NCBI GenBank assembly: GCA_965219535.1
Contig: CBDCNV010000002.1
Location: 1,170,001-1,202,000 of the forward strand
DNA length: 32,000 bases
Direction: 5' to 3'
Origin: Opitutales bacterium
GTDB lineage: Bacteria > Verrucomicrobiota > Verrucomicrobiia > Opitutales > PNEW01
Part shown: one piece after another, positions 1 to 32,000 of the stretch
Layout of the letters: each line of letters starts with the position of its first letter
Numbering within the stretch: position 1 is the stretch's first letter
The notes under the pieces: model-generated
Told to the model about the DNA's origin: nothing
The model's input: the letters and a program-made list of their open reading frames with translations, nothing else
The model's database searches: none
Translations under genes and position numbers: made by a program

Positions 1-1673
1 CATAAGTCGATGAGAATAATCTCCCGGTCGTTGGGTGGAAAGAATACCTTTTTAACATACCCGAAGGAGTAGACACCGACAAAAGTAGCAATAATGGTGA
101 TAAGGATAACGACCAATCGATTCCTAAGTGCCCAATGGAGAATGATGCGATACAGCGAGTAGAGCTTTCCATCATACGTTTCCTTTTTGACTTGGACTTT
201 TATGAAATAATAGCAGAGAAGCGGGACGATGGTCATGGAAAGAATCCACGAAGAGACCAGGGTAATGGCGATTACCTGAAAGAGAGATAAACAGAATTCC
301 CCCACACTCGATTTTGCCATCGCGATAGGCAGGAAGGCGAAAATTGTTGTCATCGATGCGGCCAGAAGTGGCTTCCATAATTCGGAAACTGCCCCCGTCA
401 TGGCCTTAAGACGGTCATCTCCGCGCGCGAGCCGTACAAGAATATTTTCGCTTACGACAACCCCGTTATCCACCATAATGCCGAGCGCGATTATGAGAGA
501 AGCAATCGATATTTGCTGCAGAATGATATTAAAGATGGGCATCGCGACAAAGCACATCAGGATAGCGAAAGGAATGAGTGATGACGCGATGAGACCCGTT
601 CGAATTCCCGTTGCAGCAAGCATAACGACAAAGACAAAGAAAAAGGCCTGGCCGAGATTACCCATAAAATCACTGATCTTTCGCTGGACGAATTTTGGTT
701 CCCACATGATTTCCTGAAGGTCCAGCCCGATGGGCAATTCATCTTTGATTCGATCGACAGCAATTTTAACTCGCTCCCCAACTTCGATAATGTTTCCTCC
801 CACCGCCATATTTATAGCTAGAACAATAGTCGGGTTCTGGTTATTGGTAACAAGGCTCGTCGGTGGATCGACAAAGTCCCGTTTGATCACGGTAATATCC
901 TCTAATGAAATGGCTTCTTCATTGCCCGGTGCACGGAACGAGGTCTTGCGTATATCTTCTACCGTTTTGTATTCACCACTGGATTCGACAAGAATGCGTT
1001 CAGGTCCGACCAGGGCATCACCACTCGGTTGCACAATATTCTGTGAGTCTATAGCAGCCGCGATGACGAAAGGAGACACGCCACGCTCAGCGAGGAGGGC
1101 ATTGGAAAATTCAACAAATATTCGTTCATCCTGTATCCCGTATTTATCTACTTTCGCGACACCTTTGACCCTGAGCAGTTGATTTCTAATGTCGTCCGCG
1201 TAGTCTTTCATTTCTCGATAGGTGAATCCATCACTGTGAAGAGCCACTACCATCCCAAACACATCACCGAAATCATCGTTTATTAAAGGTGCCTGTACCC
1301 CCGCAGATAACGTCGGTGTTACTTCATCGACTTTATTGCGCATCTTGTCCCAATTTTTGCGAACTTCTGACTTAGGGGTGCTCTCATAAAGATCAACCGT
1401 GATAATCGAAGTGCCGGCTAGTGACTGGGATTTTACCTTATCCACAGCGGCAATTTCCCTGATTTTTTCTTCCAGTTTATCGGTGACAAGCTCTTCAACT
1501 TTTTGCGGCGTGGCACCGGGAAATTGAGTAATAATTACCGCGGATCTGATCGTAAAATCCGGATTTTCACCTTTCGGGAGATTAAAATAGGAAAGCACTC
1601 CGGCAAAAACCAGGAGCACCACACCAACGATAGTCGTGGCATTATTGCGTAAGCACCATTCAGCAATATTCAT
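1..1673 (-). CDS. RND (AcrB/CzcA-type) efflux permease, N-terminal ~557 codons; 3' part lies beyond the window edge
   Basis: Hand translation of the minus strand from ATG 1673..1671 gives MNIAEWCLRNNATTIVGVVLLVFAGVLSYFNLPKGENP... Further on (~nt 400-480) it gives LQQISIASLIIALGIMVDNGVVVSENI, the conserved RND TM4 G-x-x-VD-x-x-IV motif. The ATG overlaps the TGA of the adaptor gene (ATGA). It is absent from the ORF track because it is open at the window edge. Listed ORFs 172..1182 are short antisense or off-frame ORFs. Confidence 0.85.
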   Translation of the reverse strand, partial: MNIAEWCLRNNATTIVGVVLLVFAGVLSYFNLPKGENPDFTIRSAVIITQFPGATPQKVEELVTDKLEEKIREIAAVDKVKSQSLAGTSIITVDLYESTPKSEVRKNWDKMRNKVDEVTPTLSAGVQAPLINDDFGDVFGMVVALHSDGFTYREMKDYADDIRNQLLRVKGVAKVDKYGIQDERIFVEFSNALLAERGVSPFVIAAAIDSQNIVQPSGDALVGPERILVESSGEYKTVEDIRKTSFRAPGNEEAISLEDITVIKRDFVDPPTSLVTNNQNPTIVLAINMAVGGNIIEVGERVKIAVDRIKDELPIGLDLQEIMWEPKFVQRKISDFMGNLGQAFFFVFVVMLAATGIRTGLIASSLIPFAILMCFVAMPIFNIILQQISIASLIIALGIMVDNGVVVSENILVRLARGDDRLKAMTGAVSELWKPLLAASMTTIFAFLPIAMAKSSVGEFCLSLFQVIAITLVSSWILSMTIVPLLCYYFIKVQVKKETYDGKLYSLYRIILHWALRNRLVVILITIIATFVGVYSFGYVKKVFFPPNDREIILIDL

Positions 1674-2743
1674 CAGTTTTTCAGGAGTTTTACTTTCATG
1701 CCCTCTTCCAGACGATGAACGCCACGGGTAACAACTCGCTCACCAGGAGTTACGCCTCCCTTTATTTGCAGACCTGCCGAGGTGAGCTCACCGGGAACGA
1801 TATCACGCCGGGTGACGGACTCTGAACCTTTATCAAATATCCAGATATACCGTTCATCCAATCGGCCCGCTACCACCATCGGTGGTAATAGAATATAGCG
1901 TTCGGATTCTATAGTATTAAAAATAAGCGTTGCCTCCCCGATCATCCCCGGACGAATGCGCGAATCTTCCGTCAGCATCGCAAGCTTGACAACATAAGTT
2001 GAAGACGATGAAGCATCGACTGAAACTTTGGTCACTTCTGCGGGGAAGGGTTCATCCGCGACTGTATCAAAACGGAGAAACGCATTATCTCCTTCATTGA
2101 CCTTAGTAATCAATGCTTCTGGGATACCTACTTCCATTTCGATTTTCTCTTCGGAAACAAGCGAAGCAATCATACGTCCGGCCTGGATGACCTGATTTAT
2201 CTCAACCGGAACTTCACCGATCGTGCCCTCCTGGGGTGCGTTCAAAACGGTGTAACTTAACTGTTGTTCAGCCTGTTCGAGTTGTTTTTTTGTAGCATCG
2301 ACCTGTGCTTTTGCTGAATTGAAAGAGGCGCGACTGGCGTCCAACGCGCTTTTGCTGATGTTGGCGTTTTCATAAAGCGCTTTGCTGCGCGTATAATCCG
2401 CATCGGCCTGAACAAATTGAGCCCGCACTTGGGCCAGGTTTGCGCGCGCTTGTTCGACTTTTAATTCGTAATCGGTAGGTTCAAGTTGTGCGATCACGTC
2501 GCCTTCTTTCACCCGCAGACCAATCCGCGCCTGTAAACGAATGATTTCACCGCTGACCCGGAAACTGAGTTTAGTGTCCAACACACCCTGAGCGACACCG
2601 GAGAATGATCGTTCAATCGCTGTTGGAGGCTCTTCGACGACCGTAGTAACGACAGGGCGGATTACTTCCTCAATTTCCGGTTCTTTGGAACAGCCCAGAA
2701 AAATGAGAATGGTAAGTAAGATTCCACAAGTTTTTAATTTCAT
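1673..2743 (-). CDS. RND efflux periplasmic adaptor (membrane fusion protein, HlyD family), lipoprotein
   Basis: ORF 1673..2770. The likelier start is ATG 2743, giving MKLKTCGILLTILIFLGCS with a lipobox L-G-C. It has a coiled-coil hairpin region (LKVEQARANLAQVRAQFVQADADYTRSKAL...) and beta-barrel C-terminal segments typical of MFPs. It is translationally coupled to the pump gene. Confidence 0.9.
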   Translation of the reverse strand: MKLKTCGILLTILIFLGCSKEPEIEEVIRPVVTTVVEEPPTAIERSFSGVAQGVLDTKLSFRVSGEIIRLQARIGLRVKEGDVIAQLEPTDYELKVEQARANLAQVRAQFVQADADYTRSKALYENANISKSALDASRASFNSAKAQVDATKKQLEQAEQQLSYTVLNAPQEGTIGEVPVEINQVIQAGRMIASLVSEEKIEMEVGIPEALITKVNEGDNAFLRFDTVADEPFPAEVTKVSVDASSSSTYVVKLAMLTEDSRIRPGMIGEATLIFNTIESERYILLPPMVVAGRLDERYIWIFDKGSESVTRRDIVPGELTSAGLQIKGGVTPGERVVTRGVHRLEEGMKVKLLKN

Positions 2744-2800
2744 GATATTAATTAATAATTTAATGAACACCTGATTAAACAGGTATCAGTTTAATTGCTC

Positions 2801-5205
2801 CTACATCTTTAAATTTAAATAAGATTCCATTTGTTTCACCCATTCGGCCCGTTCCGTGGGGCTTTTAGTGAATTCAAACCAGGCGATTGTTCGAAAAAAC
2901 TGAATAAAATCGTCGAGTAAATTATAGACCGCCAATTCCGCGTTCTGCCGCTGGACAAATGCTTCGTTTTGCGCGTCCAGCAAATCGATGATATTAACTG
3001 CTCCCTGTTCATACTTATCAGTGACCACGCGGAGATTTTTTGCCGCTCGGTCCGCGGCGCGTGCGCTGAAAGTCAGGGTGGGATAGGAGCCGTCAAAGGC
3101 AAACATCGCCTGTTGTACACGGGTTTCAACTATCTGGGCAACCTGGTCGCGCGAGTACTCGAGTTGTCGAAGCGCCGCTTTCTCTCTTAGAACCTCATGC
3201 CATCGACCTGTGCCTTCAAATAATGGGAGGTTAGCAGAAACGGTGAATGTCCACTCATCGTCTTCAATATTTTCGCGGGGAAAAATTTGGGGTGATGAAC
3301 TGTCAAAATCTTCATCGAAGATACGATTATAACTGAAATCCGCCGCTACTGTGGGCAGAACAAACTGCCGCTTTGCTTGTTTGAGAGTAATCTCCTGTGC
3401 GCGCAGGGAGTGATTGATGGCTTGGAGTTCGGGTGCGTTTTCCAATGCGTATTCAATAGAGAACGATCGAAATACATCCAGTTATTTTTTTGTGAGTCGA
3501 GAAGCGGGGCCACAAGATTCACGGCATCACTAAAATAAGGACTGCTCATATTCAAATCCTGTGGACGCCATCTTTTCTCCAGCCTGACCGCGAGCAATTG
3601 ATTGAGCGTGACGCGTGCCTGTTGCTCTCTCGACATCCCTTCAGCCACATCGATTTGATTGCCTGCTTCCTGGGCTTCAAAGCGGAAAACGTCTTCCGGA
3701 CCGGAGGTCCCCACACGTTGACGTAAACGAGCCAGTTCAAGGTTGCTCTGGGTAATTTTGAGGTTGTCGCGAGCAACGCGAAGGACTGTTTTTTCAGAGA
3801 GGTAACGGATGTAGGCGGTGGCAACCGATCCAATAATATCGAGTCGCACCGCTTCTTCCTGATAGGAGGAGCCCTGGTATTGCTCGCGAAAAGCACGCCA
3901 GTTGCTGATCGCGCGATCACTGAAGATGAGCTGTTGCAATGACACACCGCCGAGATTCCTGCTTTGAGGGATAAAACCCACTGACGAGCCCGGACGGTTT
4001 TCATTGATCTCCGAGTAAACGTAGCTTGAATTTACCTGGGGTAATAACGGACTGAAGGCGATCTTTTGACCTTCTCGACTGATTTCTGTGTTCTGTTGCT
4101 GAATGAGGTAGTCAAAATTTGTTTCGAGTGCCTGTTCGATGGCGCTAACGAGATCGATCGAATCACCCTCTTCCAGGTATTCGGGATTTAAAATGGTAGC
4201 GTCACGAATGGCATCGAAGGGAGGATCAAACCCGATGAGCTTTGCTGTCTTGGCGTTGAAAAACATGCGTGTTTCTACCTCAAGCACAGCCGGCAGGTCA
4301 TTAGAAGAAGCACCGAGTATAATCTGCTGTATGTTGAGCGCTACTCGACGCGCAAGTTGCTGCCGAACGTCCGGCAACTGACCGCCTAATATTCCCGCTT
4401 CCACCGCAGGTTCTCCAAAATAGGCAAAGGACGGGATACGGCGTGAGATGAGTCCCTCAATTATTTTATCTCGATCCCGGGGGGGCATCTGGACTGGAGG
4501 GAAGGCATACACTGCTTGAACATTATATGGTAGATCTACTAACGCCTCTTCGGCATTATCGCCCATGAGAACAAAGATGAGATGACCCCCTGATTCTTCT
4601 TCAAGCCTCCGCACATAGTTTTGCAGCGCTTCTATTCGTTCGAGATATATCTTGTTAACGAGTATATGCAGGGTATCAAAATCCACGAGTCTTTTGAATG
4701 TGTCTATATCGTTTAATATCGTATTGCTTGAGATTACCAAATTGAGGTTTTTCTTTTTTGATTTCCCCTCAGGACTAATCAGCATCCCTACAATATCCGG
4801 ATCCATCAGGTGAATCCCGGAAACCGGCTTGGACAGAATAAAGTCGGGACTACTGGCTACTCCCAAAACTAAAATGCCCTGTGCGAGAATCATGTCGACT
4901 TCGGGATCTTCGATTGCGCTTAGCAATGCTTCCTCTGTTCTTGAGGCATCCCAATTAGAGTTGAAGGACGGATCTCGTTTGAAGGTAATTCGAAATTGAT
5001 CTTCCGCCAGGACGCGGAGCTCCGATTCAATGAGCCCACCCAATGCATCAAAGAACCACGAATCGCCATCTTTGACGACCCCTATTGTCACCTGGGGAAG
5101 GTCTGATTCGCTTTCGCTCTGTCCAAATATTGGCGTAGCCAGACAAAGTAGGATTGTGAGAAGGCCGATCCCTCTCCATTGCTTACTTTGCTTTAAAAAA
5201 ATCAT
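2801..5205 (-). pseudogene. TolC-family outer-membrane efflux protein with an N-terminal ABC_sub_bind-like periplasmic binding domain; reading frame broken near 3446..3482
   Basis: ORF 3346..5205 has a signal peptide (MIFLKQSKQWRGIGLLTILLCLATPIFGQ). A ~310-aa domain follows, ending ...DLPAVLEVETRMFFNAKTAKLIGFDPPFDAIRDATIL, which looks like PF04392. Then comes the first TolC repeat. ORF 2801..3445 is open back to 3481 as LDVFRSFSIEYALENAPELQA... and carries the second TolC repeat in a different frame. The 3346 ORF tail (WMYFDRSLLNTHWKTHPNSK...) reads like out-of-frame sequence. Confidence 0.7.
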
Positions 5206-5327
5206 AATAATAATGGCCGTTAGTGAAAACTAGGAATGCTACCATGAATGTGCAACTAGAATTATTAGTAAACAGCCGCCGACGCTCCTCTTTAGCGTGC
5301 CAAGGTGATCAGTGAGTAGTGAGAGAA

Positions 5328-5357
5328 GGTTCAATGGTTGATGGTTCAAGGTTCAGG
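5328..5357. repeat. GGTTCA word stutter (ggttcaatggttgatggttcaaggttcagg), G-orientation arm
   Basis: Read directly. It is the opposite orientation of the array at 5503..5551 in the same spacer. Confidence 0.8.
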
Positions 5358-5502
5358 AGTTAGGAGGACGATAGATAGAAGTGAACAGATAGTGGGAGAG
5401 GGGTGTCGGGTGTCGGGATAGAAGTGAACCCTTCGATTTCCTCAGGTCAGGCAGTGAACAGTGGATGGTTGAAATGAATGATGAATAATTTATAATTCTT
5501 AG

Positions 5503-5551
5503 CTGAACCCTGAACCCTGAACCCTGAACCCTGAACCCTGAACCCTGAACC
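5503..5551. repeat. Perfect tandem heptamer array (CTGAACC)x7
   Basis: Units start at 5503, 5510, 5517, 5524, 5531, 5538 and 5545. The complement is (GGGTTCA)n. Confidence 0.97.
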
Positions 5552-5583
5552 CTGTACCGAGAGCGTAGCTCGACACTTCCACC
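5552..5583 (-). repeat. GGCTAYG-core motif copy (reverse complement ggtggaagtgtcgagctacgctctcggtacag)
   Basis: Near-identical to 5599..5630, 6407..6441 and 21332..21366. Confidence 0.9.
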
Positions 5584-5598
5584 TACAACCCTTGAACC

Positions 5599-5630
5599 GT
5601 GTACCGAGGCGTAGCCCGACATCTTCCACC
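5599..5630 (-). repeat. GGCTAYG-core motif copy (reverse complement ggtggaagatgtcgggctacgcctcggtacac)
   Basis: Second tandem copy, embedded between TGAACC words. Confidence 0.9.
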
Positions 5631-5728
5631 ACTGAACCCGGAACCATTTTAAGGAACATTTCGCGTTTGATATTATTAAATCATCTGTCTAAGTTCAGCG
5701 AAAGTTTTAGACGAAGATCATTTTTATA

Positions 5729-6397
5729 ATGACAGCATTTCAACTCAATAAACCGACACATATTTTCATCGTAGTCTCACTGGTTTTCATGGGAATTTGT
5801 AGACTGGCTATTGCAGAGAATAAAAGGACGACTGAAGCTGAGGCATTTTTATCAGGTATCTTGGATGAAACCCTAAAGATATTAAAAGATGAAGATTTAT
5901 CAGGGGAGGATAAACGGACTTTACTTGCAGATAATATAAACGCGAACCTCGACTTGGCGTACATGTCTTCAAGGGCACTTGGTCCAAGTAAGGAGGGTTT
6001 TACCAAGGAACAGTTTGCTGAATTCTCACATGAATTTTCGCGTCATCTGACTCATTTTTATTTAAGAAGGATGGCGACCTTCAAGGGAGACAAGATTGAA
6101 ATTACTGGTGTGGATTTCAACGAGAAGAGTGGGGTAGTAAAATTGCGAACCTCTGGAGGAGTCCGACACACCATGTTTCAATCCCGTCGATCATCACATA
6201 TCGCTAATGTGGATTACCACCTACGAAAGAAAAACGTTGAATGGCGAATTGTCGCAATCACCATAGATGGTGTTAACGTCAGCCGAAATTTCCGCAAACA
6301 ATTCAAAGCACTGCTGGATAAAGAGAACCCCGATGCATTAATTGAAAAATTAAGAATGATGAATGCAGAAAACGAAGAGCGGAAGCTGTTTGAATAG
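5729..6397 (+). CDS. MlaC/Ttg2D-like periplasmic lipid-binding protein (orphan, no mlaFEDB neighbours)
   Basis: The 222-aa ORF has an N-terminal hydrophobic signal. Its C-terminal part, VDYHLRKKNVEWRIVAITIDGVNVSRNFRKQFKALLDKENPDALIEKL, matches the PF05494 signature (W-k-i-x-D-v-x-i-e-G-V-S-l...yr-x-qF). Confidence 0.7.
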   Translation: MTAFQLNKPTHIFIVVSLVFMGICRLAIAENKRTTEAEAFLSGILDETLKILKDEDLSGEDKRTLLADNINANLDLAYMSSRALGPSKEGFTKEQFAEFSHEFSRHLTHFYLRRMATFKGDKIEITGVDFNEKSGVVKLRTSGGVRHTMFQSRRSSHIANVDYHLRKKNVEWRIVAITIDGVNVSRNFRKQFKALLDKENPDALIEKLRMMNAENEERKLFE

Positions 6398-6406
6398 AGG
6401 GTTCAG

Positions 6407-6441
6407 GGTGGAAGATGTCGGGCTACGCTCTCGGTACAGGG
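6407..6441 (+). repeat. GGCTAYG-core motif copy (ggtggaagatgtcgggctacgctctcggtacaggg)
   Basis: Lies 10 nt after the MlaC-like stop codon. It is inverted relative to the copies at 5552..5630 on the other side of the gene. Confidence 0.92.
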
Positions 6442-6548
6442 AAATTATTATATAAAAATCCATCCTTCCAGTCATCCAACATTCCAATTTTTACTGTTCA
6501 CCGTTTACAGTTTACTTCTTTCCTGAACCCTGACACCCTCTCTCCCCC

Positions 6549-7196
6549 CTATTCCTTCTTCCCCTCAAACGACTGTGCCACCTGTATGCCTACAAGGCGG
6601 GCGACGATAACGGCGATATAGATCTGGCCGATAACGGCTTCGATCGCGGCAAACATGCGCGCGGGTGCCGTTGCTGGAATGATATCTCCATAGCCAAGGG
6701 TGGTAATGGTCACTAAACTATAGTAGATGGAGTATACGAATTCGAACTGTATGGAATCACCTCCGGATTCTTCCATTAGTGATAAGGAAAACGAACCGGG
6801 TTCAATGATTTCTATCATCGTATAAACAGTCGCCCATAAAACACTTATTAAGAGATACCCACTGAGTGAAGCATAAAGCGTGTTGGCTGTCACTTGTTTG
6901 CTTTTAATGAGATAAGTGAAAATAAAAACAACGGTTAACATTAGAAAAACAATGCTGATTATCTGTGAAGCAATGAGTAAGCTATTCAGTGCCGAAAGAA
7001 AATGAATTCCTCGTAATATAATCACCATTACCACTAATACACCGGCCTTTATCACCGTGCGGCGGTTCTGACACGCCGCAAAGAGCGCGGTAAGCAGTGT
7101 TGCTGAGAATAAGAGGAAAAAAATAAATTTTGCGAATTGAGGATTGCCTGCTCCGAAGCGTCCCACGAATGGTGCGGTAAGAAATAGTAAAATCAA
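6549..7196 (-). CDS. Small multi-TM potassium channel (Ion_trans_2-type pore, selectivity filter TTLGYGD)
   Basis: The sequence reads ...YYSLVTITTLGYGDIIPATAPARMFAAIEAVIGQIYIAVIVARLV, with several hydrophobic helices upstream. The listed start is TTG at 7196, directly abutting the IS left end. The frame stays open into the IS up to 7238. Confidence 0.8.
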   Translation of the reverse strand: MILLFLTAPFVGRFGAGNPQFAKFIFFLLFSATLLTALFAACQNRRTVIKAGVLVVMVIILRGIHFLSALNSLLIASQIISIVFLMLTVVFIFTYLIKSKQVTANTLYASLSGYLLISVLWATVYTMIEIIEPGSFSLSLMEESGGDSIQFEFVYSIYYSLVTITTLGYGDIIPATAPARMFAAIEAVIGQIYIAVIVARLVGIQVAQSFEGKKE

Positions 7197-7263
7197 CGTG
7201 GAGTGACCCCCAAAAATCGTATCATTTACAGAGAGAGGTTATCGGGATAAACAGATAACCTCA

Positions 7264-7557
7264 ATGAAAAGAAAAAGATACACAACAGAACAGATTATAA
7301 CAATATTGCGGCAAGCCGATACCGGTAAAACGGTACAGGAAATCTGCCGTGGAAACAACCTGAGCGAACAGACTTTCTATCGCTGGCGTAAAAAATATGG
7401 CAATTTAGAACTTGCCGATGCGAAGCGATTTAAAGAGCTGGAAAAAGAATTCACGAGCGCAAGCGAGAAGGCCTGACATACCGAGCTGAAGAAGCTGCTC
7501 GCAGATCAAATGCTCAAGAATCAGGTAATGGAGGAAACGCTGTCAAAAAAATGGTGA
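7264..7557 (+). pseudogene. IS3 orfA (HTH transposase subunit) interrupted by an in-frame TGA at 7474..7476
   Basis: The N-terminus is MKRKRYTTEQIITILRQADTGKTVQEICRGNNLSEQTFYRWRKKYG... After the TGA the same frame continues HTELKKLLADQMLKNQVMEETLSKKW*, the leucine-zipper tail expected for orfA. Confidence 0.8.
7545..7551 (+). promoter_or_regulatory. Programmed -1 ribosomal frameshift heptamer A_AAA_AAA linking orfA to orfB
   Basis: Seven A residues sit in the X_XXY_YYZ register of orfA (codons TCA AAA AAA TGG TGA). A -1 slip reads on as ...LSKKMVSPKQKKRVV into orfB. This is the standard IS3 arrangement. Confidence 0.8.
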
Positions 7558-8474
7558 GCCCAAAGCAGAAGAAACGAGTAGTAAAAGCTGCGGCTGAGAA
7601 AGGGTTGTGCTCGTTGCGGAGGGCTTGTGCTTATCTCAGCCTGAGTTGGTCAACGTTCAGTTACCGGCCCAAACAGGCCAGTGAGAAAGCTCAGCGGTTG
7701 GTCGAGCGGATTGTGAGCTTGTCCTGGAAACATCCCCGCTACGGTTACCGGCGCATCCGTGCCTTGCTGGTAAAGGAAGGCTGGACAACAAGCAGGAAGT
7801 TTGTCCAGGCGGTACGACGTTCAGAAGGGCTGCAGGTAAAGCCCCCGAAAAAGGGCAGACACCGTCAAGGAGTCTCTACGGGGTCACCTACTAAAGCAAA
7901 GGGTCGCAATCACGTTTGGTCCTGGGACTTTGTCCATGATCGTACAGACAACGGCGGTCCATTAAAGATGATGACTCTAATCGATGAATATACGCGTAAA
8001 TGCCTGGATATCCGGGTCGCTCGTCAACTCACCTCAACCGATGTCCTCTCTGTGCTTAGCGAGGCCATTGAAGAGGAGGGACCTCCCAGCTATATCCGTA
8101 GTGACAACGGCAGTGAGTTCATTGCTCATCAAGTGCAGCAGTGGTTGTCCGGTAATAACATAAAGGCGATCTATATCGATCCGGGCAGTCCCTGGCAAAA
8201 CGGTTTCATCGAGTCGTTTCACAACCGCTTACGCGATGAGTGTTTGAACCGTGAAGTGTTGCTCAGCGTGGCTGAAGCGCAAGTGGTAATCGAACAATGG
8301 CGTCAGACCTATAACCATGAACATCCCCACAGTCGTTTAGGCTTCAAAAGCCCACAAGAGTTTGTCAGATTCCTTTCCGATCTTGGCCGCGTTCGGGCTA
8401 CGCCCTCACTTCGCCAAGATCTCTCATATACATCAATCCTAAAACCATTAACACCCGGTAACTCTCTCACTTAA
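7551..8474 (+). CDS. IS3 orfB, DDE (rve) transposase catalytic domain
   Basis: Motifs seen are WSWDFVHD...LIDEYTRKCL, IRSDNGSEFIA, and PGSPWQNGFIESFHNRLRDECLN...YNHEHPHSRLGFKSPQEF. Confidence 0.92.
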   Translation: MVSPKQKKRVVKAAAEKGLCSLRRACAYLSLSWSTFSYRPKQASEKAQRLVERIVSLSWKHPRYGYRRIRALLVKEGWTTSRKFVQAVRRSEGLQVKPPKKGRHRQGVSTGSPTKAKGRNHVWSWDFVHDRTDNGGPLKMMTLIDEYTRKCLDIRVARQLTSTDVLSVLSEAIEEEGPPSYIRSDNGSEFIAHQVQQWLSGNNIKAIYIDPGSPWQNGFIESFHNRLRDECLNREVLLSVAEAQVVIEQWRQTYNHEHPHSRLGFKSPQEFVRFLSDLGRVRATPSLRQDLSYTSILKPLTPGNSLT

Positions 8475-8501
8475 ATTGGTACGAAAAACGGGGTCCGATC
8501 A

Positions 8502-8687
8502 ACCCCACCGCAGCCTCGGCAATATTACTCCACAACGTTTCGCTCAAAACCTCAATACCGAAGGCTCGGGCTCCATTCGGGCTACGCCCTCATTGCGCCC
8601 AAGCCTTGACTTCCTCTACCAACTTAACTTCAACATTAACCTCTCCAGACTAACTCTCTCAGTGGACCAGTTTGTGTAACCCGACCA
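8502..8687 (+). mobile_element. 3' remnant of a second, related IS3-family copy (transposase C-terminal tail plus right end)
   Basis: ORF 8476..8679 encodes ...PHRSLGNITPQRFAQNL...GSGSIRATPSLRPSL...LSRLTLSVDQFV, paralleling the orfB tail HPHSRLGFKSPQEF...RVRATPSLRQDL...PGNSLT. The shared terminal string taactctctca occurs at 8458 and 8651. Confidence 0.7.
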
Positions 8688-8711
8688 ATCTAATGATGTT
8701 CGATGTTAGAT

Positions 8712-8735
8712 GTTTTAAAACGACATCGCATGTCG
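8712..8735 (-). terminator. Putative intrinsic terminator of the four-helix-bundle gene
   Basis: On the minus strand the sequence is CGACAT-gcg-ATGTCG (6-bp stem) followed by TTTTAAAAC, about 27 nt after the stop at 8762. Confidence 0.5.
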
Positions 8736-8761
8736 ATTTTCCTATTATAAATACGTCAACA

Positions 8762-9115
8762 TTATGCATCATCTAGTGTTTGGGACATTTTAACAAATAT
8801 GCTCACTATCTGATTAGCTTCATCGAGTACTGATTGTACAATGAAATTATCCCTAAAGCCTTTCTTTTTGTTAATTACTCGCAAACATACATGGCTCTCA
8901 CGAGCTTCTTTGAGAACTACTTTGATTTTATGCTTAAAATCTTTTCTTGATTCCGCTCCTTGTGCTTCCGCGTAGTTCAATGCCATAGAAGAAGAAGATC
9001 TTATCAGTTGTCCACCAAGATGCTTACCAGCTGGTGAACTGGGCAATTTTTCAGCCAAATCTATAGCTGAAACGGTAAAATCAATAAGCTTTTGTTCGAG
9101 TTTATTATTATCCAT
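8762..9115 (-). CDS. Four-helix-bundle protein (23S rRNA intervening-sequence protein family, TIGR02436/PF05635-like)
   Basis: The 117-aa ORF contains LGGQLIRSSSSMALNYAEAQGAESRKDFKHKIKVVLKEARESHVCLRVI, matching the family signature Q-l-x-R-s-x-x-S-i-x-x-N-x-a-E-g...kdf...a-x-x-S-x-x-E. Confidence 0.85.
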   Translation of the reverse strand: MDNNKLEQKLIDFTVSAIDLAEKLPSSPAGKHLGGQLIRSSSSMALNYAEAQGAESRKDFKHKIKVVLKEARESHVCLRVINKKKGFRDNFIVQSVLDEANQIVSIFVKMSQTLDDA

Positions 9116-9230
9116 TTATATACGACTTTTATTCGAAGCTACTGCCTATAATATCAAAAACGTGCCATCCGGTTTTCAGGATGTTTAAATTTTATCATAT
9201 ATTGTATATCGTAATTTGGACAACGTCCTT

Positions 9231-9340
9231 AATGATGTAAAACGAATGATGTCAGATGTCCGATGTCAGATGTTTGATGTTTGAGGTGTATGAACAACAT
9301 CCTACATCGCACATCTCACATCAAAGATCGCACATCGAAC
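9231..9340. repeat. Imperfect long palindrome made of a GATGT-word array (9231..9288) and an ACATC-word array (9298..9340)
   Basis: The left arm is aatgatgtaaaacgaatgatgtcagatgtccgatgtcagatgtttgatgtttgaggtg. The right arm is acatcctacatcgcacatctcacatcaaagatcgcacatcgaac. More GATGT words lie at 8695..8714 on the other side of the 4HB gene. Confidence 0.85.
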
Positions 9341-9379
9341 CCCCGACCCCTGAACCCTGAACCCCGAACCCTGAACCCT
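9341..9379. repeat. Degenerate TGAACCC-type array (ccccgacccctgaaccctgaaccccgaaccctgaaccct)
   Basis: Read directly. It contains six C3-4 tracts. Confidence 0.9.
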
Positions 9380-9380
9380 A

Positions 9381-9410
9381 CCTGTCGGCCATAGTCTTGG
9401 TGACGGCTAG
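9381..9410 (-). repeat. GGCTAYG-core relative (cctgtcggccatagtcttggtgacggctag)
   Basis: It aligns with 31409..31440 (cctgtccgtcatagccttggcgacggctgatc) and with the reverse complement of 14300..14326. Confidence 0.7.
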
Positions 9411-9494
9411 TGGCAATTCTTCTTTTTTAAGTTTGAATGGGAAATGGGTTTTTCTCATTTTAAAATCATTGGCATTAAATAATTATAAGTAGAT

Positions 9495-10796
9495 ATGAGA
9501 ATCGATGAATACAGGAAGAATCATTGTTTAAGCGTTCCCACTTCGAGGAGAGGTTTTATTAAAAAAAGCTTATGGGCCGCGCTAAGCGCGACGATAGGAT
9601 CACAATTCGTGTTATCACCCAAGGTCCAGGCAATGAATACTTCTTTAGCCTTTGCCGGTACTAGTGAAGCATTAACCTTGAAGGGGAAACATCCCGGGCT
9701 GACTATTTTAAATAATAGACCGTGGAATGCGGAAACACCCGCGCACCTTTTAGATGATGAGATAACACCCGCGGATAAATTATTTATTAGAAATAATGGG
9801 CTCGCACCTGCCCAGATTGATGTCGATAACTGGACTTTAACGATCGGTGGAGAGTCGGTAAAAAATAATAAAGTTCTTACATTAAATGAATTAAAATCAA
9901 ATTTCACACATCACACTTATCAATTGACTTTAGAATGCGGGGGGAACGGGCGCAGCGAATTCAACCCTCCCGCAAAAGGCAATCAATGGACGACCGGGGC
10001 GGTGGGCTGTCCCAAGTGGACAGGAGTGAGATTACGAGATGTATTGGATTACGCGGGCATTAAAGACGATGCGGTATATATCGGTTATTATGGCGCAGAC
10101 ACCCATTTAAGCGGAGATCCGAATAAAGATCCCATCTCTCGGGGAGTGCCAATGTCCAAGGCGCTCGAGGATGAATCGCTCATTGCCTGGTCGATGAACG
10201 GGGATGACCTGCCCCTGATGAACGGGTATCCTTTGCGATTAATTTTTGGCGGTTGGCCCGGATCGACATCAGGAAAATGGTTGGAGCAGATTGATATTAG
10301 AAACAAGGTCCATGACGGCACAAAAATGGGGGGCTATTCCTACCGTGTGCCTCGCTATCCGGTCGCACCTGGAACTGAAGTACCGAAAGAGGATATGCGT
10401 ATCATTGAATCGATGCCGGTTAAATCGCTTATAACCTATCCCCGAACGGGCTCGATTATCAATAAAGGCAAAGCGATAACAGTAAGAGGGCATGCCTGGG
10501 CTGGAGACTTTGAAGTGGCGGCTATGCATCTGTCCATAGACTATGGCGCTACCTGGCAGGTATGTGATTTAAAATCACCAATCAATCGCTTCGCCTGGCA
10601 ACATTTTCAAACTGAGATTCTACCAAATGGTAAAGGTTACTACGAAGTTTGGGCAAGAGCAACAGATAGTAGAGGAGTGATGCAACCGATAGTCCTGCCC
10701 GGTTGGAATCCTAAAGGTTACTTGAACAATGCCTGTCATCGAATTGCGCTCAAAGTAGTCGATCCGAAGAGTAAATTAAGTTCACCCCAAACATGA
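9495..10796 (+). CDS. Sulfite-oxidase-family molybdopterin oxidoreductase (SorA-like sulfite dehydrogenase), Tat-exported
   Basis: It has a twin-arginine signal (TSRRGFIKKSLWAALSA), the Mo-ligand cysteine context LTLECGGNGRSEF, and a C-terminal dimerisation-domain-like region. Size is 433 aa. Confidence 0.85.
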   Translation: MRIDEYRKNHCLSVPTSRRGFIKKSLWAALSATIGSQFVLSPKVQAMNTSLAFAGTSEALTLKGKHPGLTILNNRPWNAETPAHLLDDEITPADKLFIRNNGLAPAQIDVDNWTLTIGGESVKNNKVLTLNELKSNFTHHTYQLTLECGGNGRSEFNPPAKGNQWTTGAVGCPKWTGVRLRDVLDYAGIKDDAVYIGYYGADTHLSGDPNKDPISRGVPMSKALEDESLIAWSMNGDDLPLMNGYPLRLIFGGWPGSTSGKWLEQIDIRNKVHDGTKMGGYSYRVPRYPVAPGTEVPKEDMRIIESMPVKSLITYPRTGSIINKGKAITVRGHAWAGDFEVAAMHLSIDYGATWQVCDLKSPINRFAWQHFQTEILPNGKGYYEVWARATDSRGVMQPIVLPGWNPKGYLNNACHRIALKVVDPKSKLSSPQT

Positions 10797-10805
10797 TAAG
10801 CAACG

Positions 10806-11276
10806 ATGCGTAAAACTAAGCTATTGTTCGGTACATTAATTGTTGTTGCGATCATTTTCTCAAACGGTGTTTTTTTAATTAATTTATTTCAACAGCCCCT
10901 CACCGATAAAAATAGTACAAGCTCCCCCCCACCTGGAGAAAACAAAGTGTTGATCGTTAACACAAGTACCTCACCAGTGATGGAACAAGCAGAACCAAGG
11001 GTTGATGAAACTACCGGTTTTATAATCGATGCAGGTTTCGAAGAAGTCACGGCGAACTGCATGGGATGTCATTCTCCTCTCCTCGTTACACAAAATCGGG
11101 CTACGCGAGATGGATGGTTAAGTACCATCCGGTGGATGCAGGAAACGCAGAATTTTTGGGACCTGGGTGATAATGAAACTATTATCCTGGATTACCTGGC
11201 CAGAAATTATTCACCTCCCGAGGGTATCGGCAGAAGGGCAAACTTGAAAAATATCCAGTGGGCAGCACTTGAATAG
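10806..11276 (+). CDS. Membrane-anchored monoheme c-type cytochrome (SorB-like electron acceptor)
   Basis: It has an N-terminal TM helix (LLFGTLIVVAIIFSNGVFLINLF) and a single CxxCH motif (ANCMGCHS). It lies 10 nt downstream of the SorA-like gene. Confidence 0.7.
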   Translation: MRKTKLLFGTLIVVAIIFSNGVFLINLFQQPLTDKNSTSSPPPGENKVLIVNTSTSPVMEQAEPRVDETTGFIIDAGFEEVTANCMGCHSPLLVTQNRATRDGWLSTIRWMQETQNFWDLGDNETIILDYLARNYSPPEGIGRRANLKNIQWAALE

Positions 11277-11327
11277 AGTCAAAAAATTGAGGATAATTAA
11301 GTTATAGATGCAGATTGGGAAAAGAAA

Positions 11328-11348
11328 AAACCGCGGATGGACGCGGAT
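11328..11348. repeat. Left copy of a perfect 21-nt inverted repeat (aaaccgcggatggacgcggat)
   Basis: This is the exact reverse complement of 14236..14256. Confidence 0.95.
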
Positions 11349-11381
11349 ATACACGGATAAAATATAATGAGAAAGTTTAGG

Positions 11382-11464
11382 AATTTGGAACTCAGGAAAT
11401 CAGGAAAAGAGTAGAGAATATTACAAAGTTTAATATGATTGAACCGCAAAGACGCTGAGGTCGC
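11382..11464 (+). repeat. ~85-nt direct repeat, copy 1 (aatttggaact..caggaaat..agaatattacaa..aatatgattgaaccgcaaag..gctgag.tcgc)
   Basis: It aligns with 14085..14172, with small word-sized indels. Confidence 0.85.
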
Positions 11465-11473
11465 AGAGAATAG

Positions 11474-11602
11474 GATTTAGAATTGAAGAATTGCGGTGCT
11501 TAATCGCAATGTAATCCCACCCGCGTCTGCGGGAGGGATTGACAAAGCTCAGGTAATCCTGAGCTATTGAGATTAAGCACCGCAATTCTCAAATTCTAAA
11601 TC
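11474..11602. other. 129-nt structured palindromic element: ~32-bp outer stem enclosing two internal hairpins
   Basis: The outer arms are gatttagaattgaagaattgcggtgcttaatc (11474..11505) and gattaagcaccgcaattctcaaattctaaatc (11571..11602). The inner hairpins are aatccc-ac-ccgc-gtct-gcgg-ga-gggatt and gctcagg-taat-cctgagc. Confidence 0.8.
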
Positions 11603-11626
11603 AACATCCGCGCTTATCCGCGTAAT

Positions 11627-11662
11627 TGGAAGATGTCGTCCCGCAGCTGCGGGACTCGGTAG
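11627..11662 (+). repeat. TGGAAGATGTCG-hairpin-TCGGTAG motif (tggaagatgtcgtcccgcagctgcgggactcggtag)
   Basis: The same motif occurs at 15363..15398 and 28893..28928. The hairpin is GTCCCGC-AGCT-GCGGGAC. Confidence 0.92.
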
Positions 11663-11800
11663 CCGCAGTCGGCTGATAGCCTCCCTCGCAATGACAATTG
11701 AGACAATGACGAAGACGGTGATTCATTTGATCAGCCCTGTAAGGGCGATACAATCTTAGCCCATTGCGTCAGCAATGGGTAATAGAGGCGCTCAATTCCC

Positions 11801-11867
11801 AAAGCCCCAGCGGGGCGACACAAGTACAGTTGGTAGATTTGTTGTGTCGCTCCGCTGGGGCTTTTTT
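11801..11867 (+). terminator. Terminator-like long hairpin (22-bp stem, 1 mismatch) followed by T6
   Basis: The arms are aaagccccagcggggcgacacaa (11801..11823) and ttgtgtcgctccgctggggcttt (11842..11864), followed by a T run extending to 11867. It lies ~525 nt downstream of the nearest + strand stop codon, so what it would terminate is unclear. Confidence 0.45.
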
Positions 11868-12005
11868 ATTAAACGATTAATTCTCCCACAGCTTACGCTG
11901 TGGGCTATGGTTGCTACACCCCTCTGGGGTGGAAAGCTTTGACCAAAACCCATGAACTCTGAACCCCGCCCACCCTGAGTGTAGTCGATGGGAACCCCGA
12001 ACCTA

Positions 12006-12053
12006 TTGACTTTTTGACATTTAACTTTCGACTTTTGACCTTCGACTTTCGAC
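12006..12053. repeat. CTTT(T/C)GAC word array (ttgactttttgacatttaactttcgacttttgaccttcgactttcgac)
   Basis: Read directly. It belongs to the same word family as 14195..14221, 18389..18408 and 20222..20253. Confidence 0.9.
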
Positions 12054-12142
12054 AATTCTCTTAAACCCATTTCCTTTTTAACCTATCATGCCACGCCATA
12101 GCTCGATAGAGCGACAGCGGGTGACCTTTTGACAAAAAAACC

Positions 12143-12961
12143 ATGAATCTAGAAAACATGCAGGAAGAGCGCCCGGAATGGATTAACTACCATGAAGGGA
12201 ATTTTGAAATCAAAGATTCGAAGATTATATTGCGGTCTTCCCAGTCAGGGCCTCCGGCTATCGCTAAACTTGCTTATGCGGGATGTTCTACGGGTAATAA
12301 AATTTTCAATCCGGGACTGAAGGGGACTAATAGTATTGAGGCCACCCTCTTAGACTATGGCGCTGAAGGCAATTATCTTGTCAAAGAGGGGAAGATTATG
12401 GAGTTCGAAGATCCCAGTGGTAAGAGCTTTCGCTCAGTTGCCGGTAACTATCAAAGGGGGTGGGGGATTTCGATTTCCAACTACCATTACCTTGTTACTT
12501 CTAAAAAAGAAACCGATCGCGGGGTGCAGGTTCATTTTGACTGGTGGGAAAATCTTGGGCTGACTTTTTGGATGGTTCGTGATGTCTTACCTGAAGACAG
12601 AGAGAAATATCCCAGTTGGGTGCCCCATAGACAAACCCCGGAGGAGGTATTTGAAATGGGAAAGAAGGGTCCCGTTATTACCCCAGTTGTGAACAAGCTT
12701 GGCATGCGCTGGTTCCCTCCCACCGATAAGATGAAGACACCTGTCGGGCATCGCTACGGACTCGTTTTAACGGACGATGGTAATACGGTCTACTGGACAC
12801 TGGACGGAAACGAGATGGATCGGGCGGATATTACTGGTTTTTTCAGTTCTTATCCGGATGCCGTTAAGGATGGTGCATTTGCAACGATGGGGGGGAATGG
12901 TTCTTATGAACGAAATCACTGGATCGCCGGGGATGTAAGCATTCGTCGTAGTACTTCTTAA
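12143..12961 (+). CDS. Hypothetical protein (272 aa; possibly a beta-sandwich/jelly-roll fold, unassigned)
   Basis: A long ORF with coding-like composition and no signal peptide. I do not recognise a family motif. Confidence 0.6.
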   Translation: MNLENMQEERPEWINYHEGNFEIKDSKIILRSSQSGPPAIAKLAYAGCSTGNKIFNPGLKGTNSIEATLLDYGAEGNYLVKEGKIMEFEDPSGKSFRSVAGNYQRGWGISISNYHYLVTSKKETDRGVQVHFDWWENLGLTFWMVRDVLPEDREKYPSWVPHRQTPEEVFEMGKKGPVITPVVNKLGMRWFPPTDKMKTPVGHRYGLVLTDDGNTVYWTLDGNEMDRADITGFFSSYPDAVKDGAFATMGGNGSYERNHWIAGDVSIRRSTS

Positions 12962-12986
12962 AAATGTTTGAAAGTAAATAGTCGTT

Positions 12987-14084
12987 GTGTCGTCTAAAAA
13001 TAAATTAACCTCTGATCAAAAAAACAGTATGAATTTATCCGATGCTGAGATTCTAAAGCAGAATGAGAAATTGCAGGCCACAATGCTTGAGGAAAGTGAG
13101 GCATGGATGGTCTCCGAATGTAAGCGAATACTGGGAAAAAATTCAGAGTGGGAGAGAGACTATGGCTCCGCAAGTGCTTACGATAAAAGTATGGATCTCT
13201 ATAGAGAGCACTGGCGGGACACGATAGGAGAGATAAAATGTGAAAGTGAATTTCATCCGGAAACGGAACCCTTTTTTGAAGATGAAATTTCGGTAGCAGA
13301 ATGGATATCGATTAATCTCTTTCCGGAATTGAAAGCAAAAGCGGTGTTGGCTCTGCCGAAAAATAAGCCCGGTCCATTACCACTCGTTGTTGCACTGCAT
13401 GGGATGCTGGGATCACCCTCCGTGGTGTTTGGATTTAAAGATTCGCAAGAAGCCGCCTATCATGGTTATGGGAGAGAGCTTTTAAAAAATGGGTTTGCGG
13501 TCTTGGCGCCGGCAAGCATTAACGAATCCACTCCCCGGATCAGAGTGCATCGATTGAGTATGCTCGTGGGCAGTTCAATTACCGGTCTGGAGGTGGGAAA
13601 AATAAGAAGATTGTTGGATTATGTTTCAGGTCTGCCCGAGATTGATGAGGAGCGAATAGGGATGTGGGGAATATCACTGGGTGGACTCTACACGATGTGC
13701 ATAGCTGCTTTGGACAAAAGGATAAAGGCGGCGATCATGTGCGCGTTCTTTATGGACCGCTTAGAAAAAATTACTGTCGAGTCGCCACACTACGGTAGTT
13801 GGTTTCTCCCTCATGAAGAACACCTGCTCATACCGGGTTGGTTTAAAGGTGGATTCACAGATGCCAACCTCTTAAGCATGGTCTGTCCCCGAGCGCTGCA
13901 GATAGCAGAAGGTAAAAAAGATTCCACCAGCTGGTGGCCCTTGCAGGAAAAGGAATTTCAAAAATTATACCAACACTATGACAAGCTCGGTGTGAAGGAG
14001 AATGTAGAATTCCTCTGCCACGAAGGAACGCATGAAGTAGTCATCGAACCCGGACTGCGGTTTTTGGAAAAATGGTTGAGGTGA
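12987..14084 (+). CDS. Alpha/beta-hydrolase-fold esterase (acetyl-xylan-esterase / Abhydrolase_7-like)
   Basis: It has the nucleophile elbow GMWGISLGGLY (G-x-S-x-G), an oxyanion region LPLVVALHGMLG, and a late His in CHEGTHEV. The listed start is GTG 12987; ATG 13028 is an alternative. Confidence 0.75.
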   Translation: MSSKNKLTSDQKNSMNLSDAEILKQNEKLQATMLEESEAWMVSECKRILGKNSEWERDYGSASAYDKSMDLYREHWRDTIGEIKCESEFHPETEPFFEDEISVAEWISINLFPELKAKAVLALPKNKPGPLPLVVALHGMLGSPSVVFGFKDSQEAAYHGYGRELLKNGFAVLAPASINESTPRIRVHRLSMLVGSSITGLEVGKIRRLLDYVSGLPEIDEERIGMWGISLGGLYTMCIAALDKRIKAAIMCAFFMDRLEKITVESPHYGSWFLPHEEHLLIPGWFKGGFTDANLLSMVCPRALQIAEGKKDSTSWWPLQEKEFQKLYQHYDKLGVKENVEFLCHEGTHEVVIEPGLRFLEKWLR

Positions 14085-14172
14085 AATTTGGAACTAATGA
14101 ACTCAGGAAATAAAGAAGAGAATATTACAAGTAGAATATGATTGAACCGCAAAGTGGCTGAGATCGCTTCGC
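14085..14172 (+). repeat. ~85-nt direct repeat, copy 2
   Basis: It starts immediately after the hydrolase TGA (14082..14084) and aligns with 11382..11464. Confidence 0.85.
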
Positions 14173-14194
14173 TCGGGTAAGGGTTATTTCCTCA

Positions 14195-14221
14195 TTCGAC
14201 TTTCGACCTTTGACTTTAGAC
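14195..14221. repeat. CTTTCGAC/CTTTGAC word array (ttcgactttcgacctttgactttagac)
   Basis: Read directly. Confidence 0.85.
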
Positions 14222-14235
14222 TCCTCTAAAATAAA

Positions 14236-14256
14236 ATCCGCGTCCATCCGCGGTTT
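14236..14256. repeat. Right copy of the perfect 21-nt inverted repeat (atccgcgtccatccgcggttt)
   Basis: This is the exact reverse complement of 11328..11348. Confidence 0.95.
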
Positions 14257-14299
14257 ATTCTTTCCACATTACCGTATACAAGCATTTGCGGATGTCTAT

Positions 14300-14326
14300 C
14301 CGTCTCTCGAGGCTATGGGCGACAGG
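14300..14326 (+). repeat. GGCTAYG-core relative (ccgtctctcgaggctatgggcgacagg)
   Basis: Its reverse complement aligns with 9381..9410 and 31409..31440. It shares TCG.GGCTAYG...ACAGG with the 21332-type copies. Confidence 0.6.
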
Positions 14327-14413
14327 CGGACTTTGCCTGGGTACGCTTTCACGTATAAGCACATTGTCATTTTACCCTCCGCTGGAGGTGACGGGATAAA
14401 AATCAATGAAGTG

Positions 14414-15205
14414 TCAACTTTCTGCGATTGCAAAAGGCGAAGGACCCTTAATTAATTCCATTTGCCGGGGAGTAGCTCTCTCTTCAAATCCTTCCGCGGT
14501 ATCTACTAATTTTCCCCATGGCGTTTGAAAAGTCGGGGCATAAGATATAAAAAATGTCCGGCGTGTCTTGTTGCTCTGGTTAATCAACGCTCCATGAGTA
14601 AGGTCTTCCGAAAAAAGTACGGCATCCCCTGCTTTACAGGGACAGGTTTCAATTAATGGATGATTCTCATCGGGAACGCTACCGCTATACGGATTATCAA
14701 AATTACTCTTATGGCTTCCAGGAATGACCACGAATGAGCCTTCTTCTTCGGAGACATCCGTTAAGGCATAGGCCACCTTCACACTGACACAATTAAACTG
14801 TCCGTCTTCGATGGCAAATTCACTATAAGCCAAAAGCTCTGCGTAGCCATGATGTAATGGGCTGTATTTTCCCTGTTTTCTTGAGAAAAATGAATAGGCA
14901 TCGAGCCGAACGGGTTCGCTGATCATGACTTCGATATAGGGAAGTGTATTTGGACAGTCGATCATCTTCTCAAATGACCCGCCCATGGGTAAAGGGTTAC
15001 AACCATAAGTGTCTAGCGTTACATCGTAATTTTCCTTCGTGTCATTGTACTGTCGAATTACTCCTCTTGCCGTCACTTCCTCGTTGGTAAGTGTTTCCAT
15101 GAAATCGATCTCTTCATTTAAACTTTTTACCAGATCTTCTGGCAGCGCTTGCCGAATGACAAGGTACCCTTTCAAATCAAATATATATTTTTCTTCTGGA
15201 GTCAT
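14414..15205 (-). CDS. Phytanoyl-CoA dioxygenase (PhyH) family Fe(II)/2-oxoglutarate oxygenase
   Basis: It has a PhyH-type N-terminus (FDLKGYLVIRQALPEDLVKSLNEEID), FVVIPGSHKSNF, and a distal His in DLTHGALIN. Confidence 0.75.
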   Translation of the reverse strand: MTPEEKYIFDLKGYLVIRQALPEDLVKSLNEEIDFMETLTNEEVTARGVIRQYNDTKENYDVTLDTYGCNPLPMGGSFEKMIDCPNTLPYIEVMISEPVRLDAYSFFSRKQGKYSPLHHGYAELLAYSEFAIEDGQFNCVSVKVAYALTDVSEEEGSFVVIPGSHKSNFDNPYSGSVPDENHPLIETCPCKAGDAVLFSEDLTHGALINQSNKTRRTFFISYAPTFQTPWGKLVDTAEGFEERATPRQMELIKGPSPFAIAES

Positions 15206-15362
15206 TTTAGTATGATTCTTAGAGTTTTATATTCAAGACGATCATTTCCTTGATCGTGGAGAATATCTTATTTATTTGATTTGTAAAGTTCATCCCACTT
15301 TAACTCTATGTTGTCATTAAAATTTAATTGGTAATCCTATCCCCTTAATCTTTATGCGTTTT

Positions 15363-15398
15363 TGGAAGAAGTCGTCCCGCAGCTACGGGACTCGGTAG
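15363..15398 (+). repeat. TGGAAGA(A/T)GTCG-hairpin-TCGGTAG motif (tggaagaagtcgtcccgcagctacgggactcggtag)
   Basis: It starts exactly 100 nt upstream of the FG-GAP gene ATG (15463). Confidence 0.9.
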
Positions 15399-15462
15399 TG
15401 TTTCTTGTGACTATTCTTCATATGAATGTATAGCTATTATACGAATCAATCAAGGTTATAAA

Positions 15463-18246
15463 ATGGAATTAAAAGCTAGTTACCTATCGCATTTATTTCT
15501 ATTAACGCTTCTCGTCATCGGCAGCCCGCTCACGCTCATCGCCAAAAAGGCCTGGGTGCATGGTGGCTATGAAGATTTTTCCCAGGGCTGGTTTGAAAAT
15601 GGAGGAGCTAACCTTTACGTGAATGCGAACGGGGTCATCGAGATGATCAATAATTTCGATGTCAACAACGATGGCTATGCGGATATCATCCTGGCCAATG
15701 CGCACGGAAAAACAGAGTGGGGGCCCACCCATGTATTCACCGTCGATGAGGGGCCATCGGATCAGTGGAAACGTGAGCAAATGTTTGTCGGCAGTTACTG
15801 TTTATGGATGAGCCGGATTATCGATCTGGATGAAGATGGATACATGGATCTAGTTACCGCCAATTCCTATAATGAAGTCACTTGTGAAGTGCCTTCATAT
15901 ATATACTGGGGTGGACCGAACGGGCTGGGGGTAAATCGCTCTGACTTGCCAACGATCGGCGCCTATGATTTCGCGGTTTACGATATCAATCGTGATGGGC
16001 GATTGGATATCGTCTATTCCTCCGCGTGGAAAGACCCGCACAACCCTGGCATGCCATTGTTGGCTCAGGTCTATCTTCAACAGGAAGATCGTCAATTTGA
16101 ATTCGCAACCGAGTATTATAATTTGTGGGGGATGGCAGCAACATCGGTTGATATCGCCGACTTGAATGATGACGGCTATGGCGATCTCGTTTTGGCCAAT
16201 TTAAGACGCGAATATGATACAAGCATAGATTCGGTCCTATACTGGGGTACAGCGGAAGGATTCGATACGAAGACACCCCATTATTTGCCAACCAGTGGGG
16301 TAAGACAGGTTGTCCTGGAAGACCTCAATGGAGATGGTGATAAAGATATCATCTTCAGCTGCCGGGGGCACGCGTGTATCTATTGGAACGAAAATGGGAA
16401 GTTCAATTCAAACGAACCCTTACACGTAGAAGTAATGAGGAAAGCTGGAGAAGAGGGTAGATCAAGAAGCCAATTATACATCACTTTTGCCGATGTTGAT
16501 GGTGATGAGGTAAAGGATATGATTATGGCCACCAATAACGGTGTAGAAATACACTCGGTAGACGATTTGCATACCGTGAAAACAACTCTCGCTGTTGAAA
16601 ATGCAAGATGGATTACAGTTTCTGACCTCAATGGTGATAAGCTACCGGAACTCGTTGTCAGTAAGTTCCACGGTGATGTGATGTATGAATCTGAATCACC
16701 CGTATTCTGGAATAGCCCTTCAGGTTTCTCTGAAAACAACGTCAGTTGGATTTCCACTGAAGGGGCGATAGGCAATACAGTCGGGGATCTGAACGGCGAT
16801 GGTCAAAGTGAAGTAATTTTCCATAATCACATGAGTGGTCCCGTGACGACAACGCCTTCTTATATCTATTATGGTAATAAAGAGGCAAAGTACGGACCGG
16901 AAAATCGTCTTGAACTCCAGACTGATCACGGGGTTGTCGCGATTGTAAGTGACTTGGATCTCGATGGATATCCGGAAACTATTTTTACCGCCAAAAAGGG
17001 AATTCAGATCTACGAGGGAACGCCGGAGGGGCCGATACCGGGCCAATTTTCTATTCTGCCCACCGCCAATCCGCCCAACTTTGATCTCGATGTAGCCGAC
17101 TTCAACCGGGACGGGTATCTCGATCTACTGGCGGTGGAACGAGGTGAAATGATTATGAAGAAAGATCATAAACCCTCGACGATTTTTTACGGTTCGAAGG
17201 ACGGGTATTCTGAAGACAATATTGATCGTCTCGATAATTATGGAAATTACTCCACCCTTGGAGATGTAAACAATGACGGTCATCTCGATATCCTTTTTCA
17301 TGATAAATGGAACTATCTTTTAATTTTTCTCGGTAGCGATGACGGCTACTCTGAAGATCATACTTGGAAGGTCCCTTGTGATACGATCTATGATTCAGCC
17401 ATGCCTTACCTGGCGGATCTGAATAAAGACGGCTGGTTGGATATTGTCGTATCAAAATTCCCGACACGGATGCGTTTTCGAGATACGATGGAAGTCTTTT
17501 ATGGCAGTCCCCAGGGTTACCTTCCTGAAAATACACAACAACTCGAAGCCGGGTATACGACAAAGGCGATTGGCGTTGCTGATTATAATAAAGATGGGAA
17601 TCTGGATATCGCGGCCACCGTTTATTACAGCGACAGTGTCAACGCCGTCCATCGGTCTTTCCCCACCCTGATTTTTTATGGTGATGGGACAAAACTCGAT
17701 TTTGAAAATCCGGATAGACTTCATACTTACGGTGCCAATGCCATCATGCAGCTGGATTTAAACCGCGATGGCTGGTCGGATATTGTATTGGGAAATCACC
17801 GCAATGATATTACACACCAGGTAGATTCACTCATTTACTGGAATAGTCCGGAAGGCTTTTCCATTACGAGGCGAACCGGCATTCCAGGTTTGGGACCGCA
17901 TGGGATGTACAAGCGTGATCACGGCAATGCTTTTACGCGTAAACCGGAAGAAAATTATATCTCACCTCCCTATGAAATGGGGAAAAGAAAGGTGAATGCC
18001 ATTAAATGGATAAGTGAAGAAACCGATCTTTTGAAAATTAAATTCCAGTTGAGAGAAAGTGAAACACAAGCGGGACTGGATGATGCCGCATGGATGGGGC
18101 CCGAGGGTGAGGAGTCATATTATGAGACTTCCGGTGAATCTATAGTGAGTCTGCAAAAAAATTCCCGATGGTTACAGTACAAAGCAACATTCATTTCCCT
18201 TTACGGATGCGGTTCGCCCAAGCTCAAGGAAGTGAGGATTGAATGA
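15463..18246 (+). CDS. Secreted FG-GAP/VCBS-repeat protein (about 14 repeats, consistent with two 7-bladed beta-propellers)
   Basis: It has a signal peptide (LSHLFLLTLLVIGSPLTLIAKKA). Fourteen D-x-[ND]-x-D-G-x-x-D-[ILV] motifs occur, including DVNNDGYADIILAN, DLDEDGYMDLVTAN, DINRDGRLDIVYSS, DLNDDGYGDLVLAN, DYNKDGNLDIAATV and DLNRDGWSDIVLGN. Confidence 0.9.
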   Translation: MELKASYLSHLFLLTLLVIGSPLTLIAKKAWVHGGYEDFSQGWFENGGANLYVNANGVIEMINNFDVNNDGYADIILANAHGKTEWGPTHVFTVDEGPSDQWKREQMFVGSYCLWMSRIIDLDEDGYMDLVTANSYNEVTCEVPSYIYWGGPNGLGVNRSDLPTIGAYDFAVYDINRDGRLDIVYSSAWKDPHNPGMPLLAQVYLQQEDRQFEFATEYYNLWGMAATSVDIADLNDDGYGDLVLANLRREYDTSIDSVLYWGTAEGFDTKTPHYLPTSGVRQVVLEDLNGDGDKDIIFSCRGHACIYWNENGKFNSNEPLHVEVMRKAGEEGRSRSQLYITFADVDGDEVKDMIMATNNGVEIHSVDDLHTVKTTLAVENARWITVSDLNGDKLPELVVSKFHGDVMYESESPVFWNSPSGFSENNVSWISTEGAIGNTVGDLNGDGQSEVIFHNHMSGPVTTTPSYIYYGNKEAKYGPENRLELQTDHGVVAIVSDLDLDGYPETIFTAKKGIQIYEGTPEGPIPGQFSILPTANPPNFDLDVADFNRDGYLDLLAVERGEMIMKKDHKPSTIFYGSKDGYSEDNIDRLDNYGNYSTLGDVNNDGHLDILFHDKWNYLLIFLGSDDGYSEDHTWKVPCDTIYDSAMPYLADLNKDGWLDIVVSKFPTRMRFRDTMEVFYGSPQGYLPENTQQLEAGYTTKAIGVADYNKDGNLDIAATVYYSDSVNAVHRSFPTLIFYGDGTKLDFENPDRLHTYGANAIMQLDLNRDGWSDIVLGNHRNDITHQVDSLIYWNSPEGFSITRRTGIPGLGPHGMYKRDHGNAFTRKPEENYISPPYEMGKRKVNAIKWISEETDLLKIKFQLRESETQAGLDDAAWMGPEGEESYYETSGESIVSLQKNSRWLQYKATFISLYGCGSPKLKEVRIE

Positions 18247-18408
18247 GGTCAAAAAGCCAAAAAGCCATTTCCATTGTTGATTTTCGATTGCGGATTGCGG
18301 ATTGAAATAGGATGCAAGATGCAGGATACTGAAAGTAAGAAAATCTTAGCGACTTCCGCATTCACGCTTGTTCGCTTTATCGTATTTCCCTTTTAGACCT
18401 TTTGACTC
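18247..18408. repeat. Spacer bounded by inverted word arms, with other word stutters inside
   Basis: The arms are ggtcaaaaagccaaaaagcc (18247..18266) and ccttttagaccttttgactc (18389..18408). Inside are cgattgcggattgcggattg (18285..18304) and ggatgcaagatgcaggat (18310..18327). The string aggatgcaagat recurs at 24645..24656. Confidence 0.8.
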
Positions 18409-18423
18409 TTATAAAAGAATCCT

Positions 18424-19284
18424 ATGCCCATTATTGATACACACATTCATTTATTCGATCGTCCTTTTGCCTTGGCTTTCAATGCTGACCATATCAAGAA
18501 CGGTCCGGAAGGTGAGGTGACCCAGTATGATAATTTCCGGCGCACTCACGATATTTCTCATGCGTTCGTCATATGCTACGAATATCGCCCGAACCCAAGG
18601 AATAACGAATACGTCTTAAATCTTTCCAAACGTCGCAAGTGGATCCTGCCTTTCGGATTTGTGAAGTCCAACCCATCCACGATGGCGAGGGATGCAGCGA
18701 AGCTTTTAAAGAAGAAATCTTTCGGCCTGACGTTATACCCGGATTCCAGGGACGCCGTTTGGCTCACCAAAAGCCCCCGTTGGATGGCCGAGCGTAAAAT
18801 GAATGACTTCTGGGCCCTGGTGGAGGAGCAACAGGTGCCAGTAAGTATAAACATGAATCACACGAATGTGCGCTTCCTGCTAAAAGCGCTGGATCGTTAC
18901 CCAAATTGTATTTTGTTGCTCGCTCATATGGTCTTCCCAGTAGTTAAAAACGGAAAATTGAACAAATCTTTTCTAGTCATGAAGGAACTGAAAAATTACC
19001 CCAATGTGTTTGTTAAGTTATCCGGCTTTTATGCTTTATCTGCGAATGGGTGGAAGTACCCTCAGGACGATATGTTTCCGGCGGTGGATTTTCTGCGTGA
19101 TCATTTTACGCCCAAGCGCCTGTTGTTTGCATCGGACGCTGCACCTGTACTACCGTTCAATACCATGAAGCAAACGGTGGAAATGCTGCGAACAGAATAC
19201 CGTGGATTTTCTAAAAAAGAGATTCAGGATATATATTATAATAATGCCGCGAGAATTATCCGTCGTCGGCAAGGCCAACTGTAA
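18424..19284 (+). CDS. Amidohydrolase_2 (PF04909-like) metal-dependent hydrolase, probable sugar/aldonolactonase
   Basis: It has the family N-terminus MPIIDTHIHLFD and the C-terminal FASDAAP (Asp ligand). Size is 286 aa, and it is adjacent to an SDR dehydrogenase. Confidence 0.75.
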   Translation: MPIIDTHIHLFDRPFALAFNADHIKNGPEGEVTQYDNFRRTHDISHAFVICYEYRPNPRNNEYVLNLSKRRKWILPFGFVKSNPSTMARDAAKLLKKKSFGLTLYPDSRDAVWLTKSPRWMAERKMNDFWALVEEQQVPVSINMNHTNVRFLLKALDRYPNCILLLAHMVFPVVKNGKLNKSFLVMKELKNYPNVFVKLSGFYALSANGWKYPQDDMFPAVDFLRDHFTPKRLLFASDAAPVLPFNTMKQTVEMLRTEYRGFSKKEIQDIYYNNAARIIRRRQGQL

Positions 19285-19306
19285 ATTTAATTAATAGGAA
19301 TATATA

Positions 19307-20107
19307 ATGAGTGATCGATTAAAAGACAAAGTAGCCCTCATTTCGGGTGCGGGATCCGGCGGACCCGGTTGGGGGAATGGTAAAGCAACAGCCGTTCTTT
19401 TTGCTCGTGAAGGGGCAAAAGTTTTCGCCGTTGATATTAACCTCGCTGCGGCTGAGGAAACGAAAAGCCTTATCGAAGATGAGGGAGGGGAATGCACCGT
19501 TCATCAAGCTGATGTTTCTCAAGCGAATGAGGTTGAAGACTTAGTCGAGCGCTGCCTTAAGACTTACGATAGAATAGACATCCTGCATAATAATGTGGGG
19601 ATAAATGAAATTGGAGGTTGTGTCGAAGCAAGCGAGGAAAGCTGGGATCACGTAATGAATGTAAACATCAAGAGTATGTTTTTGACCTGTAAACACGTAC
19701 TACCCCTGATGGAAAAACAGGGAGGAGGGGCCATCGTAAACTTATCATCCATCGCCTCAATTCGGTGGTACGGAATAGCTTCTGTTGCCTACAATGCGAG
19801 TAAAGGAGCGATCAATCAACTTACCCAGAGTATCGCCATACAGTACGCGAAGAAGAATATTCGGGCCAATTCAATACTCCCCGGTTTAATGAACACACCC
19901 TTAGTTGCCAAAGCCCTGGGTGAATACTATGCAGGGGGTGATCTGGATAAAATGGTCGAAATCAGAGATAATCTTTGCCCCACGGGAAAAATGGGTGATG
20001 CCTGGGATGTCGCTTATGCCGCTCTCTTTCTCGCCTCGGACGAAGCAAGATATATTACCGGCACCCAACTCGTCGTCGATGGCGGACTCACCTGTCGATG
20101 TGCCTGA
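19307..20107 (+). CDS. Short-chain dehydrogenase/reductase (classical SDR)
   Basis: It has a cofactor-binding motif (ALISGAGSGGPGWGNGKA), NNVG, and the catalytic SS...YNASKGA. Confidence 0.9.
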   Translation: MSDRLKDKVALISGAGSGGPGWGNGKATAVLFAREGAKVFAVDINLAAAEETKSLIEDEGGECTVHQADVSQANEVEDLVERCLKTYDRIDILHNNVGINEIGGCVEASEESWDHVMNVNIKSMFLTCKHVLPLMEKQGGGAIVNLSSIASIRWYGIASVAYNASKGAINQLTQSIAIQYAKKNIRANSILPGLMNTPLVAKALGEYYAGGDLDKMVEIRDNLCPTGKMGDAWDVAYAALFLASDEARYITGTQLVVDGGLTCRCA

Positions 20108-20112
20108 GTGGG

Positions 20113-20253
20113 GTCAAAAGGTCAAAAGGTCAAAAAGTCAAAAAGTTTAGGGTTTCTTTAATGACCATTGGAACACAGTGCCCGCCAACGTATTCTCTCT
20201 TTTACTTAAAGACGCATTTCCCTTTTGACCTTTTGACTTTTTGACCTTTTGAC
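20113..20253. repeat. (GTCAAAAG)x4 at 20113..20144 and (CTTTTGAC)x4 at 20222..20253: a 32-nt inverted repeat (about 30/32) around a 77-nt loop
   Basis: Read directly. The left arm starts 5 nt after the SDR stop codon. The right arm ends 8 nt before the dipeptidase ATG (20262). Confidence 0.95.
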
Positions 20254-20261
20254 TAGATTCA

Positions 20262-21284
20262 ATGCCCAACCCAACACCAGCTAATGAAGTCTACGATGAA
20301 GCCATTGTAATCGATGCGCTTAATGTGAGTAATTGGAAGAGTTCCGCCGTCTATGAGAGTCTGGTCGCAAGCGGTACTACTGCGATAAATGCGACCCTCG
20401 TGACGTGGGAAAATTTTCAACAGACCCTGGATTACATCACTGACTGGCAAGACATTTTCAACGAGCGCAGTGCACAAATCATTCAAGTCAACAGCGTTGA
20501 TGACATCCTGAAAGCAAAGCAGGACGGTAAAGTCGGTGTTATTCTGGGATGGCAGAATGCGACCCCGATTGAAAACGATTTGCGGCGCATCGAACTGTTT
20601 CGCTCCCTCGGTGTGCTCATCATGCAACTCACTTTTCACGAGAGAAATTTTATTGGCAATGGTTGTTTGGAACGCGGTGATGCCGGCCTCAGCAACTTTG
20701 GTATCGACGCAGTGCATGAGATGAACCGAATGGGTATATTGATTGATCTTTCGCACTGCGGTGAAAGAACAACGATCGATGCAATTGAAATATCGAGCAA
20801 ACCAGTTGCATGCACGCACGCCAATGCACAGAGCTTCCACATGCACCCACGAAATAAAACGGATGAAGCACTGAAGCTACTGGCGGAACGTGGGGGCGTG
20901 GTTGGCGCGACTGCATTCAATATGTTTCTACCAGCTGGCCGCGAATCCACGATTGAGAATTTCGTTGATGCGATTGATGACCTCGTTCAACGAATCGGAG
21001 TTGAACACGTGGGGTTCGGAACGGACTTTACACAGGATCAGCCACAGGAATTCTGGAATTACATCGGCGCGCAGCAGGGGACAAAACTCCCCTCCACTTT
21101 CTACGACGCACCTGAAGGCTATGCAGATTTAGCGCATGCGCCCAAAGGACTGGAAATACCGGATAAGATGCCCGCCCTCGCCGATTCACTCCTAGCTAGG
21201 GGATACAAGCCAGCCGACATCACCCTTATCCTGGGCGGAAACTGGCTGCGACTCTTCCGTGAAGTGTGGACTTGTGAAGAGTGA
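20262..21284 (+). CDS. Membrane (renal-type) dipeptidase family, peptidase M19
   Basis: Motifs seen are VIDALN, GVILGWQNATPIENDLRRIELFRSLGVLIMQLTFHERNFIGNG, GILIDLSHCGERTTIDAI, ACTHANAQ and FGTDFT. Confidence 0.85.
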   Translation: MPNPTPANEVYDEAIVIDALNVSNWKSSAVYESLVASGTTAINATLVTWENFQQTLDYITDWQDIFNERSAQIIQVNSVDDILKAKQDGKVGVILGWQNATPIENDLRRIELFRSLGVLIMQLTFHERNFIGNGCLERGDAGLSNFGIDAVHEMNRMGILIDLSHCGERTTIDAIEISSKPVACTHANAQSFHMHPRNKTDEALKLLAERGGVVGATAFNMFLPAGRESTIENFVDAIDDLVQRIGVEHVGFGTDFTQDQPQEFWNYIGAQQGTKLPSTFYDAPEGYADLAHAPKGLEIPDKMPALADSLLARGYKPADITLILGGNWLRLFREVWTCEE

Positions 21285-21331
21285 GAAAGCCTGAAAACCG
21301 GAAGACCTGGTGTTCAGAGTCAAGGTTTCAG

Positions 21332-21366
21332 GGTGGAAGATGTCGGGCTACGCCCTCGGTACAGGG
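21332..21366 (+). repeat. GGCTAYG-core motif copy (ggtggaagatgtcgggctacgccctcggtacaggg)
   Basis: It contains the 15-mer tcgggctacgccctc (21343..21357), which is identical to 8393..8407 and 8577..8591 inside the IS3 copies. Confidence 0.92.
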
Positions 21367-21458
21367 TTCAGGGTTCAGGAAAAATGCCGATAGTTAGATG
21401 TGAACAGTGAACAGTAAACAGTGAGAAAGGGTTCAGAGTTCGGGGTTCAGGGTTCAGG
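21364..21458. repeat. G-orientation word block: gggttcagggttcagg, (GTGAACAG)x3, agggttcagagttcggggttcagggttcagg
   Basis: The sub-arrays lie at 21364..21379, 21400..21425 and 21429..21458. Confidence 0.9.
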
Positions 21459-21491
21459 AAAACTTGAATAGAACCCACCGTAACATTCTTG

Positions 21492-21899
21492 CTATTCGCG
21501 TATGATTTCGGGCCAACGGTGATCACGTTCAGGAAGATGCTTTTCCAAAGTCCGTTCCATTCCATTCAGCATTCGGATACATACTTGATAGCGTCTGCTA
21601 TATTCTTCGTAAGTAGGTCTGCTTTCGTATCCTTTTAAATGGGCCATGTATACGTGGTGCACGGTCTCGGCGGCTTCGCCACGACTTCGATTCACTCCCT
21701 CTATCTTATTTCTAATATGACGATCATCGTATTTCTCAGCCAACTGAGCTGCTGCACTGTTTGAAGATCGTCTCGCTTGGGATCCGAGCTCATACTTCTC
21801 CTCTGTTGGCCACAAGTGAGTTAAGTTACAGACACTTATATGCAATTCGCAAAGTTTCTGGTATACAATCAAATCCTCTAAGCGCTTATATGCACTCAT
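21492..21899 (-). CDS. Four-helix-bundle protein (23S rRNA intervening-sequence protein family), second copy
   Basis: The 135-aa ORF contains LIVYQKLCELHISVCNLTHLWPTEEKYELGSQARRSSNSAAAQLAE...RGEAAETVHHV, which fits the same family signature. It is strongly diverged from the copy at 8762..9115. Confidence 0.75.
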   Translation of the reverse strand: MSAYKRLEDLIVYQKLCELHISVCNLTHLWPTEEKYELGSQARRSSNSAAAQLAEKYDDRHIRNKIEGVNRSRGEAAETVHHVYMAHLKGYESRPTYEEYSRRYQVCIRMLNGMERTLEKHLPERDHRWPEIIRE

Positions 21900-21980
21900 C
21901 CCTCTTATCCAACACTCGACCGTTCATCCACGACTCACTGATTTTTATTTACTTTTCATATCTAAATATCGTCATTTTTT

Positions 21981-22017
21981 CTGAACCCTGAACCCTGAAC
22001 CCCGAACTCCGAACCCT
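21981..22017. repeat. C-orientation array ctgaaccctgaaccctgaaccccgaactccgaaccct
   Basis: It is inverted relative to 21429..21458, and the arms include the adjacent A/T runs (gggttcagggttcaggaaaa versus ttttttctgaaccctgaaccc). Confidence 0.92.
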
Positions 22018-22023
22018 CTCTCA

Positions 22024-24603
22024 CTACTCCTTCCTCGCGAGCATGGAATAAATCGTCAGTCCCTCGAGAGACTTTTTTCGCTCGGGTATAAATAGGCTGG
22101 ACAGATAGCCAACGACAAAACAGGTGATGAATCCGATAGATGAGTAGAGGAGAAAGTGTATCGGTGTTTCAAATTTCACAAAATAAAGGACTATCGCACT
22201 GGTAATCGCACCGACTAAGGCACCAATACCATTCGCACGTCGTGTAAAAATACCCAGGGCAAATAGTCCGCCCAATCCGCTGATAAACAATCCGGCGATA
22301 GCGGTAGCAAACAACGCGGCATTATGAATATCAAAAGTAACCAGAGAGAGGGCGATAACGGTGACAATGAGACCGATAACTAAGGTAACCGAGCGAGCCA
22401 GATACAAATAGAGACGATCGGGTTTCTTAGGTTTGAAGCGTCGGTAAAAATCCGTGACAAAGACTGTGGCCACCGAGTTCATCCCGCTGTCAAGACTCGA
22501 CATCGCGGCGGAAAAGATGGCTGCAATGACAAAACCGGCAAGCCCGAAGGGAAGATTTTGTGCGATGAAGAGAGGAAAAATCGCGTCATTCTGCATTCCC
22601 ATGCTGACTGTGGCTGGGTGCGTTTTATAATAGGCGTAGAGGGCGGAACCCATTCCATAAAATAAAAAACCGATGGGAATACCAATTATAGCATTTAACC
22701 ATATCCCTTTCGCGGCCGTTTTTTCGTCCTTCGTCGTAAGATACCTTTGGATCGTGGTTTGCTCGGTGGATGGTCCCAAAAAGGCACCAAAAGCACTACT
22801 AATTAATAACACCCATAGGACGGGCGCAGTAAAGTCCCACTCCAGATACAACATGCGGTATTTATCATCAGCCAAACCTATATCGATTATTCCCTTATAA
22901 CCATTATCGATATGAAAAGGAATAACGATGAGGGCAATAATGATACCGATAAAAAATACAATGACCTGTAAAACATCCGACCATACGACCGCTTCGATAC
23001 CACCCAACACGGTGTAAAAGGTGCTGATTAATCCCATAAAGAGAATACATATGTAGATATTAATCCCCGCGATGGTGGAGAGAACAACTGCCGGCAGATA
23101 AAGAATAATACTGATCCTGATTAATTGATAAATTATGAATTGTACACTCCCGTATAAGCGAACAGGCAGATTAAATCGTTTCTCCAGGTATTCATAAGCG
23201 GTAGTAACATTAAGCCTTCGGTAAAACGGCAGGAAAAAATAGATAACAATTATAGGAGCAAAGATTAACCCAATCCTTCCGGGAAATAGGAACCAGTCTG
23301 TGGCGTAAGCCAATGCGGGATAGGAAATATAAGTTAGGGCGCTAAGTCCGGTTCCCAGAATACTGAGCCCTGCCGCCCACCAGGGGATGCGATGACCGGC
23401 GAGAAAATAATCTTTTGTCCCTTTCTCCCGCCTGGAAAAATAAAAACCCATATAGACAAGCGCCACCATATACAGTAGGAGAAAAGAATAATTTATGATT
23501 CCAAACGATGCATTCGCTCCCGCATCATGAATCATTATTTGAACCTTAGGGGTCATTATCCCGGGTTCTGTCTCTCCACCGGTAATGGCGATCCCTCCTT
23601 CCCATAACACCGCTTCAGAAGACACTACCCCTAATGGTAATTCACCTTTTACCAACCAGGTATCAGTGACCGTGTGATAGACGAGAAGATCGCGTGAATA
23701 GCTGGGATGATCCTTACTTGAATTCACATCCTCGTGCTTCCAGGTATTGCCTCCAAAGATAAGAATATGTGATTGTCCATAGGCAACTCCAGGGGCCCCG
23801 GTTACGGGGTGGGGGGCGTCGGCGATAGGTTCCCAATTTTCATAACGAAGGGAATAGCGGTAGCCGTCGGTCAATTGCCTGCTTTGAATCTCACCATTTT
23901 CATTCTGAATCCTTTCTTCACCGCCAATGATGTATACAAATCTGCCATTACCAATATTCTGGCCTATAACGATGGCCCTTCTCCTCGCCGGGCCCTCCCA
24001 GGGGACTAACGATTTCCAACCCGCATCTAAATTGTTCAGATCAAGTGACCAAAAATTCTTCGTCAGACTCATTTTGTCTCGCTCCAACTGGCCACCAACC
24101 ACGTATACGACACCATTAATTTCAGCGGCGCCGATTAAAGAAAGTGACTGTGGAAGAGGCGGCAGGGACACTTGATTAATTATCCGAGAAGATGCATTCC
24201 ACGTTAACTGGATCACCTCGTTCTGATTGCCCTCAGCATTGCTCCCCCCAATTAAGATCAAACTATCATCGCTAGTTACGGAAGCACCTAAAGCGATCGG
24301 TTCATTCAGTTTATAGCCCGTTAACCACTTTTTCTCTCTATTATTTGGGAGTATGTAGATGTCGTCATACCAAGTTCTGTTTCGGATCATCAATTCCATT
24401 CCATGCGGGAAATTCGAACCCCCAGCGACAATGAGAGCGCCATTGCTGACCCCGGTAAATGCTCCACCCAGACCGAGCTTGTTAGGCAATTCGGGAAGTT
24501 CACTCCAACTAATGGCTTCTTGCTGCGGCGCTGCGCTTTCACTGTGCCCTGCTATGCAAATCAAGGCAGCAAAGCATAACAAGATAACACAGGGATGTTT
24601 CAT
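22024..24603 (-). CDS. Fusion protein: N-terminal secreted Kelch/NanM-like (sialic-acid-mutarotase-type) beta-propeller plus C-terminal sodium:solute symporter (SSS, PF00474-like)
   Basis: The preferred start is ATG 24603, giving MKHPCVILLCFAALICIAGHSES (signal peptide). The track start at 24639 is a GTG inside the GGTTCAG repeat. The propeller shows GGAFTGVSNGALIVAGGSNFP and repeated ...GG blades over about 340 aa. About 13 TM helices follow, with the SSS signature TVLGGIEAVVWSDVLQ. Confidence 0.85.
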   Translation of the reverse strand: MKHPCVILLCFAALICIAGHSESAAPQQEAISWSELPELPNKLGLGGAFTGVSNGALIVAGGSNFPHGMELMIRNRTWYDDIYILPNNREKKWLTGYKLNEPIALGASVTSDDSLILIGGSNAEGNQNEVIQLTWNASSRIINQVSLPPLPQSLSLIGAAEINGVVYVVGGQLERDKMSLTKNFWSLDLNNLDAGWKSLVPWEGPARRRAIVIGQNIGNGRFVYIIGGEERIQNENGEIQSRQLTDGYRYSLRYENWEPIADAPHPVTGAPGVAYGQSHILIFGGNTWKHEDVNSSKDHPSYSRDLLVYHTVTDTWLVKGELPLGVVSSEAVLWEGGIAITGGETEPGIMTPKVQIMIHDAGANASFGIINYSFLLLYMVALVYMGFYFSRREKGTKDYFLAGHRIPWWAAGLSILGTGLSALTYISYPALAYATDWFLFPGRIGLIFAPIIVIYFFLPFYRRLNVTTAYEYLEKRFNLPVRLYGSVQFIIYQLIRISIILYLPAVVLSTIAGINIYICILFMGLISTFYTVLGGIEAVVWSDVLQVIVFFIGIIIALIVIPFHIDNGYKGIIDIGLADDKYRMLYLEWDFTAPVLWVLLISSAFGAFLGPSTEQTTIQRYLTTKDEKTAAKGIWLNAIIGIPIGFLFYGMGSALYAYYKTHPATVSMGMQNDAIFPLFIAQNLPFGLAGFVIAAIFSAAMSSLDSGMNSVATVFVTDFYRRFKPKKPDRLYLYLARSVTLVIGLIVTVIALSLVTFDIHNAALFATAIAGLFISGLGGLFALGIFTRRANGIGALVGAITSAIVLYFVKFETPIHFLLYSSIGFITCFVVGYLSSLFIPERKKSLEGLTIYSMLARKE

Positions 24604-24617
24604 CGAACAGAGAGAGA

Positions 24618-24647
24618 GGGTTCTGGGTTCAGGGTTCACGGTTCAGG
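24618..24647. repeat. G-orientation array gggttctgggttcagggttcacggttcagg
   Basis: It lies immediately upstream of the symporter start codon and is inverted relative to 21981..22017 at the gene's 3' end. Confidence 0.9.
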
Positions 24648-24710
24648 ATGCAAGATAATCTAAGTAATTCGCGGCATGTGGATTTTTCTGCACAATCTGC
24701 TACATTTTCT

Positions 24711-24763
24711 CACTGTTCACTGTTACACTGTTCACTGTTCACTGTTCACTGTTCACTGTTCAC
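24711..24763. repeat. (CACTGTT)x7 tandem array (one unit carries an extra A)
   Basis: Read directly. The last units supply the final codons and the TGA stop (24753..24755) of the upstream symporter paralog (GGT GAA CAG TGA on the minus strand). Confidence 0.95.
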
Positions 24764-27344
24764 CCCTGGGTAGGACCGTGTAAATCGTCAACCCTTTAAG
24801 GGATTTTTTCCGCTCGGGTATAATCAGACTGGCAAAATACCCGGCGATAAGACAGACGGTGAATCCAATCGTGGGGTAGAGGAAAAAATTTATTGGCGTG
24901 TGGTACTTTACATAATACAGGGCTATTGCACTGATGATAGCACCCATCAAAGCTCCCATACCATTTGCTCTTCGCGTAAAAATACCGAGGGCAAATAACC
25001 CGCCCAATCCACCGATAAAAAGTCCTAAGACAGAGCTGGCAAAGATAACGGCAGACTGAATATTAAAGGTAACCAGGAGAAGAGCGACAGCCGTGGCAAA
25101 AAGGCCAATGAGCAAGGTAATAGAACGCGCGAGATTTAAATAAAAACGTTCAGATTTATCCGCTTTGAACCGACGATAAAAATCGGTGACAAAGACGGTA
25201 GCGATAGAGTTCATCCCGCTGTCCAGACTTGACATCGCCGCAGAAAAGATGGCCGCAATGACAAAACCAGCAAGACCGAAGGGAAGGTTTTGCGCGATGA
25301 AGAGAGGAAAAATCGCGTCGTTCCGCATCCCCAAGCTGACACTGCTCGGGTGTGTTTTGTAAAAAGCGTAAAGGGCAGATCCCATGACAAGGACGATTGC
25401 CCCCAGCGGAAGACCGGCAATTACGTTTAACCATAACCCTTTTGCCGCAGCTTTTTCATCCTTTGTCGTAAGAAACCTTTGAATTCTGCTTTGGTCGGAG
25501 GATAAGACAATGAAGGTTCCCATCGCGCCGCTGATTAATAATACCCATAATGTTGGTTCGGTAATGTCCCAGTCCAGGTACCACATGCGATATTTATCAT
25601 CGGCGAGACCAATGTCGATCATACCCTTAATACCATTATCGACATTAAAGAAGACGACGATCAGGGCAATAATGAGTCCGGCTATGAAGATGAACACCTG
25701 GATAACATCCGACCATATAACCGCTTCAATGCCGCCCAGTACTGTGTAAAAAGTGCTTATCAAACCTAACGACAGTATGCAGACATAAATATTTATCCCC
25801 GTGATCGTGGAGAGAACAATGGCGGGTAGATACATGATCAGACTGATCCGCAATGATTGAAATAAAATAAATTGTGCACTCCCGAATAAGCGAACGGCCA
25901 GGTTAAAACGTTTCTCCAGGTATTCATAGGCGGTAGTAATATTCAACCTTCGATAAAATGGCAGGTAGAAATAAATAATCATAATCGGTGCGAAAAAGAA
26001 CCCGATCCGAACCGGAAAATAAAACCAGTCCGTAGAAAAAGTTAAGGCGGGATGGGCAATATAAGTTACGGCGCTAAGCCCTGTTCCCAGTAAACTGAGC
26101 CCTGCCGCCCACCAGGGAACACGGCGCCCCGCAAGAAAGTAATCATCCGTTCCTTTTTCTCTTTTGGAAAAGTAAAAGCCAAGGTAAACTATGCCCACGA
26201 GATAGAGAGTGAGAAAAGTGTAATTTATAATTCCAAACGACGCGCCGGCTCCTGAATCGTGAATCATTAATTGCACCTTAGGGGTCATTGTCCCGGGTTT
26301 AGTCTCACCACCGGTTATGACGATGCCTTCTCCCCAGGATACCGCTTCTGCAGACACTACACCTAACGGTATCTCAGCTTGAATTATCCAGGTATCGGTG
26401 ATCGTATGATAGACGAGAAGATCGTGCGAATAAAGAGGATGATCATCTCCCTTTGTTGAGAGATTCATCCCCGTGTTATTATCGGTCTTACCACCAAAAA
26501 TGAGAACATGGGATTGTCCATAGGCAATACCAGGGGCAGCTGTTAGGGGGTGCGGGGCGTCGGTAATTCGTTCCCACTTCTCGTTTGTCAGTGAGTAGCG
26601 GTAACCATCAGTTAATTGCCTGGTTTGAATTTCACCCTTTTCATCTTCGATTTGCGCTTCGCCTCCAATGATGTATAAATTTTTTCTATAACCGGTATTT
26701 TGACCCACGACGACAGCCCTATTTCGAACCGGTCCCTCCCAGGGTTTTAACGATTCCCATCCCGCTTCCAGATTATTCAGGTTGAGTGACCAGAATATAT
26801 TTATTAATTCCGATCTTTCGCCGACAATCTGAACGCCCGCAACATATACGATCTCATCCATTTCAGTGGCGCCTACGAATGAGAGAGTTTGTGGAAGGGG
26901 AGGCAAGGACACTTGATTAATCTTTCTAGAAGCTGCCTCCCACGTTATTTGCGTCACTTGCTTGTGATTACCCCCTGCATTACTCCCGCCAATCAGGATC
27001 AAACTCTGGCTACTAATTACGGATGCGCCGTAAGCAAGCGGCTCTTTCAAGCTAAATCCCGTTTGCCAACTTTCTTGCTCAGTGTCGGACAGAACATAAA
27101 TGTCCGCATACCAGAATCTACTTCCGGCCTTCCCCTCAGGGGTTTGAGGAAAATTCGAACCGCCGGCGACGATGAGCGCGCCATTGCTGACTCCGGCGAA
27201 AGCCCCGCTTAGACCTGGAGAATTGGGGATTACTGGCAGTTCTTCCCAGGTGATTTTCTCGGGTCTTTGTGTTTCACCTTCGGCGCGCCCGATAAAGCAT
27301 AGGAAGGTGGTTAAACATAAAGCGAGAGCAGAGGAGAGATTCAT
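24753..27344 (-). CDS. Paralogous Kelch/NanM-like beta-propeller plus SSS symporter fusion
   Basis: It has the signal peptide MNLSSALALCLTTFLCFIGRAEG and the same architecture as its neighbour. By eye the two are collinear and highly similar throughout, for example GAFAGVSNGALIVAGGSNFP, TVLGGIEAVIWSDVIQ and AIFSAAMSSLDSGMNS. Confidence 0.88.
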   Translation of the reverse strand: MNLSSALALCLTTFLCFIGRAEGETQRPEKITWEELPVIPNSPGLSGAFAGVSNGALIVAGGSNFPQTPEGKAGSRFWYADIYVLSDTEQESWQTGFSLKEPLAYGASVISSQSLILIGGSNAGGNHKQVTQITWEAASRKINQVSLPPLPQTLSFVGATEMDEIVYVAGVQIVGERSELINIFWSLNLNNLEAGWESLKPWEGPVRNRAVVVGQNTGYRKNLYIIGGEAQIEDEKGEIQTRQLTDGYRYSLTNEKWERITDAPHPLTAAPGIAYGQSHVLIFGGKTDNNTGMNLSTKGDDHPLYSHDLLVYHTITDTWIIQAEIPLGVVSAEAVSWGEGIVITGGETKPGTMTPKVQLMIHDSGAGASFGIINYTFLTLYLVGIVYLGFYFSKREKGTDDYFLAGRRVPWWAAGLSLLGTGLSAVTYIAHPALTFSTDWFYFPVRIGFFFAPIMIIYFYLPFYRRLNITTAYEYLEKRFNLAVRLFGSAQFILFQSLRISLIMYLPAIVLSTITGINIYVCILSLGLISTFYTVLGGIEAVIWSDVIQVFIFIAGLIIALIVVFFNVDNGIKGMIDIGLADDKYRMWYLDWDITEPTLWVLLISGAMGTFIVLSSDQSRIQRFLTTKDEKAAAKGLWLNVIAGLPLGAIVLVMGSALYAFYKTHPSSVSLGMRNDAIFPLFIAQNLPFGLAGFVIAAIFSAAMSSLDSGMNSIATVFVTDFYRRFKADKSERFYLNLARSITLLIGLFATAVALLLVTFNIQSAVIFASSVLGLFIGGLGGLFALGIFTRRANGMGALMGAIISAIALYYVKYHTPINFFLYPTIGFTVCLIAGYFASLIIPERKKSLKGLTIYTVLPRGEQ

Positions 27345-27501
27345 GAGGACAGCATAACGATGGGGTCAGTCGGTTTAGCTGTCCAGTAATCTTTATTAAC
27401 CCCGGTGATAAAAGTGTATTTATTAATATTGATAAAGTACATTTATCCTTTTTAAATTTTCATCATGGGTAGGTTTTGGTTCACTTTTCTCACGATAGGC
27501 A

Positions 27502-28761
27502 GTGTGGATGAGTGACGAATTGGACAATCCTTCGAAAAAGAATAGAGGGTTTACCTATCTCACCCCTGAACAGGCAAATTCTCTTTCGAGTATGGAGGGA
27601 GACCTGGAATGGGGACATTACACTGACACAGAATCTCAGATTTCTGAAACGGATAAAGCTGAAACAATATCATATAAATATTTTTCAAGCTTAGCGGATA
27701 TAATTCCGGGAATTGTCCTGGCCTTTATCCTTGCGATAATTGGTAAATTTTTATCCGGATGGTTGGGAACCACGCTTTTCAGTTTCGAGAAAAGTCCATT
27801 CAGCCCGATAATGTTTATCATTATACTGGGCATCGCATTCAGGAATTTTATCGGCGTCCCCAATGAATATGTGTCGGGTTTAAAATTTTCCGTACGGTAT
27901 ATCCTGAGAATTGGGATTGCGCTCCTGGGCTTGCGGTTAAGTATCTCCGCTGTCGGGCAAATCGGTCTGGTCAGCCTTCCGGTAGTTGTCATTTGTATTG
28001 CTGGCGCATTGCTTATCGTTTCAGCACTTAAGCGTTTTATAAACATACCATCACGCTTGGGCACGCTTATTGCCGTGGGGACGAGCATCTGCGGGGTAAG
28101 TGCTGTTGTCGCCACCTCGCAAAGCATTAAAGCAGAAGATGATGAAGTCAGCTACGCTGTTGCCTGTGTGACTATTTATGGATTATGCGGTCTCATTTTC
28201 TATCCCTTCTTTGCCCATTGGCTTTTTCATGGCGATGCGCAAATGGTTGGTATCTTCCTGGGTACCGCCATACATGATACCTCTCAAGTCGCGGGGGCCG
28301 GGTTAATTTATGCGCAGCACTATCTCGTGCCCGAGACCCTGGATGCGGCAACGGTAACGAAACTGCTGCGGAATCTATTCATGATTATTGTCATTCCAAT
28401 AATGGCCCTGCTTTATCAACGTTCAATTAAAACTAACAGTTCTTCACATCTGGCACCGCGCTGGTTTCACATGGTCCCTATGTTTGTTGTCGTCTTTGTC
28501 TGTTTAGCTGTTGTCCGTTCTTTGGGTGATATCGGGGAAAACCCTTTTGTCGTTTTCGATCCTGAAACATGGGATAATTTTTTAATCAGTGCACAAACGG
28601 TGTCGACCTGGTGTCTGACCTTGGCCATGGCTTCACTTGGGCTGAGCACCAGCATGGCTAAAATAAAAAATCTCGGATTCGCTCCTCTCTTCGTAGGTTT
28701 TATCGCCGCCGCCGCCGTCGGTCTGCTCAGCTACCTCAGTATTCGCTTTATTAGTTTTTAA
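27502..28761 (+). CDS. YeiH/UPF0324 family (PF03601-like) putative sulfate-exporter-type membrane protein with a ~60-aa hydrophilic N-terminal extension
   Basis: Motifs seen are LIAVGTSICGVSAVVATSQSIKAEDDEVSYAVACVTIYG and FLGTAIHDTSQVAGAG, with about 10 TM helices. The listed start is GTG 27502; ATG 27508 is equally possible. Confidence 0.8.
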   Translation: MWMSDELDNPSKKNRGFTYLTPEQANSLSSMEGDLEWGHYTDTESQISETDKAETISYKYFSSLADIIPGIVLAFILAIIGKFLSGWLGTTLFSFEKSPFSPIMFIIILGIAFRNFIGVPNEYVSGLKFSVRYILRIGIALLGLRLSISAVGQIGLVSLPVVVICIAGALLIVSALKRFINIPSRLGTLIAVGTSICGVSAVVATSQSIKAEDDEVSYAVACVTIYGLCGLIFYPFFAHWLFHGDAQMVGIFLGTAIHDTSQVAGAGLIYAQHYLVPETLDAATVTKLLRNLFMIIVIPIMALLYQRSIKTNSSSHLAPRWFHMVPMFVVVFVCLAVVRSLGDIGENPFVVFDPETWDNFLISAQTVSTWCLTLAMASLGLSTSMAKIKNLGFAPLFVGFIAAAAVGLLSYLSIRFISF

Positions 28762-28773
28762 GGCGTGGGGTGA

Positions 28774-28805
28774 GTCAAAAGGTCAAAAAGTCAAAAGGTC
28801 AAAAG
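28774..28805. repeat. (GTCAAAAG)x4 array
   Basis: It starts 13 nt after the YeiH-like TAA stop. Confidence 0.95.
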
Positions 28806-28842
28806 GTTAAGGGTTCCCTTCGACTCAGCTCAGGACCTCTAG

Positions 28843-28976
28843 TCTTCCGGCCTCCCGCTCTTCTAGCCATCCGAAACTCTGGCCTTCCGGTTTGGAAGAT
28901 GTCGTTCCGCGACTGCGGAACTCGAAACTGGGTGTCTGGCTTTCAGGCCCTCCGGAATTCCGGCTCTCCGGCCTTC
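28843..28976. repeat. CCTTCCGG/CTCCGG word stutters flanking an embedded TGGAAGATGTCG motif
   Basis: The stutters are tcttccggcctcccgctc...ggccttccgg (28843..28890) and ctggctttcaggccctccggaattccggctctccggcc (28936..28976). Confidence 0.85.
28893..28928 (+). repeat. TGGAAGATGTCG-hairpin motif variant (tggaagatgtcgttccgcgactgcggaactcgaaac)
   Basis: The hairpin is GTTCCGC-GACT-GCGGAAC. It starts exactly 100 nt upstream of the DMT gene ATG (28993). Confidence 0.88.
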
Positions 28977-28992
28977 TATACCATCTTTTTCG

Positions 28993-29880
28993 ATGAAAAA
29001 AACGATACCGGTTGATCAGCCGAGTGCAAAGGTCATAGCGATAGCGCTTTTTCTCGGATTTCTCTGGGGTGGGAATTCCGTAGCGCTAAAAACTTCCCTC
29101 ATCGATATGCCGCCATTTATGGTTGGCGGGCTTCGTTTTTCATTGGCAATCCTGGCAATTATTCTTTGGGCGGTAATTTACCGGATTCCTATAGTGCCGC
29201 CAAAATCAGAGCGAATCCCGCTTCTTATCATGTCGTTGTTATTCACTACACAGATTGGGCTTATAAATATTGGAACGCACTACACCTACGCTTCACACAC
29301 CACTATTCTCATCAACATAAATCCATTATTTACTGCTGTGCTGGCTCATTTCTTTTTTATAGGTGATGAATTAAATCTGAAAAAGTGTTTAGGCTTAGTG
29401 CTTGCATTTATCGGGGTAATTATTGTTTTCCGCGCTAATTTTTCTTTGGGGAGTGATTTTTTAATTGGTGACCTTTACGTCTTAGCGAGTGCGTTTATTC
29501 TCGGTATATGTAACATCTACACAAAACTTCTCATTCAACATATAAATATCTATCGACTGCTCATTTGGCAAATGGCCATAAGTCTTCCCATATTTTTTGG
29601 TCTCAGTTTTTGCTTCGAAGGATTGGATAGTTATCATTTTACTCCCTATGCTTTACTGGCAATCGTTTATCAGGGGCTTGTCGTGGGAGGTTTTTGCTTC
29701 GTCGGCTGGACACTTATCTTAAAACAACACAGCCCGACAAAACTAACTGCGTTTTTTTTCGCGACTCCGCTCTTTGGTGTGGCATTGAGCTATCTCATAT
29801 TAAATGAACCAATTACGATCAATCTTGCCTTTGGCGCAATCTTCGTTGCATACGGGATTTACCTCGTTAATCGAGCTTGA
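28993..29880 (+). CDS. DMT-superfamily transporter (two EamA domains, 10 TM)
   Basis: The 295-aa ORF is hydrophobic throughout and has an internally duplicated 5+5 TM layout. Examples are FLWGGNSVALK and YQGLVVGGFCFVGW. Confidence 0.8.
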   Translation: MKKTIPVDQPSAKVIAIALFLGFLWGGNSVALKTSLIDMPPFMVGGLRFSLAILAIILWAVIYRIPIVPPKSERIPLLIMSLLFTTQIGLINIGTHYTYASHTTILININPLFTAVLAHFFFIGDELNLKKCLGLVLAFIGVIIVFRANFSLGSDFLIGDLYVLASAFILGICNIYTKLLIQHINIYRLLIWQMAISLPIFFGLSFCFEGLDSYHFTPYALLAIVYQGLVVGGFCFVGWTLILKQHSPTKLTAFFFATPLFGVALSYLILNEPITINLAFGAIFVAYGIYLVNRA

Positions 29881-29957
29881 TCTTAGTCAAAAAGTGAATT
29901 GCGATTATGAGTATAAGCGTGAATGCGAGGATGCGGGTTTAAACATTCTTTTACTCT

Positions 29958-30006
29958 CTGGCCATCCGGTTCTCAGGCACTCCAGCCTTCCGGCCTTCCG
30001 GCTTTC
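29958..30006. repeat. CCTTCCGG word array (ctggccatccggttctcaggcactccagccttccggccttccggctttc)
   Basis: It has the same words and the same orientation as 28843..28976 on the other side of the DMT gene. Confidence 0.85.
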
Positions 30007-30076
30007 TTCTTTCACGTTACGCTTGACCTCTATTCTTAATTCTTGAGATTAATTTGTGGGAGCATAAGAAGAAGTA

Positions 30077-30862
30077 ATGAAAGTAGATCTTAAGGGTAAA
30101 ATTGCTTTAGTGACGGGCGCGGGGAAGGGAATTGGACGCGCAATCGCGGAAACCTTTACAGAAAATGGTGCCCATGTCGCCTATACGGATGTCGATGAGG
30201 CACTGCTTAGGGAGAATCCTCCAAAAGGTGATAATCATAGTGTCTACGAGTTAGATGTTCGCAACGACGATCATATCGAGGAGACCATTTCCAGGATTAT
30301 AAAAGAATGCGGCCCTATCGATATCCTGGTTAATAATGCCGGGGGTGGTGATCCCAACCAGCGGGTGACAGGTGACCGTCTTCCCGATAAATCGTGGGCG
30401 ATGGCAGTCGACATGAATTTAAATAGTCCGTTCAAAATATCTAAGAAGGTGTTAACGGATTGTATGATCCCACAGAAGTCCGGCCGCATCATTAACATCG
30501 CTTCTGTCGCGGGCATCGTGCCACTGCAGTTGCAATGTGCCTATAATGCGTCCAAAGCCGGACTCATTCAACTAACCAAGGCTTTGGCGGTCGAAATGGG
30601 AAGTCATGGAATAACGATCAATGCGATTGCGCCAGGGTCTACCTTGACCGACGGGACACGTAAAATATTTTATAGCGAGGACGGCAGCTTTTCTGAACAT
30701 GTGCAGCGCCACTTGGATCATGTGCCCTTAGGTAGGCCCGCCCAGCCGGAGGAAATTGCTCATGCAGTCCTTTTTTTAGCGGCTCCAGAGAGCGCGTATA
30801 TAACGGGCCACGTGTTGGCTGTTGACGGTGGATGGACGACAGGTTTTATTCGTGATTTTTAG
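30077..30862 (+). CDS. Short-chain dehydrogenase/reductase (FabG/KduD-like)
   Basis: Motifs seen are TGAGKGIGRAIA, NNAG and SVAG...YNASKAG. Confidence 0.9.
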   Translation: MKVDLKGKIALVTGAGKGIGRAIAETFTENGAHVAYTDVDEALLRENPPKGDNHSVYELDVRNDDHIEETISRIIKECGPIDILVNNAGGGDPNQRVTGDRLPDKSWAMAVDMNLNSPFKISKKVLTDCMIPQKSGRIINIASVAGIVPLQLQCAYNASKAGLIQLTKALAVEMGSHGITINAIAPGSTLTDGTRKIFYSEDGSFSEHVQRHLDHVPLGRPAQPEEIAHAVLFLAAPESAYITGHVLAVDGGWTTGFIRDF

Positions 30863-30899
30863 TAACTGGGTAAGATAAACAATTCAAATCGAGGGAAAG

Positions 30900-31331
30900 A
30901 TGTCTAAGATAGAAGACTTTAAAAGTTATGCACCGAAGGATTACGTTCCTGAAATACCTAAACCCGATCACCCCGTATTCCCGAAGATTGTATCGGCAAA
31001 AAACGGCAGGCCCGTAAGGTATAAAGGGTGTCAGGGTGTTGGCGTGCGTATCGTTCACCCTTCAAACCCGGAAGCACCTGCAAAGAACCTCGGCCTCGTG
31101 ATGTTTTGTCTACCGCCGCACGCGACACTCTTGCCACCGGGTTCACATGAGACGGAGGAAACTTATGTTATCATGAGAGGTGAGGGGATGATGACTTTTG
31201 CCGAGGGCAAGCAAGAGAAAGTTAAAGCCGGAGATTTTGTGTATTTGCCTCCCTGGTGTGAGCACGGCGTCGAGAACACGGGTAATGTCAGCCTCGAAAT
31301 ACTAATCTGCACTTCGCCACCGAATCCTTGA
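30900..31331 (+). CDS. Cupin-domain protein
   Basis: It has the cupin motifs GSHETEETYVIMRGEG and GDFVYLPPWCEHGVENTG. Confidence 0.8.
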   Translation: MSKIEDFKSYAPKDYVPEIPKPDHPVFPKIVSAKNGRPVRYKGCQGVGVRIVHPSNPEAPAKNLGLVMFCLPPHATLLPPGSHETEETYVIMRGEGMMTFAEGKQEKVKAGDFVYLPPWCEHGVENTGNVSLEILICTSPPNP

Positions 31332-31392
31332 ATTGGGCGAAATCTTCGTCTTAAATTATTTAATAACTAAATCATTATTGATCTAGTGACGA

Positions 31393-31501
31393 AAGGTGGA
31401 GCGGGCTGCCTGTCCGTCATAGCCTTGGCGACGGCTGATCCCTAGCACGCTTCTTCAAATGCGACATTCACAAACGCGCTAGGGACAGCGCGTTCCACCT
31501 T
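31393..31501. other. 109-nt nested stem-loop element between convergent cupin genes (possible bidirectional terminator or structured RNA)
   Basis: The outer stem is aaggtggagcgggctg (31393..31408) paired with cagcgcgttccacctt (31486..31501), about 14/16. Inside are the GGCTAYG-relative at 31409..31440 and a hairpin tccctagc (31439..31446) / gctaggga (31478..31485). Confidence 0.6.
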
Positions 31502-31547
31502 AATATTGATTCTTCAATCTACCATGGACGAACACGAAGATGCCATT

Positions 31548-31934
31548 TCATCTCGATTCGTCCTGTGTGGGAAAGTCGGCTGGCATCGTGATCTCGATAA
31601 CCTCAAAGTCGTCGGAGTACTCCAGTACCTCGTGTTTGATTCCAGACGGCTGGTACCAAGCATCACCGGCCTCGACGCGGATCTCGCCGATGTCTTCAAA
31701 GTCTAAGCGCGCCCACCCGTGGAGCAGGTAGTTCCATTGGAAATCCAGAACATGGGAGTGGTAACCCATGGCTTCCGCGCAAGGTTGAACGGCCCGAATG
31801 ACGTGCGCCATAACTTTACCTTCGGTTGCATCCTTAATTCCCAAATCACGGTATTTAAAATAAGGTCGTAATCCATTTTCCCAATTTGCGTCCTTTGCAT
31901 GTGAAGCAAAAGCCTTGGTTGTTTTCTCGGTCAT
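31548..31934 (-). CDS. Cupin-domain protein
   Basis: The 128-aa ORF contains GYHSHVLDFQWNYLLHGWARLDF...GDAWYQPSGIKHEV, with cupin His ligands. Confidence 0.75.
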   Translation of the reverse strand: MTEKTTKAFASHAKDANWENGLRPYFKYRDLGIKDATEGKVMAHVIRAVQPCAEAMGYHSHVLDFQWNYLLHGWARLDFEDIGEIRVEAGDAWYQPSGIKHEVLEYSDDFEVIEITMPADFPTQDESR

Positions 31935-32000
31935 TGTCTTGTTCCTCCTCTTGAGTTATTTATATCCTTGTCGCTTTAGCAGTTGCTAACCCTTTTTTGT

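Follow-up and report, generated by a model that had tools for sequence, protein, structure and literature searches.

The intergenic spacers of the window, by which we mean the whole 32,000-nucleotide stretch of the Opitutales contig analysed here, carry short tandem arrays that are members of a known bacterial repeat class, and the rule that organises them is chirality rather than the hairpin. Whichever strand is read, the G-rich arm precedes the C-rich one; the sense strand is therefore G-rich just past stop codons and C-rich just ahead of start codons. What is new is that the S23p/IVP genes of the window, like those of other phyla, sit inside such pairs of arms (dyads), which hints at the origin of the repeats. 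We consider it reasonably probable that these hypermutable G-then-C dyads, of the type found in Xanthomonas and Nostocales, are selfish, slippage-prone passengers akin to intervening sequences (IVS), whose arms form IVS-like stems where they are complementary.

Tandem arrays in the intergenic spacers

Tandem Repeats Finder (TRF) returned 26 rows of period 7 or 8 in the window, against a mean of 1.4 and a maximum of 4 in 30 dinucleotide shuffles, and 731 of the 761 array bases (96%) are intergenic. The self-identity of intergenic DNA peaks at lags 7, 8, 14 and 21, whereas coding DNA shows period 3 only. The median array has about four units, an apparent number that is biased by the TRF score threshold. 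The first-pass annotation of this DNA was right in part: the words that it named are present where it placed them, at gene boundaries and in a preferred orientation, but the spacers do not consist largely of arrays, as it had stated, since the arrays that TRF can detect account for 12.5% of intergenic bases and are found in about 12 of the 17 spacers. Some of the items it listed are single or very degenerate units (e.g. 5381-5388, 29886-29895 and 11952-12003), and the members of its ATCCGCG family form no tandem array in the window but are dispersed, terminator-like elements, each a 5-bp GC hairpin with a T run after it. The arms, arrays and associated elements are as follows, with the strand where one is assigned.

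5326-5357: degenerate G-arm of GGTTCA type, lying in the divergent spacer 5206-5728 and pairing with 5503-5551 at 74-79%
5503-5551: C-arm (CTGAACC)7, with 2 copies of the unit in L021 and about 13 in L022
5553-5629, minus strand: two REP-like hairpin elements inside the TGAACCC array, 5553-5582 (degenerate) and 5600-5629, of the form GGAAGATGTCG, stem-loop, CTCGGTAC
6398-6439, plus strand: G-arm AGGGTTCAGG immediately 3' of the MlaC stop, then REP-like element 6408-6439
6490-6540: C-arms, ACTGTTC-type (6490-6515) and CCTGAACCCTGA (6522-6540), ending 8 nt before the minus-strand gene stop at 6549
8695-8714: (GATGTTN)3 array, outer arm on the downstream side of IVP-2
8762-9115, minus strand: IVP-2, S23p/four-helix-bundle gene (PF05635, TIGR02436) between GATGT/ACATC arms
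9231-9288: GATGTNN heptamer array (G-arm)
9296-9379: continuous 12-unit period-7 array (C-arm), passing from ACATCNN to GAACCCT with phase kept
11328-11348: CCGCGGATGGACGCGG hairpin repeat, dispersed and terminator-like; also 14236-14256, with a related copy at 11606-11622
11626-11662, plus strand: REP-like element TTGGAAGATGTCG-TCCCGCAGCTGCGGGA-CTCGGTAG; also 15362-15398 and 28892-28924
11952-12053: upstream of gene 12143, degenerate TGAACCC units that lead into a C-arm of (TTTCGAC/TTTTGAC)n
14195-14222: (TTCGACT)4 array; segment 14083-14252 is inverted relative to L001
18247-18304: G-side arrays immediately 3' of a stop, GGTCAAAAAGCCAAAAAGCC then (GATTGCG)2.7
18389-18408: C-arm CCTTTTAGACCTTTTGAC; the next start, 18424, lies 15 nt further on
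20112-20144: (GTCAAAAG)4 G-arm, 4-5 nt past a stop
20221-20253: (CTTTTGAC)4 C-arm, 8 nt before a start; pairs with 20113-20143 (31 nt, 94%; z -6.1)
21311-21458: composite G-side arm of GGTTCA units, REP-like element 21333-21364, (GGGTTCA)n, module AAAATGCCGATAGTTAGA, (GTGAACA)3.6 and (GGGTTCA)4.4
21492-21899, minus strand: IVP-1, S23p/four-helix-bundle gene, in the loop of a dyad
21934-22025: composite C-side arm, complementary over 21987-22025 to 21420-21458 (95%) and over 21934-22001 to 21358-21425 (84%)
24617-24647: (GGGTTCN)4.4, 13 nt from the start (24603) of a minus-strand gene and C-rich in that gene's sense
24710-24763: (CACTGTT)7.6, G-rich in the sense of the minus-strand gene stopping at 24753; copy number differs in assembly L018
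28774-28807: (GTCAAAAG)4 G-arm, 12 nt past a stop; 100% reverse complement of 20221-20254
28843-28976: C-side region of degenerate CCTTCCGG-type octamers, split by REP-like element 28892-28924; not complementary in word family to the G-arm
29886-30006: one GTCAAAAAGT unit and G-rich GAATGCG-type octamers, then a CCTTCCGG array (29958-30006); arms non-complementary

The arrays are real and not products of assembly, because they were recovered in the independent assemblies L018 and L020-L022. It is true that L018, L021 and L022, from the same strain, carry low-coverage contig names ('5x', '11x') and differ from the window by homopolymer indels, as an artefact of long-read assembly or polishing would have it. 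However, the same arrays occur in at least three independent assemblies and samples, Logan assemblies included, and arrays of this kind are also present in a related complete genome (L001, genes about 91% identical), in RefSeq genomes of Xanthomonas and cyanobacteria and, as (GGGTTCA)4-type arrays, in at least 120 metagenome contigs, which leaves an artefact with a negligible probability. By lineage, the window belongs to the Opitutales (Verrucomicrobia) and not to the cyanobacteria, and no arrays were found in relatives at 77% identity or less (L002, L004, L005).

Placement, chirality and the known repeat class

G-arms start 0-12 nt past the stops at 6397, 18246, 20107, 28761 and 29880, and C-arms end 8-15 nt ahead of the gene boundaries at 6549, 18424 and 20262, much as the first-pass annotation had described. 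The MlaC-like gene (5729-6397) and the symporter gene (22024-24603) do stand between inverted arms, of 41 nt (95%) and 36 nt (89%). Orientation and position are far from random: a C-rich sense strand prevails by 14:1 among arrays nearest a start codon, and a G-rich one by 17:9 among those nearest a stop codon (Fisher p = 2.7e-4), the post-stop rule being the weaker of the two. The same asymmetry appears in base composition, where plus-strand G-C is +4.6 in the first 60 nt of spacers and -3.1 in the last 60 nt (n=33, p = 7e-5), a difference between spacer ends that relatives without arrays do not show (n=44, p = 0.26). A gene-free test of arm order in 74 unrelated metagenome contigs gave 27 cases of G before C and 7 of C before G (p = 8e-4).

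The suggestion that no described element class has this organisation was incorrect. Heterocystous cyanobacteria have been known since 1990 to carry STRR heptamers. Intergenic heptamer repeats have been described in Xanthomonas (GGGAATC), with 70-75 arrays per genome arranged as convergent inverted pairs, and in Nostoc; they lie near the stop of the upstream ORF, vary in length between relatives, and have the G-rich strand as coding strand downstream of genes and as non-coding strand upstream of them (PMC4692102). The Opitutales arrays follow the same rules of placement and orientation.

S23p/IVP genes inside repeat dyads

Both S23p/IVP genes (PF05635) of the window are enclosed by dyads, in the order G-arm, ORF, complementary C-arm. 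The same enclosure was seen at 18 of 18 further independent IVP loci examined, namely, those of other Opitutales, Kiritimatiellia, Acidobacteriota, Xanthomonas, six cyanobacteria (dyads at 6/6) and two further contigs, so that the two-armed layout around S23p/four-helix-bundle genes spans at least four phyla. At the Xanthomonas locus accB-IVP-accC, for instance, GGGAATC and CATTCCC flank the IVP gene. Ten non-Opitutales IVP loci have 21 period-7/8 arrays, and 17 of these are no further than 400 nt from the ORF, where 17% would be expected (p = 2e-10). In one case from the Acidobacteriota, the empty site of close relatives lacks arms, which occur only together with the ORF, and the junctions resemble replacement by recombination more than clean insertion. 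The IVP-1 cassette lies in another spacer or in the opposite orientation in close relatives.

The IVP-1 dyad resembles the IVS of Coxiella 23S rRNA, with an S23p ORF in the loop of a stem and heptamers adjoining it. In Coxiella, the loop is closed by a 28-bp stem of terminal inverted repeats, which is cut by RNase III, and two to three strain-variable GACAGAT heptamers lie upstream of the S23p ORF (PMC4990558). Most array-bearing spacers of the window contain no IVP ORF and no detectable IVP remnant, and an IVP gene is present in only 2 of the 120 metagenome contigs with (GGGTTCA)4 that were examined, so that descent of the ORF-less dyads from IVP cassettes is at most a possibility; nor was the sub-terminal sequence of the IVP cassettes found in most of these spacers.

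Turnover of arrays and co-evolution of arms

The arrays are hypermutable and gain or lose units in the manner of slippage; this copy-number polymorphism supports the slippage by-products that the first-pass annotation had listed among its possible explanations. The array at 5503-5551 has 2, 7 or about 13 units among assemblies that are more than 99% identical, and orthologous spacers of the window and L001 have been turned over almost completely at 91% identity. The two arms within a dyad co-evolve: variant units recur at mirrored positions, over 39 nt (95%) and 68 nt (84%), and in L001 and L158 both arms even contain one and the same REP variant.

Spacer-sized hairpins

Only one to three of 15 spacers fold better than shuffles. 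The proposal that a whole spacer can fold into a long stem has strong support at 20108-20261, where a 31-bp stem forms (z about -6), and weak support at 9116-9494 (z between about -2.5 and -2.8); it also holds across the IVP gene, at 21420-22025. It fails for most other array-bearing spacers, which show no fold excess because the word families of their two arms differ. Arms of the same family can form very long stems, as the first-pass annotation had said, but the hairpin is not a general organising principle: stem formation cannot explain the many dyads with non-complementary arms and no fold excess.

Competing explanations

It is rather improbable that the inverted arms are structures of benefit to the host, that is, selected bidirectional terminators, insulators or RNase III stems delimiting mRNAs. 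Arms that abut stops and starts, a consistent chirality and the stem in 20108-20261 would suit this explanation, which was the main idea of the first-pass annotation. However, that best hairpin is missing from the orthologous spacer of the 91%-identical genome, copy number changes between near-identical assemblies, most array spacers fold no better than shuffles, the stems have no T run behind them, there is no enrichment of terminator-like sites, and array-less relatives manage with short, plain spacers; a conserved terminator or insulator role is disfavoured by this lack of conservation. Equally improbable are purely neutral slippage repeats that are linked to no element and oriented by chance. 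Copy-number polymorphism, fast turnover and an excess of heptamer repeats common across bacteria agree with neutrality, which is already disfavoured by the strong chirality, the mirroring of variant units and REP insertions between arms, the armless empty site and the clustering near IVP ORFs.

A platform for protein binding is slightly less improbable, though still doubtful. A positively charged pentameric S23p/IVP ring, related to Avd, would bind four to five consecutive 7-8-nt units in RNA or single-stranded DNA, and its targets in trans would be arrays of that word which lie elsewhere in the genome and have no ORF. IVP ORFs always adjoin arrays; both S23p and Avd are pentameric, and Avd is an RNA-binding protein; four units are the mode in Xanthomonas as well as about the median in the window, although the score threshold biases this number. 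IVP-1 proteins at least 76% identical always come with GGGTTCA arms, in two bacterial classes, and IVP-2 shares an ATGTC core with its 49%-identical relative L120. Against such a match between protein and word, L100 has GGGTTCA arms and an IVP only about 33% identical to IVP-1, and the S23p of Coxiella is apparently untranslated (PMC4990558). G-quadruplex or i-motif elements, which have been proposed for the G-rich heptamers of Xanthomonas and Nostoc, are very unlikely here: (GGGTTCA)n obeys the G3N4 rule and about four units are common, but five of the six families (GTCAAAAG, GTGAACA, GATGT, CCTTCCGG and CGCGGAT) lack G3 tracts and keep the same placement and chirality.

Dyads as probable IVS-like passengers

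If non-coding DNA carries the dyads as selfish, IVS-like passengers, complementary arms would place a long RNA stem around whatever stands between them, as in the IVS of 23S rRNA, where terminal inverted repeats make a stem that RNase III cuts. Since such a stem would arise whenever arms are complementary, spacer-sized hairpins may be a frequent by-product and not a conserved device of the host. The G-first chirality may be tolerated because the first-transcribed arm would then offer no C-rich, unpaired tract for Rho loading, and leaders upstream of starts without a Shine-Dalgarno sequence would remain G-poor. RNase III cleavage, Rho avoidance and leader effects in dyads are what we infer from these features, and the parallel with 23S rRNA lends indirect support to the role as RNase III processing stems put forward in the first-pass annotation. 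In the predicted RNA fold of the IVP-1 cassette, the ORF is enclosed by a terminal stem about 44 bp long (z = -5.9).

Short-word arrays in the intergenic DNA

Tandem Repeats Finder reported 26 rows of period 7 or 8 in the window (19 period-7 and 7 period-8), against a mean of 1.4 and a maximum of 4 such rows in 30 dinucleotide shuffles, and 731 of the 761 array bases lie outside ORFs. Self-identity peaks at lags 7, 8, 14 and 21 in intergenic DNA; coding DNA shows period 3 only. The arrays, with a median of about four units, are found beside metabolic and transport genes of all kinds, and never in ORFs. The first-pass annotation had held that most spacers consist largely of such repeats, which overstates their extent, as arrays detectable with this program account for 12.5% of the intergenic bases and occur in about 12 of 17 spacers. 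The words that it listed are indeed present where it placed them, but several of its entries are single or very degenerate units, and its ATCCGCG 'family' is not a tandem array but a dispersed CCGCGGATGGACGCGG hairpin with a T run. Different word families can also adjoin in phase within a single array, for instance:

9296-9379: in-phase composite array, 12 units of period 7, shifting from ACATCNN to GAACCCT

Tracts of three Gs are restricted to the GGGTTCA family, for which an explanation in terms of G-quadruplex elements could be entertained. This explanation is nevertheless removed for the arrays as a whole, since the other families have no such tracts and most of them cannot form a G-quadruplex.

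Variation between assemblies and between relatives

The arrays recur in independent assemblies of essentially the same strain (L018, L021 and L022, and the Logan contigs L019 and L020), and thus they are not assembly artefacts, a possibility that had been raised when they were first described. Their build varies even among these assemblies: from 7 units in the window, the (CTGAACC) array at 5503-5551 falls to 2 in L021 and rises to about 13 in L022; L018 departs from the window in the (CACTGTT) array at 24710-24763; and in L019 a CCTTCCGG spacer of different build is found beside a 99.9%-identical gene.

The Opitutales MAG chromosome L001, which is syntenic with the window and whose genes are about 91% identical, carries arrays of the same kind, with overlapping word families. 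Orthologous spacers are almost entirely rebuilt between the two, and the GTCAAAAG x4 / CTTTTGAC x4 hairpin spacer of the window has no counterpart arm in L001. No such arrays were found in 'Verrucomicrobia bacterium Opi.OSU.00C' (L002), syntenic and about 77% identical, nor in the relatives L004 and L005. Because close relatives exist with and without arrays, they offer a natural comparison for finding the cause of these repeats.

Orientation and folding of the spacers

It had been proposed from the sequence alone that spacers fold as a whole into hairpins, and that the arrays are placed non-randomly with respect to genes. When the folding of 15 spacers was compared with that of shuffled sequences, strong structure due to arrays was confined to 20108-20261 (31-bp stem, z -6.1 to -6.5), and 9116-9494 was weakly structured (z -2.5 to -2.8). 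Values of z close to 0 were obtained for spacers such as 18247-18423, 24604-24752, 28762-28992 and 29881-30076, since the two arms of each come from families that do not complement each other. Whole-spacer hairpins are the exception, and what holds generally is the orientation, or chirality, of the arrays. Where the nearest gene end is a start codon, arrays are C-rich on the sense strand (14:1); where it is a stop codon, they tend to be G-rich (17:9), the exceptions lying mostly near the S23p / four-helix-bundle genes (PF05635), hereafter IVP genes; the skew between start and stop sides has a Fisher p of 2.7e-4. Non-random placement is therefore upheld, although the stop-side rule is the weaker one. 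No Shine-Dalgarno sequences precede the start codons across the window.

Expressed independently of genes, the rule is that a spacer is G-rich on its left and C-rich on its right, whichever strand is read, and we term such a succession of a G-rich and a C-rich arm a dyad. The G-C difference is +4.6 in the first 60 nt of spacers and -3.1 in the last 60 nt (n = 33, p = 7e-5), and the same test on the array-less relatives revealed no skew (n = 44, p = 0.26). A scan for (GGGTTCA)4 retrieved at least 120 metagenome contigs (L023-L142) with GC contents of 42-69%. After 46 telomere-like contigs had been left out, neighbouring arrays of opposite skew in the remaining contigs were ordered G-rich to C-rich in 27 cases and C-rich to G-rich in 7 (p = 8e-4). 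The chirality rule reaches unrelated organisms, and one simple rule is obeyed across unrelated genomes.

The 46 contigs set aside also contain TTTAGGG-type arrays and look like telomeres of eukaryotes (algae) in which TTCAGGG variants occur. Many other contigs bear several unrelated heptamer families, with 11 families in 3.1 kb in the case of L131.

Relation to described repeats

Heptamer tandem repeats have served as fingerprinting targets in cyanobacteria since 1990, the year in which Mazel and colleagues reportedly described the STRR heptamers of heterocystous species. The STRR words are CCCCAGT, TTGGTCA and CAACAGT and, to our knowledge, neither dyad chirality nor 8-nt units have been described for them. 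STRR and Nostoc heptamers resemble the arrays of the window in that each genome has several families, scattered through non-coding DNA, whose copy number varies and which often lie beside start codons. This resemblance, together with the IVP genes, at first suggested a cyanobacterial source for the window, which was rejected because its syntenic relatives are Opitutales. The arrays are not STRR in the strict sense, as the nearest genomes are Opitutales and the words differ from STRR1-3. In Nostoc PCC 7120, contiguous heptamers are found close to start codons (bioRxiv 10.1101/2022.06.06.494920).

The first-pass annotation knew of no described element class with this organization. This claim falls, since Rehm et al. 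(2015, PMC4692102) have published heptamer repeats with the word GGGAATC in Xanthomonas and GGGGAYT in Nostoc PCC 7120. Those repeats are about 90% intergenic, have a mode of 4 units, lie on average 28 nt from the upstream ORF, and have their G-rich strand as the coding strand downstream of ORFs and as the non-coding strand upstream; convergent inverted pairs amount to 70-75 arrays per genome, length and sequence vary widely among close relatives, and no function was identified (PMC4692102). The arrays of the window share with them the dispersed, head-to-tail 7-nt units, typically about four, the bias to non-coding DNA and the position after an upstream ORF, as well as the strand rule, the inverted pairs and the variation between relatives. 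They differ in having at least five coexisting word families, periods of both 7 and 8 nt, a host lineage in Verrucomicrobiota and families mostly without G-quadruplex capacity, which are the features new at class level; only the GGGTTCA family has the tract of three to four Gs in each unit. The link with S23p genes in the present loci is not mentioned in Rehm et al. (PMC4692102). The TAACTGA direct repeats of Beggiatoaceae, cyanobacteria and Bacteroidetes (MacGregor 2015, PMC4679880) are also intergenic tandem heptamers, patchy across phyla and mostly a few nt before start codons; unlike the arrays studied here, they consist of a single word, almost solely in direct repeats, and form no dyads.

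That CRISPR arrays, MITEs and REP/BIME elements differ from the arrays, as noticed from the sequence alone, was borne out for each class. A CRISPR reading was rejected because the units are contiguous and 7-8 nt long, not 24-48-nt repeats with unique spacers; a MITE reading, because the arms enclose unique loops and the sole internal modules that recur are an 84-nt repeat at 11382/14085 and the sub-terminal module of the IVP loci; and a REP reading, because head-to-tail 7-8-nt units have no internal palindrome. Array stems are not followed by T runs and show no enrichment over shuffles, which rejects intrinsic terminators; only the CCGCGGATGGACGCGG hairpins and 11849-11861 fit a terminator-like structure. 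Promoters were rejected, and so were phase-variation contingency loci, as the arrays flank metabolic and transport genes. Searching the window against Rfam gave only an unrelated Acido-Lenti-1 match, and neither tRNAs nor rRNA were found in it.

Inside the tandem heptamer arrays of Nostoc, Elhai and colleagues are said to have found, in 2008, very small mobile elements termed small dispersed repeats (SDR). REP-like elements of the window are likewise inserted within heptamer arrays, although sequences and phylum differ. These elements, of 30-37 nt, consist of GGAAGATGTCG, a stem-loop and CTCGGTAG or CTCGGTAC, with six copies and one degenerate copy, four of them within GGGTTCA arrays:

5553-5629, 6408-6439, 11626-11662, 15362-15398, 21333-21364, 28892-28924: REP-like family, GGAAGATGTCG with a variable hairpin and CTCGGTA(G/C)

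They look like the GTAG-tagged palindromes of REP/BIME/REPIN elements and agree with a tagged palindrome of 20-40 nt (six copies of GGAAGANGTCG plus hairpin, two ending in GTAG), and the same variant can sit in both arms of one dyad. GTAG repeats are reportedly abundant in Opitutus terrae (Di Nocera et al. 2013, PMC3733652). The 32-kb window contains no RAYT gene, and its only transposase is IS3-type.

IVP genes are enclosed by dyads

Both S23p / '23S rRNA intervening sequence protein' genes of the window (PF05635, TIGR02436) lie within dyads, between protein-coding genes:

8762-9115, minus strand: IVP-2
21492-21899, minus strand: IVP-1

The arms of IVP-1 are 39 nt long and 95% complementary, including mirrored variant units, with a further 68-nt pair at 84%, and its sense RNA is predicted to fold into a terminal stem of about 44 bp round the entire ORF (MFE z -5.9). 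In L001 the same spacer contains another IVP gene (11162-11596), which is 33% identical, lies on the opposite strand and has symmetric arms with the same REP element at mirrored positions. In L158 the arms share a REP variant other than that of the window, which indicates that arms co-evolve.

IVP-1 has widespread copies, 79-93% identical. The cassette of other Opitutales has (GGGTTCA)n ... (CCTGAACC)n ends and conserved sub-terminal sequences, and occupies another spacer in L143, L144 and L147 and the opposite orientation in L158; including arms it measures about 570 nt, with 79-89% nucleotide identity (L143, L144 and L147 compared with window 11277-12986 and 21285-22023). Its sites are either between an esterase and a 156-aa gene or between M19 and symporter genes, in either orientation, and both copies are present in one genome (ERZ24794640 NODE_30). 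In two contigs, L145 and L146 (ERZ6104481 and ERZ6104056), the esterase flank of one IVP locus is fused to the M19 flank of the other, which could be a recombination junction of duplication or excision between cassette copies, or an assembly chimera across the repeat.

We examined IVP loci from at least four phyla (the two of the window, L001, L015/L016, L100, L120, L143-L150, L158 and L160-L171), and every PF05635 gene among them is preceded by a G-rich 7-8-nt array and followed by a complementary C-rich one. The arm word depends on the lineage: GGGTTCA, GATGTNN, GTGAACA, GGGAATC, GCAAGGAA, AGCAGGGG or TGACAGG. A Kiritimatiellia locus reads (GGGTTCA)3-AAA-ATG at the start of the gene, whose TGA stop lies within CCTGAACCC. 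An Acidobacteriota locus reads (GCAAGGAA)n, ORF, (TCCTTGCC)n, and these arrays are its only ones of period 7 or 8 in 21 kb; in eight relatives, which are 88-96% identical, the operon spacer is an empty 21 nt without arrays, and the junctions look like replacement by recombination, not clean insertion or transposition. In Xanthomonas the order is accB - GGGAATC GGGAGTG GAGAATC GGGAATC - IVP - CATTCCC CATTCCC GACTCCC TATTCCC - accC, that is, the arms are made of the genus's own heptamer. The same architecture is shown by two further contigs (L100 and L120) and by all six cyanobacterial plasmid loci (Tolypothrix, Oscillatoria, two Nostoc, Leptolyngbya and Anabaena 90), with arms such as (AGCAGGGG)6 / (CCCCCTGC)8.5 and (TGACAGG)n / (CTGTCAC)4. 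Of the 21 period-7/8 arrays in ten loci from outside the Opitutales, 17 lie at most 400 nt from the IVP ORF (expected 17%, p = 2e-10), and two further arrays overlap its 3' end.

Plasmids gave no tblastn match to IVP-1 at 1e-6. With the IVP protein of L001 as query, the matches among 72,556 plasmids were almost all cyanobacterial and mostly from Nostocales, the classic STRR group. A strict correspondence between IVP subfamily and arm word was rejected, as it fails for L100. In the Anabaena sp. 90 plasmid pANA02 (L171), the IVP gene has about 40 heptamer units upstream and is located between cas6 and cas4 of a type I-D CRISPR-Cas locus.

The parallel with 23S rRNA intervening sequences

In Coxiella, the 23S rRNA intervening sequence (IVS) contains an S23p ORF in the loop of a 28-bp terminal-inverted-repeat stem that is cut by RNase III, and the ORF is closely preceded by GACAGAT heptamers, 2-3 depending on the strain (Warrier et al. 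2016, PMC4990558). S23p-bearing IVSs of Coxiella and Leptospira are regarded as selfish and possibly mobile (PMC4990558). The IVP-1 cassette likewise has a PF05635 ORF in the loop of a long stem, and two loci of the window have such an ORF inside. However, IVSs occupy helix 25 or 45 of 23S rRNA, whereas the cassettes lie between protein-coding genes, in a window without rRNA, and their arms are tandem arrays. Among the papers searched, none was found to link heptamer arrays with S23p genes in general.

Most dyads of the window have no ORF, and searches of its ORF-less spacers for decayed IVP ORFs, and of the rest of the window for the sub-terminal module, found none. Since, in addition, only 2 of the 120 (GGGTTCA)4 metagenome contigs bear IVP genes, L100 departs from the arm-word pattern and the Acidobacteriota junctions resemble recombination, we infer rather than observe that ORF-less dyads belong to the same class as those enclosing IVP genes.

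We consider it reasonably probable that the arrays are selfish, slippage-prone heptamer-SSR dyads, tolerated outside ORFs only and in G-first orientation only, and that the complementary ones act as IVS-like stems. By analogy with Coxiella, such a dyad would form a stem round whatever stands between its arms. The G-first chirality would follow because a C-rich, unpaired first arm would likely load Rho and cause polarity, and because leaders before starts lacking a Shine-Dalgarno sequence would likely have to stay G-poor. A wider proposal, which we regard as rather doubtful, is that STRR, the Xanthomonas GGGAATC repeats and the Opitutales arrays could all be arms of one widespread, undescribed class of selfish IVS-like cassettes. 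Its coding members would carry a pentameric S23p / four-helix-bundle protein that recognizes its own arms, each subunit taking one unit; in the RNA, the paired arms would undergo cleavage or insulation, as in the 23S rRNA IVS; and ORF-less dyads would be non-autonomous members or trans targets.

The reading of the arrays as selfish dyads competes with other explanations, each regarded as less likely. Conserved host terminators or insulators could account for arrays beside stop codons, and are to be weighed against spacers rebuilt between relatives and stems without T runs. Platforms for S23p binding would agree with the arms around each IVP gene, and have to be set beside L100, where IVP subfamily and arm word do not correspond. 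Pure neutral slippage would agree with the changing unit numbers, and is to be considered together with the chirality rule. The observation itself is real, its first interpretation was partly right, and the class is known.

Heptamer repeats, catalogued in Xanthomonas in 2015, have remained unexplained in origin and function, and S23p genes and IVSs for about as long. The enclosure of S23p genes by repeat dyads in Verrucomicrobiota, Acidobacteriota, Gammaproteobacteria and Cyanobacteria turns these two old puzzles into one testable hypothesis, in terms of RNase III processing, S23p-repeat binding and cassette mobility. If the S23p link were only coincidental, the window would represent an ordinary new host lineage of a known repeat type. 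This cross-phylum association was unexpected and merits a genome-wide test.

Other features of the window

An 84-nt dispersed repeat (window 11382-11464 and 14085-14167; L001 around 7769-7898; 86% identity), possibly a MITE or a small RNA, includes GGAACTCAGGAAATCAGGAAA octamers together with a conserved GAACCGCAAAGnnGCTGAGnTCGC motif. The Acido-Lenti-1 RNA match (11733-11779, minus strand, 42.3 bits, above the gathering score) lies in the 11277-12142 spacer. A 1.57-kb segment of the window, 11420-12994, is missing from L001, and in L144 and L147 an IVP cassette takes its place; it contains a REP-like element, a palindrome with 37-nt arms (11474-11602), a strong terminator-like hairpin (11801-11864) and an ORF of 272 aa without family match (12143-12961). 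Window 14083-14252 is inverted with respect to L001 3322-3490 (170 nt, 91% identity), where it is flanked by CGCGGAT / ATCCGCG inverted repeats. The convergent spacer at 31332-31547 is array-less and folds far better than shuffles (z -4.05); its GTCGGCCATAGCCTTGGCGACGGC-like motif is also found at 9385-9410 and in L001. The IS3-family transposase (HTH and rve domains, 7207-8474) has a probable frameshift, and its region varies between the near-identical L021 and L022. Finally, 22024-24603 and 24753-27344 are tandem paralogues, of about 75% nucleotide identity, encoding a Kelch/NanM beta-propeller fused to a sodium:solute symporter.

Follow-up and report, generated by a model that had tools for sequence, protein, structure and literature searches.

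A dispersed extragenic hairpin repeat of Opitutales that behaves like bacterial REP elements

No non-coding repeats are commoner in bacteria than REPs and REPINs, and how the smallest of them move is unclear. Host roles, including protein binding, mRNA 3'-end stabilisation, termination and processing, have been proposed for some REPs. In the Nostocaceae, the small dispersed repeats SDR4-6 are reportedly 20-30 nt long, with a predicted hairpin, and occur nested in heptamers, mini-transposons and other small repeats; SDR5 is said to insert at HIP1 (GCGATCGC). To our knowledge, these 20-30-nt SDRs of Nostoc have so far neither a mechanism nor a counterpart outside cyanobacteria. According to the passages on Elhai 2008 in two citing papers (PMC4390886, PMC5861425), no enzyme is known for the Nostoc SDRs, and the corresponding passage of the second (PMC5861425) has them reported only from Nostocaceae.

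Within the window, that is, the whole 32-kb stretch of Opitutales DNA that was analysed, seven copies of a module termed REP-A (four short-hairpin and three long-hairpin) follow the formula TGGAAGATGTC-[G..hairpin..C]-TCGGTA(C/G), and all seven are intergenic. The 5' flank, the 11 nt of TGGAAGATGTC, and the 3' flank, TCGGTA(C/G), are invariant or near-invariant. The hairpin is G..C-closed, and its stem of 2-7 bp is free in both sequence and length (alleles include GGGC, GAGC, GGAC, GGAT, GTCCCGC, GTTCCGC and GCCCCG, among others), with an insert of 5-17 nt between the flanks and a total length of 28-35 nt. Covariance models trained on related copies, R1 for the short type and R2 for the long type, found seven full-length copies in the window and no others (38-53 bits for short and 56-67 bits for long copies), and the exact pattern TGGAAGATGTCG-N7-20-CTCGGTA was found four times, compared with 0.00 over 100 shuffles. 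The original prediction was of one family with at least ten copies in three types. Its types 1 and 2 correspond to the seven model matches, but the subtype scheme that included type 3 did not stand, and the real tally is seven REP-A copies plus three or four copies of another module.

Two of the short copies lie on the minus strand as tandem partners with a period of 47 nt, and a (CTGAACC)x8 heptamer array detected with TRF (5503-5558) abuts REP-A here. The copy at 5553-5583 is degenerate (R1, 38.3 bits; hairpin GAGC-TAC-GCTC), with a 5' flank one base short (GGTGGAAG-TGTCG), and the copy at 5600-5630 (R1, 40.6 bits) has an exact flank match and a hairpin 3' arm one base short, and is conserved in L113 and L114, contigs of the same species. 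On the plus strand, the copy at 6407-6438 (R1, 50.3 bits; hairpin GGGC-TAC-GCTC with a G.T pair) starts 10 nt past the MlaC stop codon, and that at 21332-21363 (R1, 53.3 bits) has the consensus sequence and sits within GGGTTCA heptamers. All four short copies of the window are embedded in GGGTTCA words, as had been claimed for type 1, but at other loci the motif lies in other heptamer or octamer arrays. The long copies are all on the plus strand. The first, at 11625-11663 (R2, 66.7 bits), has a perfect 7-bp stem, GTCCCGC/GCGGGAC, and a DNA fold of -7.9 kcal/mol; the second, at 15361-15399 (R2, 59.9 bits) in the divergent spacer between a PhyH and an FG-GAP gene, carries one flank mismatch and one C.A stem mismatch, so that the perfect palindrome ascribed to type 2 holds for the former and not for the latter. 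The type 2 variant placed near 28893-28928 was found by R2 at 28891-28929 (56.2 bits; hairpin GTTCCGC/GCGGAAC), with a diverged 3' flank (TCGAAAC) and CCGGCCTT-type octamers as host; this allele and its octamer context are identical in L044 and L049.

The REP-A hairpin is maintained through compensatory change. Covariation scores were 0.459 versus 0.221 in shuffles for the short type and 0.218 versus 0.142 for the long type, with 0 of 500 shuffles reaching the observed value and every slid register scoring worse in both types. At least three nested pairs were present in 36 of 41 exact flank matches from Opitutales versus 9 of 65 from other taxa (Fisher p = 1.3e-14). As DNA, the short hairpin is marginal (-3 kcal/mol, z = +0.3 versus shuffles), and its support is covariation, not thermodynamic stability. 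The prediction of conserved flanks around an exchangeable hairpin was therefore borne out, with compensated stem changes, for a dispersed, extragenic and structured repeat.

REP-A is extragenic, abundant and lineage-restricted, being frequent, at ~0.1-0.2 copies per kb, in a small number of Opitutales genomes and in contigs from marine metagenomes. Opitutales loci totalling 288 kb contain ~70 copies, but these loci were chosen for carrying REP-A and the density estimate therefore comes from gene-fetched 20-kb loci, which contain 4-6 copies each. Marine JGI contigs contain many copies, including new hairpin alleles, so that further copies beyond the window, as anticipated, are numerous in related genomes and metagenomes. 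A check against coding regions found the copies of all sets to be intergenic, the only overlaps being with spurious small ORFs. In the genome loci and the window, REP-A spacers are divergent (15), convergent (16), co-directional sense (10) and co-directional antisense (22), the corresponding numbers for the metagenome loci being 3, 13, 7 and 8. With all spacer types and both orientations occupied, transcriptional logic is absent from REP-A placement, and this same distribution disfavours a role at the RNA level. An intrinsic terminator was also considered and rejected, given that CTCGGTA, with no T-run, follows the hairpin, that both orientations occur and that 18 copies lie in divergent spacers.

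It is improbable that REP-A is a host cis-element, whether bound by a nucleoid-associated or regulatory protein or acting as an RNA stem-loop whose conserved arms are single-stranded and which would stabilise mRNA 3' ends, terminate transcription or mark a place of processing. The strongly conserved flanks and compensatory stem change would suit such a role, as would the 7 of 27 sense copies downstream of a gene that begin at most 30 nt from the stop codon, the several antisense copies that precede a start codon by 15-52 nt (in some cases directly next to a TTGACA box, with paralogous genes for PhyH-type dioxygenases as the notable examples) and the bias of the metagenome set towards convergent spacers (13 versus 3 divergent). 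Nevertheless, the PhyH association is partly due to tandem gene duplicates bringing their own upstream regions, and start or stop distances are not fixed across the spacer types and orientations. Moreover, the motif is missing in a sister species that retains the same genes, no REP-A copy matched any family of Rfam 15 at gathering scores or at E<=1, and REP-A nests in other selfish-looking repeats.

The repeats that host REP-A include tandem arrays and MITE-P, a palindromic MITE-like element of ~108 nt in its basic form and ~108-170 nt overall, with terminal inverted repeats TTGTCATTGCGAGG/CCTCGCAATGACAA. REP-A is inserted at one fixed MITE-P junction and orientation, and also within heptamer and octamer arrays. 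The copy at 11625-11663 is hosted by a MITE-P right arm at 11664-11697 on the plus strand, consisting of GCCGCAGTCGGCTGATAGCCTC with the terminal CCTCGCAATGACAA at 11684-11697, which was defined by alignment with 13 related composites and a census of 0, 1 or 2 REP-A modules. A MITE-P carries no REP-A, one in the left or the right arm, or one in each arm; the junction is always CTGGA|..GCCGC and the REP-A 5' end faces the centre, with differing hairpin alleles. Head-to-head REP-A pairs occur inside MITE-P and a tail-to-tail pair is found at L101 2711-2819, most copies being singlets. Within arrays, the hairpin allele tracks the type of flanking array at several loci (GGCTACGCC with GGGTTCA, GACTTCGTC with CGATATC/CGATT and TTCCGCGAYTGCGGAA with CCGGCCTT), a correlation from which it follows that the spreading unit may exceed the motif itself. 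Chimeric modules also occur, for example at L076 900.

Between orthologous sites, gain or loss affects exactly the REP-A module. Beside MlaC, it is carried by the window species and by L111, where the copy orthologous to 6407-6438 carries GAGC..GCCC, and the site is empty in L112, which has no REP-A across 20.7 kb. Two more spacers are filled in one of L111 and L113 and empty in the other. Over about 20 kb, same-species contigs do not differ in their REP-A copies, so that nothing points to present-day activity. The REP-A sites compared (arrays, MlaC, L111/L113 and MITE-P) yielded neither a clean target-site duplication nor one rule for the junctions, so that insertion is indistinguishable from precise deletion or repeat gene conversion.

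These observations bear on the unlikely alternative that REP-A is a passenger rather than independently mobile, having arisen once within heptamer or octamer arrays and spreading with them by slippage, unequal recombination and gene conversion between intergenic repeat blocks; presence and absence would then be recombinational deletion, and the apparent compensation would be arm exchange between alleles. Consistent with this are the co-variation of hairpin alleles with array type, the chimeric modules, and the hypervariability of the arrays, since, in a comparison of L113, L114 and the window, the (CTGAACC) copy number of same-species contigs takes values of 2, about 8 and about 13. In addition, the orthologous post-MlaC copies, with GGC..GCT and AGC..GCC, look like reciprocal recombinants of two common alleles, and the REP-A 5' flank includes AGATGTC, itself a heptamer unit at 9247-9284 of this genome. 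However, the motif boundaries are identical in unrelated hosts (different arrays, MITE-P and plain spacers), and array slippage does not readily account for MITE-P, where the module sits at one precise junction in each arm independently. The flanks also stay near-invariant despite changing hairpins and surroundings, which argues for constraint on the flanks themselves.

The sequences predicted as type 3 are present, but belong to a separate module, REP-C. As a REP-A subtype, type 3 (9381-9410, 31409-31440, 14300-14326 and 12093-12125) was rejected, as both R1 and R2 gave E>10. Free REP-C copies lie at 9381-9410 on the plus strand, beside heptamers, and at 14300-14326 on the minus strand. The ~30-nt sequence at 31409-31440 is an insert in another repeat, REP-B, whose plus-strand unit at 31395-31449 consists of GGTGGAGCGGGCTG, the insert and TCCCTAGCACG, the loop insertion point being GGTGGAGCGGGCTG^TCCCTAGCACG. 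The minus-strand unit at 31475-31499, GGTGGAACGCGCTGTCCCTAGCGCG, completes a REPIN-like inverted doublet (31395-31499) with a fold of -9.5 kcal/mol (z = -5.1). REP-C is found within REP-B loops at many loci, and REP-B is more widely spread than REP-A, occurring also in L112.

There is agreement with the original prediction that no RAYT is present in the window, and the search elsewhere that it proposed led to a Y1 transposase encoded by the lineage. In the complete chromosome OY829953.1, a 147-aa Y1_Tnp protein has HLH and YIRHNP motifs and matches PF01797 (E = 1.8e-5); its homologues are annotated RayT and are widespread across Opitutaceae. In three independent genomes or metagenomes, REP-B (GGTGGAACGCG..CCCTAGCGCG; GGTGGAACGCGCTGTCCCTAGCGCG), and not REP-A, flanks this RAYT clade, the only one found; the loci with REP-B flanks are L062, L103, L104-L107 and L108. 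About 1.2 Mb of sequence bearing the motif, amounting to a few percent of each genome, contained no RAYT or other candidate gene with REP-A on its flanks, and a RAYT linked to REP-A may yet lie elsewhere in these genomes. The RAYT-flanking REPs keep a 5' GGTGGA tag across RAYTs that are 58-94% identical, and a TGGAA 5' tag is common to REP-A and the RAYT-flanking REP-B. The REP-A 5' end, TGG(AA), resembles this GGTGGA and also the GTGG of Opitutus terrae, in whose REPs the GTAG tag is mutated to GTGG (Di Nocera 2013, PMC3733652). In REP-A, GATGTC separates the tag from the stem, and a G precedes TGG only in certain contexts.

The reading that we prefer, and to which we give an even chance, is that REP-A is a non-autonomous, REP/SDR-like insertable DNA module, amplified in a narrow marine-type Opitutales clade and possibly mobilised in trans by a RAYT. 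For the enzyme and mechanism of movement, we infer that the flanks would be recognition and cleavage sequences of a trans-acting enzyme working on single-stranded DNA, for which the hairpin would be a generic structural handle. The likeliest enzyme would be a HUH/Y1 transposase of the RAYT type, a RAYT being the most plausible candidate because the lineage encodes one and the GGTGGA/TGGAA tag is also how its own flanking REPs begin. Once inserted, copies may have diversified by compensated point mutation and by exchange of hairpin arms, and neighbouring heptamer arrays would grow and shrink through slippage. Counting against this reading are the variable stems, the 6-nt spacer between TGGAA and stem and the barely stable short hairpin.

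That REP-A is instead moved by non-RAYT machinery, by a process resembling that of the SDRs of cyanobacteria and with RAYT and REP-B merely co-resident, is quite improbable. The wider distribution of REP-B (present in L112, where REP-A is absent), RAYT flanks that in those examined never contain REP-A, an architecture unlike that of RAYT-type REPs, and the nesting in heptamer arrays and MITEs, which parallels Nostoc SDRs, are in keeping with it; yet no alternative enzyme was identified, and the TGGAA/GGTGGA tag common to REP-A and RAYT-flanking REPs would have to be coincidence. It is also unlikely that REP-A and the type 3 module make up a distinct class of ultra-small mobile modules, with invariant single-stranded flanks, an arbitrary hairpin and site-specific insertion into repeats (heptamer arrays, MITE arms and REP loops) by a mechanism other than classical RAYT transposition. 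If this were true, they would be the verrucomicrobial equivalent of the cyanobacterial SDRs, themselves unexplained, suggesting that heptamer arrays with nested mini-hairpins form a system of genome architecture that recurs by convergence and has machinery of its own.

The Opitutales clade offers an independent system, with sharp module boundaries, filled and empty sites, a fixed MITE junction and a candidate RAYT with tag-sharing REPs, which makes it testable whether flanks or stem are recognised and whether one RAYT may serve several repeat architectures. For annotation, REP-A explains much unusual intergenic sequence of these genomes, and small ORF calls across such blocks call for caution.

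Among known systems, MITEs and composite palindromes (BIMEs, Correia/NEMIS and ERIC) are comparable in that some REP-A copies are part of the ~108-170-nt palindromic element with terminal inverted repeats; REP-A is an optional internal insert of this element and not its terminus, and most copies lie outside MITE-P. The SDRs of Nostocaceae are alike in being small hairpin elements precisely nested in heptamers, MITEs and small repeats, lineage-restricted and without an associated gene or obvious target duplication, a likeness of behaviour that does not imply homology, which is not expected; the REP-A sequence is probably unrelated, the phylum is different and the insertion sites differ. With the REP/REPIN-RAYT system (Di Nocera 2013, PMC3733652; Bertels & Rainey 2011, PMC3116915), REP-A has in common that it is a short, imperfectly palindromic, extragenic, high-copy stem-loop, that the lineage has a single-copy-like RAYT, and that related species differ by gains and losses of copies. 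Most copies stand singly, some in tandem or as inverted pairs (head-to-head or tail-to-tail), and the hairpin is preceded on its 5' side by a short conserved sequence resembling a tag (TGGAA in REP-A, GGTGGA in the RAYT-flanking REPs of the lineage). In architecture, REP-A is the opposite of classical REPs: its stem is free and its single-stranded flanks of 11 nt and 6-7 nt are invariant, whereas REPs keep the stem, as the RAYT recognition element, within a family. Furthermore, the stem of a classical RAYT substrate directly follows the tag, whereas REP-A has a 6-nt spacer; REP-A bears GTA(C/G) on the 3' side of the same strand; and the RAYT gene is flanked by REP-B in the loci examined, so that REP-A there lacks the defining REP-RAYT linkage. 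Overall, REP-A behaves as a very small insertable module akin to bacterial REP elements.

REP-A, in which a fixed 5' flank and a fixed 3' flank enclose a variable G..C-closed hairpin, is present in the window as seven full-length copies. Two covariance models, R1 for the short-hairpin type and R2 for the long, were trained on copies that all came from related sequence outside the window, and scans with filters off gave exactly seven full-length matches: four short copies with R1 (5553-5583 and 5600-5630 on the minus strand, 6407-6438 and 21332-21363 on the plus strand) and three long copies with R2 (11625-11663, 15361-15399 and 28891-28929, all plus). Every one of them falls in a spacer between ORFs. 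On its own, the 12-mer TGGAAGATGTCG shows only weak enrichment in the window (at 2 or fewer mismatches, 7 matches, 3.0 expected); the two-part pattern TGGAAGATGTCG-N7-20-CTCGGTA has 4 exact matches, against 0.00 in 100 shuffles. The first two subtypes of the original prediction therefore exist as a family, but its count of at least 10 copies is reduced to seven, since the sequences proposed as a third subtype (9381-9410, 31409-31440, 14300-14326 and possibly 12093-12125) are present yet matched by neither R1 nor R2, and form a separate module. A CRISPR-like array was ruled out, there being a single tandem pair with a repeated spacer. At E < 0.01 the window has otherwise just two partial matches, confined to the hairpin (GGGCTACGCCCTC, at 8395 and 8579), within an IS3-like element. 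This IS3-family element (7197-8700) has HTH orfA remnants and an rve ORF (7551-8474); OY829953.1 and CBDANS01 hold further copies of its 3' part (92-95% identity), which carries the REP-A mini-hairpin GGGCTACGCCC twice (8395-8405, 8579-8589), on both occasions capping a longer stem and lacking the REP-A flanks.

In alignments, the 5' side (TGGAAGATGTC) and the 3' side (TCGGTA(C/G)) are near-invariant, and the G...C-closed insert that separates TGGAAGATGTCG from CTCGGTA ranges from 5 to 17 nt and is highly diverse in sequence, bearing out the proposal that the hairpin is swapped between conserved flanks. Inserts include CTGCG (5 nt), TTTTCAA and CCTCCGG (7 nt), GGCTACGCC, AGCTACGCT, GACTTCGTC, GGTTATACC and GATTTAATC (9 nt), and TCCCGCAGCTGCGGGA, TTCCGCAACTGCGGAA, CCCCGCAGCAACGGGG and TCCCGTATCCACGGGA (16 nt); inserts of 10-11 nt, not itemised here, also occur. 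With such a range of 5 to 17 nt between the conserved halves, a sigma-70, ECF or sigma-54 promoter was ruled out. Among copies chosen by their flanks alone, standard pairs occupy 89.8% of stem cells in the short type and 91.6% in the long type, with changes on both sides in 3/4 and 3/7 pairs, respectively. Compensatory change was thus found in both types: covariation scores were 0.459 observed vs 0.221 shuffled (short) and 0.218 vs 0.142 (long), none of 500 shuffles reached the observed score in either type, and all slid registers were worse. A control independent of relatedness, made on the exact flank matches listed from a genome scan, found at least 3 nested pairs in 36/41 Opitutales inserts vs 9/65 from other taxa (Fisher p = 1.3e-14). 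The short 4-bp hairpin (-3 kcal/mol, z = +0.3) gains nothing in stability over shuffled sequence; for the long type the folding energy is as low as about -8 kcal/mol.

The two-part pattern was scanned over 185,579 species-representative genomes and found at no fewer than 101 loci. Among the matches listed, 36 of these at least 101 loci are from four Opitutales MAGs, chiefly OY829953.1 (a 4.49-Mb chromosome) and CBDANS01, and the others are single matches within GC-rich coding sequence of unrelated taxa, their number close to chance expectation. The window has about 82% orthologous sequence in common with CBDANS01, and IS copies are common to the window, CBDANS01 and OY829953.1. As had been anticipated, further copies lie outside the window: R1 and R2 found about 70 in 288 kb of Opitutales loci, and a metagenome scan found many more on marine JGI contigs. 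In 20-kb loci fetched via a gene rather than the motif, there were 6 copies in L113, 4 in L111 and 0 in L112, or about 0.1-0.2 copies per kb wherever the family occurs; L113 and L114 are ENA contigs whose MlaC protein is identical to that of the window, and L111 and L112 are loci of related species. No replication-strand bias was evident for 32 mapped copies in OY829953.1. No Rfam family matches the motif, and a literal sequence search of the searchable literature returned unrelated primers only. REP-A is a lineage-restricted, abundant, extragenic module, constrained in its flanks and in the structure of its hairpin, and free in hairpin sequence.

The genes of the window, with an RND efflux operon, MlaC, sulfite oxidase, FG-GAP, NanM-SSF fusions and PhyH dioxygenases, indicate a PVC-type bacterium. 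Together with the genome scan they assign the window to Opitutales, and a cyanobacterial origin, which the heptamer arrays had suggested, was rejected. The fusions, of a NanM/Kelch beta-propeller with a sodium:solute symporter, are tandem paralogues (22024-24639 and 24753-27344, both minus) of about 72% nucleotide identity; a related locus, L101, has a single copy. REP-A occurs in all spacer types and both orientations. In the genome loci and window there were 15 divergent, 16 convergent, 10 co-directional sense and 22 co-directional antisense copies, and in the de-duplicated metagenome set 3, 13, 7 and 8, respectively; genome copies scored as inside an ORF are nearly all in small ORFs called across repeat blocks. 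These placements, together with variable distances to start and stop codons, argue against a terminator, leader or riboswitch, and a riboswitch or leader was ruled out since neither distance nor orientation to start codons is fixed. For REP-A as a host cis-element, the near-invariant flanks and paired stem may speak, but with such placements this reading is quite unlikely; the context fits extragenic selfish or structural DNA. Upstream of the start of PhyH-type dioxygenase paralogues, antisense REP-A is often seen (L034 559-3979 and 7296-8000; L094 4725-5600; window 14414-15205, minus strand), at 34-118 nt in the related loci L034 and L094 and 156 nt in the window, and in L034 it adjoins a TTGACA box; tandem gene duplication accounts for part of this association. 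The 23S_rRNA_IVP/four-helix-bundle (Avd-like, PF05635) genes are multi-copy, at 8762-9115 and 21492-21899 (both minus) in the window and also in L111, L112 and L113. Heptamer arrays on either side of the second form a 68-nt inverted repeat (21358-21425 / 21934-22001), so that this gene looks like a cassette. A link of REP-A with these cassettes is not general, as just 2/76 copies have one of these genes within 400 nt.

Most REP-A copies adjoin tandem 7- or 8-mers, and the array type tracks the hairpin allele: GGGTTCA arrays accompany GGCTACGCC, CGATATC / CGATT arrays GACTTCGTC, and CCGGCCTT arrays TTCCGCGAYTGCGGAA. Most longer spacers of the window hold such arrays, of many different units and often as inverted pairs (for example 5503-5558, 9247-9379, 18250-18304, 20112-20253, 24710-24763, 28774-28807 and 29981-30006), for which the heptamer repeats of filamentous cyanobacteria and Beggiatoaceae are a parallel (PMC4679880). 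Spread of REP-A solely by recombination with arrays would accord with the tracking of array and allele; we regard this reading as unlikely. The arrays are hypervariable: upstream of MlaC, three contigs of the same species differ in their number of CTGAACC units (about 8, 2 and about 13), with the adjacent REP-A unchanged. The orthologous copies downstream of MlaC (GGC..GCT in the window vs AGC..GCC in L111) look like reciprocal recombinants of two common alleles, which suggests that arm exchange between copies contributes to hairpin swapping.

REP-A nests at defined positions in other repeats and is polymorphic between species. The MlaC spacers carry it upstream and downstream in the window species and in L111 (84% MlaC identity); in L112 (76%) they hold heptamers only, including a CCCTGTACC variant at the matching point, and no REP-A copy was found across 20.7 kb. 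L111 and L113/L114 also disagree at two other spacers: one holds REP-A in L111 only, the other in L113/L114 only, its L111 counterpart being an uninterrupted array. The cleanest case for REP-A coming and going as a unit is MITE-P, a palindromic MITE-like element with the termini TTGTCATTGCGAGG / CCTCGCAATGACAA. Seven of its 16 copies have the basic form of about 108 nt, and others carry REP-A in the left arm only, the right arm only or both (166 nt), always at one junction (CTGGA|..GCCGC) and with the 5' end facing the centre, the hairpin alleles differing. Positions 11625-11697 of the window are a MITE-P right arm with REP-A. Nearby, 11474-11602 is another MITE- or REPIN-like element, with a 37-nt inverted repeat (92% complementary) around two small hairpins, and an Rfam Acido-Lenti-1 RNA match at 11733-11779 on the minus strand (42.3 bits, E = 1.6e-6, over the gathering score) shares an 866-nt spacer with a REP-A copy, with a weak second match at 11885-11912 (plus). 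A GGT/ACC target-site duplication was rejected, as it suits the GGGTTCA contexts and fails elsewhere. With no single junction or duplication rule across contexts, insertion is formally inseparable from precise deletion or gene conversion.

A search with E. coli RayT (tblastn) gave one match, at 7114-7557 of L062, a locus in OY829953.1. The L062 protein (147 aa; HLH and YIRHNP motifs; PF01797, E = 1.8e-5) has homologues widespread in Opitutaceae and relatives, named 'REP element-mobilizing transposase RayT' at JGI. The lineage therefore encodes a RAYT, a gene that the original prediction proposed looking for beyond the window, but it is flanked by another repeat, REP-B, and never by REP-A. Inverted REP-B copies (GGTGGAACGCGCTGTCCCTAGCGCG; L062 7023-7677), with a 9-bp stem (-9.5 kcal/mol, z = -5.1), bracket the L062 gene and homologues of 94%, 74% and 72% identity in other assemblies, making at least four independent assemblies (L062, L103, L104-L107, L108). 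A more distant RAYT locus, L109 (58% identity), has on both flanks another hairpin that also starts with GGTGGA (GGTGGACGCCGACGTCCCCGGCGGCG), and L110 has one copy of this type upstream. The GGTGGA start matches the tag change from GTAG to GTGG published for REPs of Opitutus terrae (PMC3733652). The window has an inverted, REPIN-like REP-B doublet (31395-31499), whose left copy holds the supposed third subtype (31409-31440) as a 30-nt loop insert. Loop inserts of 24 or 30 nt occur at one fixed point (GCTG^TCCC) at many loci, and the module is also found free, adjoining heptamers (9381, 14300), so it is a second nested mini-module and not a REP-A subtype. The REP-B doublet spacer TTTGAGAATGTCGCAATTGAAGAAG (variant TTGAGGATGTCGCAATTGG; for example window 31450-31474 and related locus L042 6949-6983) resembles the REP-A 5' flank TTGGAGGATGTCG, a likeness that hints at a common origin.

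That REP-A is a REP/SDR-like insertable module is the best explanation, and one in which we place middling confidence. The flanks would serve for recognition and cleavage, with the hairpin as a generic handle, by analogy with substrates of HUH enzymes acting on single-stranded DNA. The resident RAYT would be the obvious candidate enzyme, because its REPs begin GGTGGA(A) and REP-A begins (GG)TGGAA. Against this, REP-A never flanks RAYT and REP-B is phyletically broader than REP-A; that RAYT specifically mobilises REP-A is doubtful. A search of the genome loci, of the gene-anchored loci and of 826 kb of metagenome loci gave no second RAYT with REP-A on its flanks; a weak tblastn match in L013 was discarded, being antisense within an FG-GAP gene. 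Over about 1.2 Mb, which samples a few percent of each genome, no Y1 gene is close to REP-A; a dedicated paralogue may lie in unsampled genome parts. Mobility through a non-RAYT mechanism would accommodate the absence of REP-A beside RAYT, and would leave the similar starts of the two repeats as coincidence; it is the least likely of these readings.

As an insertable module, REP-A differs from the REP-RAYT system in that stems are conserved within a REP family and not in REP-A, and in that RAYT is flanked by its own repeat, which REP-A is not. Departing from both of these defining features, REP-A is not filed as a classical REP. Its nesting behaviour is like that of the small dispersed repeats (SDRs) of Nostocaceae, the only family from which these are reported (PMC5861425; PMC4390886), and in its way of working it is nearest to REPs and REPINs.

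Follow-up and report, generated by a model that had tools for sequence, protein, structure and literature searches.

Free-standing four-helix-bundle (23S rRNA IVS protein) genes lie between mirror-image 7-nt repeat arrays in at least seven bacterial phyla

PF05635/TIGR02436 is a widespread family of small proteins which, to our knowledge, has no known function outside DGRs. The 23S_rRNA_IVP genes are repeatedly found in cas loci and picked up by screens for CRISPR association. For intergenic heptamer repeats, such as the cyanobacterial STRR, we know of no accepted function or established origin. A GxxRxxxSxxxNxxE motif, which includes the core R-x3-S-x3-N-x2-E, was reported for the protein family (PMC3936711). 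Relatives are pentameric, such as 2RLD (5 chains) and 2GSC (see also Lin 2006, cited in PMC3936711). Family ORFs occupy several insertion sites of 16S and 23S rRNA genes (PMC11270868); intervening sequences (IVSs) are considered possible transposition remnants, and the stem of the Coxiella IVS is 28 bp long (PMC4990558). Intergenic tandem 7-mers have 3-8 copies, often with several types side by side (PMC4679880; 10.1101/2022.06.06.494920). In Nostoc, TTTTGAA/TTCAAAA repeats are reported in a preprint to affect the expression of recF and recO, and a protein that binds the repeats was postulated (10.1101/2022.06.06.494920). The window, i.e., the whole stretch of 32,000 nt of Opitutales DNA analysed here, holds two family genes, 4HB1 and 4HB2, which were compared with these systems.

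The 4HB1 gene and its flanks

The gene 4HB1 (8762-9115, - strand) encodes a protein of 117 aa. The four-helix-bundle assignment made in the first-pass annotation was upheld, since the protein scored above the cut-offs of Pfam PF05635 (E 9e-13, 48.8 bits; cut-off 33.8) and TIGR02436 (69.5 bits; cut-off 24), and the AF2 monomer model (pLDDT 93) consisted of four helices (3-22, 28-51, 57-83, and 90-116). The best Foldseek matches of the model were 2RLD (TM 0.83-0.87), 2GSC (TM ~0.8), and Avd (4DWL/8UB7; TM 0.72-0.78), the last at a sequence identity of only ~8%. The family core was found in the translation as R39-SSS-S43-MAL-N47-YA-E50. An exact look-up of the 117-aa protein gave no match; hence P0001, which is 99% identical and present in six assemblies, served as a stand-in. 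Within the four-helix-bundle (23S rRNA IVS protein/Avd-like) family, 4HB1 is an ordinary, free-standing gene, and it is one of two in the window.

The repeat arrays found in the flanks were GATGT at 8695-8714 and 9247-9284, ACATC at 9296-9340, and GAACCCT at 9336-9379. The first-pass annotation had proposed that a ~506-bp cassette (8724-9229) was inserted in the loop of a pre-existing GATGT/ACATC hairpin and thereby duplicated a 16-nt target made of TAATGATGT and AAAACGA. Both half-sites were confirmed at their coordinates. TAATGATGT had exactly two copies in the window, at 8691 and 9230, and two copies also appeared in 5 of 100 shuffles. AAAACGA, at 8717 and 9239, is nevertheless a common word at chance frequency (11 copies vs 7.6 expected). 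The right-hand copy at 9230-9245 (+ strand), in which the halves are contiguous (TAATGATGTAAAACGA), corresponds to TAATGATGCAAAACGA in the sister clade and to TAATGATGCATAACGA in the relative L096, and represents the degenerate start of a GATGT unit.

The homology break between clades A and B at 8722/8723 lies within arrays and adjoins the proposed left boundary, as an insertion would have it. However, four assemblies of the sister clade (L001 and L004-L006) carry the same gene in the same place without the left TAATGATGT copy; the segment left of 8723 is missing, and an AGGGTTC array and a larger GATGT/ACATC hairpin stand instead. The other break was located at ~9140 in L096, in which the coding sequence is replaced and the upstream region is retained. 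None of the strains compared breaks at 9229/9230, and the insert boundary at 9229 was accordingly given up. Moreover, a ~90-nt GATGT/ACATC hairpin unit occurs four times in tandem in L096; three units begin with ATCTAATGATGT and the first with the variant TAATGATGCATAACGA. The left window copy, CCAATCTAATGATGT, has the same unit boundary, indicating that TAATGATGT is the 5' end of the unit and not a duplicated target. Furthermore, array arms elsewhere in the family go with the gene subfamily and not with the site (see below). The insertion model is contradicted by these strains and is highly improbable.

The long-range stem proposed around 4HB1 was also evaluated. A self-contained hairpin unit lies at 9247-9340 (GATGTnn x5-6 at 9247-9288, a loop, and nnACATC x5-6 at 9296-9340). 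It is equivalent to the inverted repeat I1, with 38-nt arms that are 74% complementary and a 21-nt loop. This hairpin formed in the MFE and centroid folds, dominated the fold of 8685-9345, and is present in 1-4 tandem copies in relatives. Downstream of the gene, a small hairpin of three GATGT and two ACATC words (8691-8734) includes the left TAATGATGT and a terminator-like stem (8721-8735), with local pairing between its GATGT words and ACATCGCATGTC (8723-8734). 4HB1 is thus flanked by copies of a palindromic hairpin unit in direct orientation, and the long-range stem has to compete with hairpins that form locally. At 4HB1 and in its closest relatives, the flanking sequence consists mainly of directly repeated composite units (z 24-58). 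The words on the two sides of the gene can pair, and I3 (8698-8715 with 9323-9340; 18 nt, 83% complementary) closed the MFE fold of 8685-9345 with a stem of ~10 bp, which makes a short enclosing stem possible; however, both flanks fold locally, and the MFE fold of the gene with 150-nt flanks had zero long-range pairs. The long-range stem at this gene is marginal. A hairpin-plus-T-tract terminator had likewise been assigned to 4HB1. The stem exists, but the terminator scan passed it on the + strand only, with four T in the gene-strand tail TTTTAAAA, which is below the threshold, and conservation of the hairpin does not extend to the sister clade.

The AT-rich region upstream of the gene (9116-9229, - strand) contains a promoter-like TTGTCC-18-TATGAT at 9223-9194, which is a consensus match only. 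This region is almost unchanged across all strains and is retained in L096 despite the replaced coding sequence. The arrays vary by gain and loss of 7-nt units and of whole hairpin units between strains, and the length of the GAACCCT heptamer array (x6; 9336-9379, + strand) differs among the aligned assemblies.

The neighbours of 4HB1 are orfA and orfB of an IS3-family insertion sequence and a Mo-oxidoreductase gene. The insertion sequence (7179-8506, + strand; orfA 7264-7476, orfB 7551-8474; Pfam HTH_Tnp_1, rve, and rve_3) had been taken for a remnant; with both ORFs present, it is an intact-looking element that lies outside the cassette. Its limits, including the right end at ~8506, were taken from other copies in L003. 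The element accounts for the rearranged left context of 4HB1, and the strains differ in sequence beyond it. In the relative L095, the Mo-oxidoreductase is 81% identical and no four-helix-bundle gene adjoins it; this locus is not a clean empty site because the upstream synteny differs.

The 4HB2 cassette and the arrays of the window

The second PF05635 gene, 4HB2 (21492-21899, - strand), encodes a protein of 135 aa (PF05635 E 4e-20, 72.5 bits; TIGR02436 70.3). It has 21% identity with 4HB1 (alignment A2), and BLASTP aligned 43 residues only. The core reads R44-SSN-S48-AAA-Q52-LA-E55, with Q in place of N. The neighbours are an M19 dipeptidase gene and an SSF transporter gene. This family copy was checked for flanking inverted arrays, and it was found between AGGGTTC x4.4 (21428-21458, + strand; downstream in the gene sense) and CTGAACC x5.3 of the GAACCCT type (21981-22017, + strand; upstream in the gene sense). 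The two arms pair with each other in a 34-bp closing stem, which formed in both the MFE and centroid folds (z -5.9), and the inverted-repeat z of the flanks was 28.

In L096, the 4HB2 cassette is found at a different locus, and the segment shared with the window ends inside both arrays (21428-21458 and 21981-22017). Inspection by eye revealed no target-site duplication at the ends of the relocated cassette. The comparisons at both genes show that the cassettes are polymorphic between related strains and are replaced or relocated between array-bearing intergenic sites. This single relocation suggests that the cassettes probably move by recombination inside the arrays.

A trivial origin of such flanks was considered, namely that heptamer arrays fill the intergenic regions and hence flank any small gene, to which they are unrelated. 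Several properties of the window agree with it. Nineteen of the 20 detected arrays are intergenic, 7- or 8-nt arrays are found in nearly every intergenic region of >100 bp in this organism, and the SSF gene (22024-24639) likewise lies between GAACCCT and AGGGTTC arrays. The association is therefore not provable from the window alone.

AGGGTTC-type arrays lie at 5505, 9345, 21428, 21983, and 24617 in the window, and two of these five flank 4HB2. Inverted array pairs were also present in an "empty" form. One pair (20112-20253) consists of GGTCAAAA x4, ~70 nt, and CCTTTTGA x4 between two co-directional genes. The other pair (5326-5558) belongs to the AGGGTTC/GAACCCT family and consists of AAGGTTC x4 and CTGAACC x8 around an ORF-less loop of ~150 nt. 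No four-helix-bundle remnants were detected in the loops of the empty arrays of the window by sensitive HMM searching of all six reading frames. Further array types of this organism are GTCAAAAG, GAACAGT, GACTTTC, and CGGAT.

Inverted flanks across the family

The flanks of family genes were evaluated in three data sets, with z>5 denoting significantly inverted flanks. Set 1 comprised 76 loci from GTDB genomes, mostly of Bacteroidota and also of Ignavibacteria, Balneolaceae, Verrucomicrobiota, Latescibacterota, Desulfobacterales, and Pirellulales. The median z was 8.9 and 76% of the loci exceeded 5, whereas the 331 other ORFs of the same loci had a median of 0.07 and exceeded 5 in 1.5%; two of the top control matches were further family paralogues. 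Of the 57 metagenome loci with a gene of the 4HB2 subfamily (set 2), 49% reached z>5, all with AGGGTTC-type arms. Set 3 consisted of genes annotated "four helix bundle protein" on plasmids of Nostocales and Chloroflexota, and inverted flanks were found for 9 of 10 vs 1 of 24 other CDS. A tblastn search against plasmids yielded matches with 4HB1 and no match with 4HB2. The MFE folds had a median of 35-52 long-range flank pairs vs 6 in 96 control ORFs, and an ORF-bearing loop closed by an inverted-repeat stem was obtained for 76-100% of the loci family-wide.

Hence, family genes are situated between mirror-image 7-nt repeat arrays in at least seven bacterial phyla, and the free-standing genes usually form a compact cassette whose arms could pair into a 20-50-bp stem with the ORF in its loop. 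The gene-in-stem-loop geometry and the link to rRNA IVSs that had been suggested from 4HB1 thus hold for free-standing family genes in general. No description of the association was found in the searchable, openly accessible literature on the family and on heptamer repeats, and the family-wide result is regarded as new. It also settles the trivial origin raised above. Family genes carry arrays in genomes where arrays are otherwise rare (8.8% of control flanks; 0.55 arrays per 10 kb in set 2), and the neighbouring genes do not. AGGGTTC-type arrays within 300 nt of 4HB2-type ORFs reached ~13.6 per 10 kb (109 arrays over ~80 kb, the span being an estimate) vs 0.55 elsewhere, i.e., a ~25-fold higher density. 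A chance association is contradicted by the controls of three independent data sets and is very unlikely.

The properties of the arms were then compared between loci. The lag-7 self-match was 0.377 upstream and 0.359 downstream vs 0.283 in controls, which reflects a 7-nt phasing. The 7-nt-spaced GA was dominant upstream in 63 of 70 loci, and the 7-nt-spaced TC was dominant downstream in 60 of 71. The array positions peaked from -100 to -25 relative to the ATG and at 0-50 nt past the stop. The arms are true mirror repeats, since the real score was higher than that of the reversed heptamer order in 28 of 32 loci (p = 1.5e-5). In a subgroup of 10 set-1 loci from Bacteroidota orders and an Ignavibacterium, a 35-nt arm consensus, GATTTAAGAACAAGGATTAACGATTTnnGATTTAA, was 0.79 identical between loci, whereas the identity immediately outside and inside the arms was 0.31-0.40. 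AGGGTTC-type arms recurred throughout the 4HB2 subfamily, and paralogues of the same genome differed in their arms. No match to the arms was found in Rfam (gathering threshold at 18 loci; E<1 at L033), and PADLOC gave no defence-system match.

The upstream neighbour was co-directional in 118 of 137 loci, above a baseline of 0.69-0.76, and the median gap to it was 95-151 nt. The arms enclose a single ORF, that of the four-helix-bundle protein, and no transposase is encoded. The arms are subfamily-specific and abut the ORF, and the gene mostly follows a co-directional gene; the arms thus belong to the cassette and are not a targeted host hairpin. At the level of sequence, their subfamily specificity and conservation across genomes show the arms to be part of the cassette. 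The earlier suggestion that the cassette targets hairpin loops was abandoned, because the arms are conserved across genomes and phyla and travel with the gene.

The strand-specific excess of G:U pairs expected from RNA pairing was absent in the arm mismatches (120 vs 124), and most mismatches were transversions. Moreover, the likeness of the two arms of one cassette (0.67) was not higher than that of arms from different genomes (0.72), indicating no visible selection on pairing itself. The lengths of the upstream and downstream arms were also uncorrelated. Conservation of the arms as a sequence motif, rather than by covariation, suggests that they are probably recognised by a protein as well, and it also counts for a rival explanation, a gene-repeat partnership. 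In such a partnership, the protein of every paralogue would bind its own heptamer type, the flanking arrays would be auto-regulatory or cis-preferred sites, and solo arrays of the same heptamer would be further sites that are regulated, protected, or propagated, as for RAYT genes with REP/REPIN. The arm type tracks the protein subfamily, with different arms at same-genome paralogues, and the window has a single 4HB2 gene but five AGGGTTC-type arrays. In set-2 genomes, arrays of this type are also found alone or as empty inverted pairs. Furthermore, relatives are pentameric, the homologue Avd is a component of an RNA-protein complex (8UB7), and the TTTTGAA/TTCAAAA heptamer of the Nostoc preprint (10.1101/2022.06.06.494920) is the arm of the Nostoc flagelliforme gene (L178). 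However, the rarity of arrays away from the gene in most sampled genomes, at the frequencies given above, does not fit a partnership with scattered sites. Strict arrays had a median of ~3.5 units without the peak at 5 that a model of one heptad per subunit predicts, although the arm of the GATTTAAGAACAAGGATTAACGATTTnnGATTTAA subgroup is exactly 5 heptads long, and neither PADLOC nor Rfam gave a hint. The partnership is a tentative explanation, less probable than its absence. In its widest form, the four-helix-bundle proteins would be the missing partners of STRR-type heptamer arrays, each paralogue would recognise its own repeat, putatively as single-stranded or hairpin nucleic acid, the solo arrays would be controlled, protected, or spread, and the rRNA IVS would be a cassette that landed in an rRNA helix. 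This wider form is similarly speculative and should be regarded as doubtful.

The cassette may also be a DNA-level mobile element, in which the arms are TIRs composed of several 7-bp subsites and the arm-ORF-arm unit is moved as DNA by a trans-acting transposase or recombinase or by host recombination. The inverted ends are conserved across phyla more than the flanking DNA, and the mismatch spectrum is strand-symmetric. The same cassette is found at two different loci when related strains are compared, arrays mark the ends of the segment they share, and the contexts of the cassettes are varied (between cas1 and cas2, inside helicase-methylase operons, and adjoining integrases). The rRNA-gene insertion sites (PMC11270868) and the view of IVSs as possible transposition remnants (PMC4990558) point in the same direction. 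By contrast, no target-site duplication outside the conserved arms was seen in the loci inspected by eye, and the cassette has no transposase gene. The arm length is highly variable, unlike that of defined transposon ends. Both paralogues are syntenic in two Gracilimonas species, in which the cassette is thus stably inherited. A mobile element of this kind is rather unlikely.

The preferred explanation, with a probability of roughly 0.6, is a compact cassette, i.e., an ORF within mirror-image 7-nt arrays that would form an IVS-like RNA stem and possibly a protein-binding site. The cassette usually lies directly after a co-directional gene, often without room for a promoter of its own, and it would therefore be co-transcribed with the host gene. 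The co-transcribed arms could then pair into a long RNA duplex, which, by analogy with rRNA intervening sequences, may be a substrate of RNase III. Cleavage would separate the ORF from the host transcript and insulate it. Among proteins that might recognise the arms, the presumably pentameric four-helix-bundle protein itself is the obvious first choice. In some loci, including 4HB1 and those of Gracilimonas, 60-150 nt separates the arm from the ATG, and this segment is conserved in Gracilimonas. The gap could hold an internal promoter, which would leave the 5' arm outside the mRNA of the gene itself.

Comparison with known systems

The RAYT-REP/REPIN systems consist of a single gene flanked by an inverted short repeat that is also scattered intergenically, and the same arrangement was found for 4HB2. 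However, the catalytic role of RAYTs, which are HUH/Y1 transposases, is known; the four-helix-bundle protein contains PF05635 only and no known enzymatic motif. REPs are imperfect palindromes of ~35 nt and not tandem heptamers, and solo arrays are rare in most genomes sampled here. The cassettes resemble MITEs and IS elements with TIRs in the conservation of the inverted ends between genomes and in insertion sites that are polymorphic between strains; they differ in having variable-length arms of tandem units, no transposase, and no target-site duplication seen.

The arms are the same kind of DNA as the STRR, the TAACTGA repeats of Beggiatoaceae, and the TTTTGAA repeats of Nostoc. The difference is that the searchable papers on these repeats neither tie them to four-helix-bundle genes nor describe inverted pairs around an ORF. 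The association therefore connects a protein family lacking a known function with unexplained heptamer repeats and offers a handle on each puzzle, and the four-helix-bundle protein becomes a candidate for the heptamer-binding factor postulated in Nostoc. Small repeat-carrying cassettes between other genes may also explain the occurrence of 23S_rRNA_IVP genes in cas loci and CRISPR screens.

Avd, the accessory protein of DGRs, shares the fold and has pentameric relatives, and it works bound to an RNA encoded beside its own gene. In contrast to DGRs, no reverse transcriptase or template/variable repeat pair adjoins 4HB1 or 4HB2, and no RT domain was seen among the scanned proteins of the window.

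The rRNA IVSs of Leptospira, Coxiella, and CPR 23S/16S genes have an ORF of the PF05635 family in common with the present cassettes, as well as the geometry of an ORF-bearing loop of ~0.4-0.5 kb closed by a terminal-inverted-repeat stem, the stem being marginal at 4HB1. A sporadic distribution and suspected horizontal transfer are found in both, as is embedding in a host transcript, which is presumed for the cassettes. The cassettes differ in that they lie between protein-coding genes, with no rRNA found anywhere in the window at the Rfam gathering threshold, and in that their arms are 7-nt-phased arrays with a subfamily-specific conserved sequence. The association of family genes with inverted arrays suggests that the intervening sequences of rRNA genes represent one niche within a broader class of stem-loop cassettes.

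Inverted heptamer arrays around four-helix-bundle genes

The first-pass annotation placed 4HB1, a four-helix-bundle gene of the window, in the loop of a long stem, and following this idea exposed an association between the protein family and heptamer arrays. The flanks were evaluated via an inversion test, in which the 250 nt upstream of an ORF were aligned to the reverse complement of the 250 nt downstream and z was calculated against shuffles. Set 1 contained 80 loci of GTDB species representatives, found by a search with an alignment of 4HB1 relatives (mostly Bacteroidota, and also Ignavibacteria, Balneolaceae, Verrucomicrobiota, Latescibacterota, Desulfobacterales and Pirellulales). The median z for its 76 testable loci was 8.9, and 76% were above 5, whereas the 331 other ORFs of these loci had a median of 0.07, with 1.5% above 5; two of the top-scoring controls were further paralogues of the family. 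Set 2 contained 80 metagenome loci of the subfamily of 4HB2, the second such gene in the window. The z value exceeded 5 in 49% of the 57 testable loci; in all of these, AGGGTTC, AGGTGTC or AGGTTTC units preceded the ORF and their complement followed it, often at a distance of 0-30 nt. Set 3 was obtained via tblastn against PLSDB, from which 10 loci with genes annotated as 'four helix bundle protein' were fetched (plasmids of Nostoc, Anabaena, Dolichospermum and Aulosira, and one Chloroflexota plasmid). Inverted heptamer arrays abutted the CDS in 9 of these 10 loci, for example AATTCGT x4 / TTACGAA x4 (36/36 complementary), AATTCAA x4 / TTTTGAA x4 and GGAAGTC / GACTTCC. Only 1 of 24 other annotated CDS had z above 5, and it bordered the four-helix-bundle gene. 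In MFE folds from ATG-150 to stop+150, the median numbers of long-range flank pairs were 35, 35 and 52 for sets 1-3, compared with 6 for 96 control ORFs. The association between family and arrays is specific, extends to at least seven phyla and appears to be undescribed.

The arrays (arms) and the enclosed ORF form a cassette with a 7-nt phase. The self-match of the flanks at lag 7 was 0.377 upstream and 0.359 downstream (controls, 0.283), and another peak appeared at lag 14. The set-1 unit on the sense strand was G-A-W-T-n-n-n before the ORF and the complementary sequence after it. Of 70 loci, 63 had GA at 7-nt spacing as the dominant upstream dinucleotide, and TC at this spacing was dominant downstream in 60 of 71. 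Array positions peaked from -100 to -25 relative to the ATG and 0-50 nt past the stop. The arms were true mirror-image repeats, as the score fell in 28 of 32 loci when the order of heptamer blocks was reversed (p = 1.5e-5). The direct comparison gave z above 5 in 22% of set 1, and in most loci the inverted comparison alone was significant, indicating that the repeats run one way on each side and have their partners on the far side of the ORF.

A single 35-nt consensus, GATTTAAGAACAAGGATTAACGATTTnnGATTTAA, described both arms of 10 set-1 loci, which came from several orders of Bacteroidota and from an Ignavibacterium. Arm identity between these loci was 0.79, compared with 0.31-0.40 just outside or inside the arms and 0.70 for the ORF. 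Arms of one cassette were no closer to each other (0.67) than to those of different genomes (0.72). Moreover, paralogues in one genome had different arms, which were conserved between two Gracilimonas species. Hence, the arms are part of the cassette, as a sequence element that is conserved and specific to the subfamily. Arm mismatches had no strand-specific G:U bias (120 versus 124; transversions, 442). In many 4HB2-type cassettes of set 2 (e.g., L112, L113 and L124; arms TCAGGGTTCAGGAG / CTCCTGAACCCTGA), the last upstream heptamer gives an AGGAG Shine-Dalgarno motif 5-10 nt before the ATG, and CTCCT begins the 3' arm directly after the stop, so the closing stem would sequester the ribosome-binding site.

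The two loci in the window

Approximately 20 tandem arrays were present in the window, each repeating every 6, 7 or 8 nt; all were intergenic except one 6-mer, and nearly all intergenic regions longer than 100 bp contained one. Some inverted pairs were empty (e.g., 20112-20253 and 5326-5558), and a sensitive HMM search found no four-helix-bundle remnants in the loops of the window's empty pairs. 4HB2 (21492-21899(-), PF05635), only 21% identical to 4HB1, exactly matched the stem-loop geometry imagined in the first-pass annotation. Its 34-bp closing stem (AGGGTTC x4.4 and GAACCCT x5.3) was present in both MFE and centroid folds (z -5.9), and it followed a co-directional SSF gene after a 124-nt gap, the common pattern of the family. 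Some 4HB2 relatives are labelled Kiritimatiellia. The SSF gene, 22024-24639 (-), and 24753-27344 (-) encode tandem paralogues of 871 and 863 aa, each with an N-terminal Kelch/NanM-like beta-propeller fused to a sodium:solute symporter, with AGGGTTC and TCACTGT arrays between them. A dispersed element of ~47 nt (CTGAACCCTGTACCGAGAGCGTAGCyCGACAyCTTCCACC) was fused to GAACCCT arrays at several intergenic sites and in relatives (window 5538-5645 and 21330-21379; L096 530-590 and 3030-3075).

A copy of the 4HB2 cassette, ~95% identical, was found at another locus in the related strain L096, between orf156 and an AXE1-like gene. The segment common to both cassettes stopped within heptamer arrays at both ends, and array copy numbers differed in all assemblies compared. 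The orf156-AXE1-like interval was fully different in three related strains and looks like an exchange hot spot: 866 nt plus a 272-aa ORF in the window (11277-12961), 527 nt of hairpin repeats in L001 (7222-7748) and the 4HB2-type cassette in L096 (2483-3153). The 866-nt region is full of nested inverted arrays and holds an Rfam match to Acido-Lenti-1 RNA (11733-11779(-), 42.3 bits; gathering score, 37). This match and the Kiritimatiellia labels of the 4HB2 relatives together suggest that the source organism is of the PVC group (Kiritimatiellota or Lentisphaerota-like). At 11330-11640, inverted CGGAT/ATCCG heptamer arrays (ccgcggatggacgcggata ... acatccgcgcttatccgcg) surround a loop of ~200 nt with a further nested inverted repeat and without an ORF; the orthologous L001 region shared these outer arrays and differed in its inner content.

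4HB1 (8762-9115(-), 117 aa; PF05635, E 9e-13; TIGR02436) was predicted to be a four-helix bundle (pLDDT 93). Its nearest structures were BT_0352 (2RLD) and Xcc0516 (2GSC), and the diversity-generating retroelement (DGR) protein Avd was more remote. Like a minority of the family, it has a divergent gene upstream, and it carries ~115 nt of conserved upstream sequence of its own. In its lineage (L001, L004 and a 69% relative in L007/L008), the flanks were mainly direct repeats of composite palindromic units (z 24-58). The RNA fold of 8685-9345 contained a local hairpin and only ~10 bp of the proposed long-range closure, and no such closure was left with 150-nt flanks. The GATGT words (8695-8714; 9247-9284) and ACATC words (9296-9340) were confirmed, but the right flank is a full hairpin by itself (GATGT x5-6 against ACATC x5-6, 21-nt loop), followed by a GAACCCT array (9336-9379), and the three GATGT words on the left can pair nearby, with 8723-8734; these three features had been overlooked. 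The stem of the suggested terminator exists (8721-8735), but the scan passed on the opposite strand only and the stem was not conserved in the sister clade.

The first-pass annotation also proposed a 16-nt target duplication around a hairpin-targeting insert at 8724-9229. The gene and all the strings named were present (TAATGATGT at 8691 and 9230; AAAACGA at 8717 and 9239), and the observation was confirmed in part, whereas the interpretation, both the duplication and the hairpin targeting, is wrong for this locus. The duplication failed on strain comparison. Six other assemblies encode the 4HB1 protein at 99% identity. L002 and L003 resembled the window; L001 and L004-L006 were without the IS, and the gene still adjoined the same Mo-oxidoreductase. 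In the latter four, an AGGGTTC array lay 3' of the gene together with a GATGT/ACATC hairpin that was larger but had an identical loop, TGTTCATAC, and the left TAATGATGT was absent. Homology between the two clades broke at 8722/8723, within arrays. The more distant L096 (Mo-oxidoreductase 92% identical) had four tandem copies of a ~90-nt hairpin unit, three of which began with ATCTAATGATGT; the window's left copy reads likewise, CCAATCTAATGATGT. This GATGT/ACATC unit occurred four times in L096 (150-530, 5' of the Mo-oxidoreductase gene), once in the window and twice in L001/L004, indicating that whole hairpin units vary, not heptamers alone. Unrelated sequence replaced the 4HB1 coding sequence in L096 from ~25 nt 5' of the ATG (window ~9140), and the upstream region was kept. 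One relocation and one replacement were observed between related strains. No strain compared had a junction at 9229/9230, and AAAACGA occurred 11 times in the window versus 7.6 expected. Hence, the target duplication was rejected, and the 16-nt repeat is a repeat-unit boundary plus a common heptamer.

The neighbouring IS (7179-8506), described earlier as a remnant, looks complete and belongs to the IS3 family. L003 had several copies of this element, some full and some partial, within 10 kb (15110-20354), and the genes past the IS varied by strain, which suggests that the IS recently mediated rearrangement beside 4HB1.

Genomic context and proposed mechanism

The upstream neighbour was co-directional in 64 of 75 set-1 and 54 of 62 set-2 loci (baselines 0.69 and 0.76), with median gaps of 151 and 95 nt, roughly the arm length. 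Two co-directional genes enclosed ~60% of loci. In many cassettes the arm is too close to the ATG for a promoter to fit between them, and the preceding gene is co-directional, so these cassettes are probably transcribed by read-through from it. In the read-through transcript, the arms would pair as a 20-50-bp RNA duplex around the ORF, which is what RNase III cuts in rRNA intervening sequences (IVSs) (PMC4990558). The lack of wobble bias, the lack of covariation and the conserved primary sequence argue that a protein probably also, or instead, recognises the arms, or that they function as DNA. The four-helix-bundle protein itself is the candidate for this recognition. Its relatives 2RLD and 2GSC are pentamers, and its homologue Avd binds RNA encoded next to its own gene in DGRs (cf. 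structure 8UB7). The relocation was bounded by arrays, suggesting recombination within them, and in this organism arrays may be common enough (5 of AGGGTTC type per 32 kb) to act as landing sites. This mechanism as a whole is inferential.

Several plasmid cassettes had distinctive neighbours. On plasmids of two phyla (L180, Ca. Chlorohelix; L182, Dolichospermum pAfl69), the cassette lay between helicase-related and DNA methylase genes with gaps of 10 to 78 nt, within an apparent restriction or defence operon. In Nostoc plasmids (L181, L183, L185 and L177), cassettes immediately preceded genes for XisH/XisI excision factors or site-specific integrases, and that of L183 also adjoined a Tn7-like tnsA. 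On Anabaena cylindrica PCC 7122 plasmid pANACY.01 (L184, 155585-155932), the gene was between cas2 and cas1 on the opposite strand, flanked by AAAGT-rich 7-nt arrays in direct rather than inverted orientation. This placement is consistent with earlier reports of the family in cas loci (PMC3936711; PMC10910872) and adds a specific case to the 'cas-locus association' reported for it.

Comparison with known systems

The searchable literature deals with IVSs, with heptamer repeats (PMC4679880; 10.1101/2022.06.06.494920) and with the occurrence of the family close to CRISPR loci, and gave no link between free-standing four-helix-bundle genes and inverted heptamer arrays. The Nostoc preprint (10.1101/2022.06.06.494920) explicitly postulates an unidentified protein partner of TTTTGAA repeats, and this heptamer flanks the four-helix-bundle gene of Nostoc flagelliforme (L178). 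RAYT/REPIN systems follow a similar logic, in which a dispersed repeat flanks a gene; intergenic heptamer tandem repeats (STRR type) are similar in substance, and TIR elements in form, but the cassette fails a defining feature of each. The nearest known system is the ORF-containing rRNA IVS, which has the protein family and the stem-loop geometry in common with the cassettes. The cassettes lie outside rRNA and are therefore not IVSs. The idea beneath the first-pass annotation, of small IVS-like stem-loop cassettes, holds for the family, including 4HB2.

Follow-up and report, generated by a model that had tools for sequence, protein, structure and literature searches.

Intervening sequences (IVS) that encode an S23p protein are known from the 23S rRNA of Leptospira, Coxiella burnetii, Xanthomonas, and Brucella (PMC4990558 and work cited there). 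In Coxiella, RNase III cuts a 28-bp terminal inverted-repeat stem that encloses the S23p open reading frame (ORF), which is preceded by variable GACAGAT heptamers (PMC4990558). Avd belongs to the same family and is a pentamer, all five protomers of which bind an RNA stem-loop; the avd coding RNA pairs, at its 3′ end, with RNA downstream (bioRxiv 10.1101/2023.10.23.563531). Intergenic heptamer arrays form another body of literature. GGGAATC heptamers of Xanthomonas make up 70–75 convergent inverted pairs, and the excess of heptamer simple sequence repeats (SSRs) has been explained by slippage of the polymerase (PMC4692102); Beggiatoaceae carry intergenic arrays of TAACTGA (PMC4679880). No associated gene is reported in these two papers, and the terms "S23" and "four helix" are absent from the text of both. 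A literature search that took in few subscription journals found no paper that connects PF05635, S23p, or "four helix bundle protein" with heptamer or STRR repeats. We know of no role for PF05635/TIGR02436 proteins outside diversity-generating retroelements (DGRs).

Here we analyzed a window of 32,000 nucleotides from an Opitutales bacterium, whose numbering is used unless another genome is named. The minus-strand gene at 21492–21899 encodes a 135-residue four-helix-bundle (4HB) protein of the PF05635/TIGR02436 family (S23p, 23S_rRNA_IVP). The product scored 72.5 bits against PF05635 (cut-off 33.8; residues 8–113 on profile positions 1–106) and 70.3 bits against TIGR02436 (cut-off 24), and profile searches returned no other family for it. 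The profile of alignment A1 matched the pentameric PDB structures 2gsc and 2rld (E about 4e-4); an AlphaFold model from the same alignment was all-helical, at low confidence (pLDDT 46). Relatives of the two families numbered in the thousands among the search results. With dN/dS of 0.06–0.17 and pS of about 0.89 (synonymous sites saturated), codon comparisons show strong purifying selection on the protein.

A preliminary description of this DNA had placed the gene between oppositely oriented heptamer arrays whose proximal arms, adjoining A/T runs included, are almost exact inverted repeats; both the positions and the enclosure were borne out. TRF reported GGTTCAG ×3.1 at 21358–21379, AGGGTTC ×4.4 at 21428–21458, and CTGAACC ×5.3 at 21981–22017, together with an unrelated GTGAACA ×3.6 array at 21400–21424. 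The best inverted repeat joins 21420–21458 to 21987–22025 (39 nt, 95% complementary, GGGTTCA units). Another (21431–21462 with 21976–22007; 32 nt, 88%) takes in the A/T runs, and an outer one pairs 21358–21425 with 21934–22001 (68 nt, 84%). The best pair reaches 9 nt past the heptamers (GTGAGAgAG/CTtTCTCAC), and a rare GAGTTCG unit occupies the mirrored position in its two arms; the arms are therefore genuine inverted copies of each other and not two arrays of separate origin.

Read in the sense of the gene, the 5′ arm (21981–22025, minus strand), delimited by TRF, the inverted repeats, and the sequence itself, consists of GTGAGAGAG followed by five GGGTTCR units and an A-run. The upstream neighbor, co-directional with the 4HB gene, is a host gene for a Kelch/NANM and SSF sodium:solute symporter protein (22024–24606, minus strand; ORF list and Pfam matches of orthologs). 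Its TAG stop lies at 22024–22026; the 5′ arm starts 9 nt later, and the inverted-repeat extension of the arm overlaps that stop. An 81-nt leader (21900–21980, minus strand; defined by alignment A3 and a promoter scan) leads from the arm to the ATG, and its arm-proximal motif AAAAAATGACGATATTTAGATATG is kept in paralogous and orthologous cassettes as well as in gene-less derivatives. The ORF stops at a premature TAG specific to its lineage. Behind it, a former C-terminal tail (21447–21491, minus strand), recognized from alignment A1, the locus ends, and the sequence, is still in frame as QECYGGFYSSFPEP followed by TGA. In most homologs the ORF continues to this TGA, which falls within unit 1 of the 3′ array, and the tails in alignment A1 end in GFPEP or FPEP* (TTTCCTGAACCCTGA). 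Judged from these alignments, the 3′ arm encodes the ancestral C terminus and stop codon in most homologs. Here the 3′ arm (21420–21458, minus strand), identified by TRF and the 39-nt repeat, mirrors the 5′ arm and reads CC, four TGAACCC units, and CTTTCTCAC.

Further parts of the locus lie on the plus strand. The 68-nt repeat revealed what looks like the relic of a second cassette end at 21358–21425, made of two GGGTTCA units, AAAAATGCCGATAGTTAGATG, and the GTGAACA ×3.6 array; AAAAATGCCGATAGTTAGATG is the start of the leader in inverted copy. Sequence matches to this relic occur at the 5′ end of a further 4HB paralog (L003, 18970–19218) and at the M19-side junction of an inverted ortholog in the related genome L008. 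At 21323–21363, a 47-nt period and sequence comparison delimit a 33-nt module, GGTGGAAGATGTCGGGCTACGCCCTCGGTAC, between GGGTTCA units. The module is a dispersed composite repeat with further copies at 5550–5630 and 6398–6441, and it belongs to the cassette arms at L003 site 2 and L008 site 1. The convergent host gene (20262–21284, plus strand) encodes a Peptidase_M19 dipeptidase according to the gene tables. The S23p/IVS identity of the family, the coding of the ancestral C terminus and stop by the 3′ arm, and the dispersal of the arrays through many other spacers go beyond the preliminary description.

The resulting layout is a G-type heptamer array, a short leader with a Shine-Dalgarno (SD) sequence, the 4HB ORF, and a C-type heptamer array over the ancestral stop. 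We think it somewhat probable that 21420–22025 constitutes a self-contained S23p/4HB gene cassette, kin to the ORF-bearing IVS of 23S rRNA and situated in an mRNA spacer. The S23p-encoding 23S rRNA IVS is the closest known system. As in the IVS, a PF05635 ORF occupies the loop of a terminal inverted-repeat stem (a predicted 43 bp here) and is preceded by tandem heptamers, which vary in copy number among strains in the IVS (GACAGAT in Coxiella). Both lie inside a host transcription unit with no evident promoter of their own, occur sporadically with apparent horizontal spread, and share a length of about 430–760 nt. In contrast to the IVS, which are inserted in helix 25 or 45, the cassette sits in the mRNA spacer behind the symporter gene, and its arms are the heptamer arrays themselves. 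In Coxiella the ORF is in decay and probably goes untranslated, whereas the ORF here is under strong constraint. Excision by RNase III, demonstrated for the IVS, is for this cassette a homology-based lead, because the gene belongs to the S23p/IVS protein family.

A second, very diverged 4HB subfamily (B) likewise lies inside mirrored period-7 arms, with GAWTWWN units, and takes in the other 4HB copy of the window (8762–9115). The two window proteins are as diverged as had been claimed (37% identity over 43 amino acids). The accompanying claim that both genes sit in the loop of a word-array hairpin holds as regards the inverted arms around 21492–21899; it is looser for 8762–9115, since each flank of that gene has its own local GATGT/ACATC hairpin. 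The preliminary description had also argued that the same architecture around such diverged copies is no coincidence and had called for a genome-wide check of whether 4HB genes are enriched in array-flanked spacers. Our survey of homologous loci agrees with the argument. It covered 75 non-redundant loci, found by homology to the query in genomes labeled as several phyla, with 369 ORFs of the same loci as controls; neighboring ORFs were called mechanically, and the taxon labels of the metagenome-assembled genomes (MAGs) may be wrong. The inverted flank score exceeded the direct score in 67 of the 75 loci and was at least 30 for 60 of 75 homologs versus 8 of 369 control ORFs (Mann-Whitney p = 1e-33). 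A blind scan took in 1,806 ORFs and picked out 114 flanked by inverted repeats; 89 of these were 4HB genes.

Locus by locus, the 5′ arm ends 5–40 nt before the ATG, running into AGGAG, and the 3′ arm lies over the stop. Unit order is mirrored between the arms beyond a null in which the alignment was re-optimized for every unit shuffle (2537 versus 2247 ± 30; 2080 versus 1496 ± 36), and the inner-unit type is the same in both arms at 34 of 67 loci (15 ± 3 expected). The best autocorrelation period was 7 in 50 of 51 arms for A and in 36 of 39 for B, and the period-7 motif is retained although synonymous sites are saturated. By these comparisons, the arms are mirrored repeats inherited together with the 4HB gene, and their sequence type goes with the protein clade. 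Outside rRNA too, as far as sequence can tell, the S23p gene, the inverted repeat around it, and the period-7 repeats make up one conserved package, represented by two subfamilies at about 140 independent loci.

The expectation that a transcript of the gene would begin and end with complementary segments agrees with RNA folding. Sense RNA from 22035 to 21410 is predicted to close in a terminal stem of roughly 43 bp (MFE −205 kcal/mol versus −161 ± 6 for shuffles; z = −6.9). That one transcript spans both arms, as had been assumed, is plausible. A scan for the sigma-70 consensus alone found no promoter-like site between the 5′ arm and the ATG, the symporter gene is co-directional, and a same-strand ORF ends upstream of 55 of the 75 family genes, at a median of 74 nt (opposite strand in 13). 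Given this usual spacing of about 74 nt, which leaves no room for a promoter, a transcript with both arms is probable; in this lineage 81 nt separate the 5′ arm from the ATG, so that an unrecognized internal promoter could leave that arm out of the mRNA. Mismatches between the arms showed no excess of G·U over A·C (31:49 for A; 61:50 for B) and were mostly transversions. RNA pairing is therefore not visibly under selection, an outcome that neither favors nor rules out an RNA stem. Among close relatives, units are gained or lost in one arm independently of the other, which counts against the RNA-duplex model.

Under the cassette reading, we propose the following course of events. Read-through from the symporter gene would transcribe the cassette, and the two arms would pair as a duplex of about 40 bp and so seal the 4HB message off. 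By analogy with IVS elements, host RNase III may cut this duplex; the cut would release the 4HB mRNA or limit it, uncoupling it from the host transcript. Period-7 arrays would allow pairing in more than one register despite the fast gain and loss of units. The arms may also be recognized sequence-specifically, most plausibly by the encoded protein, putatively a nucleic-acid-binding pentamer; such recognition is suggested by the retention of the heptamer motif at a distance where synonymous sites are saturated.

Another reading, which we consider rather unlikely, holds that the cassette is an element acting at the DNA level. The arms would be terminal inverted repeats or recombination substrates, recombination between arrays would move, flip, and homogenize the 4HB gene, exchanging cassettes into spacers that bear arrays, and RNA pairing would be incidental. 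The behavior documented directly is of this kind: in-place inversion between the arms and conversion between copies. A 555-bp segment (21443–21997) is inverted in place in L008, with collinear flanks, so that the cassette there is co-directional with the Peptidase_M19 gene; mosaic gene conversion has occurred between paralogous cassettes 9 kb apart. A second cassette with the same arms and leader occupies another spacer (a paralogous site), a gene-less derivative at 5320–5560 retains arms and leader, and the GGGTTCA arrays found at 7 places in 32 kb are possible landing sites. Proteins 65–81% identical occur in genomes labeled as several phyla, and some homologs are labeled Kiritimatiellia. 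The lack of G·U bias in the arms also fits, and DNA recombination between the arms could by itself maintain the mirrored unit order. Against this reading, gene tables list no transposase or recombinase in or beside the cassette (±10 kb) and no dedicated site-specific recombinase near 21443–21997; the only recombinase-type gene listed is an IS3-family transposase at 7551–8474. Site comparisons gave no evident target-site duplication at the arm ends, and no relatives were found in viral contigs. The inversion was seen between related genomes only, fixed between species rather than segregating within a population. Moreover, a purely DNA-level role does not predict the tight, co-directional position behind an ORF or arms that hug the SD and stop codon. 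The cassette thus resembles MITEs and invertible segments in its terminal inverted repeats, gene-less derivative, multiple copies, and inversion between genomes, but differs in its period-7 array arms and in having neither a detected target-site duplication nor a transposase or invertase nearby.

RAYTs are REP-associated tyrosine transposases of the HUH/Y1 (IS200-like) type, and REP repeats are GTAG-headed palindromes. As in REP/REPIN-RAYT systems, the 4HB gene has a short repeat on either side, in opposite orientations, this repeat is also scattered through intergenic spacers, and gene clade and repeat family go together. Unlike them, it encodes a four-helix bundle instead of an HUH/Y1 transposase, its repeats are tandem heptamers instead of GTAG-headed palindromes, and we know of no mobilization activity for it. 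A RAYT flanked by repeats was found in L055. It is conceivable, but in our judgment unlikely, that the 4HB gene and its repeats form a comparable partnership, in which the pentamer binds its own heptamer family, the arrays around the gene serve autoregulation, and the dispersed arrays are targets of the pentamer or owe their spread or upkeep to it. The period-7 motif kept at saturated divergence is consistent with this proposal. So is the unit type, which goes with protein clade and not with host label; units differ among the paralogs of a single genome group (GGGTTCA, GATGTYR, and AARTGAA), and arrays are far more numerous than 4HB genes. RNA binding by all five protomers of Avd (bioRxiv 10.1101/2023.10.23.563531) points the same way. 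However, binding by the 4HB pentamer is putative, shared descent is a confounder of the link between unit type and clade, and no 4HB partner is in sight for the array families GGTCAAAA and ACTTTCG of the window. GGGTTCA arrays also go with the truncated paralog (L003, 18970–19218), and unit and 4HB protein thus do not map strictly one to one. Slippage has also been put forward for the heptamer excess (PMC4692102). Like heptamer SSRs (cyanobacterial STRR/GGGGAYT, Xanthomonas GGGAATC, Beggiatoaceae TAACTGA), the arrays here are few-copy, 7 nt in period, overwhelmingly intergenic, and variable in length among relatives; unlike those SSRs, they bracket a specific gene family.

Such crowding of spacers raises the question of chance. 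Period 7–8 arrays occupy most spacers of the window, gene-less inverted array pairs lie at 20112–20253 and 9247–9340, and an ordinary MlaC-like gene (5729–6397) also stands between inverted dispersed repeats, so a short gene might simply happen to fall between two opposed arrays. We hold this to be very improbable in view of the scores of homologs against controls, the mirrored unit order, and the inverted repeat running into non-array sequence; in addition, the arms accompany the gene to other sites and genomes, and the 3′ array encodes a conserved C terminus and stop.

That the gene is the Avd of a DGR, or the locus a genuine rRNA intervening sequence, we regard as scarcely credible despite the shared Pfam family and a weak bAvd match of the truncated paralog, because Pfam gene tables show no reverse transcriptase and there is no template/variable repeat pair within ±10 kb, an Rfam gathering scan found no rRNA in the window, 174 sequences lack universal rRNA motifs, and 20 subfamily-B loci have no Rfam match. 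The protein shares with Avd its superfamily, that of pentameric, positively charged four-helix-bundle barrels, but is only distantly related in sequence. The Rfam scan also gave a match to Acido-Lenti-1 RNA. Defense-system and phage readings were dropped after PADLOC and PHROGs returned no matches and viral contigs no relatives.

To our knowledge, PF05635/TIGR02436 proteins, rRNA intervening sequences, and intergenic heptamer repeats (STRR, GGGAATC, TAACTGA) have gone unexplained for about 30 years. Finding the same gene and mirror-repeat package in bacteria labeled as several phyla links two long-unexplained features of genomes. Because the package is conserved outside rRNA as well, the rRNA IVS would be a special case of a broader class of cassettes. 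The class gives a way to approach how heptamer arrays arose, and for annotation it explains why ORF callers run genes into arrays (…PEPRTLNPEP tails and heads). It opens testable hypotheses: that RNase III processes cassettes carried in mRNA, that the pentamer binds specific heptamers, and that the arms recombine with each other. A bolder proposal, which we advance as a doubtful one, is that bacterial intergenic heptamer arrays have their missing partners in S23p pentamers, each 4HB clade recognizing its own 7-nt unit and each gene bracketed by its cognate arrays, with dispersed STRR-type arrays, gene-less hairpins, and rRNA IVS stems as targets or offspring. If such a partnership were true, it would be a RAYT/REPIN-like symbiosis of gene and repeat built on a nucleic-acid-binding barrel instead of a transposase.

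The four-helix-bundle (4HB) gene at 21492-21899 on the minus strand had been described as lying between almost exact inverted GGGTTCA/TGAACCC arms, and our analysis bears this out. Tandem Repeats Finder placed period-7 arrays at 21358-21379 (GGTTCAG x3.1), 21400-21424 (GTGAACA x3.6), 21428-21458 (AGGGTTC x4.4) and 21981-22017 (CTGAACC x5.3). Three inverted pairs surround the ORF: 21420-21458 / 21987-22025 (39 nt, 95% complementary), 21431-21462 / 21976-22007 (32 nt, 88%), which takes in the A/T runs of the preliminary description, and 21358-21425 / 21934-22001 (68 nt, 84%). In the 39-nt pair, complementarity extends 9 nt beyond the heptamers (GTGAGAgAG / CTtTCTCAC), and a rare GAGTTCG unit occupies the mirrored position in both arms. 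When the predicted transcript was folded, a check proposed at the outset, the sense RNA from 22035 to 21410 gave a predicted closing stem of ~43 bp and -205 kcal/mol, compared with -161 +/- 6 for shuffles (z = -6.9). The encoded protein matches PF05635, "23S rRNA-intervening sequence protein" (S23p; 72.5 bits, cut-off 33.8), and TIGR02436, "four helix bundle protein"; a profile built from its relatives hit 2gsc (Xanthomonas XCC0516) and 2rld, both pentameric structures. In the window copy, a premature TAG stands 15 codons before the ancestral end, and the old tail remains in frame.

Relatives of the window protein number 1,885 at E<=1e-5; the best 120 are 74-98% identical to it. Most are ~151 aa long and end in GFPEP*, a tail encoded by TTT CCT GAA CCC TGA; the last codons and the stop are therefore supplied by the first unit of the 3' array. 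A search covering one genome for each species gave 225 relatives, from which 80 loci were taken and combined with syntenic loci, yielding 75 non-redundant genes (subfamily A). We scored the best inverted and the best direct match between 160 nt upstream and 220 nt downstream of each gene. The median best score was 43 for inverted and 16 for direct matches, and the inverted score was the higher in 67 of 75 genes (Wilcoxon p = 2e-12). Scores of at least 30 were found for 60/75 4HB genes but only 8/369 other ORFs of the same loci (Mann-Whitney p = 1e-33). A blind scan covered 1,806 ORFs of at least 70 aa from the collected loci, all of which had been gathered by homology to the two window 4HB proteins. 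Inverted-repeat flanks scoring at least 34 were seen for 114; 89 of these were 4HB genes, and most of the others were either spurious ORFs overlapping a 4HB gene or the genes right next to one. Hence chance orientation of arrays is rejected as the cause of the enclosure, in line with the preliminary description.

The upstream arms of subfamily A are arrays of G-K-K-K-T-C-R units (GGGTTCA, GGGGTCA, GGTGTCA, GGTTTCA, GTGTTCA), and the downstream arms are made of their complements; the best autocorrelation period was 7 in 50/51 arms. Typically, 5-40 nt separate the end of the 5' arm from the ATG, and the arm leads into an AGGAG-type Shine-Dalgarno sequence; at several loci complementarity reaches into this purine tract (GGAGGGA / TCTCTCC; GGGAAGAGGG / CCCTCTTCCC). 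Across the family, the 3' arm overlaps the stop codon. Repeat alignments are register-ambiguous. Unit order proved to be mirrored when the 7-nt units of one arm were shuffled and the alignment re-optimized (summed score 2537 observed versus 2247 +/- 30 shuffled). With the arms anchored independently, the innermost unit type was the same in both at 34/67 loci (15 +/- 3 expected). GGGTTCA and GGGGTCA are the units of the window copy's protein clade, in genomes labeled PVC, Desulfobacterales, "delta" and Fermentibacteria; GGTGTCA, GGTTTCA and GTGTTCA belong to a second clade, labeled Desulfobacterota, PVC and Bacteroidota. MAG taxonomy may be wrong, but unit type tracks protein clade, as given by protein clustering, better than host label. 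In one uncultured genome (MFD03804.bin.3.367; loci L085 2986-4050, L079 and L091), two subfamily A genes, both with GGTTTCA arrays, stand in tandem at a distance of ~600 nt; a very high direct-repeat score (89) was seen only at L079. ORF callers run genes into arrays: the symporter ORF "start" MNPEPRTLSL… (24606-24647) is a translated heptamer array, and many 4HB homologs have …PEPRTLNPEP tails for the same reason.

The other window 4HB gene, at 8762-9115, encodes a protein with 37% identity over 43 aa to that of 21492-21899, so the two are indeed highly diverged. With it we found 80 metagenome loci (subfamily B), none within rRNA, of which 65 were scored for flanks. The claim that diverged 4HB copies share one architecture was upheld: 46/65 had an inverted score of at least 30, unit order was mirrored (2080 versus 1496 +/- 36), and the best period was 7 in 36/39 arms. 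These arms consist of heterogeneous heptamers with the consensus G-A-W-T-W-W-N (GAACAAG, GATTAAC, GAATATC). Many subfamily B flanks hold hairpins of their own, and the direct score was at least 30 in 26/65. At 8762-9115, each flank (9247-9340, 8695-8735) forms a local hairpin of GATGTYR and complementary units with a loop of ~10 nt, a layout common in subfamily B (L124 and L151 among the examples). An IS3-family transposase gene (7551-8474; rve, with HTH_Tnp_1 upstream in locus L172) adjoins this cassette, and L172 has extra copies of the element. AARTGAA-type arms surround a third paralog (L003, 15859-16206), from the genome group to which the window belongs.

The window is a stretch of ordinary chromosome, with Kelch/SSF symporter, M19 dipeptidase, SDR, amidohydrolase, FG-GAP protein, PhyH and Mo-co oxidoreductase genes and one IS3 transposase; it contains no rRNA, and its gene tables list no reverse transcriptase. 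It is part of a metagenome contig, and the nearest named homologs come from Kiritimatiellia. Most of the window's spacers are filled by period-7/8 arrays, and GGGTTCA doublets, of which none would be expected by chance, occur at 7 places in 32 kb. The symporter gene (22024-24606, minus strand) is co-directional with the 4HB gene and 125 nt upstream of it; the first heptamer lies 9 nt from the symporter TAG, and a sigma-70 scan found no such promoter within the cassette. Among the 75 loci, with neighboring ORFs called mechanically, a same-strand ORF of at least 100 aa lies upstream in 55, ending a median of 74 nt before the 4HB gene, and the upstream neighbor is on the opposite strand in 13. 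In many loci the array begins a few bases from the upstream stop, leaving no space for a promoter there. Since the symporter and M19 (20262-21284, plus strand) genes converge, a 4HB gene in either orientation in their spacer is co-directional with an upstream gene. The cassette is probably expressed by read-through. Pairwise dN/dS is 0.06-0.17, family-wide the synonymous sites are nearly saturated (median pS 0.89; amino-acid identity 71%), and we take the 4HB protein to be functional.

Other arrays were also seen. A dispersed 33-nt module, GGTGGAAGATGTCGGGCTACGC(C/T)CTCGGTAC (5550-5630, 6398-6441, 21323-21363), holds a GGGC-TAC-GCCC mini-hairpin and is always joined to GGGTTCA units, forming a 47-nt composite repeat. 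Inverted copies of it flank an MlaC-like gene (5729-6397), showing that at least one ordinary gene is likewise enclosed by inverted dispersed repeats, and it is part of the 4HB arms at L003 site 2 and L008 site 1. A gene-less array hairpin (20112-20146 / 20221-20253), GGTCAAAA x4 followed ~75 nt on by CCTTTTGA x4, lies between the SDR gene and the co-directional M19 gene; its 8-mer array is found again at 28774-28810 and 18246-18267, with no partner gene in view. Two small GxxExxY / PDDEXK_3 (PD-(D/E)XK nuclease family) genes (L016 307-678, L043 5388-5777) sit inside short-period arrays in inverted orientation, each with units of its own (CACGGAG-type and GGCACAAAA-type), and make up a second small-gene family in such a niche. 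The Desulfobacteraceae locus L055, which also has a heptamer-flanked 4HB gene, encodes a REP-associated tyrosine transposase (5657-6196; NF047646, 101.6 bits) with long flanking repeats (direct score 130, inverted 35).

Close relatives of the window (L002-L005) have a second copy, with a 93% identical protein, in another spacer 9 kb away, and L008 also has a copy there (85% identical to the window protein). Second-site copies share the arrays, a related leader (…AAAATGCCGATAGATAGAAGTG…) and the 3' end; homology goes no further than the arrays. L008, ~86% identical to the window in flanking genes, carries the orthologous cassette of the symporter/M19 spacer in inverted orientation. L008 is collinear with window 23149-21992 and 21398-20286, but 21997-21443 matches it in reverse (559 nt aligned, 83% identity), with breakpoints within the arms. 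The inverted cassette's arms form a 60-nt near-perfect inverted repeat including the 33-nt module, and we read 21358-21425 as a relic, in the window, of this arrangement. Between L003 sites 1 and 2, identity rises from 80-85% in the 5' half to 95-100% in the 3' half; for the site-2 orthologs of L003 and L008 the pattern is reversed. This mosaic identity indicates gene conversion between paralogous cassettes. Unit counts vary in one arm independently of the other among near-identical relatives. The segment at ~5320-5560 is a gene-less derivative in which a G-type array (AGGTTCA…GGTTCAGG) is followed by the leader remnant CGATAGATAGAAGTGAACAG and then by CTGAACC x8; it has the look of a MITE-like product left after deletion of the 4HB ORF. 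Judged from these comparisons, the cassette is a unit that recombines. The spacer holding the second cassette in L003 and L008 is that of an Acido-Lenti-1 sRNA (RF01687, 42.3 bits, gathering 37; 11733-11779, minus strand); in the window this spacer has, in place of that cassette, long GC-rich palindromes and an additional gene encoding 272 aa (12143-12961).

Because both protein and architecture are homologous to those of 23S rRNA intervening sequences (IVS), we regard the window cassette as a putative IVS-type element residing in an mRNA spacer. Read-through transcription would yield an RNA whose arms pair. A perfect 20-40-bp duplex is an RNase III substrate, and by analogy we infer that cutting of the arms may release the 4HB message or limit it, and detach it from the host mRNA. 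Arm mismatches are mostly transversions and lend no support to an RNA-level step (G·U 31 versus A·C 49 in subfamily A, 61 versus 50 in B). Recombination between the arms could alone keep them mirrored; the L008 inversion and mosaic copies show that such recombination occurs. The persistence of the heptamer motif despite saturated synonymous sites, and its co-variation with protein clade, argue for sequence-specific recognition of the arms rather than mere complementarity. The sole candidate recognizer encoded by the cassette is the 4HB protein. RAYT genes are flanked by their REP repeats, much as the 4HB gene is by its heptamer arms; a comparable gene-repeat partnership here seems to us rather unlikely.

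For the IVS-type reading, the nearest known counterpart is the ORF-bearing IVS, which sits in rRNA, whereas the window cassette lies in an mRNA spacer outside it. In Coxiella burnetii, the S23p ORF occupies the loop of a 28-bp terminal-inverted-repeat stem cut by RNase III and is preceded by 2-3 strain-variable GACAGAT heptamers; IVS as mobile elements is an older idea cited there (PMC4990558). The 4HB relative Avd, an accessory protein of diversity-generating retroelements, is a pentamer in which all five protomers grip an RNA stem-loop (bioRxiv 10.1101/2023.10.23.563531). Intergenic heptamer arrays are described for Xanthomonas (GGGAATC, 70-75 convergent inverted pairs) and Nostoc (GGGGAYT) (PMC4692102), and for Beggiatoaceae, cyanobacteria and Bacteroidetes (TAACTGA; PMC4679880); neither paper mentions S23p or four-helix-bundle genes. 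In full-text searches of mainly openly available papers, we found the 4HB family tied to heptamer arrays only in the Coxiella IVS. The protein family, the rRNA IVS architecture and intergenic heptamer arrays are thus already known; what appears to be new is a widespread IVS-type S23p cassette outside rRNA, with period-7 arms.
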